From assembly GCA_017416425.1 (NCBI GenBank), contig JAFQCL010000021.1:32747-96746 (forward strand): 64,000 nucleotides of DNA. The letters are read 5' to 3'. Of the stretch, positions 1-64,000 are shown one piece after another (positions within the stretch are counted from its first letter, which is position 1; every line of letters starts with the position of its first letter). The notes beneath the pieces are model-generated. The model saw only the letters and a list, made by a program, of their open reading frames with translations, did not search any database and was not told where the DNA came from. Origin of the DNA: Clostridia bacterium. Lineage in GTDB: Bacteria > Bacillota > Clostridia > Christensenellales > CAG-138. Position numbers and translations under genes: made by a program.

Positions 1-1
1 C

Positions 2-598
2 GCCATAGTAATAATCGTGACGGATGCGGGAATTACTAAGAATGCATTTATTCGCACACCATATAATATGGATGCGGAGCTTTTAGACAGGATATCCAGA
101 CGCCTTACGGCGCAGCTGTATGATTGCCGTGTTGTTGATATAGACACAAATAAGGTCATGGAGTCGCTTTATGAATTCGGAAATAATGTGGACTTCTTTA
201 AGGCGTTGATAAACGGTATCGAGAGCAATCTTGAGGAGGGTTCAAAGCATATCGAGCTTTCGGGTGCGGGCAATATACTCAGTCACCCTGAATATAACGA
301 TGTAGAGCGGGCTAAACACATATTATCCGTGATAGAGGAGCAGGAATCGCTCTATAGGGTGCTTAGGGACGCTACTAAAATGGAATTCACGATCACTATA
401 GGCGCGGAAAACGAAAATCCTGGCATGAGGGGATGCAGCATAGTGACCGCGACATATCATATGAAGGGAAAGCCCATAGGCTCTATGGGAGTTATAGGGC
501 CAACCAGAATGAATTACGCAAAGGTGCTTGCGATACTTAGGTATATGGGAAGCTGCCTTAGCGAAACACTAACGAGCATGTTAGAGGAGGATAGCTAG
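2..598 (+). CDS. hrcA: Heat-inducible transcription repressor HrcA (5' truncated by window edge)
   Basis: C-terminal motifs ITIGAEN, CSIVTATY, GSMGVIGPTRMNY; directly upstream of grpE-dnaK-dnaJ. Confidence 0.95.
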   Translation, partial: AIVIIVTDAGITKNAFIRTPYNMDAELLDRISRRLTAQLYDCRVVDIDTNKVMESLYEFGNNVDFFKALINGIESNLEEGSKHIELSGAGNILSHPEYNDVERAKHILSVIEEQESLYRVLRDATKMEFTITIGAENENPGMRGCSIVTATYHMKGKPIGSMGVIGPTRMNYAKVLAILRYMGSCLSETLTSMLEEDS

Positions 599-1144
599 AT
601 GGCTAACAAGAAGAAACAAAAGAATGCTGCCGACGAAGAAAAAAATGAGCAGGCGGAGCCCTTAGAGCAGGATGCCTCAGGCGAGAATGACGAGATATCG
701 GCGCTTAAAGCTGAGATAGCCGAGCTTACCGCGCAAAAGGATGCCGCAATAGCCGGTATGCAGCGCGCTCAGGCGGACTTTATTAATTTTAAACGGCGCA
801 ACGCAAGCGTGGCGGCAGATAGCTTTTTGGATGGCGAGATCGAAGTTGTAAACGCACTGCTTCCTGTGCTGGACGACTTTGAGCGCATGCTTGCCTGTGA
901 GACGACCGATACAGCATATGCCGAAGGCGCCAAAATGGTCTACAGAAGGCTTACGGATGAGCTTAAGCGCCTTGGTGTTACTGAAATTTCCTGTGATTGC
1001 GCCTTCGACCCCAGACTGCATAACGCTGTCATGATGGAGAAGGCCGAGGATAAAGAAAGCGGGGCAATAGTTGAAGTGCTTCGCAAGGGCTACATGATGA
1101 ATAACCGTATAATTCGCCACAGCATGGTGAAAATAGCGGAATAA
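599..1144 (+). CDS. grpE: Nucleotide exchange factor GrpE
   Basis: RAQADFINFKRR, LLPVLDDFER, FDPRLHNAV, KGY..R.SMVKI; operon context. Confidence 0.97.
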   Translation: MANKKKQKNAADEEKNEQAEPLEQDASGENDEISALKAEIAELTAQKDAAIAGMQRAQADFINFKRRNASVAADSFLDGEIEVVNALLPVLDDFERMLACETTDTAYAEGAKMVYRRLTDELKRLGVTEISCDCAFDPRLHNAVMMEKAEDKESGAIVEVLRKGYMMNNRIIRHSMVKIAE

Positions 1145-1189
1145 GCAATATATAGATAATAAAGTGTTAATAATTTGGAGGTAAATAAA

Positions 1190-3007
1190 ATGGCAAAGAT
1201 TATCGGAATTGACCTTGGTACTACAAACTCCTGCGTAGCGGTTCTCGAAGGCGGTGAACCCAGCGTTATCACAAACTCTGAGGGCGCAAGGACTACTCCT
1301 TCTGTGGTCGCTTTCAAAAACGGAGAGAGGCTCGTTGGCAGCATAGCAAAGAACCAGGCTATTACAAATCCGGATCACACTATAAGCTCTATTAAGCGTG
1401 AGATGGGTACAAATTACAAAAAGCGCATAGATGGCAAGGAGTATACTCCCCAGGAGATATCAGCGATGATACTCCAGAAGCTCAAGACCGATGCGGAAGC
1501 ATATCTTGGAGAGAAGATCACACAGGCTGTAATCACCGTTCCCGCGTATTTCAGTGACAGCCAGCGTCAGGCTACAAAAGACGCAGGCCGCATAGCGGGA
1601 CTTGAAGTTCTTCGTATAATTAACGAGCCCACTGCGGCAGCGCTTGCATATGGCCTTGATAAGGACCATAATCAGCGCATACTGGTATATGACCTTGGCG
1701 GCGGTACGTTTGACGTTTCCATACTTGAGATTGGCGACGGCGTATTTGAGGTGCTTGCTACTGCCGGTAACAACAGACTCGGCGGCGATGATTTTGACCA
1801 GAGGATAATGGACTATGTATGCTCTGAGTTTAAACGTGAGCATGGCATCGACCTTAGAAATGACAGGATGACCATGCAGAGGATTAAGGAAGCTGCTGAA
1901 AAGGCAAAGATAGAGCTTTCAAACGCTCTGACTGCAAACATCAACATACCCTTCATAACAAGCTCGAAGCATCTTGATATGACCATAACTCGCGCTAAGT
2001 TCAATGAGCTTACGGCAGACCTTGTTGAGAGCACCAAAAAGTGCATGCATCAGGCGCTTCGCGATGCCGGCATTACCGTTGCGAAGATCGATAAGGTAAT
2101 ACTTGTGGGCGGTTCTTCCCGCATTCCTGCCGTTCAAGAGGCTGTTCGCAATGTAACGGGCAAAGATCCCTTTAAGGGCATCAACCCCGATGAGTGCGTA
2201 GCCATCGGCGCTGCTATACAGGCAGGCGTGCTTGGCGGCGAAGTAAATGACATCGTGCTTCTTGATGTAACTCCTCTTTCCCTTGGTATCGAGACCGTTG
2301 GCGGTATATTTACAAGGCTTATCGAGCGCAATACAACGATACCCACTCAAAAGAGCCAGATATTCTCAACTGCGGCCGATGGACAGACCAGCGTTGAAGT
2401 ACATGTGCTTCAGGGCGAGCGCGATATGGCGCAGTATAATAGAACGCTCGGCAGATTCCAGCTTAGCGGCATAGCTCCCGCACCGCGCGGCGTACCGCAG
2501 ATAGAGGTAAAATTTGACATAGATGCAAACGGTATAGTACATGTATCCGCCAAAGATCTTGGCACAGGCAATGAGCAGAAGGTAACGATCACGGCATCTA
2601 GCAATCTCAGCGAAGATGAGATCAAGAAGGCCGTTAAGGATGCTGAACACTTTGCCGAGGAGGATAAGGCGCGCCGTGAGGAAGTTGAGCAGCGAAATCA
2701 TGCGGATTCACTCATCTACAACACCGAAAAGAGCCTTAAGGATCTTGGAGATAAGCTTACGAACGAAGATAAGAGCAGCATAGAGGCTGAGATAGCGAAT
2801 GTTCGTGAAGCGCTAAGTGGCGATTCGACCCGCGCCATAAAGGAAGCATGCGAAAAGCTTACCGATGTCTCCTATAGGATATTCGGCAGCGTATACCAGC
2901 AGCAGGCAAACGAGCAGGGTCAGAATCCCGGTGATGGACAGTACGACCCAAATAACGGCGGCAATGCCTATGACGCCGAATACGAGCCGGTGGATAAGGA
3001 TGAATAA
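1190..3007 (+). CDS. dnaK: Chaperone DnaK (Hsp70)
   Basis: [30 protein letters not shown]; GGAGG SD before ATG 1190. Confidence 0.99.
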
Positions 3008-3030
3008 AGCCTTTTAAAAATTAAGCTGTT

Positions 3031-3067
3031 ATGGTGCAGGGCGTGTATTGCGCTTCTGCACCGTTTT
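3031..3067 (+). terminator. Stem-loop/terminator between dnaK and dnaJ
   Basis: GGTGCAG...CTGCACC stem followed by GTTTT. Confidence 0.6.
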
Positions 3068-3129
3068 ATGGTATGATTTCATGGAATGTGCTGTAATAAC
3101 AGCGTGAAAGTTTCAGGAGCGAGATTGAC

Positions 3130-4269
3130 GTGGCAAAAAAAGATTATTATGAAGTGTTGGGCGTTGATAAGGGCGCCTCGGACGATGAAATAAAAAGTGC
3201 CTTTAGAAAAGCTGCTAAAAGCTGCCATCCCGATCTGCATCCCAATGATTCGGACGCCGAAGCGCGCTTTAAAGAGGTAAATGAAGCGTATGAGGTGCTT
3301 TCCGATAAGCAGAAGCGAGCAAAGTATGATCAATTCGGCCATGCGGCCTTTGATCCTACCGGCGGCGGATATGGCGGCCAAAGCGGAGCCTATACCACGG
3401 GTGCATATAGCGATTTCAGCGATATTCTCAATAACATATTCGGCGGGGCGGGCTTTGGCGGCTTTAATTCGCAGCAAAAAAGAACGGGTCCCGTTCAAGG
3501 CGATGATATAGGCTATAGGCTTACGCTTACATTTGAAGAGGCGGTCTTTGGCGTTACCAAGGAAATAAGCATATCCCGTGAGGAAAACTGCCGTACCTGT
3601 AGCGGCTCGGGAGCGAAGCCCGGAACCTCCACTACCACATGTCCTACATGCGGCGGAAAGGGTCAGGTGCAGTATCAGCAGCGCACCATGTTTGGCGTGA
3701 TGTCAAATGTAAGGACATGCGAAGCCTGTAATGGAAGCGGTAAGATAATAAAGGAGCCCTGCACCGATTGTCGTGGAACAGGGCGTGTGGTAAATAACCG
3801 CAAGATAAGCGTCAATATACCTGCCGGAGTTGACTCGGGGGATACGCTGACCATAAGGGGCGAGGGCGCGGATGGTCTTCGGGGAGGGCCTAAGGGCGAC
3901 CTTTATATAAAGCTTACGGTAAGGCCTCATAAGGTGTTCGTGCGTGATGGGATAGACATAAAGCAGACCATTACGGTGCCCGTGACCACCGCTGTGCTTG
4001 GCGACACCATCGAGCTTAAGACCCTTAGCGGCATAATACAGTATGAGATACCCGAAGGAACTCAGCCCGGCGCCGTTTTGAGGCTTAAGGGGCATGGCGT
4101 ATCAAGACCTAAGAGCAGCGCAAAGGGCGATATGCTTATCACGGTAAATGTTGAGATACCAAAGAAGCTCACAAAGGAGCAGCGTGAAGCCTTTGAGTCA
4201 CTGCATGAGCTTATGACAGGAAATAAAAAACCGCCAAGCAAGCGCAGCGTTTTTGGTAAGAAAAAGTGA
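3130..4269 (+). CDS. dnaJ: Chaperone DnaJ
   Basis: J domain with HPD, G/F-rich region, four CxxCxGxG repeats. Confidence 0.98.
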   Translation: MAKKDYYEVLGVDKGASDDEIKSAFRKAAKSCHPDLHPNDSDAEARFKEVNEAYEVLSDKQKRAKYDQFGHAAFDPTGGGYGGQSGAYTTGAYSDFSDILNNIFGGAGFGGFNSQQKRTGPVQGDDIGYRLTLTFEEAVFGVTKEISISREENCRTCSGSGAKPGTSTTTCPTCGGKGQVQYQQRTMFGVMSNVRTCEACNGSGKIIKEPCTDCRGTGRVVNNRKISVNIPAGVDSGDTLTIRGEGADGLRGGPKGDLYIKLTVRPHKVFVRDGIDIKQTITVPVTTAVLGDTIELKTLSGIIQYEIPEGTQPGAVLRLKGHGVSRPKSSAKGDMLITVNVEIPKKLTKEQREAFESLHELMTGNKKPPSKRSVFGKKK

Positions 4270-4307
4270 GTAAGCGAAGATATCGCTTTCTTGCATTTGA
4301 ATAAGAC

Positions 4308-4354
4308 AAAACCGGCTGAAATGAGATGTTTTTCATCGCTTCGGCCGGTTTTTT
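4308..4354. terminator. Bidirectional intrinsic terminator
   Basis: AAAACCGGCTGAA...TTCGGCCGGTTTTTT between convergent dnaJ and GT2 gene. Confidence 0.75.
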
Positions 4355-4368
4355 ATTTATTTTTATGC

Positions 4369-5298
4369 TTATGCTTCGGTATTTATATCCTCCCCGATTA
4401 TATAAAGAGGTCTGCCCTTTAGTTCATCGTACATTCTGTTCATATAGACACCCTGCATGCCGAGGAATATGAATGTAAGGCTTTGCATGAAAAGCAGCCC
4501 ATCAACAGCCCAAAGCCAGGCAGGAAACGCTACGCTACAACAGCATAGCACGATGAGCGCGATAAGACCCATTCCGGAGAGCATAAGTGATGCTACGCCA
4601 ACGCCTGTTGCCAAAGTGAGAGGTTTATCCGAAAAGCCTGTTATGCCGTCCATTGCAAGACGAAGCATCTTTTTTAGCGTATATTTGGTCTTTCCCGCAT
4701 AGCGCTCATGGCGCACATACTCTACGGGAACGGCGTTATAGCCCATCCAGGCGCTCATGCCGCGGAGGAAGCGATTGTGCTCACGCATACGAAGGAATGT
4801 ATCGGCAACCTTGCGGTCGATAAGCCTGAAATCGCCGGTATCGAGCGGTATGGGATATGCGCTCATAGATCTTAGCAGCCTATAATAGCAAAACGCAGTG
4901 AATTTTTTAAGGAAGGTCTCGCCCTGACGCTTTTGGCGCTTGCCATATGCTATATCCGCGCCATCTTCCCATGCTTTTACAAGCTCGGGTATTACTTCTG
5001 GTGGATCCTGAAGATCCGCATCGATTATAATAAGCGCATCGCCCTTTGCAATGTCCATGCCGGCTGTCACGGCAAGCTGATGCCCAAAATTTCTGGAGAA
5101 GGATCTTACCTTGACCTGAGGATTATTTTTTGCTATCGCGCGAAGCTCCTTCATGGTGTTATCCCTGCTGCCATCATTTATATAGATTATCTCGTAGGGA
5201 TAGCCCATTTGCTTCATTACAGCATCCATGCGCTCAAATGATACACCGATTACCTCCTGCTCATTAAATACAGGCACTATGAGTGATAATGATTTCAT
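4369..5298 (-). CDS. GT2 polyprenyl-phosphate glycosyltransferase (GtrB/YkcC-like); alternative in-frame ATG at 5310
   Basis: IVPVFNE, NDGSRD, FSRNFGHQ, IIDADLQDPP, GDFRLIDR, two C-terminal TM helices. Confidence 0.92.
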   Translation of the reverse strand: MKSLSLIVPVFNEQEVIGVSFERMDAVMKQMGYPYEIIYINDGSRDNTMKELRAIAKNNPQVKVRSFSRNFGHQLAVTAGMDIAKGDALIIIDADLQDPPEVIPELVKAWEDGADIAYGKRQKRQGETFLKKFTAFCYYRLLRSMSAYPIPLDTGDFRLIDRKVADTFLRMREHNRFLRGMSAWMGYNAVPVEYVRHERYAGKTKYTLKKMLRLAMDGITGFSDKPLTLATGVGVASLMLSGMGLIALIVLCCCSVAFPAWLWAVDGLLFMQSLTFIFLGMQGVYMNRMYDELKGRPLYIIGEDINTEA

Positions 5299-5432
5299 AA
5301 CTGCGACCATTACTTTCGCCCGGCGAAAGTTTCCTTTCTTGTGGAATTGGGACTGGTTTTGTGCTTGCGCAAAATCGCGGCCGGAAGGCTTTTGAAGTTA
5401 CAAAACACGGTTTGAAAATTTATTTTCAAACT
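5299..5432 (-). repeat. Start-codon-adjacent structured element, copy A
   Basis: Minus strand AGTTTGAAAATAAATTTTCAAACCGTG...CAGTCCCAATTCCACAAGAAAGGAAACTTTCGCCGGGCGAAAGTAATGGTCGCAGTT-ATG; same core at 16818, 19391, 28648, 35266. Confidence 0.9.
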
Positions 5433-5553
5433 TCCTCCGTAAAAGCTTTTTTTAGTATAGCACATAGTATTTGAAATATCAATCAAAGTGGGAAAATGTT
5501 TTCAAATGTAATTTTCCGGAAAAATATGGCACTAAAAAAACGAAAAAAATGAC

Positions 5554-5601
5554 TTTACAAGACAAATGTTTGGTGCTATACTGATTACAAACAATCGTTT
5601 G
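5554..5601 (+). promoter_or_regulatory. Sigma-A promoter with two LexA(SOS)-box-like sites
   Basis: TTTACA(5554)-17 nt-TATACT(5577) with extended TG; AGAC-AAAT-GTTT (5560-5571) and CAAAC-AATC-GTTTG (5588-5601) resemble GAAC-N4-GTTC; upstream of a Y-family polymerase. Confidence 0.65.
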
Positions 5602-5610
5602 GAGGGCAAT

Positions 5611-5859
5611 ATGAAGCGGTACAACTATCCTACACGGGTGCTTGTGGAGTTTGATGTAAATGGCGACGTCAAGCCTGCCTATTTTCTGCTGCCTTCGGGA
5701 AGGAGGGCCCGCGTAGACAGCATACTATATCGGGATGAAGCCCGCTTTGGGTATAGGACATACACCTGCTTTGGACTTTCATTTGAACAGCGTTTTGCGC
5801 TGCTCTACTGGGATAAGGTTAGAAATAAATGGTTTTTGATAAAGGAGGGCATGATATGA
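5611..5859 (+). CDS. Small hypothetical protein (82 aa) translationally coupled to dinB
   Basis: GGAGG SD before ATG 5611; stop overlaps dinB start (ATGA). Confidence 0.8.
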   Translation: MKRYNYPTRVLVEFDVNGDVKPAYFLLPSGRRARVDSILYRDEARFGYRTYTCFGLSFEQRFALLYWDKVRNKWFLIKEGMI

Positions 5860-7067
5860 GCATACTGCATGTGGACTTGAATTCATTTTACGCGCATTGC
5901 AGCATAAGGCATAGCGGAGGGAAATATAGAAATGATATGCCCATAATAATCGGCGGAGATCCTGCAAAAAGACATGGCATAGTTCTTGCGGCGACATATG
6001 TAGTGAAAAGACAAGGGATACACGCAGGCATGCCTATCATAAAAGCGGTGCAACTATGCCCCGAAGCGATAGTCATACCGCCAGATTACAGACTTTATAC
6101 GGTCTGCTCAGAGCAGTTTATGAATATAGTGAGGGAATATTCGCCCACCATCATGCGCTATGGCATAGACGAAGCTTATATAGATTACACGGGCTGCGAG
6201 CATCTCTTTGGAAGCGCAAAGGAAGTGGCTTATGCTATAAAGGAACGGGTAAAGCTTGAGCTGGGGATTACTGTGTCCGTAGGTGTGGGGGATAACCCGC
6301 TTATGGCGAAGATGGGGTCGGATTATAAAAAGCCGGATGCCGTTACCATCGTAGACGGCGAATTTTGGAGAAAGAATATAATGCCTTTGAGCGTGGATAA
6401 ACTCATGTACATAGGTAGATCTACCGCAAAAAGGCTGAATGAAATGGGCATATATACCATAGGCGAGCTGGCTCTAACGAGTGAGAGCATGCTTGTGGCC
6501 GTATTCGGTGTTATGGGCAGGCAGATGTGGCAGCACGCGAACGGTATCGATAAGCCAAGGCTTGAAAGATCGGAAGCCGTACACAAGAGCATGAGCTGCG
6601 CCTGTACATTTCCCGAGAACTTAAAGGAAATTTCAGAGTATCACGCCGCCATACTGACCCAGCTTGATAAAGTTTCCTACCGTATGCGGATCACAGGTCA
6701 AAAGGCCTTGGGCGTTGGTGTGAGCGTGCGGTATTCGGATCTGTCGTATAAAAGCAAGCAGATAAAGCTTAACAGGGCTACGGATATCACCGATGAGCTT
6801 TATGCGGCCTCACTTAAAATAGCCGATGGGCTGTATGGTTCAAAGCCGATAAGACAAGTTGGGGTGAAGCTTTTTGATTTAAGTTCATTTGGAGAGCAGC
6901 TTTTGCTTATAGATGATGATGTGCATGAAAAACGAAAAAAGGCAGATACCGCCATAGACAGCATAAGGGAACGCTTTGGAATGCAGAGCATATTCCGAGG
7001 CGCTACTGTGATGCAGTCGCTGCAGGAGGTGGTGGAGAATGATTTTGACCCATTTGACAGATGCTAA
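5856..7067 (+). CDS. dinB: Y-family DNA polymerase IV
   Basis: ILHVDLNSFYA, GIDEAYID, SVGVG.N.LMAKMGSDYKKPD, C-terminal QLLLI and AIDSIRERFG. Confidence 0.92.
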   Translation: MSILHVDLNSFYAHCSIRHSGGKYRNDMPIIIGGDPAKRHGIVLAATYVVKRQGIHAGMPIIKAVQLCPEAIVIPPDYRLYTVCSEQFMNIVREYSPTIMRYGIDEAYIDYTGCEHLFGSAKEVAYAIKERVKLELGITVSVGVGDNPLMAKMGSDYKKPDAVTIVDGEFWRKNIMPLSVDKLMYIGRSTAKRLNEMGIYTIGELALTSESMLVAVFGVMGRQMWQHANGIDKPRLERSEAVHKSMSCACTFPENLKEISEYHAAILTQLDKVSYRMRITGQKALGVGVSVRYSDLSYKSKQIKLNRATDITDELYAASLKIADGLYGSKPIRQVGVKLFDLSSFGEQLLLIDDDVHEKRKKADTAIDSIRERFGMQSIFRGATVMQSLQEVVENDFDPFDRC

Positions 7068-7072
7068 ATCGA

Positions 7073-7101
7073 TTGATATCATTTCATTATTATGATATAA
7101 T
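7073..7101 (+). promoter_or_regulatory. Sigma-A promoter overlapped by inverted repeat
   Basis: TTGATA-17 nt-TATAAT; ATATCAT-N9-ATGATAT spans the spacer. Confidence 0.6.
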
Positions 7102-7136
7102 CAATATGATTATTAATTTATAAGGGTGATGGGTAT

Positions 7137-7895
7137 ATGAGACGTTTTATTGCTGTTTTCATTACGGCTTCAATGCTGCTTTGCTTTGCACTGCCGGTAT
7201 TCGCCCAGCCACCGCAGGCCATAGGCTATGGGGCGACCGGCGATGATGTGGTTCGCATACAGCTAAGGCTTAGGGAGCTTGGTTATTTTATGTATAAGCC
7301 GACTGGCAACTATCAGAGCATGACCGTAAACGCAGCCATTGCGTTTCAGTCAAGCCAGGTCGATGAAAATGGATACAGCATAGCTGCGGATGGGGTTATA
7401 GGACCTCAGTCGTTGGGTATATTATTCGGGCTTTCGGCAAGACGCGCCGACATCAAGGTGGATATACCCTTTGGTAAGACCGAGGCAAGCGTAAAGGTCT
7501 CGGGGCAGATGGTATCATGGGACAGCGTGAAGGAGAGGCTGACGGTTGGAAACACATACACCGTAATAGATTGTTACTCAGGCACCGAATTTAGCATCGT
7601 ATTTTATGGGGGCGAATTTCATGCTGAGATAGAGTGCTCGACCCCGGAGGATGCGGATATATATAAAAACCTGTTTGGCGGAGAGTACAACTATTCAAAG
7701 CGTCCCGTATGCTTAAAGCTTGGTGATGAACTTATTGCGGCATCCCTTCAGGGGCATCCGCATGGCGAGGATCATGGCGCGGACGATGGCGAAATGGGGC
7801 ATTCATGCCTTTATTTTGAGGGCAGCAGGTCGCACATCGGCAGCCTGCGTGATGTTGAGCACAATACGCAGGTATATAAAGCGGCGGGCAGATGA
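7137..7895 (+). CDS. Secreted peptidoglycan-binding domain protein
   Basis: Signal peptide; PG_binding_1-like GDDVVRIQLRLRELGY...AFQ...ADGVIGPQS; C-terminal GHSCLYF. Confidence 0.75.
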   Translation: MRRFIAVFITASMLLCFALPVFAQPPQAIGYGATGDDVVRIQLRLRELGYFMYKPTGNYQSMTVNAAIAFQSSQVDENGYSIAADGVIGPQSLGILFGLSARRADIKVDIPFGKTEASVKVSGQMVSWDSVKERLTVGNTYTVIDCYSGTEFSIVFYGGEFHAEIECSTPEDADIYKNLFGGEYNYSKRPVCLKLGDELIAASLQGHPHGEDHGADDGEMGHSCLYFEGSRSHIGSLRDVEHNTQVYKAAGR

Positions 7896-7906
7896 AAGCC
7901 TAACGC

Positions 7907-7952
7907 AAAAAAACGGACACCTTGCCATTTTTAGCACAGTGTCCGTTTTTTT
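7907..7952. terminator. Bidirectional intrinsic terminator
   Basis: AAAAAAACGGACAC...GTGTCCGTTTTTTT between convergent genes. Confidence 0.85.
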
Positions 7953-7959
7953 ATTTCTG

Positions 7960-9162
7960 TCAGATCAGGCTTAAGCCATACTCAAGGTCAGCGATTATGT
8001 CATCTACATCCTCAAGACCTACACTTATCCTTATAAGCGACTGCGGGATATTGGCTTTTAAAAGCTCCTCGGCAGTATATGTGCTGTGGGTCATTGTGGC
8101 GGGATGCTCTATGAGCGTTTCTGCGTCGCCAAGGCTTACGGCGAGAGTGCAGAGCCTTAGTGAATTGATGAATTTGGCGCTCTCCTCCCTTGTAGTGTTG
8201 AGCTCAAATGATATCATACCGCCAAAGTCCTGCATCTGACGCTTTGCAAGTTCATGCTGCGGATGGCTCTCAAGCCCGGGGTATAGTACACGCTTTACCT
8301 TGGGGTGCTTTTCAAGATGCTCGGCTATTATCATTGCATTTTTGCAGTGCTTTTCCATACGGATATCAAGCGTTTTAAAGCCTCTGTTTATAAGAAACGC
8401 TTCAAAGGGTCCTAATACGGCTCCTGTCATGTCCTTAAGACCGAAGAGGTTGCATTCGCTTATAAACGCGCTTGAACCGGCTATCATGCCCGCTATAACA
8501 TCGCCGTGGCCGTTTAAATATTTTGTTGCGCTGTGTATGACAACATCCGCGCCAAGCTTTATAGGCTGCTGCAGACAGGGTGTGCAGAATGTGTTATCCA
8601 CAAAGACAAGACACTCCGGATTATGTGCGTGTACGATATTTGAAACAGCTGAAATGTCAACAAGTTTAAGATTGGGATTTGTGGGGCTTTCAAAATAAAC
8701 TGCCTTTGTATTGGGTCGGAGGTTATTTTTGACATTTTCAAGGTTTGAAAAATCAACAAGTGTAACTTCAACGCCAAAGCGGGTTAGACCATGGGTGAAA
8801 TATGAGAACGTACAGCCATAGAGAGAATCATCCGCTAAGAGGTGATCCCCTGCGCGCAGAGCGGTCCACATGGCTGTGGTAACGGCGCCCATTCCCGAGC
8901 CTACGGCAATGGCAGCTTCCGCACCCTCAAGCGCGGCTAATTTTTCACCAAGCTGCGTGGTGTTGGGGTTTCCAAGCCTTGTGTAGATATAGCCGGTTTC
9001 ATCGCCGGTGAATCTTCTTGCGCCCTGCTCGGTATCATCGAATACGAAAGTCGATGTCTGAAAAATAGGCGTAGCCAGCGGATTTATACCCGGGATATCA
9101 AAATGACCAACGTGAATCTGTTTAGTTGAAAAGCCTTGGCCTTTCATGTCGTGTTCGGACAT
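7960..9162 (-). CDS. megL: Methionine gamma-lyase (PLP-dependent Cys/Met metabolism family)
   Basis: YIYTRLGNP, YGCT (MGL-typical Cys), DNTF, HSATKYLNGH, GLKDMTG; GGAGG SD before ATG 9162. Confidence 0.88.
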   Translation of the reverse strand: MSEHDMKGQGFSTKQIHVGHFDIPGINPLATPIFQTSTFVFDDTEQGARRFTGDETGYIYTRLGNPNTTQLGEKLAALEGAEAAIAVGSGMGAVTTAMWTALRAGDHLLADDSLYGCTFSYFTHGLTRFGVEVTLVDFSNLENVKNNLRPNTKAVYFESPTNPNLKLVDISAVSNIVHAHNPECLVFVDNTFCTPCLQQPIKLGADVVIHSATKYLNGHGDVIAGMIAGSSAFISECNLFGLKDMTGAVLGPFEAFLINRGFKTLDIRMEKHCKNAMIIAEHLEKHPKVKRVLYPGLESHPQHELAKRQMQDFGGMISFELNTTREESAKFINSLRLCTLAVSLGDAETLIEHPATMTHSTYTAEELLKANIPQSLIRISVGLEDVDDIIADLEYGLSLI

Positions 9163-9316
9163 AATTACCTCCAAAAGTATTGTTGATATCATTGTAGCAC
9201 CGAACATGGCTTTATGCAAGGGATGGCGCTCCTTTTTAAAGGCATTTTAGGGAATTTTAAATAATAAAAAATAAAAGCCCGAAGGATCGCTCCTTAGGGC
9301 TTAATATTTAAGACGG

Positions 9317-10513
9317 TTAGTTATTTCTGGCGTTGTAGGCCTTTATACCCAGAGCTAAAAGATCCATCGCGCGCTCAAGCTTTTCCTGCTTTAATACATA
9401 AGCGATACGTATCTCATTGCTGCCCTTGCCGGGAGTTGCATAGAATCCATCGCCGGGTGCGAACATTACGGTCTCGCCATTATCCTCAAAATCGGTGAGG
9501 AGCCACTTTTGGAAATTGTCTGCGCTGTCTACTGGAAGCTTTGCCATTAGGTAAAATGCTCCCTTGGGCTCGGAGCATACGACACCGGGTATATCATGAA
9601 GTTTTTTTACACAGGTGTCACGGCGAAGCTTATATTCTTCGCGAACCGCGTCAAAATAGCTGCCATCAACGCTATAAAGCGCTGCGGAGGCTATCTGGTC
9701 GAGCGTTGCTACGGAGAGCCTTGCCTGACAGAATTTCAAAAGCTGCTGCATTAGAGCCTTATTCTTGGATATGATAGTTCCTATTCTCGCGCCACACGCG
9801 CTGAAACGCTTGGATACGGAGTCGATAATGATTGCGTTATCCTCAATACCGGCTATTTGACCTATGCTCATAAGGGGCTCACCGCCGTATACGAATTCAC
9901 GGTATACCTCATCTCCAATCAGATAAAGATCATGCTCCTTTGCTATATCTGCAAGCATGCGGAGCTCATCATGGGTGAGCACAGCGCCTGTTGGGTTGCC
10001 TGGATTTGTAAACATGATAGCCCTTGTATTTTCATTTATAAGAGCTTCGATCTTTTCACGGTCAGCATAATGATAGCCCTCTTCGGGGGTGGTGGTCAGG
10101 GGACATATCACGCCGCCCGCGGAGCGTACAAAGGTGTTGTAGTTGGGATAAAAAGGTTCAGGTATTATTACTTCGCTGCCATTATCAAGGATCGAGAGCA
10201 TGAGCATCTGAAGCGCTTCGCTGCCGCCTGTTGTAATGAGTATCTCATCCTGCTGATAATCAATGCCTATATTAGCATAATATTTTTGAATCTCATGGAT
10301 AAGCTTAGGTATACCGGGTGACGGTGCGTATTCAAGTACATCCTGCTCAAAATTTCGTATGGCGTTAAAGAATGCAGGGGGAGTTTCGATATCGGGCTGG
10401 CCAATATTCAGGTGATAAATTTTGCGTCCACGCTTAACGGCATCAACGGCATACGGGTGAAACTTCCTCATCGGTGATAGATTACAAAGCTGAACCTTGT
10501 CCGAAAGCTTCAT
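9317..10513 (-). CDS. PLP-dependent class I/II aminotransferase (aspartate aminotransferase-like)
   Basis: LNIGQPD, NPGNPTG, DEVYREF, SVSKRFSACGARIG. Confidence 0.92.
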   Translation of the reverse strand: MKLSDKVQLCNLSPMRKFHPYAVDAVKRGRKIYHLNIGQPDIETPPAFFNAIRNFEQDVLEYAPSPGIPKLIHEIQKYYANIGIDYQQDEILITTGGSEALQMLMLSILDNGSEVIIPEPFYPNYNTFVRSAGGVICPLTTTPEEGYHYADREKIEALINENTRAIMFTNPGNPTGAVLTHDELRMLADIAKEHDLYLIGDEVYREFVYGGEPLMSIGQIAGIEDNAIIIDSVSKRFSACGARIGTIISKNKALMQQLLKFCQARLSVATLDQIASAALYSVDGSYFDAVREEYKLRRDTCVKKLHDIPGVVCSEPKGAFYLMAKLPVDSADNFQKWLLTDFEDNGETVMFAPGDGFYATPGKGSNEIRIAYVLKQEKLERAMDLLALGIKAYNARNN

Positions 10514-10718
10514 TATTTAATTCCTCCAGATAAAACGATAATTGGTTGTGCATAATTATTTACGCATATCAATAATAGTATAACGCCTTTTACCTGACCT
10601 CGTCAAACATAAGATTCATTTTTTTGCGGAATACTGTAATATATTAGAGAGAAAAATAAAATGCCTACGGCTTTTATAAACCGCAAGCATTTAATAGCTG
10701 TTTGCTCTGCTTTACTAT

Positions 10719-12230
10719 TTACCTGATAGGCCCATATGTCTGCTTATCCTTAAGCACGACATCGTGTGCGCCGCCTTCGGTGATGCTTGCGGATGACACA
10801 AGCGTGAGCTTTGCGTTTTTGCGAAGCTCCTCAAGTGTAAGAGCACCGCAGTTGCACATCGTGGAGCGCACTTTATTGAGGGTGAGCACAACATTGTCAT
10901 GTAAGCTTCCGGCATAGGGAACATAGGAGTCAACTCCCTCCTCAAATGAGAGCTTGCTTGCTCCGCCCATGTCATAGCGCTGCCAGTTTCGGGCTCTTGA
11001 GGAGCCTTCGCCCCAATATTCCTTCATATAATTGCCGTTTACGATCACACGGTTTGTGGGACTTTCGTCAAACCTTGCGAAGTATCTTCCAAGCATACAG
11101 AAATCGGCGCCCATAGCAAGCGCAAGTGTGATGTGATAGTCCATTACGATGCCGCCATCGGAGCAGATCGGGATATAAACTCCGGTCTCTTCAAAGTATT
11201 CATCCCGCGCTTTTGCGATCTCAAGAACAGCGGTGGCCTGACCACGGCCTATGCCTTTAGTCTCGCGGGTTATGCATATGGAGCCGCCCCCGATACCGAC
11301 CTTTATAAAATCAGCGCCCGCATCGGCAAGAAATCTAAAGCCATCCTTATCAACAACATTTCCCGCTCCCACCTTAACGCTGTCGCCATAGCGCTCGCGT
11401 ATGAAATCGATCGTGATCTTCTGCCATTCGGTGAAGCCTTCTGAGGAATCAATGCAAAGCACATCCACGCCTGCGTCAACAAGCGCAGGAACACGCTCGG
11501 CATAGTCGCGCGTATTGATACCCGCGCCTACAACATAGCGCTTATGGTTATCCAGCAGCTCAAGCGGATTTTCCTTGTGGGTATCGTAGTCCTTTCTGAA
11601 AACAAAGGCCACCATATTGCCATCTTTGTCGATAATGGGAAGCGCATTTAGCTTATGATCCCAGATTATGTCGTTGGCTTCCTTAAGGGATACGCCCTCA
11701 TAAGCGAATACAAGGCGCTCCATGGGCATCATAAAGTCCGCTACCTTTGTATCAAGATCCATGCGGCTTACCCTATAGTCGCGGCTGGTGATTATTCCGC
11801 AAAGCTTTCCCGTGGGGGCGCCATCATGGGTTACGGCAACGGTCGTATGCCCTGTGCGCTCACGAAGAGCCAGCACGTCCGCGAGTGTATTTTCGGGGGT
11901 AAGGTTGGAGTCGCTGACGGAGAAGCCGGCTTTATATTTTTTAACACGCCGAACCATATCCGCCTGGCTTTCTATAGACTGAGAGCCATATATGAATGAG
12001 ACTCCGCCTTCCCTTGCAAGCGCGACAGCGAGCGTATCATTCGATACAGACTGCATTATCGCGGATACCATGGGTATATTCATAGTTATCGGCGGTTGCT
12101 CGCCTCTTTTAAATTTACATAGCGGTGTTTTAAGAGATGTGTTTGCCGGTATGCAGTCCTTTGAGGAATAGCCCGGAACGAGCAGATATTCTCCAAAAGT
12201 ACGCGAGGGTTCATCAAAAATAAATGTCAT
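10719..12230 (-). CDS. guaB: IMP dehydrogenase with CBS domains
   Basis: [22 protein letters not shown] catalytic loop, [15 protein letters not shown]; SD before ATG 12230. Confidence 0.95.
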
Positions 12231-12248
12231 AAGCAACTCCTTTCAACT

Positions 12249-13091
12249 TTAATTTTGAGCGTTGCTGCGCATCGCCGCAACGATCGTATTTTGCATAAGC
12301 ATAGCTATTGTCATCGGTCCTACTCCGCCGGGCACCTTTGTTATGTACTCGGCCTTAGGTTCTACGGAATCAAAATCTACATCGCCGCATAAGCTACCAT
12401 CCGCATTGCGGTTTATGCCGACATCGATAACGGTTACGCCATTCTTTACCATATCGCCCGTTATAAATCTGGGCTTTCCTATGGCGACAACAAGTATATC
12501 GGCCCTTCTTGTGATATCAATAAGATTTTTAGTCTTTGAATGACACACGGTCACGGTGCCATCGTTTAAAAGCAGAAGCAGCGCCATGGGTTTTCCGACT
12601 ATGTTGCTTCTTCCGAGTACGACGCAGTTTTTGCCCTTTATATCGATATTTTCGGAGGCAAGAAGCTCAATGACACCTTGAGGTGTGCAGGGGGCTATAT
12701 CATTTCTGTCAAAGCCTATCCTCGCCGAGAAGCCGTCTACATCCTTACCTTCGTCAATGGCTCTTAAGATGCTTTTTTCGTTTATATGGCGGGGAAGCGG
12801 CAGTTGGCACAGAATCCCATGTACGCTGCTGTCGGCATTCAGTTTTTTTATAAGCAGGATCAGTTCCTCTTCCGTGGTCGATTCGGGAAGAGAGAAGCGC
12901 CTTGATATAATACCGACCTTTTCGCAGGCAGCCTGCTTATTTTTTACGTAAACCAGCGATGCGGGATCCTCACCGACTATTATAACGGCAAGGCAGGGGG
13001 AGATGCCCCTTTCTTTAAGAAACGCCGTCTGCTCCTTGACTCTGTTTAGGACGTCTTTTGCTACTTTTCTTCCGTTTATGATCTTTCCCAT
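12249..13091 (-). CDS. folD: Methylenetetrahydrofolate dehydrogenase/cyclohydrolase
   Basis: KDVDGF, PCTPQG, GRSNIVGKP, VPGGVGPMT. Confidence 0.97.
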   Translation of the reverse strand: MGKIINGRKVAKDVLNRVKEQTAFLKERGISPCLAVIIVGEDPASLVYVKNKQAACEKVGIISRRFSLPESTTEEELILLIKKLNADSSVHGILCQLPLPRHINEKSILRAIDEGKDVDGFSARIGFDRNDIAPCTPQGVIELLASENIDIKGKNCVVLGRSNIVGKPMALLLLLNDGTVTVCHSKTKNLIDITRRADILVVAIGKPRFITGDMVKNGVTVIDVGINRNADGSLCGDVDFDSVEPKAEYITKVPGGVGPMTIAMLMQNTIVAAMRSNAQN

Positions 13092-13124
13092 AGCGTACCA
13101 AAAATCCTTTCCGCATTCAACTGC

Positions 13125-16100
13125 TTATTTGAAATATTCTACGGCCGAACGGAATATCCCTATGTCATAATTGCCATAGACATTTTTATACAGCGTAGTT
13201 GCCGTTCGTTCGCTGTGACCCATCTTGCCAAATATTCTGCCATCGGGGGAGAGTATGCCCTCAACAGCACCGATCGAGCCGTTTGGATTATAGCGTATAT
13301 CCATTGTGGGAATGTTATTTTCATCCACATATTGGGTGGCTATCTGTCCGTTACTGGAAAGCCTTAAAAGCTCATCCTCGCTGCATATGAAGCGTCCTTC
13401 GCCATGCGATATCGGCACAGAGAATACATCGCCCACGGATGCGCCCATAAGCCAGGGGGACTTATTTGAAGCGACCCTGGTTTTTACTATCATGGACTGA
13501 TGGCGGGATATGCGGTTATAGGTAAGCGTGGGGCAATGCTCCGTGGTATCGATTATTTCACCATAGGGAACAAGCCCAAGCTTTATGAGCGCCTGAAAAC
13601 CGTTGCATATGCCAAGCATAAGTCCGTCACGCTGCTTTAAGAGCCTGTGTACCTCGTCCTTAATGGCGCCGTTTCTGAAGAATGCCGTTATGAATTTACC
13701 TGAACCGTCCGGTTCATCGCCGCCCGAGAAACCGCCGGGTATCATTATTATCTGAGACTGCGAAATGCGCTTTGCAAATTCACGCACCGAATCCGAAACA
13801 TCATCCGGGCGGAGATTTTTGATCACGAATACTTCAGGTGAAGCGCCCGCCTGCCTCATGGCCTTTGCGGAATCGTATTCGCAGTTCGTGCCCGGAAATA
13901 CCGGTATAAGAACCCTTGGGGAAGCGCATGATACGCTTGCCTTACAGGGCGCATCGTGAACATAGCTGAATAAACGGGGAGTTCCCTCCTGCTTTACATC
14001 GTTACATGTATATATGGGCTCAAGCTTTCCTTCATATTCACAAAGAAGTTTTGAGAGCGATACGCTGTCCCTGTTAAGGCTTATCTCATCCTTATCGGTT
14101 ATCTGTCCGAGCTTTCTTCCGACTATGGTATCATCTGTAAGTTCAAGCACGAATGAGCCGTATGAGTAGTCGAAGATATCATTTAAAGCCAAATCATCAT
14201 CATATCTAAAGCCAAGCATGTTGCCAAAGCACATCTTCATAACGGCTTCAGCGACACCGCCGATGGTGGGGGTATATGCCGAGATCACCTTACCGCTTCG
14301 GATAAGCTCTGTTACAGTGCTAAACACCGATAGAAGCGACTCGGTAACCGGCAGACCCTGCTCATCGTATAAAGGAGCGATATGGCAAACCGTATTGCCG
14401 GCCCTTTTAAATTCAGGCGATATAACTTCGTTTGCATTTCCCGTTGTTACGGCAAATGAAACGAGCGTCGGCGGTACATTCAGGTTTTCAAAGGTACCGC
14501 TCATGGAATCCTTTCCGCCTATAGCCGCAATCTTAAGCTCCATTTGAGCCATGAAAGCGCCAAGCAGCGCGGCAAAGGGCAGACCCCAGCGCTTTTCATC
14601 GCGCTTGAGCTTTAAAAAGTATTCCTGGAAGGTCAGATAAACATCCGAGAAGCTCGCGCCTGTGGCGATAAGCTTTGATACGGATTCTATAACGGCAAGA
14701 TACGCGCTGTGATAGGGACTTTTTTCCGCTATATAGGGATTATAGCCGTAGGACATAAAGGAGCAGGTATCCGTGGTATCGTTTTCAACGGGTATCAGAT
14801 GCACCATGGACTGTATGGGTGTGTTCTGATATTTACCGCCAAAGGGCATCAAAACGGTACCTGAACCGATCGTAGAGTCAAACCTTTCGGAAAGTCCGCG
14901 CCTTGAGCAGCATGAAAGGCTCTTTGCAAGCTTAGTGTAGCCCTCATGAAAATCGGTTTCAATGGGCTTTTTATAGCTCTCGGGCGCCTTGGGAGCTATA
15001 ATGATATGTTTTGAAGCTCCGTTTGAATTTAAGAATTCCCTTGAAAGATCGACTATGCGCTTACCGTTCCAGTTTAAAATAAGACGCTTTTCTTCAGTAA
15101 CAGCAGCAACGACTGTGGCTTCAAGATTTTCCGAAAGAGCAAGCTCAAGGAAACGTTCAACATCCATTGGATCAACTACGACAGCCATGCGCTCCTGAGA
15201 TTCGCTTATCGCAAGTTCTGTGCCGTCAAGGCCTTCATATTTTTTCGGAACTTTGTTAAGGTCTATTATAAGTCCGTCTGCAAGCTCGCCTATGGCAACG
15301 GATACTCCGCCCGCGCCAAAGTCGTTGCAGCGTTTTATAAGCCTTGAGGCTTCGGGCTTCCTGAAAAGCCTTTGCAGCTTGCGCTCTTCTGGCGCGTTTC
15401 CCTTTTGCACCTCAGCTCCGCAGGTCGTGAGCGACTCTACGGTATGCGACTTTGATGATCCGGTAGCGCCGCCGCAGCCGTCCCTTCCGGTCCTTCCGCC
15501 GATCAGTATAACGGCATCGCCCGGCACGGGGGATTCCCTTCGAACGTTTTCCCTGGGAGCCGCCGCGATGACAGCGCCTATCTCCATGCGCTTTGCCGCG
15601 TAGCCGGGATGATATAATTCATCCACAAGACCGGTAGCAATGCCTATCTGATTGCCGTATGAGCTGTAACCGTTTGCCGCCGTGGTGACTATCTTCCTTT
15701 GGGGAAGTTTGCCGGGTATAGTATCCTCTATGGGGGTGAGGGGGTCTGCCGCGCCCGTTACTCGCATGGCCGCGTAAACATATGAACGCCCCGAAAGCGG
15801 ATCCCTTATAGCGCCGCCGACGCATGTAGCAGCGCCTCCGAAGGGTTCTATCTCGGTGGGGTGGTTATGTGTTTCGTTTTTAAATAAAAGCAGCCAATCT
15901 TCATCGCCTTTTGAGGTTTGAACCTTGATTTTTACGGTACAGGCGTTTATCTCATCGGATTCATCAAGCCCATCGAGCATGCCATTCACCTTAAGATGCT
16001 TTGTCGCGATGGTCGCTATATCCATAAGACATATGGGCTTATTTCGGGAAAGCTCGTCTCGTGTAGCAAGATACCGCTCATAGGCTGCCTCAAGCAGGGG

Positions 16101-16817
16101 GTCTTCGAATTTCACATCATCTATTATGGTATTGAATGTGGTATGTCTGCAATGATCCGACCAGTAGGTATCTATCATCTTTATTTCGGTGATGGTTGGA
16201 TTTCTGTTTTCCGACACGAAATAATCTTTGCAGAATCTTATGTCATCGATATCCATGGCAAGCCCAAGCTTTGAAATGAGCGAGGAAAGCGCCTCATCAT
16301 CCATATCAATAAAGCCCTCCATGGTATCAACGTCCGTGGGAAGCTCATATCGCATGGAAAGCGTATCATATGGAAGAAGTGTTGCCTCTCTGCTTTCTAC
16401 CGGATTGATTATGTGTTTTTTTATGCGTAAAATATCCGAGGAAGAAAGCTCGCCCTTAAGCAGATACACCTTTGCGGAGCGCACAAGGGGCTTATCGCTT
16501 TTAGATATGAGCTGTATGCACTGCGCGGCACTGTCCGCGCGCTGGTCAAACTGACCGGGCAGATATTCGACTGCGAAGATCTCATAGCCGCTCATATCGT
16601 TTATATTAAAGTACACAATATCGGTTGCGGGCTCTGAGAATACCGTTTTACACGCATAGGAAAACAGCTCATCATCTATATTTTCAATATCATAGCGGTT
16701 TAGAATGCGAAGCTCGCTAAGCCCCTTTATGCCAAAAAGCGTTCTTATATCGGCGGCTAAAGAAGCGGCTTCGGCCGCGAAGTCGGCCTTTTTTTCAACA
16801 TATACTCTGTAAACCAT
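13125..16817 (-). CDS. purL: Phosphoribosylformylglycinamidine synthase (large fused type); alternative in-frame ATG 16829
   Basis: YWSDHCRH, KNETHNHPTEIEPFGGAAT, DFGAGG, C-terminal glutaminase GICNGFQ and GHSER. Confidence 0.97.
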   Translation of the reverse strand: MVYRVYVEKKADFAAEAASLAADIRTLFGIKGLSELRILNRYDIENIDDELFSYACKTVFSEPATDIVYFNINDMSGYEIFAVEYLPGQFDQRADSAAQCIQLISKSDKPLVRSAKVYLLKGELSSSDILRIKKHIINPVESREATLLPYDTLSMRYELPTDVDTMEGFIDMDDEALSSLISKLGLAMDIDDIRFCKDYFVSENRNPTITEIKMIDTYWSDHCRHTTFNTIIDDVKFEDPLLEAAYERYLATRDELSRNKPICLMDIATIATKHLKVNGMLDGLDESDEINACTVKIKVQTSKGDEDWLLLFKNETHNHPTEIEPFGGAATCVGGAIRDPLSGRSYVYAAMRVTGAADPLTPIEDTIPGKLPQRKIVTTAANGYSSYGNQIGIATGLVDELYHPGYAAKRMEIGAVIAAAPRENVRRESPVPGDAVILIGGRTGRDGCGGATGSSKSHTVESLTTCGAEVQKGNAPEERKLQRLFRKPEASRLIKRCNDFGAGGVSVAIGELADGLIIDLNKVPKKYEGLDGTELAISESQERMAVVVDPMDVERFLELALSENLEATVVAAVTEEKRLILNWNGKRIVDLSREFLNSNGASKHIIIAPKAPESYKKPIETDFHEGYTKLAKSLSCCSRRGLSERFDSTIGSGTVLMPFGGKYQNTPIQSMVHLIPVENDTTDTCSFMSYGYNPYIAEKSPYHSAYLAVIESVSKLIATGASFSDVYLTFQEYFLKLKRDEKRWGLPFAALLGAFMAQMELKIAAIGGKDSMSGTFENLNVPPTLVSFAVTTGNANEVISPEFKRAGNTVCHIAPLYDEQGLPVTESLLSVFSTVTELIRSGKVISAYTPTIGGVAEAVMKMCFGNMLGFRYDDDLALNDIFDYSYGSFVLELTDDTIVGRKLGQITDKDEISLNRDSVSLSKLLCEYEGKLEPIYTCNDVKQEGTPRLFSYVHDAPCKASVSCASPRVLIPVFPGTNCEYDSAKAMRQAGASPEVFVIKNLRPDDVSDSVREFAKRISQSQIIMIPGGFSGGDEPDGSGKFITAFFRNGAIKDEVHRLLKQRDGLMLGICNGFQALIKLGLVPYGEIIDTTEHCPTLTYNRISRHQSMIVKTRVASNKSPWLMGASVGDVFSVPISHGEGRFICSEDELLRLSSNGQIATQYVDENNIPTMDIRYNPNGSIGAVEGILSPDGRIFGKMGHSERTATTLYKNVYGNYDIGIFRSAVEYFK

Positions 16818-16920
16818 AATTACGACCATAGCTTTCATACAGCGAAAATCACAGGATTTCGCTGGGCGAAAGCTTCCTTTCTTGTGGAATTGGGACTGAT
16901 TGAAAATTTGTTTTCAAACT
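16818..16920 (-). repeat. Start-codon-adjacent structured element, copy B (fills the entire purD-purL gap)
   Basis: AGTTTGAAAACAAATTTTCAATCAGTCCCAATTCCACAAGAAAGGAAGCTTTCG...GAAAGCTATGGTCGTAATT-ATG. Confidence 0.9.
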
Positions 16921-18183
16921 TCACCTTAGGGCATTTAACGCGGCGCTTCCTATATCACGCCTGAAGTATGCGTTTTTAAAATGGGTCTTTTCTGTCGCGT
17001 CATAGGCCTTCTTAATAGCGGCTTCAAGAGTATCTGCCGTTGCCGTAACGCCAAGAACGCGCCCTCCCGCTGTGAGAAGCTTTCCGTCATCAAGCCTTGC
17101 GCCTGCTATAAACACGTTTACATCCGAGTCTGGGAGAGTTATTTCAAAGCCGGACTCATATTTTGAAGGATATCCGCTTGATGCCATTATAACACAGCAG
17201 GCATGCTTATTTGAAAAACGCACATCCGCATCTGAAAGGCGCTCATCCCGCACGGCACGCATTATATCAAAAAGATCGGTCTCAAGAAGACTCAAAACAA
17301 CCTGAGTCTCCGGGTCTCCGAACCTGCAATTATATTCGATCACCATGGGGCCCTTATTTGTAAGCATGAGACCGAAATAAAGGCAGCCTTTAAAGGGTCT
17401 TCCCTCGGCATTCATGGCATTCATGGTTGGGAGGAATATCGTTTCCATGCAGGTTTTTGCGATATCCTCCGTATAATAGGGGTTGGGGGCTATGGTTCCC
17501 ATTCCGCCGGTATTAAGACCGGTATCACCCTCTCCGATGCGCTTATGATCCATCGAGGACACCATGGGCACTATCGTTTTTCCATCGGTAAAAGTAAGCA
17601 CCGACACTTCGGGTCCGGTTAAAAATTCTTCGATAACGATACGCCTGCCGCTTGCGCCAAAAGCGCCATCCTCCAGCATGGATATTATGGCGTTTTCGGC
17701 TTTTTGATGGGTATTTGCTATAATAACGCCCTTTCCGAGCGCAAGACCATCCGCTTTTATTACGATGGGAAGGGGCTTATCCTTTATGTACTCAAGCGCC
17801 GCTTCCGTATCGCAAAATACCTCATAAGCAGCGGTAGGGATGGCGTATTTTTTCATAAGCGCCTTTGCGAATGCTTTGCTGCTTTCGATCTCGGCGGCCG
17901 CCTTATAAGGTCCAAAAGCGGGTATACCCATGGCCTCAAGCGCATCGACAGCGCCGAGCGCCAAAGGATCATCGGGCGTTACTACGGCAAAGCCTATGTC
18001 GTTTTTTGCCGCAAATTCAGTGATCTTTTCGATATCGGTGGCCTTTATGGGGATACAGGTGGCTTCCTTGGCCATTCCGCCGTTTCCCGGGAGCACAAAT
18101 ATCTCCTCTATCGTATCATTTTCAAGAAGCTTTTTTACGATGGCGTGCTCTCTGCCTCCGCTGCCTATTACCATGATCTTCAT
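16921..18183 (-). CDS. purD: Phosphoribosylamine-glycine ligase
   Basis: GSGGREHA, KADGLALGKGV, NTGGMG, EYNCRFGDPE. Confidence 0.98.
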   Translation of the reverse strand: MKIMVIGSGGREHAIVKKLLENDTIEEIFVLPGNGGMAKEATCIPIKATDIEKITEFAAKNDIGFAVVTPDDPLALGAVDALEAMGIPAFGPYKAAAEIESSKAFAKALMKKYAIPTAAYEVFCDTEAALEYIKDKPLPIVIKADGLALGKGVIIANTHQKAENAIISMLEDGAFGASGRRIVIEEFLTGPEVSVLTFTDGKTIVPMVSSMDHKRIGEGDTGLNTGGMGTIAPNPYYTEDIAKTCMETIFLPTMNAMNAEGRPFKGCLYFGLMLTNKGPMVIEYNCRFGDPETQVVLSLLETDLFDIMRAVRDERLSDADVRFSNKHACCVIMASSGYPSKYESGFEITLPDSDVNVFIAGARLDDGKLLTAGGRVLGVTATADTLEAAIKKAYDATEKTHFKNAYFRRDIGSAALNALR

Positions 18184-18205
18184 AATAGTTTAAACTCCTG
18201 TTAAA

Positions 18206-19390
18206 TTAATGGTGGAACAAACGCATGCCGGTCATGGCCATGGCGATATCAAACATATCGCAGCAGGCTATAACATCATCATCACGCAAAGAGCCTCCGG
18301 GCTGTGCTATATAGGATACCCCGCTCTTTGCGGCACGCTCTATATTGTCCGCAAATGGGAAGAAGGCGTCGCTTGCAAGGCATACGCCCGATATGCCGCC
18401 AAGGTACTCACGCTTTTCCTCGGACGTAAACGGGATGGGCTGAGCGGTAAAATATTTCTGCCACTGACCGTCTGCCGTGACATCCTCGGGACAGTCGGAT
18501 ACGAATACATCTATCACGTTATTTTTAACCGCTCTGTCAAGCTTATCTATAAATGGCAGGTTAAGCACTCTTTCATGCTGACGAAGGTGCCAGGCATCGG
18601 CTTTGCTTGCGGCAAGCCTTGTGCAGTGTATTCTGGACTGCTGACCTGCGCCTACGCCTATAGCCTGACCGTCATACGCGAAGCATACGGAATTTGACTG
18701 GGTATATTTAAGTGTAATGAGCGCGATAACAAGGTCACGCTTTTTGTCATCCGGGATATTTTTATTTGCGGTGACGACATTTGAAAGCAGCTTCTGGTTT
18801 ATTTCAAACTCATTTCTGCCCTGCTCAAATGTGATTCCAAACACCTGCTTACGCTCTATCGGCATAGGCTTATAGTCAGGGTCGATCTGAATGATATTGT
18901 AGCCGCCCTGCTTTTTCTTTGAAAGTATCTCAAGCGCCTTTTCACTGTATCCGGGCGCGATAACTCCGTCCGATACCTCACGCTTTATTATCCTTGCCGT
19001 TACTTCATCGCAAGGCTCGGATAATGCTATCCAGTCGCCGAAGGAGGACATGCGGTCGGTGCCTCTTGCCCTTGCGTAAGCGCAGGCGAGCGGAGATTCG
19101 TCAAGCCCCTTTATATCATCGACAAAGCATGCCTTTTTAAGCTTTTCATCAAGCGGGAGGCCTATTGCGGCAGAGGTCGGGCTTACGTGCTTAAAAGACG
19201 TTGCGGTGGGAAGACCGAGCGCCTTTTTTATCTCAAAAACAAGCTGCCAGCTATTTAGGGCGTCTAAAAAGTTTATATAGCCGGGTCTGCCGTTTAATAT
19301 CCGCAAAGGGAGTTCTTCTCCGTTTTCCATGAATATTCGTGCCGGCTTCTGGTTCGGATTACAGCCGTATTTAAGTTCAAATTCCTTCAT
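18206..19390 (-). CDS. purH: AICAR transformylase (PurH transformylase domain only)
   Basis: LKYGCNPNQ, SFKHVSP, KYTQSNSV, GAGQQSR, SDAFFPF, QPGGS, RLFHH; no N-terminal IMPCH domain. Confidence 0.93.
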   Translation of the reverse strand: MKEFELKYGCNPNQKPARIFMENGEELPLRILNGRPGYINFLDALNSWQLVFEIKKALGLPTATSFKHVSPTSAAIGLPLDEKLKKACFVDDIKGLDESPLACAYARARGTDRMSSFGDWIALSEPCDEVTARIIKREVSDGVIAPGYSEKALEILSKKKQGGYNIIQIDPDYKPMPIERKQVFGITFEQGRNEFEINQKLLSNVVTANKNIPDDKKRDLVIALITLKYTQSNSVCFAYDGQAIGVGAGQQSRIHCTRLAASKADAWHLRQHERVLNLPFIDKLDRAVKNNVIDVFVSDCPEDVTADGQWQKYFTAQPIPFTSEEKREYLGGISGVCLASDAFFPFADNIERAAKSGVSYIAQPGGSLRDDDVIACCDMFDIAMAMTGMRLFHH

Positions 19391-19473
19391 AAGTTCTGAC
19401 CATGACTTTTGCTGGGCAAAAGTTTCCTTTCTTGTGGAGTTGGGCTTGCGGCTTGAAAACTTATTTTCAAACT
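19391..19473 (-). repeat. Start-codon-adjacent structured element, copy C (fills the gap upstream of purH)
   Basis: AGTTTGAAAATAAGTTTTCAAGCCGCAAGCCCAACTCCACAAGAAAGGAAACTTTTGCCCAGCAAAAGTCATGGTCAGAACTT-ATG. Confidence 0.9.
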
Positions 19474-20189
19474 CACATCTCAGTGTGCTTGTTTATAAGG
19501 ATATCGCTGCATTCTTTTGTGTTTATATTGACATAGCGAACATACAGGGATATTTTGTTATCGGCATTAAGGCTGTCCCATATAAGGTTCGCGAATTCGT
19601 CCATGGAATCAGGTATTTGGATACGCCCGGGCTCACCTTTAAATGTGGGAAGCGGGCTTCCGTCATGCTCATAGGTATGTATGAAATGCCCAATTCCGCA
19701 TAGGGGCTCATAATTGAATACATAGCGATTGCACGCGGAGCCCTTCTCGTCAGCAGCCTTTAATATGCCAAGCTTATAGGTAAACGAAGCGCCATTAAGC
19801 TCAATAAGGCCGCTTATCCTCGGTGTAAAATTGGGGGCGTCGGGCTCAAAACAGCGCTCAGCCTGCGCGCTTTCAAAGCTCTTACCCAAAAGCAGATGAT
19901 TCCTTATGGTATCGGTCTGATCGCCGTTTGTGACTATTATTTTATCGCCCATATCGCGTACAGGCGCATATATGATAAGGCTTGGGTCTGAGACTTTTGA
20001 CTCGTCATAAGGATATATCATGATATCCGAGCCCTCGCGCCTAAATACGCGATTGCGGCTGTTTTCGCTTCGTCCCATTATAAAATACGCAAAAACGGCG
20101 TTTTGGCCGTCTTTGCTCATGCCGATAACGATACCTCTTCCGGGGTAGGCGTTATTATTAAGTAATGTCTCCATATTCTGTAGATCCAT
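19473..20189 (-). CDS. PurO-like IMP cyclohydrolase
   Basis: YPGRGIVIG, AYFIMGRSENSRNR, NGDQTD, EPDAPNFTPRISG; adjacent to transformylase-only PurH. Confidence 0.85.
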   Translation of the reverse strand: MDLQNMETLLNNNAYPGRGIVIGMSKDGQNAVFAYFIMGRSENSRNRVFRREGSDIMIYPYDESKVSDPSLIIYAPVRDMGDKIIVTNGDQTDTIRNHLLLGKSFESAQAERCFEPDAPNFTPRISGLIELNGASFTYKLGILKAADEKGSACNRYVFNYEPLCGIGHFIHTYEHDGSPLPTFKGEPGRIQIPDSMDEFANLIWDSLNADNKISLYVRYVNINTKECSDILINKHTEM

Positions 20190-20216
20190 TTGTATTTAAA
20201 CCCTTCTTTTTCGATT

Positions 20217-20837
20217 TTAAGCATTATTCTCATCAAGCAGTCGCTTTGATACCATTTCGGCGGCTTCTGGTAAAAGCAGCCATTCGGCCTGCTCCATTAC
20301 ACGAAGCTGCAATGTTTCGGGAGTGTCATTTGGAAGCACAGGTACGGCCTTTTGAGCGATTATCTCGCCGCCGTCTGTGATCTCGTTTACATAATGTACG
20401 GTTGCTCCCGTAATCTTAACGCCATAGCGGAGAGCTTCCTCATGTACATGGATACCATAGTAGCCATCGCCGCAAAAGGAGGGGATTAGCGATGGATGTA
20501 TATTTATAATGCGTTTATCGTATTTTTTTGTAAAGTCGCCGCTGAGCACACGCAAAAAGCCCGCAAGCACGATAAGGTCGATATCCGCATGTGAAAGAGC
20601 CTCAAAAAGCGCGGCTTCAAATGCTTCCTGCGTAGGATGCTTTACCTTTGAAAGCACGAGCGTGGGAATACCGGCATTTTCAGCCCGAGTAAGGGCATAG
20701 GCATGCTTTGTATTTGACACGACAAGCGCTATCACGCCGCTTTTTATGATCCCATCCCTTTGAGCGTTTATAAGAGCCTGAAGGCCTGTGCCCCCGCCTG
20801 AAACGAGTACGGCTATCCGTACTTTTTCCTTTAGCAT
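20217..20837 (-). CDS. purN: Phosphoribosylglycinamide formyltransferase
   Basis: [32 protein letters not shown]. Confidence 0.96.
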
Positions 20838-21871
20838 ATTATGACCTCGTGATCTCCGCTTACTATCTCGCCTATGATCACGGCATTTTCGCCATAGTTT
20901 CTGAGCGCGCTTAATGCGCCATCCGCCTGCTCTTTGGGCAGGACTATGCTCATTCCAACGCCCATGTTGAACGTGTTGAACATGTCGCGCTCGGAGATAT
21001 CGCCTGTTTTTCTGATCATATCGAATATGGGAAGTACGGGAACGGCAGCCTTTTCTATTTTAACGCTGCAAGTTTTTGGTATGCTTCTTGGAATATTTTC
21101 ATAAAAGCCTCCGCCGGTTATGTGAGAAACGGCTTTGACATTATATTCCTCTATGAGCGCGAGCATGGGCTTTACATATATCTTTGTAGGCGTAAGGAGG
21201 GTATCGCCAAGGCTTGCGCCGCCGAGCGCTTCTATGGGATTCCTCATATCGGCATGCTCAACATTGAATACCCTTCTTACGAGCGAGAAACCATTTGAAT
21301 GCACGCCGCTTGAGGGTAGCGCTATCAAAACATCGCCCGGACATACGGTGCTGTTATCTATTATCTTTGACTTATCGACAACGCCAACGCTAAATCCCGC
21401 AAGGTCATATTCATCGATCGGATAAAAGCCCGGCATTTCGGCTGTTTCGCCGCCAATGAGCGCACAGCCTGACTGAACGCAGCCCTCAGCTACACCTGAT
21501 ACGATCTCGGCGATACGCTCGGGTATGTTCCTTCCGCAAGCAATGTAGTCGAGGAAGAACAGGGGCTTTGCGCCGCAGCAAATGATATCGTTCACGCACA
21601 TGGCAACGCAGTCTATACCAACGGTGTTATGCCTGTCCAAGAGAAAAGCAAGCTTAAGCTTTGTGCCGACGCCGTCTGTGCCGCTTACGAGCACGGGTTT
21701 TTGTATGCCTGAAAGATCAAGCTCAAATAAACCGCCAAAGCCTCCGATACCGGTAAGTACTCCGCTTGTCATGGTGCGGGCAATGTGAGTCTTCATAAGC
21801 TCAACGGCTCTGTATCCGGCTGTAATATCCACGCCGGCTGCCGCGTAGCTCGCTGATTTCGAATTTTCCAT
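20831..21871 (-). CDS. purM: AIR synthetase
   Basis: [42 protein letters not shown]; SD before ATG 21871. Confidence 0.97.
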
Positions 21872-21875
21872 GTGA

Positions 21876-23300
21876 TTACTCCTTTCCATCCCAACAATAT
21901 GTACATATTTTGCTACGGTCAAGGCCTATAGCCTCAAGCAGACCTTCAAGCGATTGGAACTCAAGGCTTTTAAGCCCGAGCTGTTTGCAAATACATTCTC
22001 TCATAGCTTTTCCGCGCTTGGTATTGCCGCTACTGTATTCGGAAATATGTTTTTCTCCCTCGGATCCCTCAAGCTCGGCGATGGTACGCCTTGCAATGAG
22101 CTCCATATCTGAGCGGCTCGATGAGAAGTTCAAATACTTACAGCCATACATTATTGGAGGACATGCCGAGCGCATGTGTACCTCCTTTGCGCCATTATTA
22201 TATAGGAATTCGACTGTTTCGCGGAGCTGAGTTCCACGTACTATGCTGTCATCCACAAAAAGAAGGCTTTTTCCTTCAATGAGTTCATGGACAGGTATCA
22301 TCTTCATCTTTGCGACCTTATTTCGCGCCGCCTGATTTGTGGGCATGAAGCTTCTTGGCCATGTAGGGGTGTATTTTATAAACGGACGCGCGAAAGGAAT
22401 GCCGCTTTCATTTGAATAACCTATCGCGTGCGGGGTTCCCGAATCCGGTACGCCGCATACATAATCTATACCCTCGCAGAGGCCATTTTTCTGATCCTCC
22501 CGGGCCATTATTTCGCCGTTTTTGGTGCGCACCACTTCAACATTTTTTCCTTCATATTTGGAATTCGGATAGCCGTAGTAGGACCAGAGGAAAGCACATA
22601 TGCGCATATCATCCTGACCTTCACGCAGCACCTCCATGCTGTCGGCGGTGAGCTTTACTATCTCGGCGGGGCGAAGGTCTCTAACATCCTCATAGCCGAG
22701 CTTTTGATACGCGAAGGACTCAAATGAAACGCAATATCCATCGGAATTTTTACCGATAAGTATGGGAAGCCTTCCGAGCTTGTCTCTTGCCGCTATTATG
22801 GAACCATCTGAATTTAGTATCAATATGGACAGGGAGCCATCGATCCGTTCTTCAGCGTATCTTATTCCCTCAACAAAACTCTTTTTTTCATTTATGAGCG
22901 CTGCGACAAGTTCTACACTGTTAATCTTGCCGCTTGTCATGGCTTCAAAGTGGATCCTGCCCGCACTTATGAGCTCATTCACAAGGGCTTCGGCATTATT
23001 GATGATCCCTATGGTGCATATGGCAAATACTCCAAGCGCTGATTTTATAAGCAGCGGCTGAGGGTCTGTATCGCTTATGCAGCCTATGCAGCTTTTTCCC
23101 TGCATTTCCATAAGATCATCTTCGAATTTGGTTCTAAAGGGAGTATTTTCTATGTTGTGAATGAATCTTACAAATTTTCCGTCATTTGTAACGGCTGCCA
23201 TGCCACCCCTTTTCGTACCGAGATGCGAGTGATAGTCCGTACCGAAAAATACGTCCATCTCACAATTTCTGTGCGATACCGCTCCAAAAAATCCGCCCAT
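21876..23300 (-). CDS. purF: Amidophosphoribosyltransferase, atypical N-terminus (MGGFFG, no Cys1)
   Basis: [23 protein letters not shown] loop, C-terminal CTYC; first gene of pur operon. Confidence 0.9.
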
Positions 23301-23360
23301 TAATACCTCCGTAGGTAATACATTTCAATATCTTCATAAGTAGGATTGCTTTTACCGGCT

Positions 23361-23405
23361 AAACACAAAAGGCAGTTCTACCATTTAAGAATGGATAGAA
23401 CTGCC
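23361..23405 (-). terminator. Riboswitch expression-platform terminator
   Basis: GGCAGTTCTATCCATT...AATGGTAGAACTGCC followed by TTTTGTGTTT on minus strand; overlaps aptamer 3' end. Confidence 0.9.
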
Positions 23406-23511
23406 CAGACGGTCGACAATTCAAAGTCGGCTAAGCAACATTTTTGATTTATGCTTCCTTGTGGTACTCCACACCTCAAAAATATGAGGATCCGTCAGTA
23501 ACAAAAATCAG
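23402..23511 (-). ncRNA. ZMP/ZTP (pfl) riboswitch
   Basis: Minus strand TGTTACTGACGG...GTGGAGTACCAC AAGGAAGCA...GTCGACCGTCTGGGCA; GACGG/CCGTC pseudoknot; heads purF operon containing purN, purH, folD. Confidence 0.9.
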
Positions 23512-23515
23512 AATT

Positions 23516-23545
23516 ATAATAGCACATTCTGTCTGGGTCTGTCAA
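23516..23545 (-). promoter_or_regulatory. Sigma-A promoter of pur operon
   Basis: TTGACA-18 nt-TATTAT just upstream of the riboswitch. Confidence 0.7.
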
Positions 23546-23590
23546 GCTGGTTTTGATATATAAAACTTGACAAAGCTCTGCAAAGGACTG

Positions 23591-24874
23591 TTATTTAGCA
23601 TTATCCAAAAGATCATATATAAGCTCTTTCGCCTGCGTAAGACTTAGATCATTTTCCCTCGCGATGCGAGCAGCGTCCTCAAATTCTATCTTGGATACGG
23701 ATGCATGAGGCCTTTTGGCTGTTTTCATGCGAATATCACCAAGTTTCGTTTCTTTATTTATTATTTCCCGCTCCAGAACATATCTTTGGCTTGTTTCCTT
23801 TCGTATGCCAAGCGTTGTGGTGTGCTTGAAGATGGCCTTAGCGATGGCAAGTTCATCATCTTTTTTCGCAAGCACAGTGAGCATGTAGCCGGGTCTGTTC
23901 TTTTTCATATATATAGGGGTGAAATATGCGTCAAGCGCATTCTTTGCCATTATGCGCTCACATGCAAAGCCAAGATCTTCACCTGTCATATCGTCTATAC
24001 TGCAGGTAAGTAAGGCTATTGTATCGCAACAAAAGCATGAATCAGTCTCCTGCTCATAGCCTATTGCGGCGGATATGATGTTGGCGATAGGAAAATCCTT
24101 CGTGCCGGCGCCATAGCCGTTTTTTTCTATGTTCATCAAGGGCATCGTTCCGTATTCGGTCGCAAAATACGATATGAGCGCAGCGCCGGTGGGGGTGCAG
24201 AGCTCTCCTTTTATATCGCCCGCGTAGCAGGGTATGCCAAAAAGCAGCTTTAAGGTAGCCGGAGCGGGTATGGGAAGTATGCCATGGGCGCAGTGAACAT
24301 GTCCAAAGCCGGTACGGATGGGGGAGACGACTACTCTTTGGGGAGCAAGCTCCTCCATAAGCATACATACGCCAACTATATCGGCCACGGCGTCCATAGC
24401 TCCTACCTCGTGGAAATGGACGGAATGAACCTCCTTTCCATGAACCGAAGCCTCGGCCTTTGCTATGAGCTTATACACATTTTTAGCGTTAGTCTTTACG
24501 GCATCAGATACGCTTAACGAATCTATTAGGCGCTCGATATCCAAAACACCGTTGTGCTCATGATGGTGATGATGGTGTTCATGCTCGTGGTCGTGGTCAT
24601 GGTGATGTTCATGGTCATGATGATGGTGTTGATGCTCAAGCTCATGATCATTATGATCTATGCTGCGCTCCTCCTGACCGTTTACGAGCACAGAAATATG
24701 TGTGCAGCTTATACCGCATTTTTCGACAGGCTCACGGATGACATTTACATTAGGTATGCCTGCGGAGTTTAGCTTTAAAATAAAGTCATCCGCATGGGGG
24801 ACAAGCTCCATGAGAGCCGACATCAGCATATCTCCGGCTGCTCCCATGCCGCAATCTATATAAAGTGTTTTCAT
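23591..24874 (-). CDS. larC: Nickel insertase/cyclometallase LarC with His-rich tract
   Basis: GAAGDML, HFHEVGAMDAVADI, CAHGILPIPAPAT, ELCTPTGAA, MKKNRPG, TTTLGIR; poly-His/Asp/Glu tract. Confidence 0.95.
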   Translation of the reverse strand: MKTLYIDCGMGAAGDMLMSALMELVPHADDFILKLNSAGIPNVNVIREPVEKCGISCTHISVLVNGQEERSIDHNDHELEHQHHHHDHEHHHDHDHEHEHHHHHHEHNGVLDIERLIDSLSVSDAVKTNAKNVYKLIAKAEASVHGKEVHSVHFHEVGAMDAVADIVGVCMLMEELAPQRVVVSPIRTGFGHVHCAHGILPIPAPATLKLLFGIPCYAGDIKGELCTPTGAALISYFATEYGTMPLMNIEKNGYGAGTKDFPIANIISAAIGYEQETDSCFCCDTIALLTCSIDDMTGEDLGFACERIMAKNALDAYFTPIYMKKNRPGYMLTVLAKKDDELAIAKAIFKHTTTLGIRKETSQRYVLEREIINKETKLGDIRMKTAKRPHASVSKIEFEDAARIARENDLSLTQAKELIYDLLDNAK

Positions 24875-24892
24875 GATGTGCTCCTTTTACTG

Positions 24893-25645
24893 TTATTCTC
24901 CGATGTGATTTATCATGCTTGCGCTGTAGCCCGCGCCGAATCCATTATCGATGTTTACAACGGTCACACCGCTTGCGCAGGAGTTTAGCATGGATAAAAG
25001 CGCGGCAACACCGTTAAAAGCGGCGCCATATCCTACCGAGGTAGGGACAGCTATTACGGGGCAGTCTACAAGCCCTCCGATAACGCTCGCGAGTGCGCCT
25101 TCCATGCCGGCCACGACTATTATGACCTTTGCCTTCATAAGGACATCATGCCGTGATAGCAACCTGTGTATCCCGGAAACACCCACGTCATAGAGCTTGA
25201 CGACATTATTTCCAAGCGTTTGCGCCGTTATGGCCGCTTCCTCCGCTATGGGGATATCGCTAGTGCCGCCTGTCGCAACGACTATGTTTCCTATATGGTC
25301 TTTTTGCAAAGTTTCGTTTGCGATGCCTATCCTCGCCTCGGGATGATATGTCAGAGGTATCGTCTTTTCTATAAGCGCGGCTTTTTCGCTGCTTAGCCTT
25401 GTTATAAGCACATCGCGCTCACCTCTTAAAAGCATCCTTTCAAGTATTCCTTTTATCTGCTCGGCGGTTTTTCCTTCGCCATATATGACCTCACATGTGC
25501 CCTGGCGTATGCCTCTATGATGGTCTATATTCGCGTAGCCTATGTCTTCAAATGGCATGCCTTTAAGAGTGCTAAAGGCGGTTTTTGCGTCTATTTCGTG
25601 ATTTTCAAGCTTTAATAGCAGCTCAAGTACCTCTTGTCCGTTCAT
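24893..25645 (-). CDS. larB: NaAD carboxylase/hydrolase LarB
   Basis: DHHRGIRQG..EVIYGEGKT, GTSD, DVGVSGIHRL, AGMEGAL, PTSVGYG, NIDNGFGA. Confidence 0.95.
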   Translation of the reverse strand: MNGQEVLELLLKLENHEIDAKTAFSTLKGMPFEDIGYANIDHHRGIRQGTCEVIYGEGKTAEQIKGILERMLLRGERDVLITRLSSEKAALIEKTIPLTYHPEARIGIANETLQKDHIGNIVVATGGTSDIPIAEEAAITAQTLGNNVVKLYDVGVSGIHRLLSRHDVLMKAKVIIVVAGMEGALASVIGGLVDCPVIAVPTSVGYGAAFNGVAALLSMLNSCASGVTVVNIDNGFGAGYSASMINHIGE

Positions 25646-26442
25646 AGCGTAAGTCCTTTTCTTGGGGTGTCGTCAATGGTGATATCGGTGGAGTATGCCA
25701 TAAGATTTTCCCTGATGTAGGGGATATCAGCTTTTGCGTAGGGAAGCTGCTCATCTGTGAATTGAAGTAAAAGTCCATCCCCATAGAGCCTGGCTCTAAA
25801 GTCGGAAAAACCCATGCTAAAAAGCGATTGCTCTACGGAATCTATGAGCCGCAATTTATCATAACTTATTTTGGCGTTATTCATTATGCGCGTAGCAAGA
25901 CAGGAGTAGGAGGGTTTATCGAATGTGAATAGACCCGCGGATTTGGAATAACGGCGGATTTGAAGCTTGGTAAGCCTGCAATCCCTAAGTGGGGATATCA
26001 CATTAAGCTCCGAGATAGCGCGCATGCCCGGGCGTTCCTCCGCTTTATCGTCAAAGTTGCTTCCATCCGCCAAAAGCAAAAATCCATCTTTTAAGCAAGC
26101 TTTAAGTATGCTTTTAAATATGACCTTTTTGCAGTGATAGCAGCGGTCACTTGAATTTTTTGTTATATCCGGTTCACCTAAAACGCTCAGCCTTATTATG
26201 CGTAGATCGATATCATACTGTTTTGAAAAAAAAACGGCATCCATAAGCTCAAATTCGGGCTGGAACTCGGTTTTTACAAAGTAAGCGGCAACTTCTACAC
26301 CGCATATCTTTGCAGCATAAAGAAGATATGCCGAATCAACGCCGCCTGAAAAAGCAACGGCAAGTTTTTTATGCTGCTTAAGGTAGTTGGAAAGCCCGTT
26401 TGGCACCATGGCAAGAAATTTTCCTTTCAGCTTCCTTATCAT
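25642..26442 (-). CDS. larE: ATP-dependent sulfur transferase LarE
   Basis: AFSGGVDS PP-loop, RCYHCK, DGSNFDD..RPG, PSYSCLATRI; AAGGTG SD before ATG 26442. Confidence 0.93.
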   Translation of the reverse strand: MIRKLKGKFLAMVPNGLSNYLKQHKKLAVAFSGGVDSAYLLYAAKICGVEVAAYFVKTEFQPEFELMDAVFFSKQYDIDLRIIRLSVLGEPDITKNSSDRCYHCKKVIFKSILKACLKDGFLLLADGSNFDDKAEERPGMRAISELNVISPLRDCRLTKLQIRRYSKSAGLFTFDKPSYSCLATRIMNNAKISYDKLRLIDSVEQSLFSMGFSDFRARLYGDGLLLQFTDEQLPYAKADIPYIRENLMAYSTDITIDDTPRKGLTL

Positions 26443-26869
26443 TAAATCACCTTCTTATGATAACTTAAAAATAAGGTAAGTGCAACTATTTATGAAGCCT
26501 TTTGCGGCGCAGTGAAATTTTTGAAAAAAGTGCTTGCCTCTGGGGGAGGTTTATTGTATTATGTAAAATCGTGAGTTAGCCGTACTCTAAAAATATGTGT
26601 TCCATAAATTTTATGCGGACATATTGTTTTACAGCGCAGGCTTATCCTGTGGGTATGCGGGAGATCCGCAGTACTTGCAAAAACGACGACATGGGAGTAT
26701 TAAAAGTAGACGACCCTGCTTTGACAGAAAAATACTATATAAAGCTCGATTTCCGATGGTTGGATAAATAAAATGTTGTGAGCTTTCACTGCAAATAAAT
26801 AATACAATACAAGGCGTGTTAGTTAATTAGCAGGTACAACTGATTTTTTTATGAAGGAGAGAAAAATTT

Positions 26870-27676
26870 ATGAAAAAACCAATTGTATTGATTCTTGTGA
26901 CGGCCATGGTACTCAGCATGCTTCTTATGGGTTGCACCGAACCGGCGGGTTCTGCCAATGGTGAGCAGGAAAACGACAGCCATGGTAACTATACCGATGA
27001 AATGAAGATACCGCACACTAGTGACCTTGACCCCGAGTATGGCGCTGACAGTGTGGAACGCGAAGGCGACCATGAAGACAGTCCGTATTTCAGCCGAATT
27101 GATTTTTACAATGCTGAATCAACGGATACGCTTACTATCCTTAGCGGATTTAAAACTCAGCAGCAGACGAGCGAATGGAGCTGCGGAGTAACAAGCGTGC
27201 TTATGATACTTGACTGGTACGACGCGCTTGGCGAGCACAATGAGGAGACGCTGGCCAATTTCAGGAGCAATGGCCTTACCCCCGGCGCCACCAGCACCCG
27301 CCAGGCGATAGAGATATTTGAAGGCGTAGGCGGCTTTGACATCTATTCTACATTTGATTGCGCCGATGAAGTTTATGACGTATTTACGCTTGACTTCATA
27401 AGGGAGACCCTCGGCGAAGGCACCCCCATAATGGTGGGCTGGAACGATTGGGGCGGACACTGGCAGGTCATCATCGGATACGACACGATGGGAACCGAGA
27501 CCACCCAGGATGACGTAGTTATAGTAGCAGACCCCTATGATACCACAGACCATAACCAGGATGGCTATGGCGTATATGGCGCGGAGAGGTTCATCTACAA
27601 CTTTACATTCTACAACTTCTTTGAAGCTGAAGAGCTGAACGACATGTGCTTTATAGTAGCAACTCCTAAGGCTTAA
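26870..27676 (+). CDS. Lipoprotein with papain-fold C39-like peptidase domain
   Basis: Lipobox LLMGC; QQQTSEWSCG, GGHWQVIIGYD, VADPY (Cys-His-Asp). Confidence 0.8.
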   Translation: MKKPIVLILVTAMVLSMLLMGCTEPAGSANGEQENDSHGNYTDEMKIPHTSDLDPEYGADSVEREGDHEDSPYFSRIDFYNAESTDTLTILSGFKTQQQTSEWSCGVTSVLMILDWYDALGEHNEETLANFRSNGLTPGATSTRQAIEIFEGVGGFDIYSTFDCADEVYDVFTLDFIRETLGEGTPIMVGWNDWGGHWQVIIGYDTMGTETTQDDVVIVADPYDTTDHNQDGYGVYGAERFIYNFTFYNFFEAEELNDMCFIVATPKA

Positions 27677-27737
27677 GCGAAAGTATGACGGCTAAACTCG
27701 CAAGGCTTTAAATAAAGCTTAAACTTTAAACACGAAA

Positions 27738-27770
27738 GCCCACGGTATGAACTTCCGTGGGCATTTTTTT
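27738..27770. terminator. Intrinsic terminator
   Basis: GCCCACGG...CCGTGGGC followed by ATTTTTTT. Confidence 0.85.
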
Positions 27771-27777
27771 GACCATT

Positions 27778-28647
27778 TTACGTATACCACGCCGGTATCA
27801 CCCTATTCATACCATCATACCACTCAAGTATCTCTTTTGCCTGATTTAGCATGGTAGCTATCTCCTTTTCTCCAAATGGGATAGCCCAATAGATGGAGGA
27901 TAAAGTGTTGCTTGATATATAAAGCGCGAGAAGCCCCCAGAATTCTATCGGCACGCCTCCCTCAAAATAGCCATCTACCATGCCTCGGGCAAGCGGCGGA
28001 CATTTTTGCGCGCACCAGACGATGCGGTTGAATTCCTCCCATGGATCGCCAATATCATTGCGGTTAAAATCGATTATGTATAGCTTCCCCGACTTATCTA
28101 TCATCATATTTCCTACATGATAGTCACCATGCTGGTAAGTCTGAGGGCGACCCATTAGCAGATGTCGGTGCGCGTTTATATAACGGATTAGCGCATCGCC
28201 GCCATCGTGTTTTATGGGGCACTCCGTATATCTTTTTATCTTTGCGTCCATTTTTCGTGAGAATCTGGTCTCCCAATCCTCCTGCGCGCTCGGTGCGGGA
28301 ATGGAGTGTATCTTTTTTAGTATCTGCCCGGCTTCAATGCCATAATCGTATTGTTTTTCGGCAGAAAGCAGAGGGAGCAATTCTTCAGCGTCTTTTCCAT
28401 CTATCCAGCTTTGGACGGAATATACGCCATCCTCGCATGTGCCGAATTCTACGGGCATACACATGGGAACGCCAAGAGCGGACACCTTTTGCATCATTTG
28501 AAATTCAAACGATTTTGCGTCAAACTGCTCTATGGGAGAAACGCGCAAAAGGAATCGTGTGCCGTTGTCGTCTGTGATCCTGTATTTTTTATCTCCCGAC
28601 CAGCCTTTATCGATCGGCTCTTTTACTATGGAAGTATAATCAAACAT
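27778..28647 (-). CDS. Aminoglycoside phosphotransferase (APH)-family kinase
   Basis: KGWSGDKKY, HGDYHVGN Brenner motif, IIDF. Confidence 0.85.
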   Translation of the reverse strand: MFDYTSIVKEPIDKGWSGDKKYRITDDNGTRFLLRVSPIEQFDAKSFEFQMMQKVSALGVPMCMPVEFGTCEDGVYSVQSWIDGKDAEELLPLLSAEKQYDYGIEAGQILKKIHSIPAPSAQEDWETRFSRKMDAKIKRYTECPIKHDGGDALIRYINAHRHLLMGRPQTYQHGDYHVGNMMIDKSGKLYIIDFNRNDIGDPWEEFNRIVWCAQKCPPLARGMVDGYFEGGVPIEFWGLLALYISSNTLSSIYWAIPFGEKEIATMLNQAKEILEWYDGMNRVIPAWYT

Positions 28648-28834
28648 AATTACTCTACTATTACTTTGGTACAACAAAAGTGCCAAAACACGGCTTGAAA
28701 ATTTATTACCATGACTTTTGCTGGGTTAAAGTTTCCTTTCTTGTAAAATTGGGAGTGATTTTTTGTCTGTAAAAAGTTGTGGCTCATGGACTTGAAAAGT
28801 CATAAGACACGGTTTGAAAACGCGGTTTCAATCT
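28648..28834 (-). repeat. Start-codon-adjacent structured element, copy D (diverged full copy plus partial tandem copy)
   Basis: TTGAAAC...TTTTCAAACCGTG...CCCAATTTTACAAGAAAGGAAACTTT..AAAGTCATGGTAATAA followed by a second ATTTTCAAGCCGTGTTTTG..CTTT..AAAGTAATAGTAGAGTAATT-ATG. Confidence 0.85.
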
Positions 28835-28875
28835 TTACTTCATTATCGATAGCTTGTTAAAATTTTGATCGCGGC

Positions 28876-29466
28876 TTAGACTAAGCTTTTTGTATATAGG
28901 CGCACCTCATCTATGCGGTAGCATATCGTTTTTAATTCGTCCTTTCGTTGGAGCGCTGCCTGAAAAACGAGCTCCTCAGCGCCGTAAATATCGCCTGTTT
29001 TAGTTTTATCCAGCAGCTCATAGCACTTATCCCGTATCGCGTAGCAGCGAATGTAGGTATTTTCATTTTCCATTTCAAAACCTATGGATCGATAAAATCG
29101 ATTGGCGGCTTTATCCTCCTGTGTCCAAAGCTCACAATATCGGATGCCTCTACTAAGGAGCCGCTTTTGCGCTTCTTCCCATAGATCGGTAGCGATGCTG
29201 CGCCTTCGATATTCGGGCAATACGGCCATATGCCACAAAATAGCGCCTCGGCCTCGATCATTATACGTCAAATCATCCGAATCCATCTCTATATCGATAA
29301 GCCCGATGATCTTACCGTTCTCCTCTGCGACAAGACAAACAGCGGGATGCGGATATATCTCCTTTTTTGTTTTTACATCATTAAAATAGCTGCAATTCAA
29401 AAATGAAACGACACGGCAGGAAAGCCAGCCTTGCTCATCATTGGGCACATATTCACGAATGATCAT
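28876..29466 (-). CDS. GNAT family N-acetyltransferase
   Basis: MAVLPEYRRRSIAT acetyl-CoA motif A, ANRFYRSIGF. Confidence 0.88.
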   Translation of the reverse strand: MIIREYVPNDEQGWLSCRVVSFLNCSYFNDVKTKKEIYPHPAVCLVAEENGKIIGLIDIEMDSDDLTYNDRGRGAILWHMAVLPEYRRRSIATDLWEEAQKRLLSRGIRYCELWTQEDKAANRFYRSIGFEMENENTYIRCYAIRDKCYELLDKTKTGDIYGAEELVFQAALQRKDELKTICYRIDEVRLYTKSLV

Positions 29467-29549
29467 AGAGGATAAAAATCTCGCTTTCTTGAAACATTTT
29501 ATTGATATATACGCATATTTTACCCGATAACGCGGCACCTTTCAATGTT

Positions 29550-30578
29550 TTAACTATCTTTGGTCATTAGTGTATAAAGGGTTTTGAAAGCATTAAAACT
29601 TTGGGGATCGTCCGATCTATCCATGATGATCTTAGCGCATTCCTTAAGGGACAGGGTGTACGTATCAACGGTGACATCGTAAGTGTCCTGTGGATTTAAT
29701 TCCATGAGCTGACCTTCCGCCTGCCCGATCTCACGGTCGCCACGTTCCTTTTCCCTGCGCCGCAGCTCTTCTATGGGGCAATCCACATGAACGAACAAAA
29801 CAGGATAGTCATGAAGAAGCATGACGCATTCTTCCAATGTGCCGTATAGCTTTAGCAGGATGTGATCGACGATCACACTTATGCCCACATCGGAAAACGC
29901 CTTGATAGTGTGGCTCATGCCGGTCATTGCTCTTACGAAATTTTCCATGGTTTGCTTATTATCCGGCATTATATTATAAAACGTGTCACAACTGAGATGA
30001 AAATAAGGGGTCGGCAGTAAGGACTGCAATTTTTTTGCAAGTGTGGTTTTACCTGAACTTGATACACCGTTTAAAAATATGATATTACCCTTTTTGGCAA
30101 TCTCCTTATGCCGTTCATAGCGATAGTATTTAAACTGAGTGTCCGTATGGGTATGCCTAAATCCCAGTTTTTCCAATATGTGCTGGCTTCTTGTGTTTTT
30201 TAGCAAAGTATCGGCATTTATTGTGGTCATCCCAAGAACGTCAAAGGCAAAACGCATGGCCAGTGTTTCGGCATAAGTGCCATAACCTTTTCCTTTAACG
30301 GAATCGTTTTGCATATGAATGCTCAAGGTACACTCCTTATTTGCATGGTCGATACTCTTAAGCTTAACTTCACCAATGGGGAGATCATCCTTCATGACCA
30401 TAAACACGATGCGGGTGGGGGACTGCTGAGCCTCGAAATAGGCATCGACCTGTCCTTGGATGTATTCATATGGGGTAAAGCGGCTCATGTCCGCAAATAT
30501 AGCAGGGTCGTTTTCAAAGTGCTTAAAGAACTGATGACATAAATCTTTTGTCATCACTTGTAGATAAATTTCGCTCAT
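29550..30578 (-). CDS. Fusion of RimJ/RimL-type GNAT and chloramphenicol-phosphotransferase(CPT)-like P-loop kinase
   Basis: N-half KGKGYGT..NTRSQHILEKLGF; C-half IIFLNGVSSSGKTT, VHVDCPIEELRRREKERGDR..GQA. Confidence 0.82.
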   Translation of the reverse strand: MSEIYLQVMTKDLCHQFFKHFENDPAIFADMSRFTPYEYIQGQVDAYFEAQQSPTRIVFMVMKDDLPIGEVKLKSIDHANKECTLSIHMQNDSVKGKGYGTYAETLAMRFAFDVLGMTTINADTLLKNTRSQHILEKLGFRHTHTDTQFKYYRYERHKEIAKKGNIIFLNGVSSSGKTTLAKKLQSLLPTPYFHLSCDTFYNIMPDNKQTMENFVRAMTGMSHTIKAFSDVGISVIVDHILLKLYGTLEECVMLLHDYPVLFVHVDCPIEELRRREKERGDREIGQAEGQLMELNPQDTYDVTVDTYTLSLKECAKIIMDRSDDPQSFNAFKTLYTLMTKDS

Positions 30579-30903
30579 AGAGACTCCTTGATATTAAGTT
30601 CGAGGTGCTGATCCTTTAAAATCTATAAAGAGATCGGTTTTTACGGAATTTATCCCCCTTTTTTTGATTTTTCTTTGGGGACTACTTGTTCACGAGCCTG
30701 CGTCAGAGGATATATACTGCGGCAGAACTGGCCGCACAACGCTTGAAAATCAATGTTGCTTAAAAAATAAAGCCCAAAACAAAAGGCGAAAGCTTCATTG
30801 TATACGAAGTATACGAACTTTCGCCGCTGCAGGTCAAGTACAGAACCCCTGTTAAATAGATGATAATTTAGGTTTATGCTCCCTTATACAAAATGAACTG
30901 CCT

Positions 30904-31338
30904 TTAAAGGAATTGGCGTATATCGATGGCCAATTGTTCCTCAAGGTTTATTAGGCGCTTTGCAATGTCTTTGGAGACTTCATCTGCCGCCTCATATTGG
31001 TTCAGATACCTGTTAAGGGATTTTACACCCATATTACACCCATCTGTCATTAGATCGGCGATGGTCTTGTCCGATTCGTTCAAAGCCAGTTTGACGCTTG
31101 TTTTCATCCAGGACATTCCTTTGGCGATCGGACTTGGGTCTTTTCCTTCATCTTCGTATTGAGCAAGGAGCTGCTGTATCTCATGATCCAGCTTTTTATG
31201 CTCGTTTTTGCAGTCAGTCAGGTATTTTTTAAAATCATCAGCGCTGACATAGCCTAAAACCTCCTCAATGGATGCTGTACCCATTTTAACCCCAGCATCG
31301 CATTCTCGAAGCAATTTTATGGTATCGTTTTCTATCAT
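30904..31338 (-). CDS. Conserved hypothetical protein, probably ferritin-like four-helix bundle
   Basis: 144-aa helical ORF with SD; LLRECDAGVKMG, IADLMTDGCNMG. Confidence 0.65.
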   Translation of the reverse strand: MIENDTIKLLRECDAGVKMGTASIEEVLGYVSADDFKKYLTDCKNEHKKLDHEIQQLLAQYEDEGKDPSPIAKGMSWMKTSVKLALNESDKTIADLMTDGCNMGVKSLNRYLNQYEAADEVSKDIAKRLINLEEQLAIDIRQFL

Positions 31339-31490
31339 TACTTAAATCAGTGTCCTTTCTTATCAGATGTAGAAAGTATTCCCGTTTGCATAGAATACTA
31401 TACTAATAAGAAAATCCGCTTTCATAAAGCATGCGTATACTTAAACGATTGACCTGATTTTAGAAACGTCTTATTAGCGGAAATAGCAAA

Positions 31491-31825
31491 CTAAATATCG
31501 ACTCCAAGCTCTTTTCATTTATCAGTATCAAGGTAGTGGTTTAACAGAGCAGCTTACCGATATTTTGCCGGCTACTTATCGCGCTCTACACCGATGGCAT
31601 CAACGTAGAACCATGCCAAATTGCATTGCGCGTCATGGCGCCGTGTTGTGCGGCCAGATGAGTCCAGTAAAAAGCTTTTTGCATATCTTTTACCACGCCC
31701 AGGTCTTCATAATAAAAACATACAATCCGGCATTCAGCCATTTATCGTATCGCCAGGTGTTTTAAAATTTTCGATCAGCTGATTACATAATTCAGCTCTT
31801 TTTAAGGATTGTAGTAATTACTCAT
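31491..31825 (-). pseudogene. Decayed Sel1-like repeat protein gene
   Basis: Manual translation with frameshifts/stops: MSNYYNP*KELN / AECRIVCFYYEDLGV / KDMQKAFYWTHLAAQHG / DAQCNLAWFYVDAIGVERDK*PAKY. Confidence 0.8.
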
Positions 31826-31854
31826 AGCGTTCAGCCCTCTTGGCTTTGCCAGGT

Positions 31855-32493
31855 TTAGTCCAAAAACTCCACTTCACCTGTAGCTATATTGTAGATAGCA
31901 CCCTTGATTTCGACTTTGTCGAGACTTTCAAGCTCTTTTATGATCTCGCTTGCTCTGATCCTGTCTATACTGTTTTGTACATTCAAGCGCTCTGCCTGCT
32001 CTTTGGTGCAATTTTTTGGAAGACATGAAATTATCTCATCGACTATAGCTTTGATATGACCATGCGCTTCGCCGCTTAAAGCTGCTTCTACAGCGCCGCA
32101 TTGTGTGTGTCCAAGCACCACGATAAGCGTTGCACCCAGGTGCTCCACTCCGTATTCGATGCTTCCAAGCTCAAAATGGCCTATAATGTTACCCGCTGTA
32201 CGTACAACGAACAGCTCGCCAATACCTGCCTGAAAAATATGCTCGGGCGGCACTCTTGAATCCGAGCAGGTGACTATGACCGCATAGGGGGACTGACCAT
32301 TTTCCGCCGTGTCGGTTCGCTTTTCTTTAGATACATCTGCACTATTTTTATCGGAAGAAACATATTCGGCATTTTTTTCAAGAAGAAAATTCATAATATC
32401 CCTTGTATCAAACACATCAGGGGTTTTTGTTTGAGCGCAGCCTGTAAAAATAAACAGCATTGCGATAAATATCAAGATCGTTTTTATTTTCAT
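31855..32493 (-). CDS. Beta-class carbonic anhydrase, predicted lipoprotein
   Basis: CSDSR and GHTQCG zinc motifs, RTAGN; lipobox FTGC. Confidence 0.92.
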   Translation of the reverse strand: MKIKTILIFIAMLFIFTGCAQTKTPDVFDTRDIMNFLLEKNAEYVSSDKNSADVSKEKRTDTAENGQSPYAVIVTCSDSRVPPEHIFQAGIGELFVVRTAGNIIGHFELGSIEYGVEHLGATLIVVLGHTQCGAVEAALSGEAHGHIKAIVDEIISCLPKNCTKEQAERLNVQNSIDRIRASEIIKELESLDKVEIKGAIYNIATGEVEFLD

Positions 32494-32617
32494 GTTTTTA
32501 CATCGTCCTTTGAATTTTTTAAATTATGAATAAAGGTAGATACTACATAAAACTGTATCATACTAAAGTTAAAAGGACAATATTAATTACGGCGCCGTTT
32601 TGTTGTTATCAAGGACA

Positions 32618-32983
32618 TTATTTGCCCCAATGCTTTACGACTTTCCAATATGTATCGGAATCGAAATCAATGATGTATTTTGAATGTTGATCGAATATAA
32701 GATAATATGCTGTTACTGCTTTCTTGCCTTCTTTTACACATTTTTGCAGTCTGTGATTGCCGTCTATCAGTTTATCTTGAGCTTCATTCAATTGAACGAT
32801 TATCAGAGGCTCTGTTATATCGGTAGTCATAGCATATTCTATGTTTCCATTGAATCTATTTTCGCTTACCAATTTCTCAACTGAAAAATCTTTTGTGGCA
32901 AATTGCTCAGTATCATGTAAGATAGCTTCAATATCCCAGACGATACTTCCATATTCGTTGCCGATTTGATATTTTTGCTCCAT
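32618..32983 (-). CDS. Small ParB/sulfiredoxin-like N-terminal domain protein
   Basis: PLIIV...LIDGNHRL motif; GGAGG SD before ATG 32983. Confidence 0.6.
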   Translation of the reverse strand: MEQKYQIGNEYGSIVWDIEAILHDTEQFATKDFSVEKLVSENRFNGNIEYAMTTDITEPLIIVQLNEAQDKLIDGNHRLQKCVKEGKKAVTAYYLIFDQHSKYIIDFDSDTYWKVVKHWGK

Positions 32984-33152
32984 GTCTACCCCCTCCTGCA
33001 AAATGAAATTTTACCACCATTGTGTTACAGTATGTATGGCTAACGCCATAGTGAAGTGTTTTGTTTGCGCAAAACGTGAAGTTAAGTGTGCCACTCACGC
33101 CCGCAAGGCAGACTTAGTTGAAAAAACGACAGGCCAAAACCTGTCGTTATTT

Positions 33153-33243
33153 TGGCGGAGAGAAAGGGATTCGAACCCTTGATGACATTCCTGCCATACA
33201 CGATTTCCAGTCGTGCGCCTTAGACCAACTCAGCCATCTCTCC
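33153..33243 (-). tRNA. tRNA-Ser (GGA)
   Basis: GGAGAGA...CACGA-CTGGAAA-TCGTG anticodon arm, long variable arm, GGTTCGAATCC, encoded CCA. Confidence 0.97.
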
Positions 33244-33363
33244 ATATTGCTATTATTCGTGTTTGCGAAAACCGCTTGATTATGTTAGCATAGTATTGTT
33301 TAAAATGCAAGTGCTTTTTATTAATAGATCCGTACTTTAATAAAATATATTGCCGGAGGGGTT

Positions 33364-34335
33364 ATGGATACGAATAACACAAGGGGTAATGCCTCAAAAA
33401 AACATAAGAAAAAAGGTTCTGCCTTTTCGTTCATTCTATGTATACTGCTTTTGATCTCGGCGCTTGGCTTTGGGATAACATCAACTCTTAGGAATGTCAT
33501 AAATGAAGAAACCCTGACTAACGTGGCAAGAGGCATAGATTATGGCAGTATACCCGTAGGCGCTCTTATCGATGAAGGCGAACCTATGACGCTTGCTGAA
33601 ATGCTTTATGGCCTTGTGGGAGGTATCGGCATTCCCATATCTATAGAGCAAATAGAGGTGATGGCAAATGAATGCGGAATCGCGGAGCTTTTTGAGGATG
33701 TACTTCTTGATTATTGCGCATACATAAAGGACGGCTCGGGAAAGGGCTACATAGAAAGTTCGCGCATTGCCGAATTTGTCGCAGGTATAGGCGGGGATTA
33801 TATGAAGCGTCTTTTGGGAGAAGGTACCTGGATGATGCTTGAGGATACCATAGTAAACGCTATAACGTCCGCTATGGAAACGGGCGATGTCAAGGCGGCG
33901 CTTAATGCCATATCACTTCGCCGTCTTGAGGAAAGCGGGGAGATAGACCTTGACGTTATTCGCTTTTTGATATCGGATGTGATGCTTTATATTGCACTTT
34001 TTGTTGTCATAATCACCACCATACTTCTTATTAGGGCAAATAGACCAAGAGCAAGAAAGGGCATACTTAAAGCAAGCATTTTGACGTTTGTCGTTGCATT
34101 CATATTCATCATAATCTGGGTTGCTTTACCAATTTTGATAGAAGGAGATGGTAATGACGCGCTGCTTATGTTCATTTCGTCTGAGCTGTTACCGGGGATC
34201 ACCGAATCCATGATGGCAGTAGGCGTCATATTCATTGCGGTGGGCTTTATAGAGCTTATTGTGTACTTTATAGCCGCGTCAAAGGCAAAAAAGCGCTCTG
34301 CCTTGAACAAAGCAAAGAGTAGAGGAGCTATGTAA
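33364..34335 (+). CDS. Hypothetical membrane protein
   Basis: N-terminal TM, extracytoplasmic region, three C-terminal TM segments; GGAGG SD. Confidence 0.75.
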   Translation: MDTNNTRGNASKKHKKKGSAFSFILCILLLISALGFGITSTLRNVINEETLTNVARGIDYGSIPVGALIDEGEPMTLAEMLYGLVGGIGIPISIEQIEVMANECGIAELFEDVLLDYCAYIKDGSGKGYIESSRIAEFVAGIGGDYMKRLLGEGTWMMLEDTIVNAITSAMETGDVKAALNAISLRRLEESGEIDLDVIRFLISDVMLYIALFVVIITTILLIRANRPRARKGILKASILTFVVAFIFIIIWVALPILIEGDGNDALLMFISSELLPGITESMMAVGVIFIAVGFIELIVYFIAASKAKKRSALNKAKSRGAM

Positions 34336-34356
34336 TTTTTGAAGAAGGGATCAAGT

Positions 34357-35265
34357 TTGAAAATCAATATGGAAAAAGGTCTTAAAAAGAATAAAAACAG
34401 AAATATAGCCTTTCTTATCAAGCGTATACTTGCGGGTGTTGTGATAGGTATCGGCGGCATCATACCAGGGGTCAGCGGAGGCATAATGGCTGTGTCGCTT
34501 GGACTTTATAAGCCTATGCTCGATGCTGTAAGCGGTATTTTAAAAAATTTTAAAAGGAGCCTCAAGTTCCTCTTGCCGATCGCGATAGGCGGCATCGTGG
34601 GTCTTCTTGCTACATCCCACCTTGTGGAATGGGCGCTTGATGCATATCCTATACCTGTCATGTGCCTGTTTGTCGGTCTTGTTGCCGGAGGTATACCTAA
34701 TCTTATTTCAGAAGCGAATTCAAAGGGTGGGTTTAAAAAACGCTATCTTTTCGCGACATTTATAGGCGCTCTTTTTGTGTTTGGGCTTTCTTTGCTTGAA
34801 ACGCTGCTGTTTTCGAACAATCCCCTCGAATTTAACTACCTTACCGCCATGCTTACAGGAGGAATACTCGCGGTAGGAACGGTAATACCAGGCATAAGCA
34901 CATCCTTTATATTGATGTTTTTAGGACTTTACGAGCCTCTTATTGGAACTGTTAACACCGTTACCGATATTCCACTTATAATCGACATGATAGGCGGAAA
35001 CGGTGCTGCGCTTATGGCTTGGATAGATGCGCTTCTTCACATGGGATTTGTGCTTATCGGAGTAGCTGTTGTTGGACTTTTATTGGTGCTGCTTGTCAAA
35101 AAACTTATAGAAACCTATCATGGCTATGCTTACTATGCTATATTGGGCTTCCTTGGGATGTCGATGTGTCTGATATTTCCGGGCGGCGCCGCTGCCGGCA
35201 TGCTGCTCGTATTTGGCTTTATGGCGTCATTTATTATAGATAAGTTTATGAATAAAAAGGCATAG
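34357..35265 (+). CDS. DUF368 family membrane protein (start TTG 34357 or ATG 34369)
   Basis: Duplicated IPGVSGG / IPGISTS motifs, multiple TM helices. Confidence 0.88.
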   Translation: MKINMEKGLKKNKNRNIAFLIKRILAGVVIGIGGIIPGVSGGIMAVSLGLYKPMLDAVSGILKNFKRSLKFLLPIAIGGIVGLLATSHLVEWALDAYPIPVMCLFVGLVAGGIPNLISEANSKGGFKKRYLFATFIGALFVFGLSLLETLLFSNNPLEFNYLTAMLTGGILAVGTVIPGISTSFILMFLGLYEPLIGTVNTVTDIPLIIDMIGGNGAALMAWIDALLHMGFVLIGVAVVGLLLVLLVKKLIETYHGYAYYAILGFLGMSMCLIFPGGAAAGMLLVFGFMASFIIDKFMNKKA

Positions 35266-35410
35266 AGTTTCAAAATAATTTTCAAGCCGTGTTTTGTGAC
35301 CTTCGCACCATTTCGGCTGCGATTTTGTGTTTGCACAAAACCGGTCCCAATTCCACAGGAAAGGATGCTTTAATACATCAAAAGCATGTATTAAAGTTAT
35401 GGTAATAAGT
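35266..35410 (+). repeat. Start-codon-adjacent structured element, copy E (fills the DUF368-tcdA gap)
   Basis: AGTTTCAAAATAATTTTCAAGCCGTGTTTTG...GCACAAAACCGGTCCCAATTCCACAGGAAAGGATGCTTTAATACAT..ATGTATTAAAGTTATGGTAATAAGT-TTG; colinear with copy A. Confidence 0.9.
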
Positions 35411-36133
35411 TTGAAATACACAAGGGATGACTTGCTGGCGAGAACGGCTATGCTTATAGGCAAGCAAGGTCTGGATATTCTTTGGAAGAAAAGTATCGCC
35501 GTTTTTGGAGCAGGCGGCGTAGGCGGACACTGTATTGAAGCGCTTGCGCGCTGTGGGATTGGGCATATACACATAGTAGACGCGGACAGGGTGGCAGAGT
35601 CAAACCTTAACAGGCAGATATTTGCTACAAGATCCACAATAGGTATGCTGAAGGTGGATGCCGCAAGACGCAGGATAGAGGACATATCGTACTGCAACGT
35701 TACGACCGATAACATATTCGTGCTGCCCGACAATGTGTCAAGCGCAATTCCCGAGGGGATAGATTATGTGATAGACGCTATAGATACTGTCGCCGCCAAG
35801 GTCGCTCTCGCGTGCGAGGCAAAAAGAAGAGATATTCCCATAATATCCTGTATGGGTACGGGAAATAGACTGGAGCCCGGCAACCTTAGAATTACGGATA
35901 TCTATGATACAAAAGGCTGTCCGTTGGCAAGAGCTATGCGCCATGAGCTTAGAAAGAAGGGTGTGAATAAGCTTAAAGTTCTCGTATCCGATTCGCCTGT
36001 AATAAAGCCCAATATAAGCGCAGAAGGCAGGCAGCCGCCGGGAAGCATATCGTATGTACCGGCAATGGCTGGGCTTATGCTTTGCGGTACCGTTGTGTCC
36101 GAGCTGCTTGGTTGCGTCATAAAACAGGTTTGA
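35411..36133 (+). CDS. tcdA: tRNA threonylcarbamoyladenosine dehydratase (ThiF family); alternative ATG 35399
   Basis: GAGGVGG, SNLNRQ, DAIDT, MGTGNRL, CPLARAMRHELRK. Confidence 0.88.
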   Translation: MKYTRDDLLARTAMLIGKQGLDILWKKSIAVFGAGGVGGHCIEALARCGIGHIHIVDADRVAESNLNRQIFATRSTIGMLKVDAARRRIEDISYCNVTTDNIFVLPDNVSSAIPEGIDYVIDAIDTVAAKVALACEAKRRDIPIISCMGTGNRLEPGNLRITDIYDTKGCPLARAMRHELRKKGVNKLKVLVSDSPVIKPNISAEGRQPPGSISYVPAMAGLMLCGTVVSELLGCVIKQV

Positions 36134-36136
36134 TAT

Positions 36137-36175
36137 AAAAAGAGCGAAAGGCGATATAGCCCTTCGCTTCTTTTT
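36137..36175. terminator. Bidirectional terminator
   Basis: AAAAAGAGCGAA.GGC...GCCCTTCGCTTCTTTTT between convergent genes. Confidence 0.7.
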
Positions 36176-36899
36176 ATCCGCTATACCTAAGCCCTGCGGC
36201 TTTATATAGCGATGCTACTTCAATAGGTGACAGATAGCGCCATTGACCGCTTTTAAGGCCGTTTAGTGAGAGCGGCCCAAGCCTTACACGCCTGAGCCTA
36301 AGCGTGTTATGACCGATGGCAGTAAGCATGCGCCTCACCTGCCTGTTTCTGCCCTCGTGTATCGTGATGGAAAGCTTAGTCCTATCGCCATCGATGTGTA
36401 TTGGCAAGGATACTCTGGCAGGGGATGTGAGGCCATCTTCAAGCATTACGCCGCTTTCAAGCCGTAACCGTTCGGATTCGGTTACGAGCCCATCGCATAT
36501 CACCAGATACGTCTTTTCAACTTCATGGCTTGGGTGTGTAAGCGCATGCGTCAGTTCGCCGTCGTTTGTGAGGAGGATAAGCCCCTCCGAGTTGATATCG
36601 AGCCTGCCTACATTATAAACACGGCACGGAACACCCTCCACAAGATCAAACACGGTGCGGCGTTTTTCCGGGTCATCGGCGCTGCAAATTACCCCCTTTG
36701 GCTTATTCAGCATTATGACTATCTTATTTTGCTCTCTTTTAACCAGGCTATTGTCAAGCATAATGACGTCATCATCGTTTACGCTCATACCAAGCTCTGC
36801 GATAACGCCGTTTACCGTGACATGCCCTTTTACTATAAGCTCCTCGGCCTTTCTTCTCGATGCGACTCCGGCCTCTGCCAGAAATTTATGCAGGCGCAT
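36174..36899 (-). CDS. rluB: rRNA pseudouridine synthase, RsuA/RluB family
   Basis: S4 domain RLHKFLAEAGVASRR, VGRLD, EGRNRQVRRM. Confidence 0.88.
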   Translation of the reverse strand: MRLHKFLAEAGVASRRKAEELIVKGHVTVNGVIAELGMSVNDDDVIMLDNSLVKREQNKIVIMLNKPKGVICSADDPEKRRTVFDLVEGVPCRVYNVGRLDINSEGLILLTNDGELTHALTHPSHEVEKTYLVICDGLVTESERLRLESGVMLEDGLTSPARVSLPIHIDGDRTKLSITIHEGRNRQVRRMLTAIGHNTLRLRRVRLGPLSLNGLKSGQWRYLSPIEVASLYKAAGLRYSG

Positions 36900-36938
36900 A
36901 GAATACCTCCCATCTATTTTGAGGTAAAGCGCAGGAAA

Positions 36939-38072
36939 TCAGCTTATTCCCTTGACTACAAAGCTAAGGTAATCCCAAAATGTAAGCATCCGAGCGTCAT
37001 TCATTGCGACAAGCGGTACGCTGTAGATAAGCCTTGATCCGTCATAAAGCTCAAGTGTGCCTATGGGATCACCCTTATTTACGGTTTGACCGATGACCCT
37101 TGGAGCAAGCACTCTGGTTTTTATATGCGCTTCTTCTGAAACCTCTACAGGTACCATTATATCCGTTAAAACGCCAAGTGCCAACAGCTTTTTGTCACAT
37201 TTTTCAAGTTTTACAAAGGATACAGGCTCATCCCTTGAAATCAATGACACCATATGATAGTTATTAAATGCATAATTTAAAAGCGAAGCTGATTCTCCGA
37301 ATATATCGCCGCTTTTTAAGACTACGCCTACTATTTCCATATCATTACGCTCTGCGGAAAAGGCAAGGCATTTGCCGGCCACGCTTGTATAGCCGGTCTT
37401 AAGGCCTGTTGCTCCCTCAAATTCCCAAAGCAGCTTATTTTTATTTTTAAAATAGCGAATGGTATTTCCGCTTTGCGTAGTGTAATAGGTAGTACCTACT
37501 ATTTGTCTGAATGTTTCATTTTCCATTGCGGCGCAGGCAATAACGCAAAGATCATATGCCGTAGTATAGTGATCATCATCATGCAGGCCGTTTGGGGTCA
37601 CAAAATGGGTATTTAAAAGGCCGAGTTCGAGGGCTTTTTGATTCATAAGCTCTACAAATGCTTCGGTAGTACCGGCAACATGCATGGCTATGGCTATAGC
37701 GGCATCGTTTCCCGAAGCAAGCATGAGACCATATAAAAGATCCGACATAAGAAGCACTTCTTGGGGCATCAGGTACATACTTGAGCCTTCCGCACCGACA
37801 GCCTCATGGCTTACGGTCACTTTTTCATCCAGCTCACAGCGCTCAAGCGCGACAAGCGCTGTCATTATCTTTGTTGTACTTGCCATAGGAAGCTGTTCAT
37901 GCGCGTTTTTGCCGTATAAAACTGTACCTGTACTTCTTTCCATAACGACAGCTCCTTCAGCTGATACTGAAACAGACTGGTCGAATCTTGCGTTGGATAT
38001 CGGAAGCGCAAAAAGTGTCGTAAAAAGGAGCGTTGCGCTCATTAAAAGCTTTAGTAAAATCGAACGTTTCAT
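36939..38072 (-). CDS. dacB: D-alanyl-D-alanine carboxypeptidase (peptidase S11)
   Basis: ASTTK, SGNDA, KTG motifs; ytfJ-dacB-rluB context. Confidence 0.85.
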   Translation of the reverse strand: MKRSILLKLLMSATLLFTTLFALPISNARFDQSVSVSAEGAVVMERSTGTVLYGKNAHEQLPMASTTKIMTALVALERCELDEKVTVSHEAVGAEGSSMYLMPQEVLLMSDLLYGLMLASGNDAAIAIAMHVAGTTEAFVELMNQKALELGLLNTHFVTPNGLHDDDHYTTAYDLCVIACAAMENETFRQIVGTTYYTTQSGNTIRYFKNKNKLLWEFEGATGLKTGYTSVAGKCLAFSAERNDMEIVGVVLKSGDIFGESASLLNYAFNNYHMVSLISRDEPVSFVKLEKCDKKLLALGVLTDIMVPVEVSEEAHIKTRVLAPRVIGQTVNKGDPIGTLELYDGSRLIYSVPLVAMNDARMLTFWDYLSFVVKGIS

Positions 38073-38081
38073 AAGTTTTCC

Positions 38082-38543
38082 TTAATCACAGTACTCTGTA
38101 TTCGTATCAGTAACGCATTCCTTTTCGCATTCGTTTTGTTGTTCTGCTTTTTTTCCACAGCACATCTCCTTCACGCTGTTAAGGACTCTTGGTATAAGCT
38201 CAACGAGCCTGTCTACGGTACAATCGTATTGAACGGGCTTTATGCTTACATCTCCGCTTGATACCGATACAAACGCCATAGGTGTAATGCTCATGCCCGC
38301 AGCGGCTGTTCCTGCGAATGGGAACCTTGACAAATCGGCTGAGGAATCCTGCGTACAATTCTTTTTCTTATCCGAGCAGTTATATTCGCCGCCTCCGGAG
38401 TGAAAGCCCAGTGATACCTTTGATACCGGAACTATCATGGTATTCGCGTCTACGACTATCGGATCTCCAACTATGGTATTTACGTCTACCATGCCTTTTA
38501 TCTGCTCCATAGAGCTTTTCATGATGTTTTCAATGGGGTGCAT
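38082..38543 (-). CDS. ytfJ: Sporulation protein YtfJ/GerW
   Basis: HPIENIM, VDVNTIVGDPI, PVSKVSLGF.SGGGE. Confidence 0.88.
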   Translation of the reverse strand: MHPIENIMKSSMEQIKGMVDVNTIVGDPIVVDANTMIVPVSKVSLGFHSGGGEYNCSDKKKNCTQDSSADLSRFPFAGTAAAGMSITPMAFVSVSSGDVSIKPVQYDCTVDRLVELIPRVLNSVKEMCCGKKAEQQNECEKECVTDTNTEYCD

Positions 38544-38550
38544 AATATTT

Positions 38551-39093
38551 CTACCTTTCCTTTTTTAGTATGATAGCGATAACATGTGGAAAATTTACAT
38601 GAAATATTCCACTTATAGAAATGAAAAACTGCGGTTTTACAAAACTCGGCATTATACGAACAAAAATGCCCTCTGAAGATTTAAAAAAAGCGGCGGCTGC
38701 CGAATAGAATGCCGAGGATACAATGCTGCATGCTGCAATGGATGCGGGTGCGTCACCGGTATCGATAGTACCTTCTATGTCGAGCTTATGCGGCTTTATA
38801 ACAGAGAGAAGTCTATAAAGCCTGGGCCTTTTATCGTGAGGGTTATTGCGTCTGTTTTTTTTAGCGGGATATAGCCTTTTTTTTGTAAATGGGGCAAAGA
38901 GCATCACGTTTAATTTGTTTTCGGCCAGTGAAGCATCCATATCGATATGAAGTATTCTAATTGAGAACAAGGTGAAAAGCTTTATACTAAGAAGCGCATT
39001 AGTACCCGAAATTTTGGCGTCAAGCGTGATCTTTCCGCCAAGTATTGTGCATACTATGGATATAAGGAGTATTACAAGCAGGGCTATATTCAT
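38551..39093 (-). CDS. Hypothetical protein, possibly YtfI/DUF2953-like
   Basis: N-terminal TM, TGDA motif, position upstream of ytfJ. Confidence 0.5.
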   Translation of the reverse strand: MNIALLVILLISIVCTILGGKITLDAKISGTNALLSIKLFTLFSIRILHIDMDASLAENKLNVMLFAPFTKKRLYPAKKNRRNNPHDKRPRLYRLLSVIKPHKLDIEGTIDTGDAPASIAACSIVSSAFYSAAAAFFKSSEGIFVRIMPSFVKPQFFISISGIFHVNFPHVIAIILKKER

Positions 39094-39360
39094 ACGGCTA
39101 CCTCATATCGATTTTATTTACACGATATGGTAAATCTTATCGTGCTTATATGATTATTGGATGAAACGCTTTAATATATACTGATCTTATTTGACGATTG
39201 CTGGTGTATAGCTGAAAAATCTGACGAAACTTAAAAATCGATCAAAGTATAGCTGTTAAAAAGGTAGTATTAGCTGATATCTTAAAACTCACGCTTCTTG
39301 TGTTTGGCGTAAAAAATGGTATAATAATGATAAATATTAAACGAATCGAGGTGATATCCG

Positions 39361-40401
39361 ATGGCAAAAGAGCTGCCGCTTACGCAGATGACTGCCGCTG
39401 CCGGTTGAGCAGCAAAATTAGGGCCGGGGGCCCTTACCGAAATATTGAAGGATCTTCCGAATCTTAGGAACGATGACCTTCTTGTGGGTTACGACAGCAG
39501 CGATGATGCCTGCGTCTATCGTATAAGCGATGATCTTGCGGTTATCCAGACTGTGGATTTTTTCACACCGATAGTTGATGATCCTTATATGTTTGGTCAG
39601 ATAGCGGCCGCGAATGCTTTAAGTGATGTATATGCTATGGGCGGCAAACCGCATCTTGCTATGAATCTGTTATGTGTACCCGGGTGTCTTTCAAATGATA
39701 CAATCAGAAAAATACTTGAAGGCGGACATGATAAAGCCCTTGAAGCCGGCTGTGTTGTTGCCGGTGGGCATACTATTCGCGACAATGAGCCAAAATATGG
39801 GCTTTGCGTAATGGGCTTTGTGCATCCGGATAGTATTTTAAAGAACGTGGGCGCAAGACCGGGCGATGTACTCATACTTACAAAGCCGCTTGGAACGGGT
39901 ATTTTGACGACCGGCGCAAAGAGAAACGTAACATCAAATGGGGACTTTGTTGCTGCGGTGGATTGTATGGCAACACTTAACGCTAAGTCAGCCTCCGATG
40001 TGATCGGGATGAAGCATGTTCACGCCTGTACCGACATAACGGGCTTTGGTCTTTTAGGGCATGGCTTTGAGATGGCCTTTGGCAGCGATGTTACAATACG
40101 CATAGATACAGTAGCGCTTCCGCTGCTTTCCGGGGCTTTAGAGCTTTCCAGAACGGGCATATTGCCGGGCGGCGCATCTCGCAACATGGATCATGTGAAG
40201 CCGCATATAAAAGTGCTTCCCGGTGTAGATCAGGCGCTTGTGGATATATGCGCGGATCCACAGACCTCAGGCGGCTTGTTGGTTGCGCTTCCAGAGGATG
40301 AAGCAGCTTTACTGCTTAAAAAGCTGCATCTTCATGCACCAAAAAGCGCTATCGTCGGCCGTGTAGAGGAAAAGGGAGAATTTTCGCTGATACTACAGTA
40401 A
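39361..40401 (+). CDS. selD: Selenophosphate synthetase, selenoprotein (UGA at codon 16, 39406-39408)
   Basis: GAGGTG SD, ATG 39361, MAKELPLTQMTAAAG-U-AAKLGP in frame with 39445 ORF; DDAC, TVDFFTP, GGHT, TDITGFGLLGH, DPQTSGGLL. Confidence 0.96.
39419..39436 (+). promoter_or_regulatory. Putative bacterial SECIS hairpin
   Basis: AGGGCC-GGG-GGCCCT stem-loop starting about 11 nt after the UGA. Confidence 0.65.
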
Positions 40402-40420
40402 AAACATTATTTTCGCATAC

Positions 40421-40474
40421 TTTTTGGGGACTGTGCGTTTGCTCAGAGCCTTTTGGGCGTGCAGCCCCCAAAAA
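40421..40474. terminator. Hairpin between convergent selD and selC
   Basis: TTTTTGGGGACTG...CAGCCCCCAAAAA inverted repeat. Confidence 0.5.
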
Positions 40475-40496
40475 GAACACCCTGATACCTTGTTTT

Positions 40497-40593
40497 TGGC
40501 GGGAATATGTGGGAATCGAACCCACCTAGGCAGTTTTTCACCACCATCACCGGTTTTGAAGACCGGGGGGTACACCGGTACCCATCTATTCCC
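40497..40593 (-). tRNA. selC: tRNA-Sec (UCA)
   Basis: CCGGT-CTTCAAA-ACCGG anticodon arm, 8-bp acceptor stem GGGAATA(G)/(A)TATTCCC region, long variable arm, GGTTCGATTCC, GCCA end; downstream of selAB. Confidence 0.96.
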
Positions 40594-40655
40594 AAGTTCG
40601 GTAAGGAATGGTAGCATAGCGCGTATAAAGGTGTCAAGTAAAATAAACGATTCTG

Positions 40656-42572
40656 TTATATGATGGCGGTGGAACAAAGCCGCCTGAAGTCTCCTTCCTT
40701 TTTTGTGATCCTTTCCCTGTCAAAATACTCAAGTACGGCGATAGCGTGATTTCTTGAGATCCCAATAAGACCGCGAAATTCAGCTAAAGTTAATGTATCA
40801 TGAGCAGCAAACCAGTCTGCAACTTGGATACGGATATTTTTAAAGGTATCCGCGTGATATATCACCTGACGTGAAAGCATGACAAGCTGTCCGCTTGATA
40901 TAAGGCTCTCAAGCACCTGCTTACAGTTATCTTTTTCATTAGGCGCAAATTTTTGAAATACTTCATCAGCACAAAGAGCATCAAGACCGGCATCTTTAAA
41001 CATTTTAAGCAGCTTTTCCCGAATACTCTGCTGCTTTTTCGTAAAACGCACTTCAAAATCATAAAGCGCGTATCGATCGGAAACTTTCTTGATCTTATCC
41101 TCTTTGATAAGCAGCTCAAGTATCGCATCGCATACTGCGATCTGAACCGATTGAAATAGCTTTTGCCTGAGCTCAGCAAGCCTTATACCGAAATGAAGCG
41201 GATTATCAGCGTGATATCTTTCCAATATACTGCGGCAATTTGCATAAGCAATATCAAGCGTTTTGGCTGCCATAAATCTATCGGGTAAGACCTCCAAAAC
41301 CTTTCCGCTGCCGGTGAGATCCTGAAGCCTTTCTTCAAGTACATCCTCGTTCATGCTAAGCCTATCGGCAAGCTGCTTTTTTGTTATGAGGGCAAACTTA
41401 AGCTCCGAAAGCATCTGCATAATGCGCTCATCACCCGAGCCACTTTCTTTGATTTGAAGTGAATCTATAATAGCATTGTCATTATGCTTGTGCTTTTTCG
41501 GAGCCGCATCGAGTATTATGCCTCCGCCTATCGTTTCAAGCGGGGAATAGAAGCGTATCACGAATCTGTCCCCATTTTTTGCCGCGAGCGGCTCTGTCAG
41601 ACGGAGCTGGGCATAGGCGCTTTCGCCCGGTTTAAGCTCATCCTTGCCCAGCAGAACTATTTTGCTTAAAACGACGTTTGATCCGTGATAAAGATGCACC
41701 AAAGAACCATTTTTTATTACTCGCCGTGAATTTGAAAGGCTTAAAAGCTTAACGTCAAGCATTTGTGTTATATGTACGCTGCCAGGTTTTACAACTACAT
41801 TGCCGCGTTTTATATCGGTTTTTTTTATGCCCGCAAGATTTATGGCAACACGCTGACCTGCATAGGCGATTTTTACGTCACTTCCATGCACCTGAATATT
41901 ACGTATCTTAGCGCCAAGCCCCGATGGAGCTACTTCTATCGTGTCATCCTCATGTATAAAGCCCTCGATCAGTGTTCCGGTTACGACTGTGCCAAATCCG
42001 TCTACGGAAAATACACGGTCTATGGGAAGACGAAAGGGTATCCTTATATCCTTCTTTGCAGCGGCAAGCACCAGCTTAGAAAGCTCATCACGCAGCTTTA
42101 CGATACCGCTGCCTGTGTGCGCCGATACGGGTAATATGGGTTTATCTTCAAGGAATGTGCCTCTTACATGCTCCTTTATGTCATCCGTAAGCATAGCCAG
42201 CCATTCGGGATCTACAATATCGGTCTTTGTTATAACAACAAGACCGTCATTTATGCCAAGAAGACTCAGTATCCCCATGTGCTCTACGGTCTGAGGCATG
42301 AAGCCCTCATCGGCGGCTACCACAAGCATCGCAAGGTCAATGCCGCCCGCGCCCGCCAGCATATTTTTGATAAACTTCTCATGCCCCGGTACATCGATTA
42401 TGCCCGCCCTTGTTCCATCTTCAAAATCAATGTGTGCAAAACCAAGCTCAATAGTAATGCCTCTGGTTTTTTCGTCCTGTAAGCGATCGGTGTCTATACC
42501 GGTAAGCGCCTTTATGAGCATGGTTTTACCGTGATCGACATGTCCTGCAGTACCGATGATCACATTCTTCAT
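40656..42572 (-). CDS. selB: Selenocysteine-specific elongation factor
   Basis: [29 protein letters not shown]-terminal winged helices [13 protein letters not shown]. Confidence 0.97.
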
Positions 42573-43948
42573 CGCGCATATGCTCCTATCATTTCAGCGA
42601 TATAAGAAAAATCTTCATCCCAAAGCGTCCGTACATCAAGAAGGTATCTATCGCTTGTTATACGCCCTATTATGGGTCTTTCAAGGCCTCTTAACGCCTG
42701 CTCAAGCGCGTTTACACTGCATGCAGCGGGCATGATCGCAACTACATAAGCAGGAAGAAGCTGGCATGGTACGCTGCCTCCTCCAACATGGGTATTGTCT
42801 TCAATAATATCTGCGGAAAGATTTCTTTGTTGCAGCATCGTGCAGAGTTTTTCGGCTCGATTTTTAAGCTCATAGGGCGATGCGGTAAGCATGCGTAGGG
42901 TAGGTATCGTTAAAAGGGCTGATCTTGGGTCAAGGTAACTTCTAAGAGTAGCTTCAAGCGCGGCAAGCGTCATCTTGTCCACGCGAACGGCTCGCGCAAG
43001 GGGATGGGACTTCAGTTTTTCGATGTAGCGCGCTTTTCCCACTATGACACCGGCCTGAGGACCGCCAAGGAGCTTATCACCGCTGAAGCTTACTATATCG
43101 ACGCCTGCTTCTATACTATCCTTTACAGTAGGTTCGTCATGTATGCCAAAGGGTCTGAGGTCGATAAGAGAGCCTGAGCCTAAATCTTGTATAAGCGGTA
43201 TATCATTTTTATGGGCAAGGTCTGAAAGCTCGCAAAGAGGCACGCTTTGTGTGAAGCCCACTATACGGAAATTGCTCGTGTGTACCTTTAAAAGCGCCTT
43301 TGTATCAGGACGTATAGCTATTGAAAAATCACGAAGATGCGTCTTATTTGTAGTTCCTACCTCATGAAGGCGGCAGGCGCACTGCTCCATTATTTCCGGC
43401 ATGCGAAACGAACCGCCTATTTCAACAAGTTCACCTCTTGAGATCACGACTTCGCCGCCGGATCCTATCGCACTTAATATTAGCAGCACCGCCGCAGCGT
43501 TGTTATTTACAACGATCGCGCTTTCAGCGCCGGTGAGCTTGCAAAGAAGGGCTTCGATATGGCTGTGTCTTGAGCCGCGTGAGCCGGAGGCAACATTATA
43601 TTCAAGCGTAGAGTATCGCTTTGCCGCGATATACGCGGCATTTGCCGCTTCATCGGAGAGACAAGCCCTGCCGAGATTGGTGTGAAGTATCACTCCTGTG
43701 CCGTTTATTACCTCTCTGAGGTTTAAAAGGGATTCTTTTTTTAAAAGTATTTTTAGCTCTGATATAATGGCTTCCATAGAGGGTAGGCTCATTATATCGC
43801 CCCTTAAAATTCCATCTCGCAGCTCATTGATGTATGTTCTTGTAAGTTCGGTGATAAGAGCGGAAGAAACATGTGGAACTTCCTTTTCAAAGCGGCGCAG
43901 AATATCGTCTATCTTGGGTATATTGCGAAGCAGCGCGTGCCTTTCCAT
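42569..43948 (-). CDS. selA: L-seryl-tRNA(Sec) selenium transferase
   Basis: VINGTGVILHTNLGRA, VNNNAAAV, EIGGSFR, FSGDKLLGGPQAG. Confidence 0.97.
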   Translation of the reverse strand: MERHALLRNIPKIDDILRRFEKEVPHVSSALITELTRTYINELRDGILRGDIMSLPSMEAIISELKILLKKESLLNLREVINGTGVILHTNLGRACLSDEAANAAYIAAKRYSTLEYNVASGSRGSRHSHIEALLCKLTGAESAIVVNNNAAAVLLILSAIGSGGEVVISRGELVEIGGSFRMPEIMEQCACRLHEVGTTNKTHLRDFSIAIRPDTKALLKVHTSNFRIVGFTQSVPLCELSDLAHKNDIPLIQDLGSGSLIDLRPFGIHDEPTVKDSIEAGVDIVSFSGDKLLGGPQAGVIVGKARYIEKLKSHPLARAVRVDKMTLAALEATLRSYLDPRSALLTIPTLRMLTASPYELKNRAEKLCTMLQQRNLSADIIEDNTHVGGGSVPCQLLPAYVVAIMPAACSVNALEQALRGLERPIIGRITSDRYLLDVRTLWDEDFSYIAEMIGAYAR

Positions 43949-44230
43949 CTACATCTCTCCAATAAAAGTCTATTTATGTTATTATACATCATGTGATCAC
44001 GATTTTAAAGCTTGCTTTTTGTGTCGTTGCGGGTTAGATGAAGTCTTTTTATAAACAAATCGCAATAAAGCTCTTTTCAAAAAGCATTCTAAGTATTAAA
44101 ATTGAAGAAAAAGAATAATTTCGGTTAAAATAATCATAGAACGATATAACTGTTTTGGCCATAGTCGAAATAGCTTTAGCTTTGATAATTAATGACCGAG
44201 TTATGTTAACATTTAGGAGCTAAGTTAAAA

Positions 44231-45175
44231 ATGAACAAAGTTTATGATCTGATAATTCTTGGCGCAGGGCCTGCCGGTCTTTCTGCCGGGCTTTATGCGG
44301 GACGCGCCCAGATGTCCGCACTGATAATTGAAAAGGGTCAGGATGGCGGACAGATAGCGCTTACAAATGAAATTGAAAACTATCCCGGAGCGCAGCTTGA
44401 GGGCGAGTCGGGGCTTTCACTTATCGAAAGGATGAGCGCTCAGGTGAAAAAATTTGGCACAGGCCGCGTATCCGATATTATCGAAAGCGTTGAGCTTTCG
44501 GGCGATATCAAGACACTTATTGGAAGTCATGGTGAATACAAGGCGAAAACGGTCATAGTAGCGACAGGCGCATCCCCAAGGCCTATCGGCTGCAAAAACG
44601 AAGAGAAATTCATTGGCAGGGGAATTTCCTATTGTGCTACCTGCGATGCTAATTTCTTCAGGGGGCTTGAGGTATATGTAGTGGGCGGCGGTGATTCCGC
44701 AGTTGAGGAAGCGCTTTATCTTGCAAAGGTCGCCCGCAAGGTCACTATAATACATCGCCGTGATGAGCTTCGTGCGGCAAAATCCATACAGGAGAAGGCA
44801 TTTGCGAATGATAAGATAGCTTTCCTTTGGGACACCGTTATTGAGGAAGTATGCGGAGACGAGCTTTTGGACAGCATGACAGTTAAAAATGTGAAGACCG
44901 GGGAACTTAAAAAGATAGCGGCTGATCCTGAGGACGGTTTATTCGGGTTATTTGTGTTTATAGGGTATAACCCAAATTCAAAGCTGTTTGATGGCATACT
45001 TAATATGGAAAATGGCTATTTGATAACTGATGCTGATATGCATACGAATATCCCGGGCGTATTCGCGGCGGGGGATATCAGGAAAAAATCCTTGCGTCAG
45101 GTCGTGACCGCTGTTGCGGATGGCGCAATCGCTGCAACGCAGGCCGAAAAGTACATAGATGCCATGGAACTTTAA
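44231..45175 (+). CDS. trxB: Thioredoxin reductase
   Basis: GAGPAG, CATC, GGGDSA, HRRD, FAAGD. Confidence 0.95.
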   Translation: MNKVYDLIILGAGPAGLSAGLYAGRAQMSALIIEKGQDGGQIALTNEIENYPGAQLEGESGLSLIERMSAQVKKFGTGRVSDIIESVELSGDIKTLIGSHGEYKAKTVIVATGASPRPIGCKNEEKFIGRGISYCATCDANFFRGLEVYVVGGGDSAVEEALYLAKVARKVTIIHRRDELRAAKSIQEKAFANDKIAFLWDTVIEEVCGDELLDSMTVKNVKTGELKKIAADPEDGLFGLFVFIGYNPNSKLFDGILNMENGYLITDADMHTNIPGVFAAGDIRKKSLRQVVTAVADGAIAATQAEKYIDAMEL

Positions 45176-45337
45176 GCGAATAAGCTTCTATTGAGATATT
45201 TTTATATAGTAACTGTGACGATACCTCATAAGGCAGCTTGAGGTATTGTTTTTTGTACGTTTATTATAAATTTGCTTTACAATTTAAGGGGTTTATGCTA
45301 TGCTGATATCAAATATAAAGGAACAAATGAGCGATTC

Positions 45338-47572
45338 ATGAGTATTGAAACTATTTATGGTACGGTAACGGCAATACGCTATTTTAAGCAAGGTTCACTT
45401 TGGCGTGTGTTCTTATTTGACACAGGGCGCGGAAGACCCATAAAAGCTGTTGGCTCCACACCGCCCATCGAGGTGGGGGATTATTTAAAGCTTACAGGAG
45501 AATTTGAGAAGAATGAAAGGCATGGCGACCAGTTTACGATCGTACATGCCGAAAAATCGGAGCCCACACGAAAAAATGCGGTATACAATTATCTTGCGGG
45601 CGGCGCGCTTCGCGGTGTTGGGGAGGCTACTGCAAAGCTTCTTATCGAGCATTTTGGCGAGGAGGCGCTCTTTATAATAGAGCATGAACCTCATAGACTG
45701 ATAGAGATATCGGGAATTGGCGATAAAAGGAGCAGCGCCATTCACGAAGCCTACATGGAACAGCGTGATGAGGTTGATAGGCATATAGAGCTTCAGCAGC
45801 TTGGTCTGATGCCGCTTCAGATAGTTAAGGTAAAGGAAAAATACGGAGATGACTGCGTAAAGCTTATATACGAAAACCCATATAGACTTATCTCGGATTT
45901 TGAGGGGATAGGCTTTATAACAGCGGACAAGATTGCGCAAAAGGCGGGGGTCGAGCATGACTCAAGGCAGCGGATAATGGCGTATATAGGCTTTCTTCTT
46001 GGCGAGGCAAGGGGGCAGGGCAGCACATATATCCCCATGGAGCAGCTTATAAACGGAGCTGCGAAAGGTCTATGTGTGGATGTGCAATTGACCGAATACG
46101 CACTTGAGTCCATGATCGCCGCCGGAGAGCTTAACGCCTGTATGTTGGACGAGGAATATGTGGTGTTTTTGCCGTATCTTTATGCTTGTGAGAAAAATTG
46201 CGCAAACAGGCTTGCTCTTCTTGTGGGGGATAGGCGTTTGCCGTTTAATATAGATATTGACCAGGAAATAGACCTGCTTGAGGAGCATTTTAAAATAACT
46301 CTTGCAGAGAAACAGCGCATTGCCGTTAAAATGGCGCTTACACAGGGCGTTTTGGTCATAACGGGAGGCCCCGGTACGGGAAAGACAACAATACTTAGAT
46401 TTATAATAGGCATAATGCAGCGTTTATCGCTTGATTTTGAGCTTTGCGCGCCAACGGGCAGGGCGGCGAAGCGTATGAGCGAGGCTACGGGTATCTCTGC
46501 GAGGACTATACACCGCATGTTGGAATCAAACGGAAAGGAGTTTGGAAGAAACACGGAAAATCCGCTTTTTACCGATATGATAATAGTGGACGAAATGTCG
46601 ATGGTGGATATTTCGCTGTTCAGCGCCCTGCTAAAGGCGCTTACTCCCGAGACAAGGCTTATAATGGTGGGCGATTCGGATCAGCTTCCGTCCGTGGGTC
46701 CGGGTAATGTGCTTTCAGATATAATCGAATGCGATAGGATCCCTTTGATCCGTCTGAATGAGATATTCAGGCAGAGCGGTCAAAGCAGCATTATCGTAAA
46801 CGCCCATATCATAAACCGAGGGGAGCATCCCGAGCTTACATCTAAAGACAGGGAATTTTGCTTTGAGCCTATGGACAGCGTGGAGGCGGTATGCAGGCGC
46901 ATATGCAGTTTATGTACGGATGAAAAATACGCGGCGCTTTTTGATTGCGGGCAGGATGAGATACAGGTACTTACTCCGATGAAGGATGGCATACTTGGCG
47001 TGAATGAGCTTAATATTTGCCTGCAAAGGGCTATGAATCCAAGAGATCCCTATAAGCATGAGCGTGAATACGGCGAAAACACTATATTCAGAGAGGGCGA
47101 CAAGGTGATGCAGACCAAGAATAACTACGGTATGCAATGGAAGCTCGTGCAGGATGGCGTTATGGTCGATGAAGGCGCAGGTGTATTCAACGGAGACCTT
47201 GGAACGATCTTAACCATAGACAGATTGGGACAATACGTTTTGGTGCGATTTGACGATGGTCGTGAGGCTATGTACAGCTACTCGCAGCTTGAAGAGCTCA
47301 CGCATGCTTTTAGTATAACCATACACAAGAGCCAGGGCAGTGAATTTCCAGCTGTGATACTGCCCCTTGTACATGTAGCGCCAAGGCTCACAACGAGAAA
47401 TCTTATATATACAGCCATAACAAGAGCCAAAAAGCAGGTTTACATAATTGGAAAAAGGGAATGCGTATATGCAATGATAGATACACTTGATTCTCATAAG
47501 AGATATAGCGCATTATCCTTCTTTCTGGATGAATGCATGATGCTTACAGGCGAAAGGAGCTTTAAATATTGA
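45338..47572 (+). CDS. recD2: RecD2-like ATP-dependent helicase
   Basis: HhH region, GGPGTGKTT, APTGRAAKR, DEMSM, GDSDQLPSV, TIHKSQGSE, YTAITRAK. Confidence 0.92.
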   Translation: MSIETIYGTVTAIRYFKQGSLWRVFLFDTGRGRPIKAVGSTPPIEVGDYLKLTGEFEKNERHGDQFTIVHAEKSEPTRKNAVYNYLAGGALRGVGEATAKLLIEHFGEEALFIIEHEPHRLIEISGIGDKRSSAIHEAYMEQRDEVDRHIELQQLGLMPLQIVKVKEKYGDDCVKLIYENPYRLISDFEGIGFITADKIAQKAGVEHDSRQRIMAYIGFLLGEARGQGSTYIPMEQLINGAAKGLCVDVQLTEYALESMIAAGELNACMLDEEYVVFLPYLYACEKNCANRLALLVGDRRLPFNIDIDQEIDLLEEHFKITLAEKQRIAVKMALTQGVLVITGGPGTGKTTILRFIIGIMQRLSLDFELCAPTGRAAKRMSEATGISARTIHRMLESNGKEFGRNTENPLFTDMIIVDEMSMVDISLFSALLKALTPETRLIMVGDSDQLPSVGPGNVLSDIIECDRIPLIRLNEIFRQSGQSSIIVNAHIINRGEHPELTSKDREFCFEPMDSVEAVCRRICSLCTDEKYAALFDCGQDEIQVLTPMKDGILGVNELNICLQRAMNPRDPYKHEREYGENTIFREGDKVMQTKNNYGMQWKLVQDGVMVDEGAGVFNGDLGTILTIDRLGQYVLVRFDDGREAMYSYSQLEELTHAFSITIHKSQGSEFPAVILPLVHVAPRLTTRNLIYTAITRAKKQVYIIGKRECVYAMIDTLDSHKRYSALSFFLDECMMLTGERSFKY

Positions 47573-48234
47573 TGCGTTTTTTAAGGCGTTTTTTGGACGC
47601 ACTGTTTCCGATGGATTGTGTATGCAGTATCTGTGACTGTGAGGGAGCGCTTGATGAACATGGTCTTTGCTCTGATTGTGCCGATCAGATAAAATTAGAG
47701 CCCTTTAAGCGCATCGATATATCAAATATTACCTGTCTGATATCGTTCATCAGATATGATGATATAGCACGCAATTGTATACACAGATTTAAGTTTCAGG
47801 ATAAAAGGTATCTTGCCGACCTATTCGCGGGCTATATGCGAATACCGGAGGAGTGGAGCGCGGATGTTATAGTTCCTGTGCCTCTTCATACAAAAAGATT
47901 CCGGGAAAGAGGTTATAATCAGGCGGAGCTGCTCGCAAGGCGCATTTCAGAGAAAAGCGGAATACCGCTTGATAAAAAGCTGCTGTGTCGCATTAGAAAT
48001 ACTGAAAAGCAGTCCCTTACCGAATCGGCAGGGCTTAGAGCTTCAAATGTGATGGATGCATTTTTAGCAAGTAACGCGGCGGCCTGTCACAATATCATAC
48101 TCGTGGACGATGTATGCACAACGGGAAGCACCCTTTCCGAATGCGCAAAGGAGCTTAAGGGAAAGGGCGCTTATAATGTCTATGCGGTCACGGCATGCTA
48201 TGCGGGCATTTCAAAGTATGAAAGCGATTACTAA
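47569..48234 (+). CDS. comF: ComF family phosphoribosyltransferase-like protein
   Basis: N-terminal CxxC pairs, VPVPLH, RGYNQ, LVDDVCTTGST. Confidence 0.9.
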   Translation: MMRFLRRFLDALFPMDCVCSICDCEGALDEHGLCSDCADQIKLEPFKRIDISNITCLISFIRYDDIARNCIHRFKFQDKRYLADLFAGYMRIPEEWSADVIVPVPLHTKRFRERGYNQAELLARRISEKSGIPLDKKLLCRIRNTEKQSLTESAGLRASNVMDAFLASNAAACHNIILVDDVCTTGSTLSECAKELKGKGAYNVYAVTACYAGISKYESDY

Positions 48235-49571
48235 AGTGTAAGCTCATTTTTGAACAAAATGGCAGCCTGCGCTTTTTTTATTGAGGATAAAGTAAGTCCG
48301 CTCTCACTCTTTTCTATCGCCTCACAAAACGGAAGCAGCTTTTGTTCGTTGTAGTCCATATTAAGGCAGTTAAGACCGTCCTCGACCATGGCTGCAAAGT
48401 CGCCAAAGGCTATATAGCCAAGCTCTATTTCAAGGCTAAGTAAGGAGGAGGCCGGCTTATGCTCCATGGTGGCAGCTATGAGTATGTTCTTTGGAAGCAT
48501 GCTTGAGACCATGCCCAAAAGGGCGTCATCCGGCATATCGTCAAGCAATATCATAAAACGGAGGGGCTGCTTTGAAAGTCTGTCCATAAGCTTTGTAAAA
48601 GAACTGCGATCGAAGCTTTTTATTATAATAATACGAAGCTCGGGAAGCTCTTCCGCCAGGCTCAATACAAAGCTTGTTTTTCCATTGCCCCTGGGCCCGT
48701 ATATCGCCATATGATGAGGCGTTCGTCCTCTCATGAACGATACAAGATTGTTTAGAGCGCACTCGTATTCGGCTTGAGCATAGGGCCCAGGCAGCTTCTC
48801 AGGCTCTTCGATGGCGTGAAGAAATCCATTTTCATATGCTAAATAGCGTGAGCGAAGAAATACCCCGCTGCCATAGGAGGCGTGAAAATTCCATATGACA
48901 TCAACAAGCGCTCTCCAGTCATCGGTATCCATGAAGCGGTTATACATTTCGCTCAAAGCGTCATCGGCCACCATTTCATCGCGCAGCGCTGCTTCGCCAT
49001 AATGCAGCGCGGTCTGCTCTCCGGTAGGAAGCGTAACGGGTATCTGTATCCTGACAGAGGATGTGTCATTTGTGTCTATCTGCTTGGCGGTACCTCCGCC
49101 CCAGGCGGCAGTAGCAAGCGCCGCGGCGTTGTCCTTAAACTGACGGTTTTTGCTCTTTATATCCTGATGTCTATCGCTTATAAGCCTTAGCAGCGTTTCA
49201 TCATCAAGCGTGCTCAAGCTTTGCATTATGGAAAGTTCGCTGCGCATGGCCGCGTAAAGCGCTTCGTCCATCTCGCACCTGGCAGCCATGAGCGCAAATG
49301 GGTGCTCGCTTAAAAGAAGCAAATGCATTATCATGTCAAGTATAAGATCGCCGCTTACTCTTCTATAGCCGCCGCATATAAGGGCGCTTGCAAGAGCGTG
49401 ATAATCCGATATGCTTTTTTTTATATTTCCTTCATCAAGCGATTCGGAGAACTCCTTTAAGTGAAAAAGCGCTCCCTTTTCCAGCTCGCTTCTTAGTATG
49501 ACAAGACGAGTTATGTCCATTTTAAGCTTTGCTATGGCGCTGTTTGCAGACAGATCCCTATATCCGGGCAT
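48231..49571 (-). CDS. P-loop ATPase, DUF815-like (diverged)
   Basis: IYGPRGNGKTS, PLRFMILLDD; GGAGG SD before ATG 49571. Confidence 0.65.
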   Translation of the reverse strand: MPGYRDLSANSAIAKLKMDITRLVILRSELEKGALFHLKEFSESLDEGNIKKSISDYHALASALICGGYRRVSGDLILDMIMHLLLLSEHPFALMAARCEMDEALYAAMRSELSIMQSLSTLDDETLLRLISDRHQDIKSKNRQFKDNAAALATAAWGGGTAKQIDTNDTSSVRIQIPVTLPTGEQTALHYGEAALRDEMVADDALSEMYNRFMDTDDWRALVDVIWNFHASYGSGVFLRSRYLAYENGFLHAIEEPEKLPGPYAQAEYECALNNLVSFMRGRTPHHMAIYGPRGNGKTSFVLSLAEELPELRIIIIKSFDRSSFTKLMDRLSKQPLRFMILLDDMPDDALLGMVSSMLPKNILIAATMEHKPASSLLSLEIELGYIAFGDFAAMVEDGLNCLNMDYNEQKLLPFCEAIEKSESGLTLSSIKKAQAAILFKNELTL

Positions 49572-49811
49572 ATAACAAGACCTCCACATAGTTTTGGAAA
49601 ATTATATCATTATTGATACCGCCATTTCAAGACATGAGGCGATAAAAGGTTTGATCTTTGCTTTCCTTTGTGGGTGTGTTGCTTCTGACCTAATGTACAA
49701 AAGGCGGGATATATTTTATAAAAACACTTGTGCTGCGTATAATGAAATGGTATAATATACCTGAATGCATGATCGGATTTGTATGACACTGTTAAAACAG
49801 GAAGTAAACCC

Positions 49812-50501
49812 ATGAAAAAGCGTATTTTAGCATAAGTTTTATTGTTGTCGGTGCTTGCGGTATTTTCGCTGGGATCAGGTGCGCTGTCGGCAGATGACTT
49901 AATAAAACAAGAGGATGAGCAGGAAAATGATGTTAAGCACGCCAGTGGCGATCCTTACCGTTATACTTATGAAGTTGCCCCCGAAACATACGCATCATTA
50001 TACTATATAGATGAGGCGAAACTTGTATCGGATACTGCTTCACTGCTGGAAGAGGTTCTTGATTCTAATTTTATAAGCCGCCAACTTTTGACCTATGCAA
50101 GCGACCCCGATACTCCTATTCCGGAGTATGATTACTATAGTTTTAAGGTCTTTGCGGAGCTTGTCACAAGGGATGATCTGGTGATTGCCTTAGAGGACTA
50201 CGCAGAAAGAGTCTTCAACAACGACATAGCAGAGCTGGAGGTGTGGGCTTTTGAGAAACTCTTGAAGCATGAATCGATTAAAATGCTGGTTGCAAGCACT
50301 AAGAGTGGTGTAAATTCTAAAAATAATGAGAATAACTTCCCTTATTTGGACATCGTGTATGACTCAATAGGAGAAGAGATAGCAGCACACCCTATGCGTG
50401 CTGCTTTTGATTTGAGTTTTTCTTTGTTTAAAAACAGAGAATTTTATAGGCTTTTATCTTCTTCTGCCGTTTGTTATGCTGATAAGACGGAGAAGGCTTA
50501 G
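49812..50501 (+). pseudogene. Secreted hypothetical protein with in-frame TAA in signal peptide
   Basis: ATG 49812 MKKRILA*(49833-49835)VLLLSVLAVFSLGSGALSA continues in frame with ORF 49842. Confidence 0.7.
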
Positions 50502-51179
50502 CAGCGAAGTGAGGGTTGCTATCACATATGTCGCGGCGGCTGCGCTAAGCACTTTCTTTGCCATTTTTCGCTCATCTCCGGAAACATATCCACCGCCCTC
50601 GAGCATTACTAAAGCACGCCTTGAGGCATTGAATTCCACAGGAAGCGTTATAAGCTGGAATGCGAATACCGCGGAAAACAGGTAAACACCCGCCATGGCA
50701 AGCGTAGGCGTGCCGAATATGAGACCAAGCATGACCAAATACGGCGCTATGCCGGAACCTATCTGTGCCACGGGAAGGATGGCATTTCTTAATTTAATCG
50801 GTATATATCCATCCTGATGCTGCATTACATGACCTATCTCATGCGCGGCAACGGCAAGCGCCGAAACCGAATCGGAATAGTATACGCTTTCAGAAAGGCT
50901 TACGACATTTGTTTTCGGATTATAATGATCGGTGAGATTTCCCGGAGTGATATCTATTGATGCGTTGCTTCCGCCCGAATATAAAAGCCGTGATGCAACG
51001 TCATGCGCACTGAGATGGCAGCTTGCCCGGTTTTGGGAATATTTCTTAAACGTGTTCTTAACGCTTGCCTGTATGCCTATGCCGATCACGAACAAAACAA
51101 GCATGAGCATGGTGTAGAAGATATAATCGGATCCATAGTATCCGTATATTATCATTGAAACAACAGGTGTAATCATCAT
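50454..51179 (-). CDS. Membrane zinc metallopeptidase (YugP/Zn_peptidase_2)
   Basis: LTDHYNP, VAAHEIGH, TLPVEFNASRRA, AAAATYV. Confidence 0.9.
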   Translation of the reverse strand: MMITPVVSMIIYGYYGSDYIFYTMLMLVLFVIGIGIQASVKNTFKKYSQNRASCHLSAHDVASRLLYSGGSNASIDITPGNLTDHYNPKTNVVSLSESVYYSDSVSALAVAAHEIGHVMQHQDGYIPIKLRNAILPVAQIGSGIAPYLVMLGLIFGTPTLAMAGVYLFSAVFAFQLITLPVEFNASRRALVMLEGGGYVSGDERKMAKKVLSAAAATYVIATLTSLLSLLRLISITNGRRR

Positions 51180-51369
51180 ATGCCCCCTTTAAAAATTATT
51201 TATAGTTTAGCATAATTTAGGTATCAATAGATAGGATAATTGAAAAATACTTGTGATATGCGTGTCAAAATATGGAGCGGCGGGCATTTATGTGTTATAA
51301 TAATAAAATAATAGGATGTGCAGAATCTTTTGACATGTTCTTTTAGCTCAAATTAGGGGGTGATTTTGG

Positions 51370-54276
51370 TTGAGTAAAGGCAAAAGAGCGATCGTGGCAA
51401 TCGTAATGATGTTGCTTTTTGCCGTGATGTGCATGGTAATATTCGTCTCAGGCGGCAGCGGGGGGCTTTCATCTACATCGAATCTTCAAATAAGCGAGGT
51501 CATGACCTCAAACAGGGATACGATTCCCGATGCCGAGGGTAACTATTATGACTGGGTGGAGATACACAATACAACCGATACGGAGATAGACATGACCGGC
51601 TGCGCTTTGAGCGATGACCCGTTGTCCGTTGGTAAATTCGTATTTCCAACAGGCACAAAGATACCTGCAAACGGCTATCTGATAGTCTATTGCAGCGGTG
51701 CTGAGGGAATGGGACTGCACGCGCCCTTTAGGATTGCTGATGATGAAACGCTTCTCTTGCTGGACGCTACAGGGCGTATAATTGAATCAATCGACCTTTT
51801 TGGTGTGCTTAAGGGCAACACCATAAGTAGGGCAGAGGATAATACATGGTTTGAGTTTTATCCCACACCCGGCTATCCCAACACCGAGGAGGGACTTAGC
51901 GCGTATCGTGATACCGTATTTTCGACAGGTGAGGCGGATGGGCTTTATATAAACGAATTTATGGCGGTAAACGGAATCACTGCTTCCGATTGCGACGGTG
52001 AATATTCCGACTGGATAGAGCTTTATAACTCCACGGATACCGACATAAATCTTACCGGATATTTTCTTTCGGACAGCAAAGATGAAATAAGAAAGTATGC
52101 GTTTGCCTCAGGAACGGTGATCCCCGCTAAAAGCTATCTTTTGGTATTTTGCAGCGGAAAAGCTATAGATAGCTCAATAGAGCTGCACGCCCCCTTTAAA
52201 CTGAATAGCTTCAGCGAATCGGTAGTCCTCTCGGCGCCAAACGGCAGCGTTGTGGATTCACTTGACTATGGCTCACAGGAAACGGATATCTCGATGGCAA
52301 GGCTGCCCGATGGGACGGGCGAATTTATGTTGTGTGACTACCCGTCGCCGGGCTACCCAAATACCGAGGAGGGCGCTATGCTCGCTTCGGAGCGGTATGC
52401 TATCAAGACGGGAACGCTCTATATATCCGAAATGATGGGCGCTAACTATTCATACGCAAAGCTTGGCGACAGCTTTACGGACTGGCTTGAAATATATAAT
52501 GGCGGAAGCGAAGCTGTAAACTTAAACGGCTATGGTCTTGGCACCGATCCTAAGGAGATAAGATGGGTATTTCCCGATGTTACGATAGCGCCGGGCGAAT
52601 ACCTGATAGTATACTGCACAGGCGAGCCTATCGCCGATGATACGGGTGCGATACAGGCAACGTTTAAGCTTTCGGCGGATGGCGAAACTGTCTATCTGTT
52701 CGACCAGGATGCAAGGCTTATCGATATACTGCAAGCGGAACGATTCTATGCGGACAGGAGCATAGGACGAGGCGTTGATGGACAGGTGGCGCACTACATA
52801 AAGCCGACTCCCGGAGCTGCGAACGGCGATGGTATGGCTATGACGCAAGCTCCTACCATTTCCCTTTCAGCGGGTTCATATCAGGGCGCGCAGACCGTTT
52901 CAGTAAGCGTACCTGAGGGAAGTACGGTGTATTACACGCTTGATGGATCAGTGCCAACTGCCGGGAGCCGTGTTTACACAGAGCCTATAAACATTACCGA
53001 GACTACGGTTCTCCGCGTTGCCGCCGTCGCAAGCGGCTGTCTTCAAAGCAACACCGTTTCGGCTTCATACATTATCGATGATCCTCATGAGCTTCCTGTT
53101 ATAAGCATAATAGCAGATCCCGATGAGCACGAGTATATCTACACCAATTATGAAGAAGAGGTGGAGATAGAAATGCATATGGATTATTTTAAGGGCGAAA
53201 GCCTTGAATATGCCGAGGATGGAATAATAAGGATATTCGGTGCGTTCTCAAGGAAGGCTGAGCAAAAGGGCTATGCACTCATAGCAAGAGCGGGCATAAC
53301 TGCCGGATCTACATTTGAATATCCCTTCTTTGATTCAAGGGAATTTGTGGAATACGGTTCGCTTATACTGAGAGCTTCCGGACAGGAGTATAACATGTCG
53401 CGTATTCGCGATATCGTGGTGACGAGCCTTGTAGGAGATCATACCGATCTTGTAGTTCAGGCATATCAGCAATGTGTTGTATATGTCAACGGTGAGTATC
53501 GAGGTGTGTATAATCTGCGTGAGAAGGTGAATAGAAGTTTTCTTATGCAGCATTACCCCGAGGCTGACAAAGACAGCATGGATCTTCTTGTGGGAAGCGG
53601 AAATCGCCCATACTATATTCTCGAGGGTGATAATCAGGAATATCTTGATATGGTGGATTTTGCATGGGACAATGATATGACGGCTCCCGAAAACTACGAA
53701 TACATATGCAGCCTTATGGATGTTGATAATTTCGCGACATACACCGCCATGCAGATATACTCCGGCAATACCGATACTGGAAATATAAAATTCTGGCGCA
53801 CCGAAGGCCGGAAATGGCAATGGATAACCTATGACTTTTGCTGGGCCCTGAATAATCGTGTCGGAGATACGCCCGGATATAAGTATAATAGTGTAAAACG
53901 CTATATAGGCGGCTCGGGTCACGGCGTAAATTCCGGCTTTTCCAACAGACTGATCCGCGCGCTGCTTACAAATCCTGAATTTAAACAGCTATTTCTTGAA
54001 AAGTGCGCATATATGGCTGATGTAGTGTTTTCCGAAGAAAATCTTTCTGCCAGGATAGATGAATGCGCGGCAAGAATACGCTCGGAGATGCCAAGGGATA
54101 CCCAGCTTTGGAGCAGTATGTCCTATGAGGGCTGGGAGAGGCATATCGAGCACCTGCATACATTCGCAAGCAACAGAAAGCCCTATTTTGTATATCACAT
54201 AAGGGATCACTTTGGCTTAACGGCCGATGAATGCATGGAGATATTCGGAATTGATGGAAGTAATCCGGACGCATGA
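51370..54276 (+). CDS. Membrane-anchored protein with three lamin-tail domains, an Fn3-associated/Ig-like domain and a CotH kinase domain
   Basis: Three ISE/INE..M..N..DW.E..N repeats ending PTPG/PSPG; YYTLDGSVP; VYVNGEYRGVYNLREK, DVDNF, GNIKFW, WITYD. Confidence 0.85.
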   Translation: MSKGKRAIVAIVMMLLFAVMCMVIFVSGGSGGLSSTSNLQISEVMTSNRDTIPDAEGNYYDWVEIHNTTDTEIDMTGCALSDDPLSVGKFVFPTGTKIPANGYLIVYCSGAEGMGLHAPFRIADDETLLLLDATGRIIESIDLFGVLKGNTISRAEDNTWFEFYPTPGYPNTEEGLSAYRDTVFSTGEADGLYINEFMAVNGITASDCDGEYSDWIELYNSTDTDINLTGYFLSDSKDEIRKYAFASGTVIPAKSYLLVFCSGKAIDSSIELHAPFKLNSFSESVVLSAPNGSVVDSLDYGSQETDISMARLPDGTGEFMLCDYPSPGYPNTEEGAMLASERYAIKTGTLYISEMMGANYSYAKLGDSFTDWLEIYNGGSEAVNLNGYGLGTDPKEIRWVFPDVTIAPGEYLIVYCTGEPIADDTGAIQATFKLSADGETVYLFDQDARLIDILQAERFYADRSIGRGVDGQVAHYIKPTPGAANGDGMAMTQAPTISLSAGSYQGAQTVSVSVPEGSTVYYTLDGSVPTAGSRVYTEPINITETTVLRVAAVASGCLQSNTVSASYIIDDPHELPVISIIADPDEHEYIYTNYEEEVEIEMHMDYFKGESLEYAEDGIIRIFGAFSRKAEQKGYALIARAGITAGSTFEYPFFDSREFVEYGSLILRASGQEYNMSRIRDIVVTSLVGDHTDLVVQAYQQCVVYVNGEYRGVYNLREKVNRSFLMQHYPEADKDSMDLLVGSGNRPYYILEGDNQEYLDMVDFAWDNDMTAPENYEYICSLMDVDNFATYTAMQIYSGNTDTGNIKFWRTEGRKWQWITYDFCWALNNRVGDTPGYKYNSVKRYIGGSGHGVNSGFSNRLIRALLTNPEFKQLFLEKCAYMADVVFSEENLSARIDECAARIRSEMPRDTQLWSSMSYEGWERHIEHLHTFASNRKPYFVYHIRDHFGLTADECMEIFGIDGSNPDA

Positions 54277-54998
54277 TGGTGAACGCTATGGAAAACCTGA
54301 AAAAAGACAAACGAAAAAAGGATAGCTTCAGGCATGAGCTGAAATATTACATAAGCTTTGCCGATTATCTGTTATTATCAAAGAAGCTTTCAGCAACGAT
54401 GCTTCCGGACGAAAATGCGAACGAATACGGCGAATACCGCATAAGAAGTCTTTATTTCGATGACATGGCAAACAGCGCTCTTTCGGAGAAGCTGTTTGGT
54501 GTGGGAAGCAGGGATAAGATAAGGATACGCATATATAATGGCTCGGATAAGCTCATAAAGCTTGAGCGGAAGCACAAAGAGGGCGGACTCATATGTAAAA
54601 AATCCATAAGCCTCACAAAGGGCGAATATGAGCGCCTTTTATCCGGTAAATACGGCTTTTTGCTGGCTCGCGATGAGCCGTTTGCCAGAGAGATGTTCGC
54701 CACCTTTTCCACTCTCAGGCTAAGACCGGTTGTTATAGTCGATTATACCAGAGAGGCATATACCTTTCCCATGCAGGATGTCAGGATAACGTTCGATAAA
54801 GATGTGCGTACAGCCTATCATTCCGCTGACATATTTGACCGTAACCTTATTACCTATCCTGCCATCGATGGCAATGACATTGTGCTGGAGATAAAATACA
54901 ATCGCTATTTACCGAAATATGTGCAAACGCTCATACAGTCAACAACGACTCGAAGCGCTGTCAGTAAATATGTGATTTCAAGAAAATACGAACTGTAA
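54273..54998 (+). CDS. VTC-domain (CYTH/TTM superfamily, polyphosphate polymerase-like) protein
   Basis: RHELKY, IRSLYFDD, KIRIRIY, KLERKHK, DYTREAY, RITFD, LEIKY, SKY. Confidence 0.9.
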   Translation: MMVNAMENLKKDKRKKDSFRHELKYYISFADYLLLSKKLSATMLPDENANEYGEYRIRSLYFDDMANSALSEKLFGVGSRDKIRIRIYNGSDKLIKLERKHKEGGLICKKSISLTKGEYERLLSGKYGFLLARDEPFAREMFATFSTLRLRPVVIVDYTREAYTFPMQDVRITFDKDVRTAYHSADIFDRNLITYPAIDGNDIVLEIKYNRYLPKYVQTLIQSTTTRSAVSKYVISRKYEL

Positions 54999-55017
54999 AA
55001 TTTTTAGGAGGAATAAA

Positions 55018-55701
55018 ATGCTTTTAAATGCAGAAACCGCTGCTCCCGTATTCGACCTTGGATCCCTTTTTGCCGCTAATATAAGTTGGCTTCAGGTGCT
55101 TATTACGCTTATTATAGCGCTCGTGATAGGCTTTATAATATTTTTTGTTTATAAGAGCACCTTTGCGGGTGTGATGTATTCGAGGAATTTCAATGTAAGC
55201 CTTATAATGCTCACCCTTGTAACATCCGTTATGCTCATGCTTATCAACAATAACCTCACGCTTAGTCTTGGTATGGTCGGTGCATTGTCCATTGTCAGGT
55301 TCAGGACGGCAGTAAAGGATCCCATCGACACGGTGTTTATGTTCTGGGCTGTGGGCGAGGGTATCGCTATAGGTATTAAATTCTATGATGTGGCGTTTAT
55401 TGCGGCAATTGCCATAGGCGCGTTCCTTGTTATAATAAACATGCTGAAAATAAAGTCCGTAATGCCCTATCTTCTCATTATCCACTATACAGAGGAGGCG
55501 GCGCCTGTTATTAAGCAGTTTGTAGCAAAGTATTTGCCCAGGCACAAGCTCAAGAGCAAGACCGTACAGAGAGGCGCCATGGAAATGACGCTTGAGGTCA
55601 GGGTGGATGATAGCGATACCGCAATCGTGGATAAGCTTCTTAGGATCGAAGGCGTAATGGACGCCACTCTTATAAGCCATCATGGAGATATAGTCGCTTA
55701 A
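55018..55701 (+). CDS. DUF4956 family membrane protein
   Basis: LSLGMVGALSIVRFRTAVKDP signature. Confidence 0.92.
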   Translation: MLLNAETAAPVFDLGSLFAANISWLQVLITLIIALVIGFIIFFVYKSTFAGVMYSRNFNVSLIMLTLVTSVMLMLINNNLTLSLGMVGALSIVRFRTAVKDPIDTVFMFWAVGEGIAIGIKFYDVAFIAAIAIGAFLVIINMLKIKSVMPYLLIIHYTEEAAPVIKQFVAKYLPRHKLKSKTVQRGAMEMTLEVRVDDSDTAIVDKLLRIEGVMDATLISHHGDIVA

Positions 55702-55818
55702 GCCCTAAAAAGGTACGGAACTTAAAACTTTGATACGTTCTTTTGTGAAAAGGGGCGTATTTTTATTGTTTGAGGTTTTAGCGTGTGCTATAATTATTAG
55801 AATAAATACGCTAATATA

Positions 55819-57111
55819 ATGGAGTATAATTTGAGCTACGGCAGAAAAAGCAAAAGTGGTAATAAAAGGCGCAGACCGCGCTTTATGTTGAATAAAGGGG
55901 CAATATGGGCCATCATCATAATGGGGGTAGTCATATTTTTGCTCGTTCTTTTTGTACCAAGACGTGACTGGTGTGATACGCGCTCGGGCGCGATGGAGCT
56001 TAATACAGACATATCCTGCGCCATAATAAGGGATGAGCAGGTAATATCGGTCGAAAAGTATGACCATATAACCTATTGCGTGCGAGAGGGGGCAAGCGTT
56101 GCGCCCGGCGATAGGATAGCTTACATACTAAAGTGGGGCTATAGCGATGATATGCTCTATTCTTTGTTGGAGATACAGGCTGAAATATACGAAGCTCAAA
56201 TGGCACAGATGAGCGGTGTTTATGATACGAAACTCATGGAGCTCGAGGATAGTATAACACTGGTTGAATCCGAACTTCGTGATACCATGATGCTTGGTAC
56301 CGAAGGTGAAATACTTGATATACAGCTGCGTCTTTCAGAGCTTTTGACCCAGAGATCGGATTATTTAAGGCAGAATGTTTACGCCACTGAGGAGCTTTCA
56401 AATCTATATGAAGAAGAAAGCCTTAGACAAGCGCAGATTGAGCAGTGGCAGAGCAGCATAGTTTCAACGGTAGGCGGAAGGGTGAGCTTTTATCTTGACG
56501 GCTATGAATCCGCCATAAACGCTTCAAAGCTTGAGATAATATCGTATGATATCGTAAAAAAAGCCATCAACGGTGCAAGCCTTACGAATGCGACCGTAGA
56601 ATCCTCAAGACAGCTGTATCGCATTGTAAACGATCAGGTCTGGTATTGCGCTTTTACAACAAGGGCGGATAAAAGCTTTAGGCTAATAGAAGGCGAGCAG
56701 TATGCAATAAGGTTTGAAGGATATTCAGACGAGGTATTTAAAGGCGTTGCACATGCGCCTAAAATATCGGGCGAATATGTAATAAATATACTTGAATTTA
56801 ATACGGACATTGGGGATTTTATGAATATTCGTTCGCTTGGAGCCAATATACAGATGGCTGCGTCAGGCGTTATAACAGAGCTTGATACTGTTTTTGTGGA
56901 TGAAGATGGGCAAGCATACGTTACCTTAAAATCTGATGAACCCTCAGATGGGGCAGTGAAAATACCTGTTACCGTAGTGTGCGTAGATGAGGAGATGTGC
57001 CTTATAAAACCTACTGATCCCACTTTAAGTATTTATCCGGGTCAGACTCTTGAAAAACCCAGTACTAATAATTTCAGCCTTTTGATCGACCTTATAAAGG
57101 AGATATTCTGA
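55819..57111 (+). CDS. HlyD-like membrane-fusion/adaptor protein
   Basis: N-terminal TM, IIRDE, coiled coil, G.VSFYLDGYE; usual clostridial position upstream of yggS. Confidence 0.6.
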   Translation: MEYNLSYGRKSKSGNKRRRPRFMLNKGAIWAIIIMGVVIFLLVLFVPRRDWCDTRSGAMELNTDISCAIIRDEQVISVEKYDHITYCVREGASVAPGDRIAYILKWGYSDDMLYSLLEIQAEIYEAQMAQMSGVYDTKLMELEDSITLVESELRDTMMLGTEGEILDIQLRLSELLTQRSDYLRQNVYATEELSNLYEEESLRQAQIEQWQSSIVSTVGGRVSFYLDGYESAINASKLEIISYDIVKKAINGASLTNATVESSRQLYRIVNDQVWYCAFTTRADKSFRLIEGEQYAIRFEGYSDEVFKGVAHAPKISGEYVINILEFNTDIGDFMNIRSLGANIQMAASGVITELDTVFVDEDGQAYVTLKSDEPSDGAVKIPVTVVCVDEEMCLIKPTDPTLSIYPGQTLEKPSTNNFSLLIDLIKEIF

Positions 57112-57800
57112 TGACCACCATAAGAGAAAATTACGCCAGAATAACGGATGATATAGCAAAAAGCGCAGCAAAGTCAGGCAGGAATTTTGAGGACATAGAG
57201 CTGGTTGCGGTGACAAAATTCGTAGATGTAGAGCGCATAGCCGAGGCCATCGAAGCAGGGGCTTACTCCATAGGTGAAAATCGCGTACAGGAATTTTTAG
57301 CAAAGCGTGATTTTTTTAACGAAAAATGCGTTCGCAAAAATATCATTGGACAATTGCAGACCAATAAGGTAAAATATGTGGTAGGTGAGGTAGATATCAT
57401 TCAGTCTGTAGACAGGATGGAGCTTGCGCTTGCCATCAGCAAAAGAGCCTCTGCGCTTTTAATGACGCAAAGGATACTTATCGAGGTGAATATAGGTGAT
57501 GAGCCTCAAAAGGGGGGCATAGCGTTATCATCGGTATTCGATCTTATTCGTGAAATCTCTGCTCTGCCTAATATAAAGGTATGTGGACTTATGTGCATAC
57601 CGCCTATGCTGGGAGAGGCGGGGTTGCGTAATTGCTTCAAATCGATGCGAGAGCTGTTCCTAAGCATCGGTGAGAGCGGCATGGAAAACGTATCGATGGA
57701 TATTCTTTCCATGGGCATGAGCAGTGATTACAAAATTGCTATTGAAGAGGGTGCGAATATGGTGCGCGTAGGAAGCGCTCTGTTTGGACCGCGGAATTAG
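57111..57800 (+). CDS. yggS: PLP homeostasis protein YggS/YlmE
   Basis: LVAVTK, GENRVQE, IGQLQTNKVK, LSMGMSSD, VRVGSALFG. Confidence 0.96.
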   Translation: MTTIRENYARITDDIAKSAAKSGRNFEDIELVAVTKFVDVERIAEAIEAGAYSIGENRVQEFLAKRDFFNEKCVRKNIIGQLQTNKVKYVVGEVDIIQSVDRMELALAISKRASALLMTQRILIEVNIGDEPQKGGIALSSVFDLIREISALPNIKVCGLMCIPPMLGEAGLRNCFKSMRELFLSIGESGMENVSMDILSMGMSSDYKIAIEEGANMVRVGSALFGPRN

Positions 57801-57874
57801 CTTTAGTAGCATACATATAGCTACAAATTATTTTATTTTCTCCAAGCGCCAAATCTTTATCGGAGGAAAATGGA

Positions 57875-58324
57875 ATGTCGTTTTTGGATAAGCTTTTTGG
57901 AAATTCTGCTGAGTTAGACGGTGAAGACTACGAGGATGTAGATTCTGAAGAGTTTGAGGATGAGGATGATGAGGAGTCTGTAGAAAGGCGTGCTCCACAG
58001 GTGGCGGCTTTTAAGTCATCAAATCGTAGGCAACAGGCAAATCTTACCGCTGTTCAGTCTGCGACAAAGCTGATTTTTTATAAGCCTGTTAGCTATGACG
58101 ACGCTATGAATGTAGTATTGCAGCTTCGCAACAACCGTTCCGTGATCGTAAATATTGTGGACCTTATTGCAGAGGATATTGAGGCGGCCCAGCGCGTACA
58201 TGACTTTCTCGAGGGTGCGGCATTTGCACTTGACGGAAAGCTGCATAAGGTCGGAGAGGGAATATATTGTCTCACTCCGAGTAACTATACTGCCATCGGT
58301 TATGTTAATCCGGAACAGAAGTAA
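57875..58324 (+). CDS. sepF: Cell division protein SepF
   Basis: N-terminal amphipathic helix, P.SYDDA, VIVN, DFLEGAAFALDG; follows yggS. Confidence 0.9.
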   Translation: MSFLDKLFGNSAELDGEDYEDVDSEEFEDEDDEESVERRAPQVAAFKSSNRRQQANLTAVQSATKLIFYKPVSYDDAMNVVLQLRNNRSVIVNIVDLIAEDIEAAQRVHDFLEGAAFALDGKLHKVGEGIYCLTPSNYTAIGYVNPEQK

Positions 58325-58404
58325 ACCGATGCGGCGACCGAGTGCAAAAAAGCGCTCGGTCGATTCGTTTTTATCAGAAGAAATATAAATTCGGTGGAGG
58401 TTTT

Positions 58405-58752
58405 ATGACTCGTACGGATATTATCGAAAAGGAGTTTTCGCATTGCTTTTTTGGTTATTCGCCCGATGAGGTGGACGAATTTCTTGATGAGCTTGCTGAT
58501 GAGCTGTTTCCGCCTGCCGATCATGATGCTGAATACGATGATGATATGGATGAGGAGGAGCTTCTTGGTTTGATAATGGCTCTTGAAGAGAGGAAGGAGC
58601 ATACCATAAGGCGCATAGAACTGCTAAAAAAGCGATATGACGCTATTATGAGCATGATGGCGGATGAGGCTGCTGAGAATACCGATGCCGACCATGCTGA
58701 AGACGCCCCGTCTCTACAAAAGGTGGACGAAGATAAAGGAATGAGCGAATAA
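58405..58752 (+). CDS. Short DivIVA-domain protein
   Basis: DIIEKEF...FGYSPDEVDEFLDEL; GGAGG SD before ATG 58405; follows sepF. Confidence 0.8.
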   Translation: MTRTDIIEKEFSHCFFGYSPDEVDEFLDELADELFPPADHDAEYDDDMDEEELLGLIMALEERKEHTIRRIELLKKRYDAIMSMMADEAAENTDADHAEDAPSLQKVDEDKGMSE

Positions 58753-58920
58753 TATAGCGCTTTTTGAAGCGCTGTTATATTTCTAAATAAATTTTATCGG
58801 TTTTTGAATAAAATAGCAGTTGTAATTATGTTTGAACACAATTATAATTATTATCAGTGGTAACATGCGATATGTGTGTTATCAAACCCGTTTGGGAATT
58901 ACTTCAGGAGGATATGAAAT

Positions 58921-60654
58921 ATGATCACCATGAAAATCGACGGAAGAATCGTTCAGGTCACTGAAGGCGCAACCGTGCTTGAAGCGGCTTTGGCGGCAGG
59001 TATCAAGATACCTACTCTCTGTAACCTTAAGGATGTCAACAAAATTGGCGCATGTCGTATGTGCCTTGTTGAGGATGCACGATCCGGTAAGCTTCAGGCT
59101 TCCTGCGTACTGCCCGCATCCGAGGGTCTTGAGGTATTGACCGCAACGCCTAAGGTTTTGAACGCAAGACGCGCTGTTCTTGAGCTGATACTTTCAGATC
59201 ACGATCGCTCATGCCTTACATGTAAGCGTAATCATCATTGTGAGCTGCAGACACTGTCCGAAGAACTTGGTATTACTGATATTCCGTTCCAGGGAGAGCA
59301 TATCGTTAAGACTATTGACGAGATTTCACCCAGTGTTGTCCGTGATAACAATAAGTGCATACTTTGCCGCCGCTGCGTAGCAGCTTGTGAAAAGACTCAG
59401 GGTGTATGCGCTATCGGAATGCAGAACCGCGGTTTTAAGACCCAGATAGGCTCCATATTTGGAAAGAGCCTTGATGAAGTAGCCTGCATCAACTGCGGCC
59501 AGTGTATCGCTGCATGTCCCACCGGCGCTCTTACCGAAAAGGATGCCACAAAGGTCGTATGGGAAGCGCTTGCAAACAAGGATAAGTTTGTTGTATTCCA
59601 GCCCGCTCCTGCTGTCAGGGTAGCGATCGGTGAAGAGTTTGGTATGCCCATCGGCACCCGCTGCACTGGAAAGCTTGCCGCTGCTCTCAGAAGGCTTGGC
59701 GCTGATAAGGTATTCGATGTAGACTTTGGAGCTGACCTCACAATAATGGAGGAAGGTACTGAGCTGCTTGAAAGGATCAAAAATGGCGGAACTCTGCCGA
59801 TGATCACATCGTGCAGCCCCGGTTGGGTAAAATTCTGCGAGCATTTCTATCCTGAGTTCCTGCCGAATCTTTCGAGCTGCAAGAGCCCGAACCAGATGCA
59901 GGGTGCTATAACAAAGACCTATTTTGCGGAGAAGAATGGTCTTGATCCTAAGAATATATTCGTAGTCTCCGTCATGCCGTGTACGGCAAAGAAGTTTGAG
60001 ATCGATCGCCCCGAGATGGGTCGCGATGGCTATCGTGATGTCGATGCGAACCTCACTACACGTGAGCTTGCCCGCATGATAAGGCAGGCAGGTATCGACT
60101 TTATCAACCTTCCTGATGAGTCATTTGACGAGATACTCGGTGATTCCACCGGCGCTGCCGTTATATTCGGCGTGACCGGCGGCGTTATGGAGGCAGCGCT
60201 CCGTACTGTTGCCGACATACTCACCGGAGAGGATCTTGAATCCTTAGAGTATCATGCTGTACGCGGACTTGATGGTATTAAGGAAGCTACTGTAAATGTG
60301 AACGGCATGGATATAAATGTTGCCATCTGTCATGGAACCGCAAATGCTGCAAAGCTGCTTAACTCCATAAAGGCCGGCGAGAAGAATTACCACTTCATAG
60401 AGGTCATGGGATGTCCCGGCGGCTGCGTAACAGGCGGCGGTCAGCCCTATGTTGATGCACGCACCAGGTATTTTGTAGATCCGAGAGCTGCTCGTGCTGC
60501 AGCTACATATAGCGAGGACGAAGCGTTTGCGATCAGAAAGTCACATAAGAATCCTTCGATCAAGAAGCTCTATGACGAATTCCTTGGTGCACCCGGATCC
60601 CATAGATCACATGAGCTGCTGCATACCCATTATGTAGACAGAAGCAAGAAATAA
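58921..60654 (+). CDS. [FeFe]-hydrogenase group A catalytic subunit (M3 architecture)
   Basis: 2Fe-2S, His-ligated 4Fe-4S and two ferredoxin motifs; H-cluster TSCSPGW, MPCTAKKFE, EVMGCPGGCVTGGGQP. Confidence 0.96.
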   Translation: MITMKIDGRIVQVTEGATVLEAALAAGIKIPTLCNLKDVNKIGACRMCLVEDARSGKLQASCVLPASEGLEVLTATPKVLNARRAVLELILSDHDRSCLTCKRNHHCELQTLSEELGITDIPFQGEHIVKTIDEISPSVVRDNNKCILCRRCVAACEKTQGVCAIGMQNRGFKTQIGSIFGKSLDEVACINCGQCIAACPTGALTEKDATKVVWEALANKDKFVVFQPAPAVRVAIGEEFGMPIGTRCTGKLAAALRRLGADKVFDVDFGADLTIMEEGTELLERIKNGGTLPMITSCSPGWVKFCEHFYPEFLPNLSSCKSPNQMQGAITKTYFAEKNGLDPKNIFVVSVMPCTAKKFEIDRPEMGRDGYRDVDANLTTRELARMIRQAGIDFINLPDESFDEILGDSTGAAVIFGVTGGVMEAALRTVADILTGEDLESLEYHAVRGLDGIKEATVNVNGMDINVAICHGTANAAKLLNSIKAGEKNYHFIEVMGCPGGCVTGGGQPYVDARTRYFVDPRAARAAATYSEDEAFAIRKSHKNPSIKKLYDEFLGAPGSHRSHELLHTHYVDRSKK

Positions 60655-60672
60655 TTTATTTAAGTGAGCGAG

Positions 60673-60701
60673 GAGCTGCGGTGGATACCGTAGCTCTTTT
60701 T
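60673..60701 (+). terminator. Intrinsic terminator after hydrogenase
   Basis: GAGCTGCGGT-GGAT-ACCGTAGCTC-TTTTT. Confidence 0.85.
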
Positions 60702-60881
60702 CGATGTGAATCCAGAAAATGAAAATAAAAAACGTCCAAATCGGGTGATGCTTGTAAAACAGTTTACGCCGCTGCAATCTAATTTGCTGTGGCGTCTTTT
60801 GTAAATAGCGGTTTAATTCTGGACAGCTGGAACTGTAACGTCCGCAGGGAAATCAAGAGGGCTATTTTTCTATGAACTTCA

Positions 60882-60910
60882 TTGACAAAACCAATACTTC
60901 TTGATATGAT
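60882..60910 (+). promoter_or_regulatory. Sigma-A promoter of padR operon
   Basis: TTGACA-17 nt-TATGAT; AATAC...GTATT inverted repeat overlaps. Confidence 0.75.
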
Positions 60911-60934
60911 GTATTACACGAAAGGAGGTATGAT

Positions 60935-61255
60935 GTGGATATTCAGTTAAAGCGAGGTCTCTTGGATGTCTGCGTATTAGCAGCGATTAAGAGCGAAGAT
61001 TCATACGGCTACAAGATTATTAAAGATATGAAACCGTATATTGTACTTTCCGAATCCACCTTATATACCATTCTAAAACGCTTGGAAACAGCAAATATGC
61101 TGACCGTTCGCACGGCTGAGCACGGTGGCAGACTTCGGAAGTATTATCATATTACCAATGAGGGACTTAAACGTATTGAGGATTTTAAGGACGAGTGGAA
61201 GGAAATCTTGTCTATATATCGATTTATAACTAAGGAGGATAATGGTAATGAGTAA
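60935..61255 (+). CDS. PadR family transcriptional regulator
   Basis: QLKRGLLD, SYGY, ESTLYTILKRLE, RKYYHIT. Confidence 0.93.
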   Translation: MDIQLKRGLLDVCVLAAIKSEDSYGYKIIKDMKPYIVLSESTLYTILKRLETANMLTVRTAEHGGRLRKYYHITNEGLKRIEDFKDEWKEILSIYRFITKEDNGNE

Positions 61256-61847
61256 ACAAGAATTTCTTGCGCAGTTGCACAAAGAATTGTACGGATTGCC
61301 GCAGGATGATATTGAGGAACGTTTAATATTTTACAGTGAAATGATTGAAGATCGAATAGAAGAAGGTCTTTCAGAGGAGGAAGCGGTTTCGGCAGTAGGA
61401 TCTGTTGATGAAATCGTGGCGCAGGTAGTAGCAAACATTCCGTTTGCGAAAATCGCAAAGGAAAGAATTAACCCCAAAAGACGGCTAAAAGCATGGGAAA
61501 TCGTACTCTTGGCGCTTGGTTCTCCCATATGGCTTTCATTAGGTATCGCCGCAGTTGCCGTAATTCTTTCATTTTACGCTTCTTTGTGGTCTGTGATTAT
61601 TTCCTTGTGGGCTGTTTTCGGTTCGCTAACAGGCTGCTTGCTTGGCGGTATGTTAGCAGGGATTGCCTTTGCTTGTAACGGCAATGTTCTTACTGGAGTA
61701 GCTATGATTGGCGCAGGATTTGTTTGCGCAGGTCTTTCCGTTTTCATGTTCTACGGATGCAGGGCGGCTACAAAGGGCGTTTTGATGCTCACAAAGAAAC
61801 TTGCAGTATGGACTAAGAACTGCTTTATTAAAAAGGAGGAAGCGTAA
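61248..61847 (+). CDS. DUF1700 membrane protein
   Basis: KQEFLAQL..L..LP.DDIEE...FYSEMIEDRIEEGLSEEEAV followed by TM helices. Confidence 0.88.
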   Translation: MSKQEFLAQLHKELYGLPQDDIEERLIFYSEMIEDRIEEGLSEEEAVSAVGSVDEIVAQVVANIPFAKIAKERINPKRRLKAWEIVLLALGSPIWLSLGIAAVAVILSFYASLWSVIISLWAVFGSLTGCLLGGMLAGIAFACNGNVLTGVAMIGAGFVCAGLSVFMFYGCRAATKGVLMLTKKLAVWTKNCFIKKEEA

Positions 61848-62809
61848 TGAGAAAGGCAACGAAAACATGGCTTATTATAGCAGCTTCCCTTGTGGTTGTC
61901 GGGCTAATAATGTTTGCGGTGGTAATGTCGGAATATAAGTGGGATTTTACTAAACTCAGTACAGGAAAATATGAAACAAACATCTATGAGATAAGCGAAG
62001 AATTCAGCGACATATCTATGAATACGGATACCGCAGATATTATATTTGCATTGTCCAATGATGGAAAGTGTAGAGTGGAATGTTATGAGGAGGAAAAAGC
62101 AAAGCATTTCGTTGAGATTCAAGAAGATACACTTGTTATCAAGATGATTGATGAAAAATCTTGGTATGACTATATCGGAATTAACTTCGGTTCACCAAAG
62201 ATAACGGTTTATCTTCCGAAAGTCGAATACACTTCACTTTTCATTAACGAAAGCACTGGAGATATCCAAATACCGAAGAATTTTAAGTTTGATAGTGTTG
62301 ATATTTCGTTAAGCACAGGTGACGTTAACTTTTTCGCCTCCGCTTCAGAATTAATTAAAATTAAAACAAGTACCGGAAATATCTGCGTTGAAAGCGCATG
62401 TGCAGGAGAGCTTGATCTTTCTGCTTCAACGGGCGGGATTACGGTTTCTAACGTAATCTGCGGGGGTGATGTTAATATCAAAGTATCAACCGGAAAAACC
62501 AATTTAACCGATATTAAGTGTAAAAGTCTTACATCGAGCGGAGATACGGGAGATATATCATTGAATCATGTTATTGCCGCAGAAAAATTCTTGATTAAGA
62601 GAAGTACGGGTGATGTGAAGTTTGACGGTAGCGATGCTACTGAAATTTTCATTGAAACCAACACAGGCGATGTTATGGGTACTTTCCTTTCTGAGAAAAT
62701 ATTTTTTGTTTCAACTGACACAGGGAGTGTTGATGTTCCAAAAAGCATAACCGGTGGAAGGTGTGAGATCACAACCGATACAGGGGATATCAAACTGGAT
62801 ATTCAATGA
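61847..62809 (+). CDS. DUF4097 beta-strand repeat protein
   Basis: N-terminal TM; repeated (S/D/N)TG(D/N) units. Confidence 0.88.
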   Translation: MRKATKTWLIIAASLVVVGLIMFAVVMSEYKWDFTKLSTGKYETNIYEISEEFSDISMNTDTADIIFALSNDGKCRVECYEEEKAKHFVEIQEDTLVIKMIDEKSWYDYIGINFGSPKITVYLPKVEYTSLFINESTGDIQIPKNFKFDSVDISLSTGDVNFFASASELIKIKTSTGNICVESACAGELDLSASTGGITVSNVICGGDVNIKVSTGKTNLTDIKCKSLTSSGDTGDISLNHVIAAEKFLIKRSTGDVKFDGSDATEIFIETNTGDVMGTFLSEKIFFVSTDTGSVDVPKSITGGRCEITTDTGDIKLDIQ

Positions 62810-63045
62810 AGGGCGCACTTTTATACAGACGCAAGCTTTGTATGTGTGCTGTGTGAGAAAGCGCATATACACGCAAATACCAGTCTGCTCTGCATCAACT
62901 TTGTTCTGGACAAGGGGCTTACTTGCGCTGCTGTGCGACCATCCTTGATATAAGAAACCTCCGCATGTCTTAATAATGCGGAGGTCTAACATTTTACGGA
63001 CACCGCCCGAATGGCTCAGGTGCTTTTAAAACATAGAATGATCGA

Positions 63046-63405
63046 TTATTTATTCTTTTCAACGATGCGCTCAACGACCTTTGCAGCCTTACCTACGCGA
63101 TTACGCAGATAATACAGCTTAGCCCTGCGAACTTTACCATGACGCATTACCTCAATGCGACCGATACGGGGGCTATGATAGGGGAAAGTTCTTTCAACGC
63201 CGATTCCGTATGAAAGCCTGCGGACGGTGAAAGTCTTGCGAAGGCCGCCGCCCTGCATCTTAATAACAATACCTTCAAAATTCTGAAGACGCTCGCGGGA
63301 GCCTTCAATAACCTTTACATATACGCGAACGGTATCGCCGATTTCAAGCTTCGGCAGATCGCTGCGCAGTTGTTCCTTTTCTAGTTCACGAATGATGTCA
63401 GACAT
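63046..63405 (-). CDS. rplS: 50S ribosomal protein L19
   Basis: [33 protein letters not shown]; SD before ATG 63405. Confidence 0.98.
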
Positions 63406-63428
63406 AGTAATTCTCCTTCCTAATTTAT

Positions 63429-63457
63429 GGGTGTTCATGAAAAACAGAGGACCACCC
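63429..63457 (-). ncRNA. L19 leader (putative autoregulatory element)
   Basis: GGGTGGTCCTCTG..CATGAACACCC hairpin with internal loop just upstream of the rplS SD. Confidence 0.65.
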
Positions 63458-63561
63458 ACTGTCCATGTGGGATTATAGCATACCGATAAAATGCATGCAA
63501 GCAAAATAATAGATGATCGCTATATATTTTCAAGCGACCTTCTTAAATTCGGCTGCTAAAA

Positions 63562-63816
63562 TTATGCTGTAAACAGAGTTCTGAAAACGAGCATACCGAT
63601 AGCTATTACGGCGATCGCAATACCGGTTATGATGGTAACGGTTTGCAGCTTCTTGTCCCTGCTTGCTGCTTTGCCGCGTGCGGTAAAGCTCTGGGTGTCG
63701 CCGCCGTATGAGCTACCGAGACCGGCACTCTTGGTGGACTGCATGAGCACTGATGCGATAAGTGCTGCCGCGCACAGGATAAGAACTATGTTGAGAACAA
63801 GTTCTAAAGTTTGCAT
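63562..63816 (-). CDS. secG: Preprotein translocase subunit SecG
   Basis: Two TM helices, VLMQ..KSAGLG..GG, L..VT. Confidence 0.9.
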   Translation of the reverse strand: MQTLELVLNIVLILCAAALIASVLMQSTKSAGLGSSYGGDTQSFTARGKAASRDKKLQTVTIITGIAIAVIAIGMLVFRTLFTA

Positions 63817-64000
63817 AGTTAACCTCCTTAATAGAATGCTTTGGGATTATACCATTAATTTTTACGGCTTGCAAGTAAAACACGGTATTTTATCACACTT
63901 TTTTCTGTATATTGTGCGCCGTAAAGCTTTACGCGGTAGTTTATCGCGGCGATGCAGCGCATGATTGGATATTTTTTGGGGACTGTACTATTTTTGTTTA

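Follow-up and report, generated by a model that had tools for sequence, protein, structure and literature searches.

Correia/NEMIS, ERIC, BOX, RUP and REP/BIME are MITEs or other dispersed repeats of bacteria. Among the systems closest to the element described here, REP2 of Neisseria, along with the similar IR-A/IR-B of Borrelia (Parkhill 2000; Morelle 2003), is portrayed in the relevant section of PMC3184786 as a repeat of 120–150 bp that lacks terminal inverted repeats (TIRs), forms stem-loops, carries an RBS near its 3′ end and lies upstream of ORFs. The section of the same source on Mycobacterium presents MIRUs (Supply 1997) as G+C-rich units of 40–100 bp with tetranucleotide direct repeats and imperfect TIRs (PMC3184786). 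A further parallel comes from genes 38 and 25 of phage T4 (Nivinskas 1999; Malys and Nivinskas 2009), for which the passage of PMC3014915 that treats them describes a hairpin between the Shine-Dalgarno sequence (SD) and the AUG that shortens the spacing from 22 to 5 nt and from 27 to 11 nt.

We analysed a 64,000-nt stretch (the window) of GCA_017416425.1, a 1.63 Mb genome of gut Clostridia. This genome contains 55 full or partial copies of a folded, dispersed repeat of ~135 nt (nhmmer), five of which (copies A to E) fall inside the window. A preliminary description of the window had read 5296–5438 as a host SD, an element and an ATG. The minus strand bears this out, with GGAGG (5438–5434), a 132-nt element (5433–5302), GTT and ATG (5298–5296), and is laid out as follows:

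5454–5482, minus strand: promoter-like site by consensus match, TTGATA, 17 nt, TATACT with a TG extension
5434–5438, minus strand: host Shine-Dalgarno GGAGG, abutting the 5′ end of copy A
5302–5433, minus strand: copy A, from AAGTTTG to GGTCGCA, the top-scoring copy in the genome (138 bits, nhmmer)
5410–5431, minus strand: hairpin P1, GTTTGAAAAT / ATTTTCAAAC, 9 of 9 pairs changed on both sides
5376–5397, minus strand: hairpin P2a region, 7 of 7 pairs changed on both sides, 84% of cells paired
5357–5374, minus strand: hairpin P3, TTTTGYG / CRCAAAA, 5 of 7 pairs changed on both sides
5330–5351, minus strand: near-invariant block CCCAATTCCACAAGAAAGGAAA, containing the internal SD AGAAAGGA at 5332–5339
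5312–5330, minus strand: hairpin P4, ACTTTCGC / GCGAAAGT, separating the internal SD from the ATGs
5308–5310, minus strand: ATG1, in the element's conserved ATGGT, in frame and 12 nt upstream of the gene ATG
5296–5298, minus strand: ATG2, the start of the GT2 gene (4369–5298), preceded by the 3 variable bases GTT

The putative promoter lies upstream of copy A, which would place the host SD and the entire element within the 5′ leader of the GT2 gene. Consensus matching found no promoter-like site inside copy A, the one copy scanned, and the sole such site on the strand precedes the host SD. In P1 of copy A, a TTG 4 nt past the host SD opens a frame running the length of the element, and a TGA stands in another frame. 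The four further copies lie where the preliminary description had placed them:

16818–16921, minus strand: copy B, in the purD–purL gap; retains P1, the SD block and P4, has an internal deletion and carries an additional P4-like hairpin
19391–19474, minus strand: copy C, before the AICARFT/IMPCHase gene (ATG 19388–19390); retains P1, the SD block and P4 but has lost much of its interior
28648–28835, minus strand: copy D, full-length and trailed by what remains of another copy, before an APH-family gene (probable ATG 28645–28647)
35265–35410, plus strand: copy E, between an upstream ORF (stop TAG 35263–35265) and a ThiF/TcdA-like gene

Overlap with the preceding gene is seen in copy B, where the purD stop TGA covers the element's first base, and in copy C, where the TGA of the upstream ORF covers its first bases. 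ATG1 of copy C is out of frame, 13 nt upstream of the gene ATG. Copy E has a longer P4 and an ATG1 at 35399–35401, with a TTG (35411–35413) at the position of ATG2.

The repeat extends beyond the source genome. The covariance model matched 15 of 151 same-family genomes, in 7 of 50 genera, and five other genomes of uncultured Clostridia carry at least 92, 40, 36, 19 and 13 copies. Neither of two other species of the source's own genus gave a covariance-model match. BLAST with copy A against 40 relatives returned no match beyond the source genome, a blank that we attribute to limited sensitivity because the covariance model later picked up divergent copies in 14 further family genomes. One genome holds two copies that are 100% identical and stand in front of different ORFs, and pairs of copies 88–96% identical also precede different genes. 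Source-genome copies are old, their top pairwise identity being 0.83, and current activity in the source genome is not evidenced. The functions of 20 downstream genes are unrelated to one another and insertion sites are unshared between genomes, so the coherent downstream functions and conserved loci typical of a riboswitch were not found. Rfam 15 at gathering scores left the element unmatched across the whole 64-kb window; at E values up to 10, the interval 5200–5520 yielded nothing except three sub-threshold chance hits, and none of the Rfam ribozyme or intron families matched. The repeat family is absent from the Rfam catalogue, and a search of full-text literature (article text) found no description of such an element in Clostridia.

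Orthologous loci in other genomes were then compared with those occupied here. All 10 purL and purH sites of five relatives are empty, GT2 orthologue loci are without an nhmmer match in 80 of 80 cases, and none of nine purH or tcdA loci of element-bearing genomes is occupied. In reciprocal cases, 0 of 14 sites are shared. The orthologous sites of purL, purH, tcdA and GT2 read as a plain SD–spacer–ATG arrangement, and purL orthologues begin at the same MVY codon. The empty orthologous sites, the unshared insertion sites, the patchy taxonomic distribution and the 100%-identical copies before different genes support the interpretation, first put forward for copy A, that the element is an insertion between the host SD and the start codon. 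At the copy A locus, three orthologues (72–78% protein identity) read GGAGGAAGC(T/C)ATG, an empty site one base off the restored site predicted in the preliminary description. The host SD is mostly 0–1 nt from the element and 3 nt separate the element from the ATG, so the spacer rebuilt without the element is 3–4 nt, whereas native gene spacers peak at 7 nt; plain insertion thus fails to give back a typical site.

The repeat far exceeds chance expectation, in its placement relative to genes as well. Of 51 source-genome copies that retain the 3′ module, 38 adjoin the first start codon of a same-strand ORF of at least 100 aa. Random positions do so in 7.8% of cases, and in the antisense direction none of the 51 does; an earlier, laxer ORF control had scored 0.30 at random positions, and the stricter control was used instead. 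Orientation matches that of the downstream gene in 38 to 45 of the 51 copies. An SD-like pentamer, defined by at least four of five matches to GGAGG, occurs within 16 nt 5′ of the element in 30 of 50 copies examined and is 0–1 nt away in 18 of these 30. The order of host SD, element and ATG holds family-wide. On the upstream side, 33 copies were checked: in 20, a same-strand ORF terminates either no more than 45 nt ahead of the element or inside its first 14 nt, and in 10 of the 33 the upstream gene's stop codon lies wholly or partly within those first 14 nt. Its TGA overlaps the 5′ NTG in several copies. Many copies sit in 5′ leaders and not between genes. On the downstream side, an ATG that belongs to the repeat, as in REP2, would fit the fixed 12-nt distance between ATG1 and the gene ATG (22 of 30 copies), the presence of the ATG in orphan copies and its place within the identical block of the 100%-identical pair. 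The shared MVY start of the purL orthologues points the other way, as do the 3 nt before the ATG, which differ between copies that are 92–96% identical. An origin of the ATA at −6 to −4 as native spacer was rejected, the information content being 0.10–0.16 bits in native genes versus 0.9–1.4 bits in copies.

AGTT direct repeats at the element's boundaries had been proposed to reflect a target-site duplication (TSD) or a recombination core. AGTT does stand on both sides of copy A, and the flanks quoted for other copies read as given (AAGGTGA-AGTT..AATT-ATG in copy B, AGTT..ACTT-ATG in copy C and AGTTT at both ends of copy E). The pattern is not general. Among 30 copies, a single one has AGTT directly before the ATG. 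Direct repeats of 3 or 4 nt flanking the element are absent from all 30 in the two main registers and occur once (k = 3) in a third. Flanking matches of 2 nt number 5 of 30 against 2.1 expected. The 5′ AGTT is part of the constant terminus AAGTTTG, the GTT of which pairs and covaries in P1. Copy E shows a look-alike of 11–12 nt at both ends, in which the second AGTTT is made up of spacer bases (GT), a TTG that acts as start codon at the usual 12-nt distance, and an AAA codon; element-associated genes do not favour AAA as their second codon (12% versus 11%). Microhomology between the gene start and the element's 5′ end was rejected, given this lack of AAA enrichment and of any likeness to AAGT in the 4 nt ahead of the ATG.

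Four hairpins (P1, P2a, P3 and P4) are maintained by compensatory changes. Double changes affect 26 of 31 pairs in the four helices together, and 91.7% of cells are paired, in comparison with 77.7% in shuffles and 37–54% when the structure is slid along the alignment. For P4, 96.3% of cells are paired and 5 of 8 pairs carry double changes, with a closing pair that is A-U in 22, G-C in 30 and U-A in 1. RNAalifold on a MAFFT alignment returned only P1, P4 and an invariant UUCC/GGAA stem, and P2a and P3 required a model-based alignment, which is biased towards the given structure. The UUCC/GGAA pairing is invariant, so covariation cannot check it. No conserved helix joins the element's two ends.

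The internal SD (AGAAAGGA) is invariant and survives even heavy truncation of a copy. In many copies truncation or internal deletion has left the 3′ module alone, and copies missing the 5′ half still stand in front of intact genes. In the 16S rRNA tail, read from a complete same-family genome, the 8 nt that precede the terminal A are complementary to the internal SD; the 16S 3′ end was not found in the source genome or in five element-bearing genomes. The near-invariant 22-nt block around the internal SD is kept across genomes and is conserved beyond the needs of an SD alone. Hairpin-less variants place the internal SD 8–12 nt from the ATG. With P4 closed, it lies ~2 nt from ATG1 and ~14 nt from ATG2, both suboptimal. 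P4 is thereby predicted to shorten the spacing from ~21 to 2 nt (ATG1) and from ~33 to 14 nt (ATG2), a likeness to the split initiation regions of T4; the T4 cases are single-gene arrangements and not a mobile repeat, and a corresponding function here is suggested by analogy. Predicted folds give the GGA of the internal SD, mostly paired, an unpaired probability of 0.17 and the 5′ NTG, buried within P1, one of 0.04, so the leader may repress translation. As read from alignments, ATG1 is missing or out of frame in ~20 of ~38 source-genome copies. The frame opened by the 5′ NTG ends beside the gene ATG in 11 of 24 copies, from several subfamilies, and is broken or runs past the ATG in the other 13. 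A peptide-coding gene was rejected as the main reading, since most source-genome copies are frameshifted.

Set against the described systems, the element shares with REP2 a length of ~135 nt, the lack of TIRs, internal hairpins, an RBS near the 3′ end and a position immediately before ORFs. Its consensus ends, 5′ AAGTTTGAAAAT and 3′ TTATGGTCATA, are not reverse complements as read from alignments. It differs in the host SD kept directly upstream, the four hairpins and the element-long frame from host SD to gene ATG, and the likeness is one of described features. REP2 is furthermore depicted in the section of PMC3184786 devoted to it as carrying its own promoter, unlike copy A, the single copy scanned. 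MIRUs are likened to the element by the features given in the corresponding section of that source (PMC3184786): ~40–50 copies, empty and filled orthologous sites and, for part of the copies here, intercistronic placement and small ORFs overlapping flanking stop and start codons. MIRU-like tetranucleotide direct repeats were not found at filled sites (30 copies), and here there is no 3–4 nt duplication, many copies occupy 5′ leaders and the overlapping ORF is intact in 11 of 24. More broadly, the element is MITE-like in being short, non-coding, multi-copy and structured, with filled and empty orthologous sites, co-transcription with neighbours and a lineage-specific copy number. It departs from MITEs in having neither TIRs nor TSDs and in its strictly sense, base-precise placement in the SD–AUG window.

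Combining the observed copy number, position, orientation, empty and unshared sites, hairpin covariation and retention of the 3′ module, we favour, with a probability of roughly 0.6, a small non-autonomous dispersed repeat that has spread by sense insertion into the SD–start gap and is tolerated because it is translationally self-sufficient. So understood, it is a portable leader, selfish, and not an excising switch. It would insert into the few bases between a gene's SD and start codon, always in the sense orientation, in a patchy subset of gut Clostridia. Its first bases would provide stop codons in two frames and so end an overlapping upstream gene, and an NTG in the third frame, 4–8 nt past the host SD, would open a frame of ~45 codons in consensus-like copies that finishes within a few bases of, or overlapping, the gene ATG. 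Near the 3′ end, a hairpin after the invariant SD would bring it closer to two ATGs spaced 12 nt from each other, and the gene would start at the second. Translation is probably driven by the internal SD and hairpin as a split initiation region, by termination–reinitiation, or by both, judging from the arrangement of these signals. Spread may have occurred via DNA transposition, and the element would be mostly selfish or near-neutral; no transposase was linked to it. A more specific proposal, that the SD–AUG window itself is the integration target, with the left end 0–3 nt past the SD, the right end 3 nt before the AUG and the spacer partly replaced, strikes us as rather doubtful. If true, targeting would read translation-initiation signals, for example through an RNA-guided or RNA-mediated step or a recombinase that recognises SD-like DNA. 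The broader implication is that a selfish repeat can occupy the most constrained bases of a gene, dozens of times per genome, by supplying a replacement initiation region. Such insertions would be a source of rewired translation and of altered C-termini of upstream proteins, would amount to a naturally occurring collection of structured leaders usable in gut Clostridia, and would point to a mechanism of targeting.

That the repeat is, or later became, a cis-regulatory RNA leader, in which a trans factor (protein or small RNA) or a physical signal gates pairing at the internal SD, is a rather unlikely alternative. UUCC pairing with GGAA, or two ACUUUCGC copies competing for the GCGAAAG arm, would be examples of such gating, and mobility would have brought a number of genes under the same control module, a role also proposed for Neisseria REP2, which according to the part of PMC3184786 that covers it precedes 14 coordinately regulated genes. 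The near-invariant 22-nt block around the SD across genomes, the compensatory changes in four helices and the predicted pairing of the SD GGA are consistent with gating; the downstream genes, however, lack a shared function, genomes do not have the sites in common, many copies have been reduced to the 3′ module by truncation or deletion, UUCC/GGAA never varies and Rfam offers no match. Less probable again is a translational-coupling cassette resembling MIRUs, with ribosomes arriving from the host SD or an upstream NTGA that translate ~45 codons, of irrelevant peptide sequence, and reinitiate at the gene ATG. It draws on the host SD 4–8 nt before the NTG, on the upstream TGA that overlaps the NTG in several copies, and on the frame being open to a stop within 12 nt of, or overlapping, the ATG in 11 of 24 copies, among them consensus-like members of three subfamilies whose indel differences add up to a multiple of three; MIRU ORFs likewise overlap flanking genes in the account given in that section of PMC3184786. 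Yet the frame is interrupted or passes the ATG in 13 of 24 copies and in most source-genome copies, the NTG is buried in P1, and truncated copies without the 5′ half still precede intact genes.

An IS200/IS605-type, palindrome-associated element, moved in trans as single-stranded DNA by a Y1 (HUH) transposase, would account for the hairpins, the missing inverted repeats and duplications and the strict orientation, and the subterminal hairpins (at distances of 2 nt on the left and ~12 nt on the right) without TIR or TSD fit that type. The source genome, the only one examined in this respect, does contain a member of the Y1 family, but this sole Y1 gene (contig C23, 289–645) has in-frame stops and flanks unlike the element, no nhmmer match lies at the ends of the contigs concerned, and no cognate Y1 element with the same ends and no PF07282 (TnpB-type) match were found in that genome. 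Nor is there a constant 4–5 nt target outside the element on either side, and the orientation bias (38–45 of 51) is equally expected from selection alone; we regard this origin as very unlikely. Least probable of all, in our estimate, is the switch put forward in the preliminary description, that is, site-specific insertion at AGTT with reversible, precise excision from DNA, or removal from RNA, restoring the native RBS. The AGTT on both sides of copy A, the resemblance of its restored site to the empty orthologues and the look-alike ends of copy E speak for it. Against it stand the single copy in 30 with AGTT before the ATG, the lack of 3–4 nt flanking repeats, the location of the 5′ AGTT inside P1, the explanation of the copy E look-alike by a TTG start and an AAA codon that is not enriched, the failure of any Rfam ribozyme or intron family to match, and the lack of a conserved helix that closes the element's ends. 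Among the matches listed from four DNA metagenome runs, no junction skips 5296–5438; these runs are contigs, in which rare variants are hidden, breaks fall inside the repeat and different copies are joined, making them uninformative on excision either way. Removal would in any event seem unneeded for expression, because the element carries its own invariant SD, kept in truncated copies.

Insertion directly before start codons also creates an annotation hazard, since ORF finders misplace the starts of purL, tcdA and the APH gene here. For purL, the true start (MVY) is the ATG at 16815–16817 and not the ORF finder's 16838.

On the minus strand, window positions 5296-5438 read GGAGG, a conserved 132-nt element (5433-5302), GTT and ATG. 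The element is one of five related copies (A-E) in the window of a folded repeat of ~135 nt lying between Shine-Dalgarno (SD) and start codon.

Copies of the element in the window
5302-5433, minus: copy A, upstream of a family-2 glycosyltransferase (GT2) gene
16818-16921, minus: copy B, in the purD-purL interval
19391-19474, minus: copy C, ahead of an AICARFT/IMPCHase gene
28648-28835, minus: copy D, ahead of an APH-family gene
35265-35410, plus: copy E, ahead of a ThiF/TcdA-like gene

Iterated nhmmer searches of the source genome (G000; 1,630,055 bases, 41 contigs) recovered 55 full or partial copies. The consensus starts sharply at AAGTTTG, contains four hairpins (P1, P2a, P3 and P4, 5' to 3') and a near-invariant block, CCCAATTCCACAAGAAAGGA, and ends in TTATGGTCATA, followed by ~3 variable bases and ATG. 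The 3' part is retained in 51 copies, of which 38 directly adjoin the first same-strand start codon of an ORF of at least 100 aa, as compared to 7.8% for random positions and 0/51 in the opposite orientation; a laxer count gives 45/51. Since the repeat can be read through in frame, mechanical ORF calls at 16815-16838, 28645-28686 and 35327-35413 begin too early; the true purL start is 16817 (with the MVY also found in relatives), the probable start of the APH-family gene is 28647, and the ThiF/TcdA-like gene begins at 35399 or 35411. Composite copies (window 16818-16921 and 28648-28835; G000 contig C27:89746-89934) combine a full or partial element with the remnant of a second, often joined at short words common to both (ATAA, ACTTTCGC), and ~8 G000 copies have a second P4-like hairpin. 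A few orphan copies are followed by terminator-like hairpins. In two of these, outside the window (C2:32050-32187 and C18:100719-100862), a strong hairpin of this kind lies a few codons past the terminal ATG with no gene; one of the two keeps the element-long frame intact, and both are possible stand-alone transcripts.

The fold was examined by aligning 68 copies (61 distinct) to a covariance model with the four helices given. Pairing was observed in 91.7% of cells as compared to 77.7% in shuffles (0/500 reached 91.7%) and 37-54% when partners were slid, with both-sided changes in 26/31 pairs; fitting the alignment to the model favours the given structure in these statistics, and compensatory changes are also seen in a plain MAFFT alignment. 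In P3, TTTTGTG/CACAAAA changes to TTTGGTG/CACCAAA, while P4 is closed by A-T, G-C or T-A. The element has no match in Rfam. Read on the opposite strand, P4 followed by TTCCTTTCTT (window 5312-5340, plus reading) scores like an intrinsic terminator, so every copy could also stop antisense transcription.

The preliminary description had read the element as an insertion and proposed comparing upstream regions in relatives, where empty sites were indeed found for purL, purH, tcdA and GT2 orthologues. Five relatives (56-71% protein identity) were compared at purL and purH: each of the ten upstream regions has a plain SD, a 5-10 nt spacer and ATG, the covariance model finds no element in them, and PurL begins with the same MVY as in G000. 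None of 80 metagenomic GT2 orthologue loci (up to 84% identity) gave an nhmmer match, and the 14 loci read all have ordinary initiation sites; three of them carry GGAGGAAGC(T/C)ATG, one base off the restored site that had been predicted. Even in element-bearing genomes, 0/9 purH and tcdA orthologue loci have a copy, and reciprocally 0/14 genes behind a copy elsewhere have one in G000. Carriers are patchy (15/151 genomes and 7/50 genera of the same family; 0/2 other species of the own genus), and where present the element is multi-copy (at least 92, 40, 36, 19 and 13 copies in five other genomes). Two 100% identical copies precede different ORFs in one genome, and pairs 88-96% identical sit ahead of unrelated genes. 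The empty and non-shared sites, the patchiness and the identical copies at different genes together show gain by dispersal rather than an ancestral regulator. The copies within G000 are old, with a highest pairwise identity of 0.83.

The same description took flanking AGTT repeats for a target duplication or recombination core, from which precise excision would restore the ribosome-binding site. Every flanking word it quoted is present, and the placement between SD and start is real and general, but the AGTT repeat is not a general feature. The 5' AGTT belongs to the constant terminus of the element, its GTT pairing and covarying inside P1, and AGTT directly precedes ATG in 1/30 copies. In the two main registers 0/30 copies are flanked by repeats of 3-4 nt, and in a third 1/30 (k=3); 2-nt matches number 5/30 against 2.1 expected. 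In copy E, the second AGTTT reads as GT, the TTG start at its canonical 12-nt position and AAA, and AAA second codons are not enriched. There is thus no general duplication or core. Excision likewise lacks support. Among the DNA-run contig rows listed, no junction skips the element, and contigs break within the repeat, so that no inference is drawn from them. The host SD lies 0-1 nt from the element in 18/30 copies with a clear SD and only the ~3 variable bases precede ATG, while native spacers peak at 7 nt; the ATA conserved at -6 to -4 is not characteristic of native genes. Either insertion loses or replaces spacer bases, or the first bases of the element stand in for the spacer, which the earlier reconstruction of copy A fits.

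An internal SD, AGAAAGGA, is invariant among aligned copies and complementary to eight bases of the 16S tail, as read from a complete same-family genome. Every truncated copy keeps it together with P4 and the ATGs. With P4 closed, it lies ~2 nt from the conserved ATG of the element (ATG1) and ~14 nt from that of the gene (ATG2), an arrangement similar to that of T4 genes 38 and 25, with their split initiation regions (PMC3014915); in variants without P4 it lies 8-12 nt from ATG. The two ATGs are 12 nt apart in 22/30 copies. By inspection, about half of the G000 copies lack ATG1 or have it in another frame, so the general start is ATG2. P1 contains NTGA, and in 10/33 copies the upstream gene ends at this TGA or at a TAA close by. 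From the NTG, 4-8 nt downstream of the host SD, runs a frame that overlaps the gene's ATG or stops within 12 nt of it in 11/24 copies, including consensus-like members of three subfamilies. Translational coupling of the MIRU kind is possible by this route but cannot be essential, since the frame is broken in 13/24 copies and in most G000 copies. Predicted folds keep the GGA of the internal SD largely paired (unpaired probability 0.17) and bury the NTG (0.04); the leader may reduce translation or make it conditional.

By the descriptions in PMC3184786, Neisseria REP2, Borrelia IR-A/B and MIRU come closest among known elements. REP2 and the Borrelia repeats, similar in size to the Clostridia element, have stem-loops but no terminal inverted repeats (TIRs), carry a ribosome-binding site and ATG, and are fused to ORFs; MIRUs are intercistronic, contain small overlapping ORFs and have filled and empty sites. 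As compared to these as described there, the Clostridia element lands inside the SD-AUG window, retains the host SD, has four hairpins, and lacks direct repeats and a promoter (copy A scanned). A consensus match places a promoter-like site upstream of copy A and none inside this one copy. A hairpin near each end, with no TIR and no target-site duplication, is compatible with single-strand HUH transposition, without showing it. G000 has a single Y1 transposase gene, which is broken and whose ends show no relation to the element. This IS200-like gene (C23:289-645, with in-frame stops) and two fragments cut by contig ends (C24:8392-8469 and C29:23252-23329) are inserted just past terminator-like hairpins, and no TnpB-type domain was found in G000.

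Twenty genes behind copies have unrelated functions, from glycosyltransferases and purine synthesis to an aquaporin, kinases, ParB and biotin carboxylase, among others; the copies are probably neither a regulon nor a switch. A ZMP/ZTP riboswitch (pfl motif; 23396-23512, minus; 51.4 bits against a gathering score of 39) lies in the purine-gene cluster, a short way before the start of ORF 21876-23300 (minus), so purine control here is served by a known riboswitch of its own, distinct from the repeat. Elsewhere in the window, short-period CAT/CAC-rich direct repeats at 24555-24656 within ORF 23591-24874 (minus) suggest a histidine-rich stretch in its predicted product. A tRNA-Sec (40501-40593, minus; 73.2 bits) lies just downstream of the same-strand ORFs 40656-42572 (638 aa) and 42569-43948 (459 aa).

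Follow-up and report, generated by a model that had tools for sequence, protein, structure and literature searches.

Five copies of a structured repeat, each abutting the start of a different gene, raise the question of what one sequence is doing in front of unrelated genes. They lie in the stretch of DNA analyzed here, the window, which is 64,000 nt of contig JAFQCL010000021.1 (GCA_017416425.1; positions 32,747-96,746, forward strand) from a Clostridia bacterium (CAG-138). We lean toward the reading that this start-codon repeat is a non-autonomous dispersed element that carries a portable, split ribosome-binding site.

Repeat copies at start codons

The first-pass annotation of the window had recorded five copies, and all are present at the places and on the strands that it gave (Table 1). 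The repeat is ~135 nt long, with short forms of 85-105 nt. We saw the layout it had described in the same order: a hairpin, an optional middle module, the core CCCAATTCCACAAGAAAGGA, a CTTT..AAAG hairpin, ATGGT, and the start codon. The middle module is missing from copies 2 and 3. Pfam confirmed that the downstream genes are functionally diverse, with matches to GT2, FGAM synthase (purL type), AICARFT (purH type), APH, and ThiF/TcdA-like families; the gene upstream of copy 2 matches GARS. As had also been noted, the copies at 16.8 kb, 19.4 kb, and 35.3 kb fill gaps within operons, each starting at the point where the co-oriented ORF upstream has its stop codon. The copy at 28.6 kb is real and abuts an ATG, but it had been taken for a single copy and is actually a full copy followed by a truncated second module. 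Similarly, the repeat does reach the start codon, but the last 3 nt, which had been called variable, have the consensus AAT or AAA, because the element extends right up to the start codon.

Table 1. Repeat copies and features of copy 1 in the window. R1 range is the fit of covariance model R1, which takes in the host start codon for copies 1, 2, 3, and 5; the range for copy 2 overshoots at the 5′ end because the fit is global.
Feature	Position	Strand	R1 range	R1 bits	Remarks
Copy 1, full length	5299-5433	-	5296-5433	133.5	5′ UTR of GT2 glycosyltransferase gene (Pfam)
Copy 1, host start codon	5296-5298	-			
Copy 1, P0 hairpin, GUUUGAAAA-UAAA-UUUUCAAAC	5410-5431	-			MFE fold; directly 3′ of host SD GGAGG
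Copy 1, optional middle module	5355-5408	-			GUGUUUUGUG + P2 hairpin + P3 hairpin
Copy 1, conserved core CCCAATTCCACAAGAAAGGA	5332-5351	-			
Copy 1, proposed extended Shine-Dalgarno AGAAAGGA	5332-5339	-			3′ part of core
Copy 1, P4 hairpin, ACUUUCGCC-GGG-CGAAAGU	5312-5330	-			Between proposed SD and AUGs
Copy 1, tail ATGGTCGCAGTT	5299-5310	-			Family consensus ATGGTCATAAAT
Copy 2, short form, P4 region doubled	16818-16921	-	16815-16962	50.1	Fills purD-purL gap
Copy 2, host ATG	16815-16817	-			
Copy 3, short form	19391-19474	-	19388-19474	53.6	Fills gap between IMP cyclohydrolase-like gene and AICARFT gene
Copy 3, host ATG	19388-19390	-			
Copy 4, full copy (28698-28835) + truncated second module (28648-28697)	28648-28835	-	28698-28835	74.7	Upstream of APH-family kinase gene (Pfam)
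Copy 4, host ATG	28645-28647	-			
Copy 5, full length, P4 lengthened (35367-35397)	35265-35410	+	35265-35413	107.5	MFE fold; spans upstream gene's stop codon to TTG start
Copy 5, host TTG start	35411-35413	+			ThiF/TcdA-like gene (Pfam)

The family is far larger than five. A scan of the 1.63 Mb genome with R1 detected 54 copies, and in 38 of them the 3′ end coincides exactly with the start codon of an ORF that is at least 80 codons long. A further eight lie no more than 20 nt from such a start codon, and two precede ORFs of 77 and 79 codons. Both position and sense orientation are almost invariant, in line with the targeting of start codons that had been proposed. Among R1 matches that end in ATG, 37 of 43 open a frame of at least 80 codons, compared to 20% of all 69,668 ATGs in the genome. 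Non-genic copies also have an ATG at the usual distance downstream. An ORF follows all 24 copies in other GTDB metagenome-assembled genomes (MAGs), and an ORF start follows 72 of 80 metagenome matches. In 67 of these 72, whose ORF starts 11-13 nt on, the spacing between the first ATG and the ORF start is 12 nt; copy 1 likewise has its first ATG in frame with the host ATG and 12 nt before it. The 69 proteins encoded downstream of copies include long ORFs of housekeeping size, and among them we found neither paralogy nor a recurring transposase-like gene.

Conserved structure and a putative ribosome-binding site

The structure of the repeat had been described as conserved, and the alignments bear this out. 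Stems P0, P2, P3, and P4 covary, and pairing exceeded that in all 500 shuffles and all slid controls. Within the genome, 84.2% of cells are paired versus 77.5% in shuffles, none of which reached 84.2%. Across species, 94.1% of cells are paired, compared to 85.2% in shuffles and 35-52% in slid controls, with 295 double-change cells versus 73.5 in shuffles. All nine P0 pairs show compensatory changes (97.3% paired; 81 distinct sequences), and in the cross-species comparison six of seven P2 pairs and three of six P3 pairs covary. P4 is paired at 91% in 53 copies from the genome and at 99.2% across species. Counts of G:U versus A:C point to a sense-strand RNA for P0, P4, and the helix that closes the body, UGUGRCU:GGUCAUA, but not for P2 or P3. 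The minimum free energy (MFE) folds of three younger copies have z-scores of -5.0 to -6.9.

How might a gene tolerate such an insertion? In this reading, each copy occupies, in sense orientation, the spacer between the host gene's Shine-Dalgarno (SD) sequence and start codon, and ends where the ATG begins. Its best-conserved stretch, AGAAAGGA(A/G), would pair with the 3′ tail of 16S rRNA; it is complementary to ...CCTCCTTTCT, the 16S rRNA gene 3′ tail of the same-family genome G013 (16S gene end in same-family genome, ...GATCACCTCCTTTCTA). By folding out ~21 nt, P4 would bring AGAAAGGA beside the element's own AUG (AUG GUC AUA AAN), which is in frame with the host AUG, and would leave AGAAAGGA effectively ~12 nt from the latter. 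As the element would carry its own SD, insertion between the host SD and ATG would leave the gene unsilenced and essential genes would tolerate it. Judging from sequence, we propose this use of the internal SD and this role for P4; at 12 nt, the effective distance from the host AUG is long, which counts against a portable ribosome-binding site. In the account of T4 genes 38 and 25 in PMC3014915, a hairpin between SD and AUG is required for initiation and cuts the spacing from 22 nt to 5 nt in gene 38 and from 27 nt to 11 nt in gene 25. The likeness is that a hairpin shortens a spacing that is too long; the T4 cases, however, are single genes tested by experiment, whereas ours is a dispersed repeat for which the design is predicted.

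Decay of the family is informative about which parts matter. GAAAGG is retained in at least 90% of 53 genome copies, and together with the base of P4 and the final ATG it is best kept among old copies, whose median pairwise identity is 66%. Degenerate copies retain the core, P4, and tail only. The 5′ modules (P0, P2, P3, and the closing helix) are kept in young copies and decayed or deleted in old ones, and therefore probably serve spread or regulation rather than host translation. Since the first AUG is mutated in ~13 of the 54 old copies, and the tail spacing is sometimes 11 or 13 nt, the first AUG is not essential.

The host SD may also still be in use. Of 79 distinct flanks, 48 have a GGAGG-like run to the left of the element, at a distance of 0-8 nt (mode 1-2), as would be expected if P0 and a closed four-way junction loop out the insertion and bring host SD and host AUG together, with the internal purine tract being structural. 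The MFE folds of the three young copies close the body through UGUGRCU:GGUCAUA(AA), so that just 1-2 + 5-6 + 3-6 unpaired nt separate the host SD from the host AUG, and the closing helix is 85-92% paired across species, with one-sided changes that retain G:U pairs. Nonetheless, compensatory change in this helix is almost nil, old copies drop its 5′ strand while retaining SD, P4, and tail, the other 31 flanks lack a GGAGG-like run, and one filled site lacks, to the left of the element, the SD found at relatives' empty sites. We consider such a loop-out improbable. In the young-copy folds, the internal GGAA is base-paired to UUCC and part of the first AUG falls within the closing helix, a prediction that fits a sequestered or regulated ribosome-binding site, or a loop-out design, as well as an active one.

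Translation of the element itself seems highly implausible. In this scenario, which amounts to a natural bicistronic design, the host SD would direct ribosomes to the TTG of AGTTTG, from which they would cross the element and stop beside the host ATG, coupling translation to the downstream gene. The TTG frame does stay open in several copies, where the TAA of CATAA closes it 2-5 nt short of the ATG, but CTG replaces TTG in many subfamilies. The outcome also varies across the 28 copies examined: the frame stops close to the ATG, stops within the element, or runs out of frame into the gene, which largely rules the scenario out. Moreover, stop triplets are equally few on the antisense strand (0.96 and 1.19 observed versus 4.5 expected from sense-strand shuffles).

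A portable ribosome-binding site is compatible with, and could coexist with, a regulatory role. If the repeat were mainly a cis-regulatory RNA and its dispersal secondary, dozens of genes would be co-regulated at translation, either by a trans-acting protein or small RNA that binds the invariant core CCCAAUUCCNCAAGAAAGGA, or by a ligand that shifts the pairing of GUUUUGUG among its three mutually exclusive partners, CACAAAAC, CACAAGA, and the tail GUCAUAAA. Besides the existence of these partners, the 11-nt stretch 5′ of the SD, CCCAAUUCCAC, roughly equals the SD in conservation, whether copies are compared within a genome or between genomes, and REP2, the closest known kind of repeat, is described as marking a co-regulated gene set (PMC3184786). 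However, the host genes share no function, the switch would need the middle module, which is absent from one third of copies in the genome, and no candidate factor was identified. In addition, the G041 subfamilies with CCGAAAGAAAGG disrupt the predicted P1 pairing UUUUGUG:CACAAGA and show no compensatory change for it. We regard a primarily regulatory leader as rather unlikely.

Distribution, empty sites, and possible routes of spread

The repeat is patchily distributed. Of 150 other genomes in the family, 13 contain it; it was detected in neither of two genomes of the same genus and in four of eight and five of eight genomes of two genera of the family. Five other gut Clostridia MAGs contain 15 to at least 92 copies each, and gut metagenomes, human ones among them, also contain the repeat. 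Copies cluster by genome: the nearest neighbor is from the same genome for 39 of 52 copies, compared to 15.8 expected. Orthologous sites in relatives are short, element-free SD-plus-spacer junctions. In G001 and G002, the junctions orthologous to copy 2 are 15-20 nt long and contain an SD, and those orthologous to copy 3 are also empty. At filled sites, ~5 nt of host spacer are apparently gone. No filled/empty polymorphism was found among strains in four runs from three studies or among 120 metagenome loci.

The first-pass annotation had interpreted the repeat as a non-autonomous mobile element or a cis-acting RNA specialized for initiation regions. Copy number and patchy distribution, empty sites, clustering by genome, near-invariant position, non-paralogous downstream proteins, and a search of Rfam that returned no matching family all support this interpretation and agree with its not having recognized the repeat as a named family. 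That the repeat is mobile we infer from its distribution alone. If so, its route of mobilization is site-selective and leaves neither terminal inverted repeats, which the annotation had also reported missing, nor target duplications, as we found neither.

These absences would suit a palindrome-associated derivative of the IS200/IS605 type, which a Y1 (HUH) transposase would mobilize as single-stranded DNA by recognizing the subterminal hairpins P0 and P4 and a short target including ATG (on the other strand, CAT plus A/T-rich sequence). A hairpin lies close to each end (P4 is ~10 nt from the right one), the ATG is present at its usual distance even after non-genic copies, and IS200-like Y1 transposase copies occupy three places in the genome, of which two are contig ends. 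These transposase copies carry in-frame stops, however, and their ends are unlike those of the repeat. Y1 transposases occur in three of six host genomes, that is, in just two of the five others. The Y1 mechanism inserts without loss of target bases, in contrast to the ~5 nt missing here, and P0 is just 2 nt from the left end, unlike the geometry of IS608. An origin of this type is thus, in our judgment, very doubtful. IS110 and reverse transcriptase were each detected in one of five host genomes (for IS110, G000 was outside the search), and TnpB had no matches in the genome that contains the window. Among these candidates (Y1, IS110, reverse transcriptase, and TnpB) we found no mobilizing enzyme for the repeat, nor did we find a transposition intermediate.

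Comparable repeats

Mycobacterial interspersed repetitive units (MIRUs) occur as tandem minisatellite units, REPs lie mostly at gene 3′ ends, and the pneumococcal BOX, RUP, and SPRITE repeats are small, modular, structured, and intergenic, include internal modules that are optional, and number from tens to hundreds. To our knowledge, BOX, RUP, and SPRITE are tied neither to start codons nor to one gene-relative orientation, whereas the repeat described here is tied to start codons in a nearly single orientation. The resemblance, as far as the account in PMC3049150 extends, is that of modular structured intergenic Firmicutes repeats with optional modules. IS200/IS605-derived hairpin elements and REP/RAYT systems, as outlined in PMC2775950, share strand specificity, hairpins near the ends, and the lack of terminal inverted repeats and target duplication, but we found no cognate transposase with matching ends, and target bases are lost.

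MIRUs are described as 40-100 bp repeats, 40-50 per genome, that lie between operon genes, are co-transcribed, and have ends that overlap the flanking genes, with an empty homologous site in a relative (PMC3184786). Location between operon genes and empty sites in relatives are thus shared features. The same description gives MIRUs tetranucleotide direct repeats, imperfect terminal inverted repeats, and small ORFs (PMC3184786); our repeat has none of these, nor tandem units.

As a category, the start-codon repeat is not wholly new, because comparable repeats, Neisseria REP2 and the Borrelia plasmid repeats IR-A/IR-B, have been published (PMC3184786). These are the closest known kind, compared here by description and not by sequence. 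REP2 is described as a dispersed repeat of 120-150 bp, present in tens of copies, without terminal inverted repeats and with an unknown mode of proliferation (PMC3184786), and in size, dispersal, copy number, and ends the two are alike. REP2 also contains its own promoter and marks ~14 co-regulated genes, according to that description (PMC3184786). In contrast, we found no internal promoter in the two copies scanned, which included copy 1, where a sigma-70-like host promoter (5482-5454) lies upstream of the element. Also unlike REP2 as described, 27 of the 54 copies follow a co-oriented ORF at a distance of no more than 60 nt, the genes that host the repeat are diverse housekeeping genes, and the repeat spans several genera, reaches at least 92 copies per genome, and has four stems that covary.

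Genome-wide copies and their position at start codons

Reading their sequences confirmed the places and layout of the five copies that the first-pass annotation had described in the window, and Pfam verified the diverse genes assigned to follow them (see table). The genes before two operon-internal copies are purD and an IMP cyclohydrolase-like gene, and three window copies do begin at the stop codon of the preceding gene. The family extends far beyond these five. In the host genome (41 contigs, 1.63 Mb, 44.6% GC), the 20-base core of the element occurs 45 times with at most four mismatches, and an HMM built from 16 full copies gives 51 matches at E<1e-3. Our covariance model, R1 (138 positions, 37 pairs), gives 54 matches (E<=0.01; 150 candidates scored out of 833).

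Table. Coordinates of element copies and associated features. C, contig of the host genome; L, locus.
Feature	Position	Strand	Details
Element copy 1	window 5299-5433	-	before GT2 gene
Element copy 2	window 16818-16921	-	before FGAM synthase gene (purL type)
Element copy 3	window 19391-19474	-	before AICARFT gene (purH type)
Element copy 4	window 28648-28835	-	before APH kinase gene
Element copy 5	window 35265-35410	+	before ThiF/TcdA-like gene
ORF called from the element's own ATG	window 4369-5310	-	
Antisense terminator pattern	window 5312-5340	+	
Terminator pattern	L120: 215-245	+	
Terminator pattern	L120: 312-335	-	
Well-preserved copy preceding no gene	C2:32050-32187	-	best-scoring copy in the genome
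Well-preserved copy preceding no gene	C18:100716-100862	+	
IS200-like Y1 transposase copy	C23:289-645	-	among L039-L041
IS200-like Y1 transposase copy	C24:8392-8469	+	among L039-L041
IS200-like Y1 transposase copy	C29:23252-23329	+	among L039-L041
ZMP/ZTP riboswitch	window 23396-23512	-	RF01750, Rfam, 51.4 bits
Selenocysteine tRNA	window 40501-40593	-	RF01852, Rfam, 73.2 bits
Long ORF adjoining the tRNA	window 40656-42572	-	638 aa
Long ORF adjoining the tRNA	window 42569-43948	-	459 aa

Tabulating position and orientation across the genome upheld the proposed association with start codons. For 38 of the 54 matches, the end coincides exactly with the start codon (37 ATG and one TTG) of a frame of 80 codons or more; by comparison, a frame of 80 codons follows 20% of the genome's 69,668 ATGs. 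In eight more, such a start lies at most 20 nt away, copies with doubled or nested modules, including window copy 4, being among them. Two further matches precede ORFs of 77 and 79 codons, and six have no gene after them. Every copy is in the sense orientation relative to the gene it precedes, with window copies on both strands. For 27 copies, a co-oriented upstream ORF of 100 codons or more terminates between -60 and +12 nt of the element start, and in 12 of these the stop codon of that ORF overlaps the first bases of the element, the element's own TGA included.

In two of the six copies lacking a gene, an ATG is followed, at most 14 codons on, by a stem and T-run that we read by eye as a terminator. 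The two well-preserved copies on C2 and C18 are of this kind: in both, a terminator-like hairpin comes downstream, after a 14-codon ORF in one and after ATG TGA in the other. The C2 copy follows a small Cys/Asn/Gly-rich ORF.

The element also carries an ATG of its own, 12 nt upstream of the host ATG, and start codons may therefore be called 12 nt early. Mechanical ORF calling starts genes that bear the element, such as the ORF after window copy 1, at this upstream, in-frame ATG. Automatic annotation of genes bearing the element may thus add an MVxx N-terminal extension, spurious or real.

The copies in the host genome are old (pairwise identity at most 86%, median 66%) and are fixed in strains from three other studies. 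Those in G041, another carrier genome, are younger (at most 91%, median 79%), and one family in gut metagenome contigs, some titled human gut, is near-identical by eye across different loci. These results confirm and greatly extend the initial observation, and they support its interpretation as a non-autonomous mobile element or a cis-acting RNA at translation initiation regions; the best reading is that the element is a dispersed, non-autonomous repeat.

Conserved structure and a putative ribosome-binding site

RNAalifold supported helices P2, P3, and P4 in 22 copies from several genomes. With a five-helix model, 84.2% of cells were paired in 53 copies from the host genome compared to 77.5% in shuffles, none of 500 shuffles reaching the observed value, and there were 119 double-change cells compared to 43.7 (slid controls, 28-55%). 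A revised model applied to 81 distinct sequences from many genomes gave 94.1% compared to 85.2% paired and 295 compared to 73.5 double-change cells (slid controls, 35-52%); both alignments were fitted to the model, which favors structure. In the larger set, compensatory changes occurred in nine of nine pairs of P0, six of seven of P2, three of six of P3, and three of eight of P4.

Minimum free energy folds of three younger copies, with z scores of -5.0 to -6.9, contain P0 and a four-way junction with the closing helix UGUGRCU:GGUCAUA. This helix would explain why GUUUUGUGRC and AUGGUCAUAAA are both conserved; it is 85-92% paired with hardly any covariation and, as a model, weakly supported. 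We substituted it for the P1 helix drawn by RNAalifold (UUUUGUG:CACAAGA), which is invariant in A1 and, in the G041 copies with CCGAAAGAAAGG, is disrupted with no compensating change.

Counts of G:U relative to A:C pairs, which serve to distinguish RNA from DNA hairpins, are mixed: 25:8 in P0, 6:2 in P4, and 34:16 in the closing helix, compared to 6:23 in P2 and 15:15 in P3. Since G:U exceeds A:C in P0, P4, and the closing helix and not in P2 or P3, the outer stems likely act as sense-strand RNA, and the element as a whole may do so. A simple intrinsic-terminator pattern is matched in window copy 1 and at locus L120. On the antisense strand it is formed by P4 and the adjoining TTCCTTTCTT, which is complementary to the proposed Shine-Dalgarno (SD) sequence; on the sense strand, P0 followed by GAUGUUUUGU fits it too. 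Judging from these patterns, the element might also attenuate sense transcription or block antisense transcription. Some copies contain an extra hairpin within P2 (e.g., GAGCCGATTC...GAATCGG) or after P0 (L144, L149, L155, L157, and L159 in G041; L027 in the carrier genome G042), and the element therefore accepts nested modules.

In the old copies of the host genome, conservation is highest at GAAAGG (>=0.9), at the base of P4, and at the final ATG. P2-P3 is absent from approximately one-third of these copies, several of which retain only the core, P4, and the tail, and the first ATG is mutated in approximately 13. We found no 16S rRNA gene in the host MAG or in G041. As the 16S gene of G013, a genome of the same family, ends in ...GATCACCTCCTTTCTA, the element's AGAAAGGA pairs with the last 8 bases of that tail. 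In model geometry, with P4 folded (~21 nt including an AG/CT extension), the proposed SD is directly adjacent to the first AUG and ~12 nt away from that of the host gene. By analogy, P4 folding would shorten the SD-AUG spacing as at split sites of phage T4, where PMC3014915 gives a reduction from 22 to 5 nt for gene 38 and from 27 to 11 nt for gene 25. From the sequence comparisons, we lean toward the view, the best supported of those considered, that the element is a portable, self-contained split ribosome-binding site. Its own SD would let it sit before essential genes, and the 5′ modules would serve spread or control.

Four rivals to this view remain, one of them the IS200/IS605-type element considered below. 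The element could be the leader of a translational regulon, an explanation that remains in contention and is compatible with a portable ribosome-binding site. Also still standing is a fold that loops out the element so that the host SD stays in use. By contrast, a translated leader ORF with translational coupling is largely refuted: the frame from the TTG of AGTTTG ends near the ATG inconsistently across 28 copies, CTG replaces TTG in many subfamilies, and the paucity of stop triplets is equal on both strands.

Distribution, boundaries, and arrival at start codons

BLAST with one copy against 40 relatives gave one weak match. With the covariance model (E<=1e-5, 21 candidates scored per genome), 13 carriers were detected when 150 other genomes of the family were searched; at the same threshold, neither of the two genomes of the same genus had the element. 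The 13 carriers fall in five other genera, within which presence is patchy (4/8 and 5/8). An exact-pattern scan of species-representative genomes identified 22 loci in other MAGs, which come from gut samples, those of ruminants among them, and have the labels Lachnospiraceae, Oscillospiraceae, Clostridia, or Eubacteriales; all 24 copies in these MAGs precede an ORF, and five of the genomes contain at least 92, 41, 15, 40, and 21 copies (150 candidates scored each). A looser pattern matched at least 120 stretches of metagenome contigs, some of which have human gut in their titles; among the 80 metagenome matches listed, an ORF begins 11-13 nt beyond the first ATG in 72 (67 at 12 nt). Two element patterns had no match in viral contigs, nor did a pattern search of plasmids and phages. 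Identity is 82.6% within genomes compared to 74.2% between them, and 39 of 52 copies have their nearest neighbor within their own genome (15.8 expected).

One metagenome locus (e.g., L177, L178, L185, and L189) recurs on many gut contigs, some titled human gut; by eye, it accounts for several tens of the 80 loci listed. It holds a diverged copy that keeps the SD, P4, and the tail (GAAAGGAGACTTTCGCCGAAGCGAAAGTCATGGTCATAAAAATG) with a different 5′ part, before a 305-codon ORF, and looks like an old copy fixed in a common gut species. In two pairs of contigs (L229 and L182; L232 and L240), the left flank and element are common to the pair and the right-hand genes differ, either because copies recombined or because the assemblies were mis-joined at the repeat. 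Contigs may break or mis-join at the element.

Empty sites were found in related genomes. In the two same-genus genomes, G001 and G002, whose DNA is only ~65% identical to the host genome, the purO-like/purH and purD/purL junctions are 15-20 nt long, with GGAGG and without the element. Comparisons within genus g17 are better. At site A, where flank identity is ~77%, G106 has TGA, element, ATG, and five congeners have TGA, 7-14 nt containing an SD, and ATG; the SD of the empty congeners is absent to the left of the element in G106. At site B, G106 has ...GATGAA, element, ATG, and three congeners have an SD (GGAGG, or AAGGA in G081), 7-10 nt, and ATG. In contigs of four runs from three studies covering window positions 16400-36300, copies 2-5 were bridged at >=99% identity with no joint that skips the element, and the joints listed between window copies are repeat cross-joins. 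We found no empty allele among 120 metagenome loci, and the only two other genomes of the G041 genus were not syntenic at the site examined.

The right end of the element is flush with the host ATG. The consensus of the 3 nt before this ATG is AAT in the host genome and G041 and AAA/AAC in the young metagenome family; since these bases follow element subfamilies by eye, they are part of it. At the left end the sequence is AAGTYTGAAA, with AA before GTYTG in 29 of 32 copies. In alignments the ends, AAGTYTGAAA and GGTCATAAAT, are not inverted repeats, as first noted, and the MITE hallmarks of terminal inverted repeats and a target-site duplication were not found there. We considered AA as a target-site duplication and rejected it, as exceptions in the left flank do not co-vary by eye with those in the right.

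Of 79 distinct left flanks, 48 have a GGAGG-like run 0-8 nt ahead of the element (mode, 1-2 nt). As GGAGG lies 6-7 nt from the ATG in ordinary genes of the host genome, ~5 nt of host spacer appear to be missing, and most of the spacer appears, from these flanks, to be replaced by the element and not merely interrupted. Since the element ends at the ATG and starts 1-2 nt after the SD, with no duplication and ~5 nt of spacer gone, we entertain, as an outside chance, that recombination, with the SD and start codon as its anchors, exchanged the spacer for the element, the initiation signal being read by the placing mechanism. The route may be homology-guided, RNA-guided, or an unknown recombinase. 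If such swaps occur, they would define a class of mobile DNA specialized on ribosome-binding sites, host genes, even essential ones, would depend on the element's own SD, and the invariant core could wire up to ~4% of genes into one translational control circuit. How the element arrives at start codons is the most interesting part of the finding.

A single-strand element of the IS200/IS605 type remains a competing explanation for this arrival. IS200/IS605 elements insert beside a fixed 4-5 nt target, with bases neither lost nor duplicated; here the ATG always abuts the right end, yet ~5 nt of spacer appear to be missing. The Y1 transposase (PF01797) was found in two of five other host genomes, IS110 and reverse transcriptase in one of five each, and TnpB had no match in the host genome, which is 95% complete. 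None of these enzymes tracks the element; all the genomes are MAGs, in which absence is weak evidence. The IS200-like copies of the host genome, which contain in-frame stops, have ends that differ from those of the element, and no cognate Y1 transposase with the same hairpins at its ends was found. Since two sit at contig ends, the IS200-like sequence is multi-copy and breaks the assembly. By eye, these copies lie just downstream of terminator-like stem and T-run sequences.

Related repeat families and neighboring features

The first-pass annotation had recognized no named family, and the element likewise matched no family in Rfam: a scan of the window at the gathering threshold (Rfam 15) placed no match on the element, and there was none at E up to 1 for three loci with full copies. 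Our literature search found no description of the family, and a full-text search with three core strings returned no papers, supplementary tables lying outside its scope. Compared by description alone, the closest described kind comprises neisserial REP2 and the Borrelia IR-A/IR-B repeats, and we rate the element as a new member of an existing category, not a new category. According to a review (PMC3184786), these repeats are 120-150 bp long, lack terminal inverted repeats, contain two internal stem-loops, lie immediately upstream of ORFs, and carry a promoter, ribosome-binding site, and ATG. The element is likewise dispersed and intergenic, ~135 nt long, present in tens of copies (54), and without terminal inverted repeats in alignments. 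It has internal stem-loops, with compensatory changes in P0, P2, P3, and P4, and resembles REP2 in its translation-start signals: the putative ribosome-binding site AGAAAGGA, complementary to the 16S tail, its own in-frame ATG 12 nt upstream, and its flush junction with the host ATG. Unlike REP2, it has no detected promoter: a simple consensus scan of two copies found no sigma-70-like site, and for copy 1 the scan placed the host promoter upstream of the element. Moreover, many copies are operon-internal before housekeeping-type genes, the host range is wide, the copy number higher, and the stems covary.

The element also resembles MIRU in its intercistronic, co-transcribed position. According to the same review (PMC3184786), a MIRU is flanked by direct repeats of four nucleotides, has imperfect terminal inverted repeats, and contains small ORFs that overlap the genes on either side. 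The ends of the element have neither flanking direct repeats nor terminal inverted repeats, and there is no conserved through-ORF; the upstream stop codon does overlap the element in 12 of 54 copies.

Should our reading hold, dozens of genes of housekeeping type in gut Clostridia that are abundant have had their native ribosome-binding-site spacer replaced by a repeat, selfish or domesticated. The repeat would also be a natural, reusable split ribosome-binding site for many gene contexts, of interest to translation research and to synthetic biology in Firmicutes, and its invariant core (CCCAAUUCCACAAGAAAGGA) could be a handle for genome-wide translational control. The element may help explain how start-codon-fused repeats such as REP2 proliferate, an open question according to the review (PMC3184786) and a testable one here because there are hundreds of copies of different ages in many genomes.

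Rfam also identified two RNAs in the window (see table). Upstream of the purine-biosynthesis gene cluster, which includes element copies 2 and 3 as well, is the ZMP/ZTP riboswitch. Judged by their position, the two long ORFs adjoining the selenocysteine tRNA may be, in the order listed, selB and selA.
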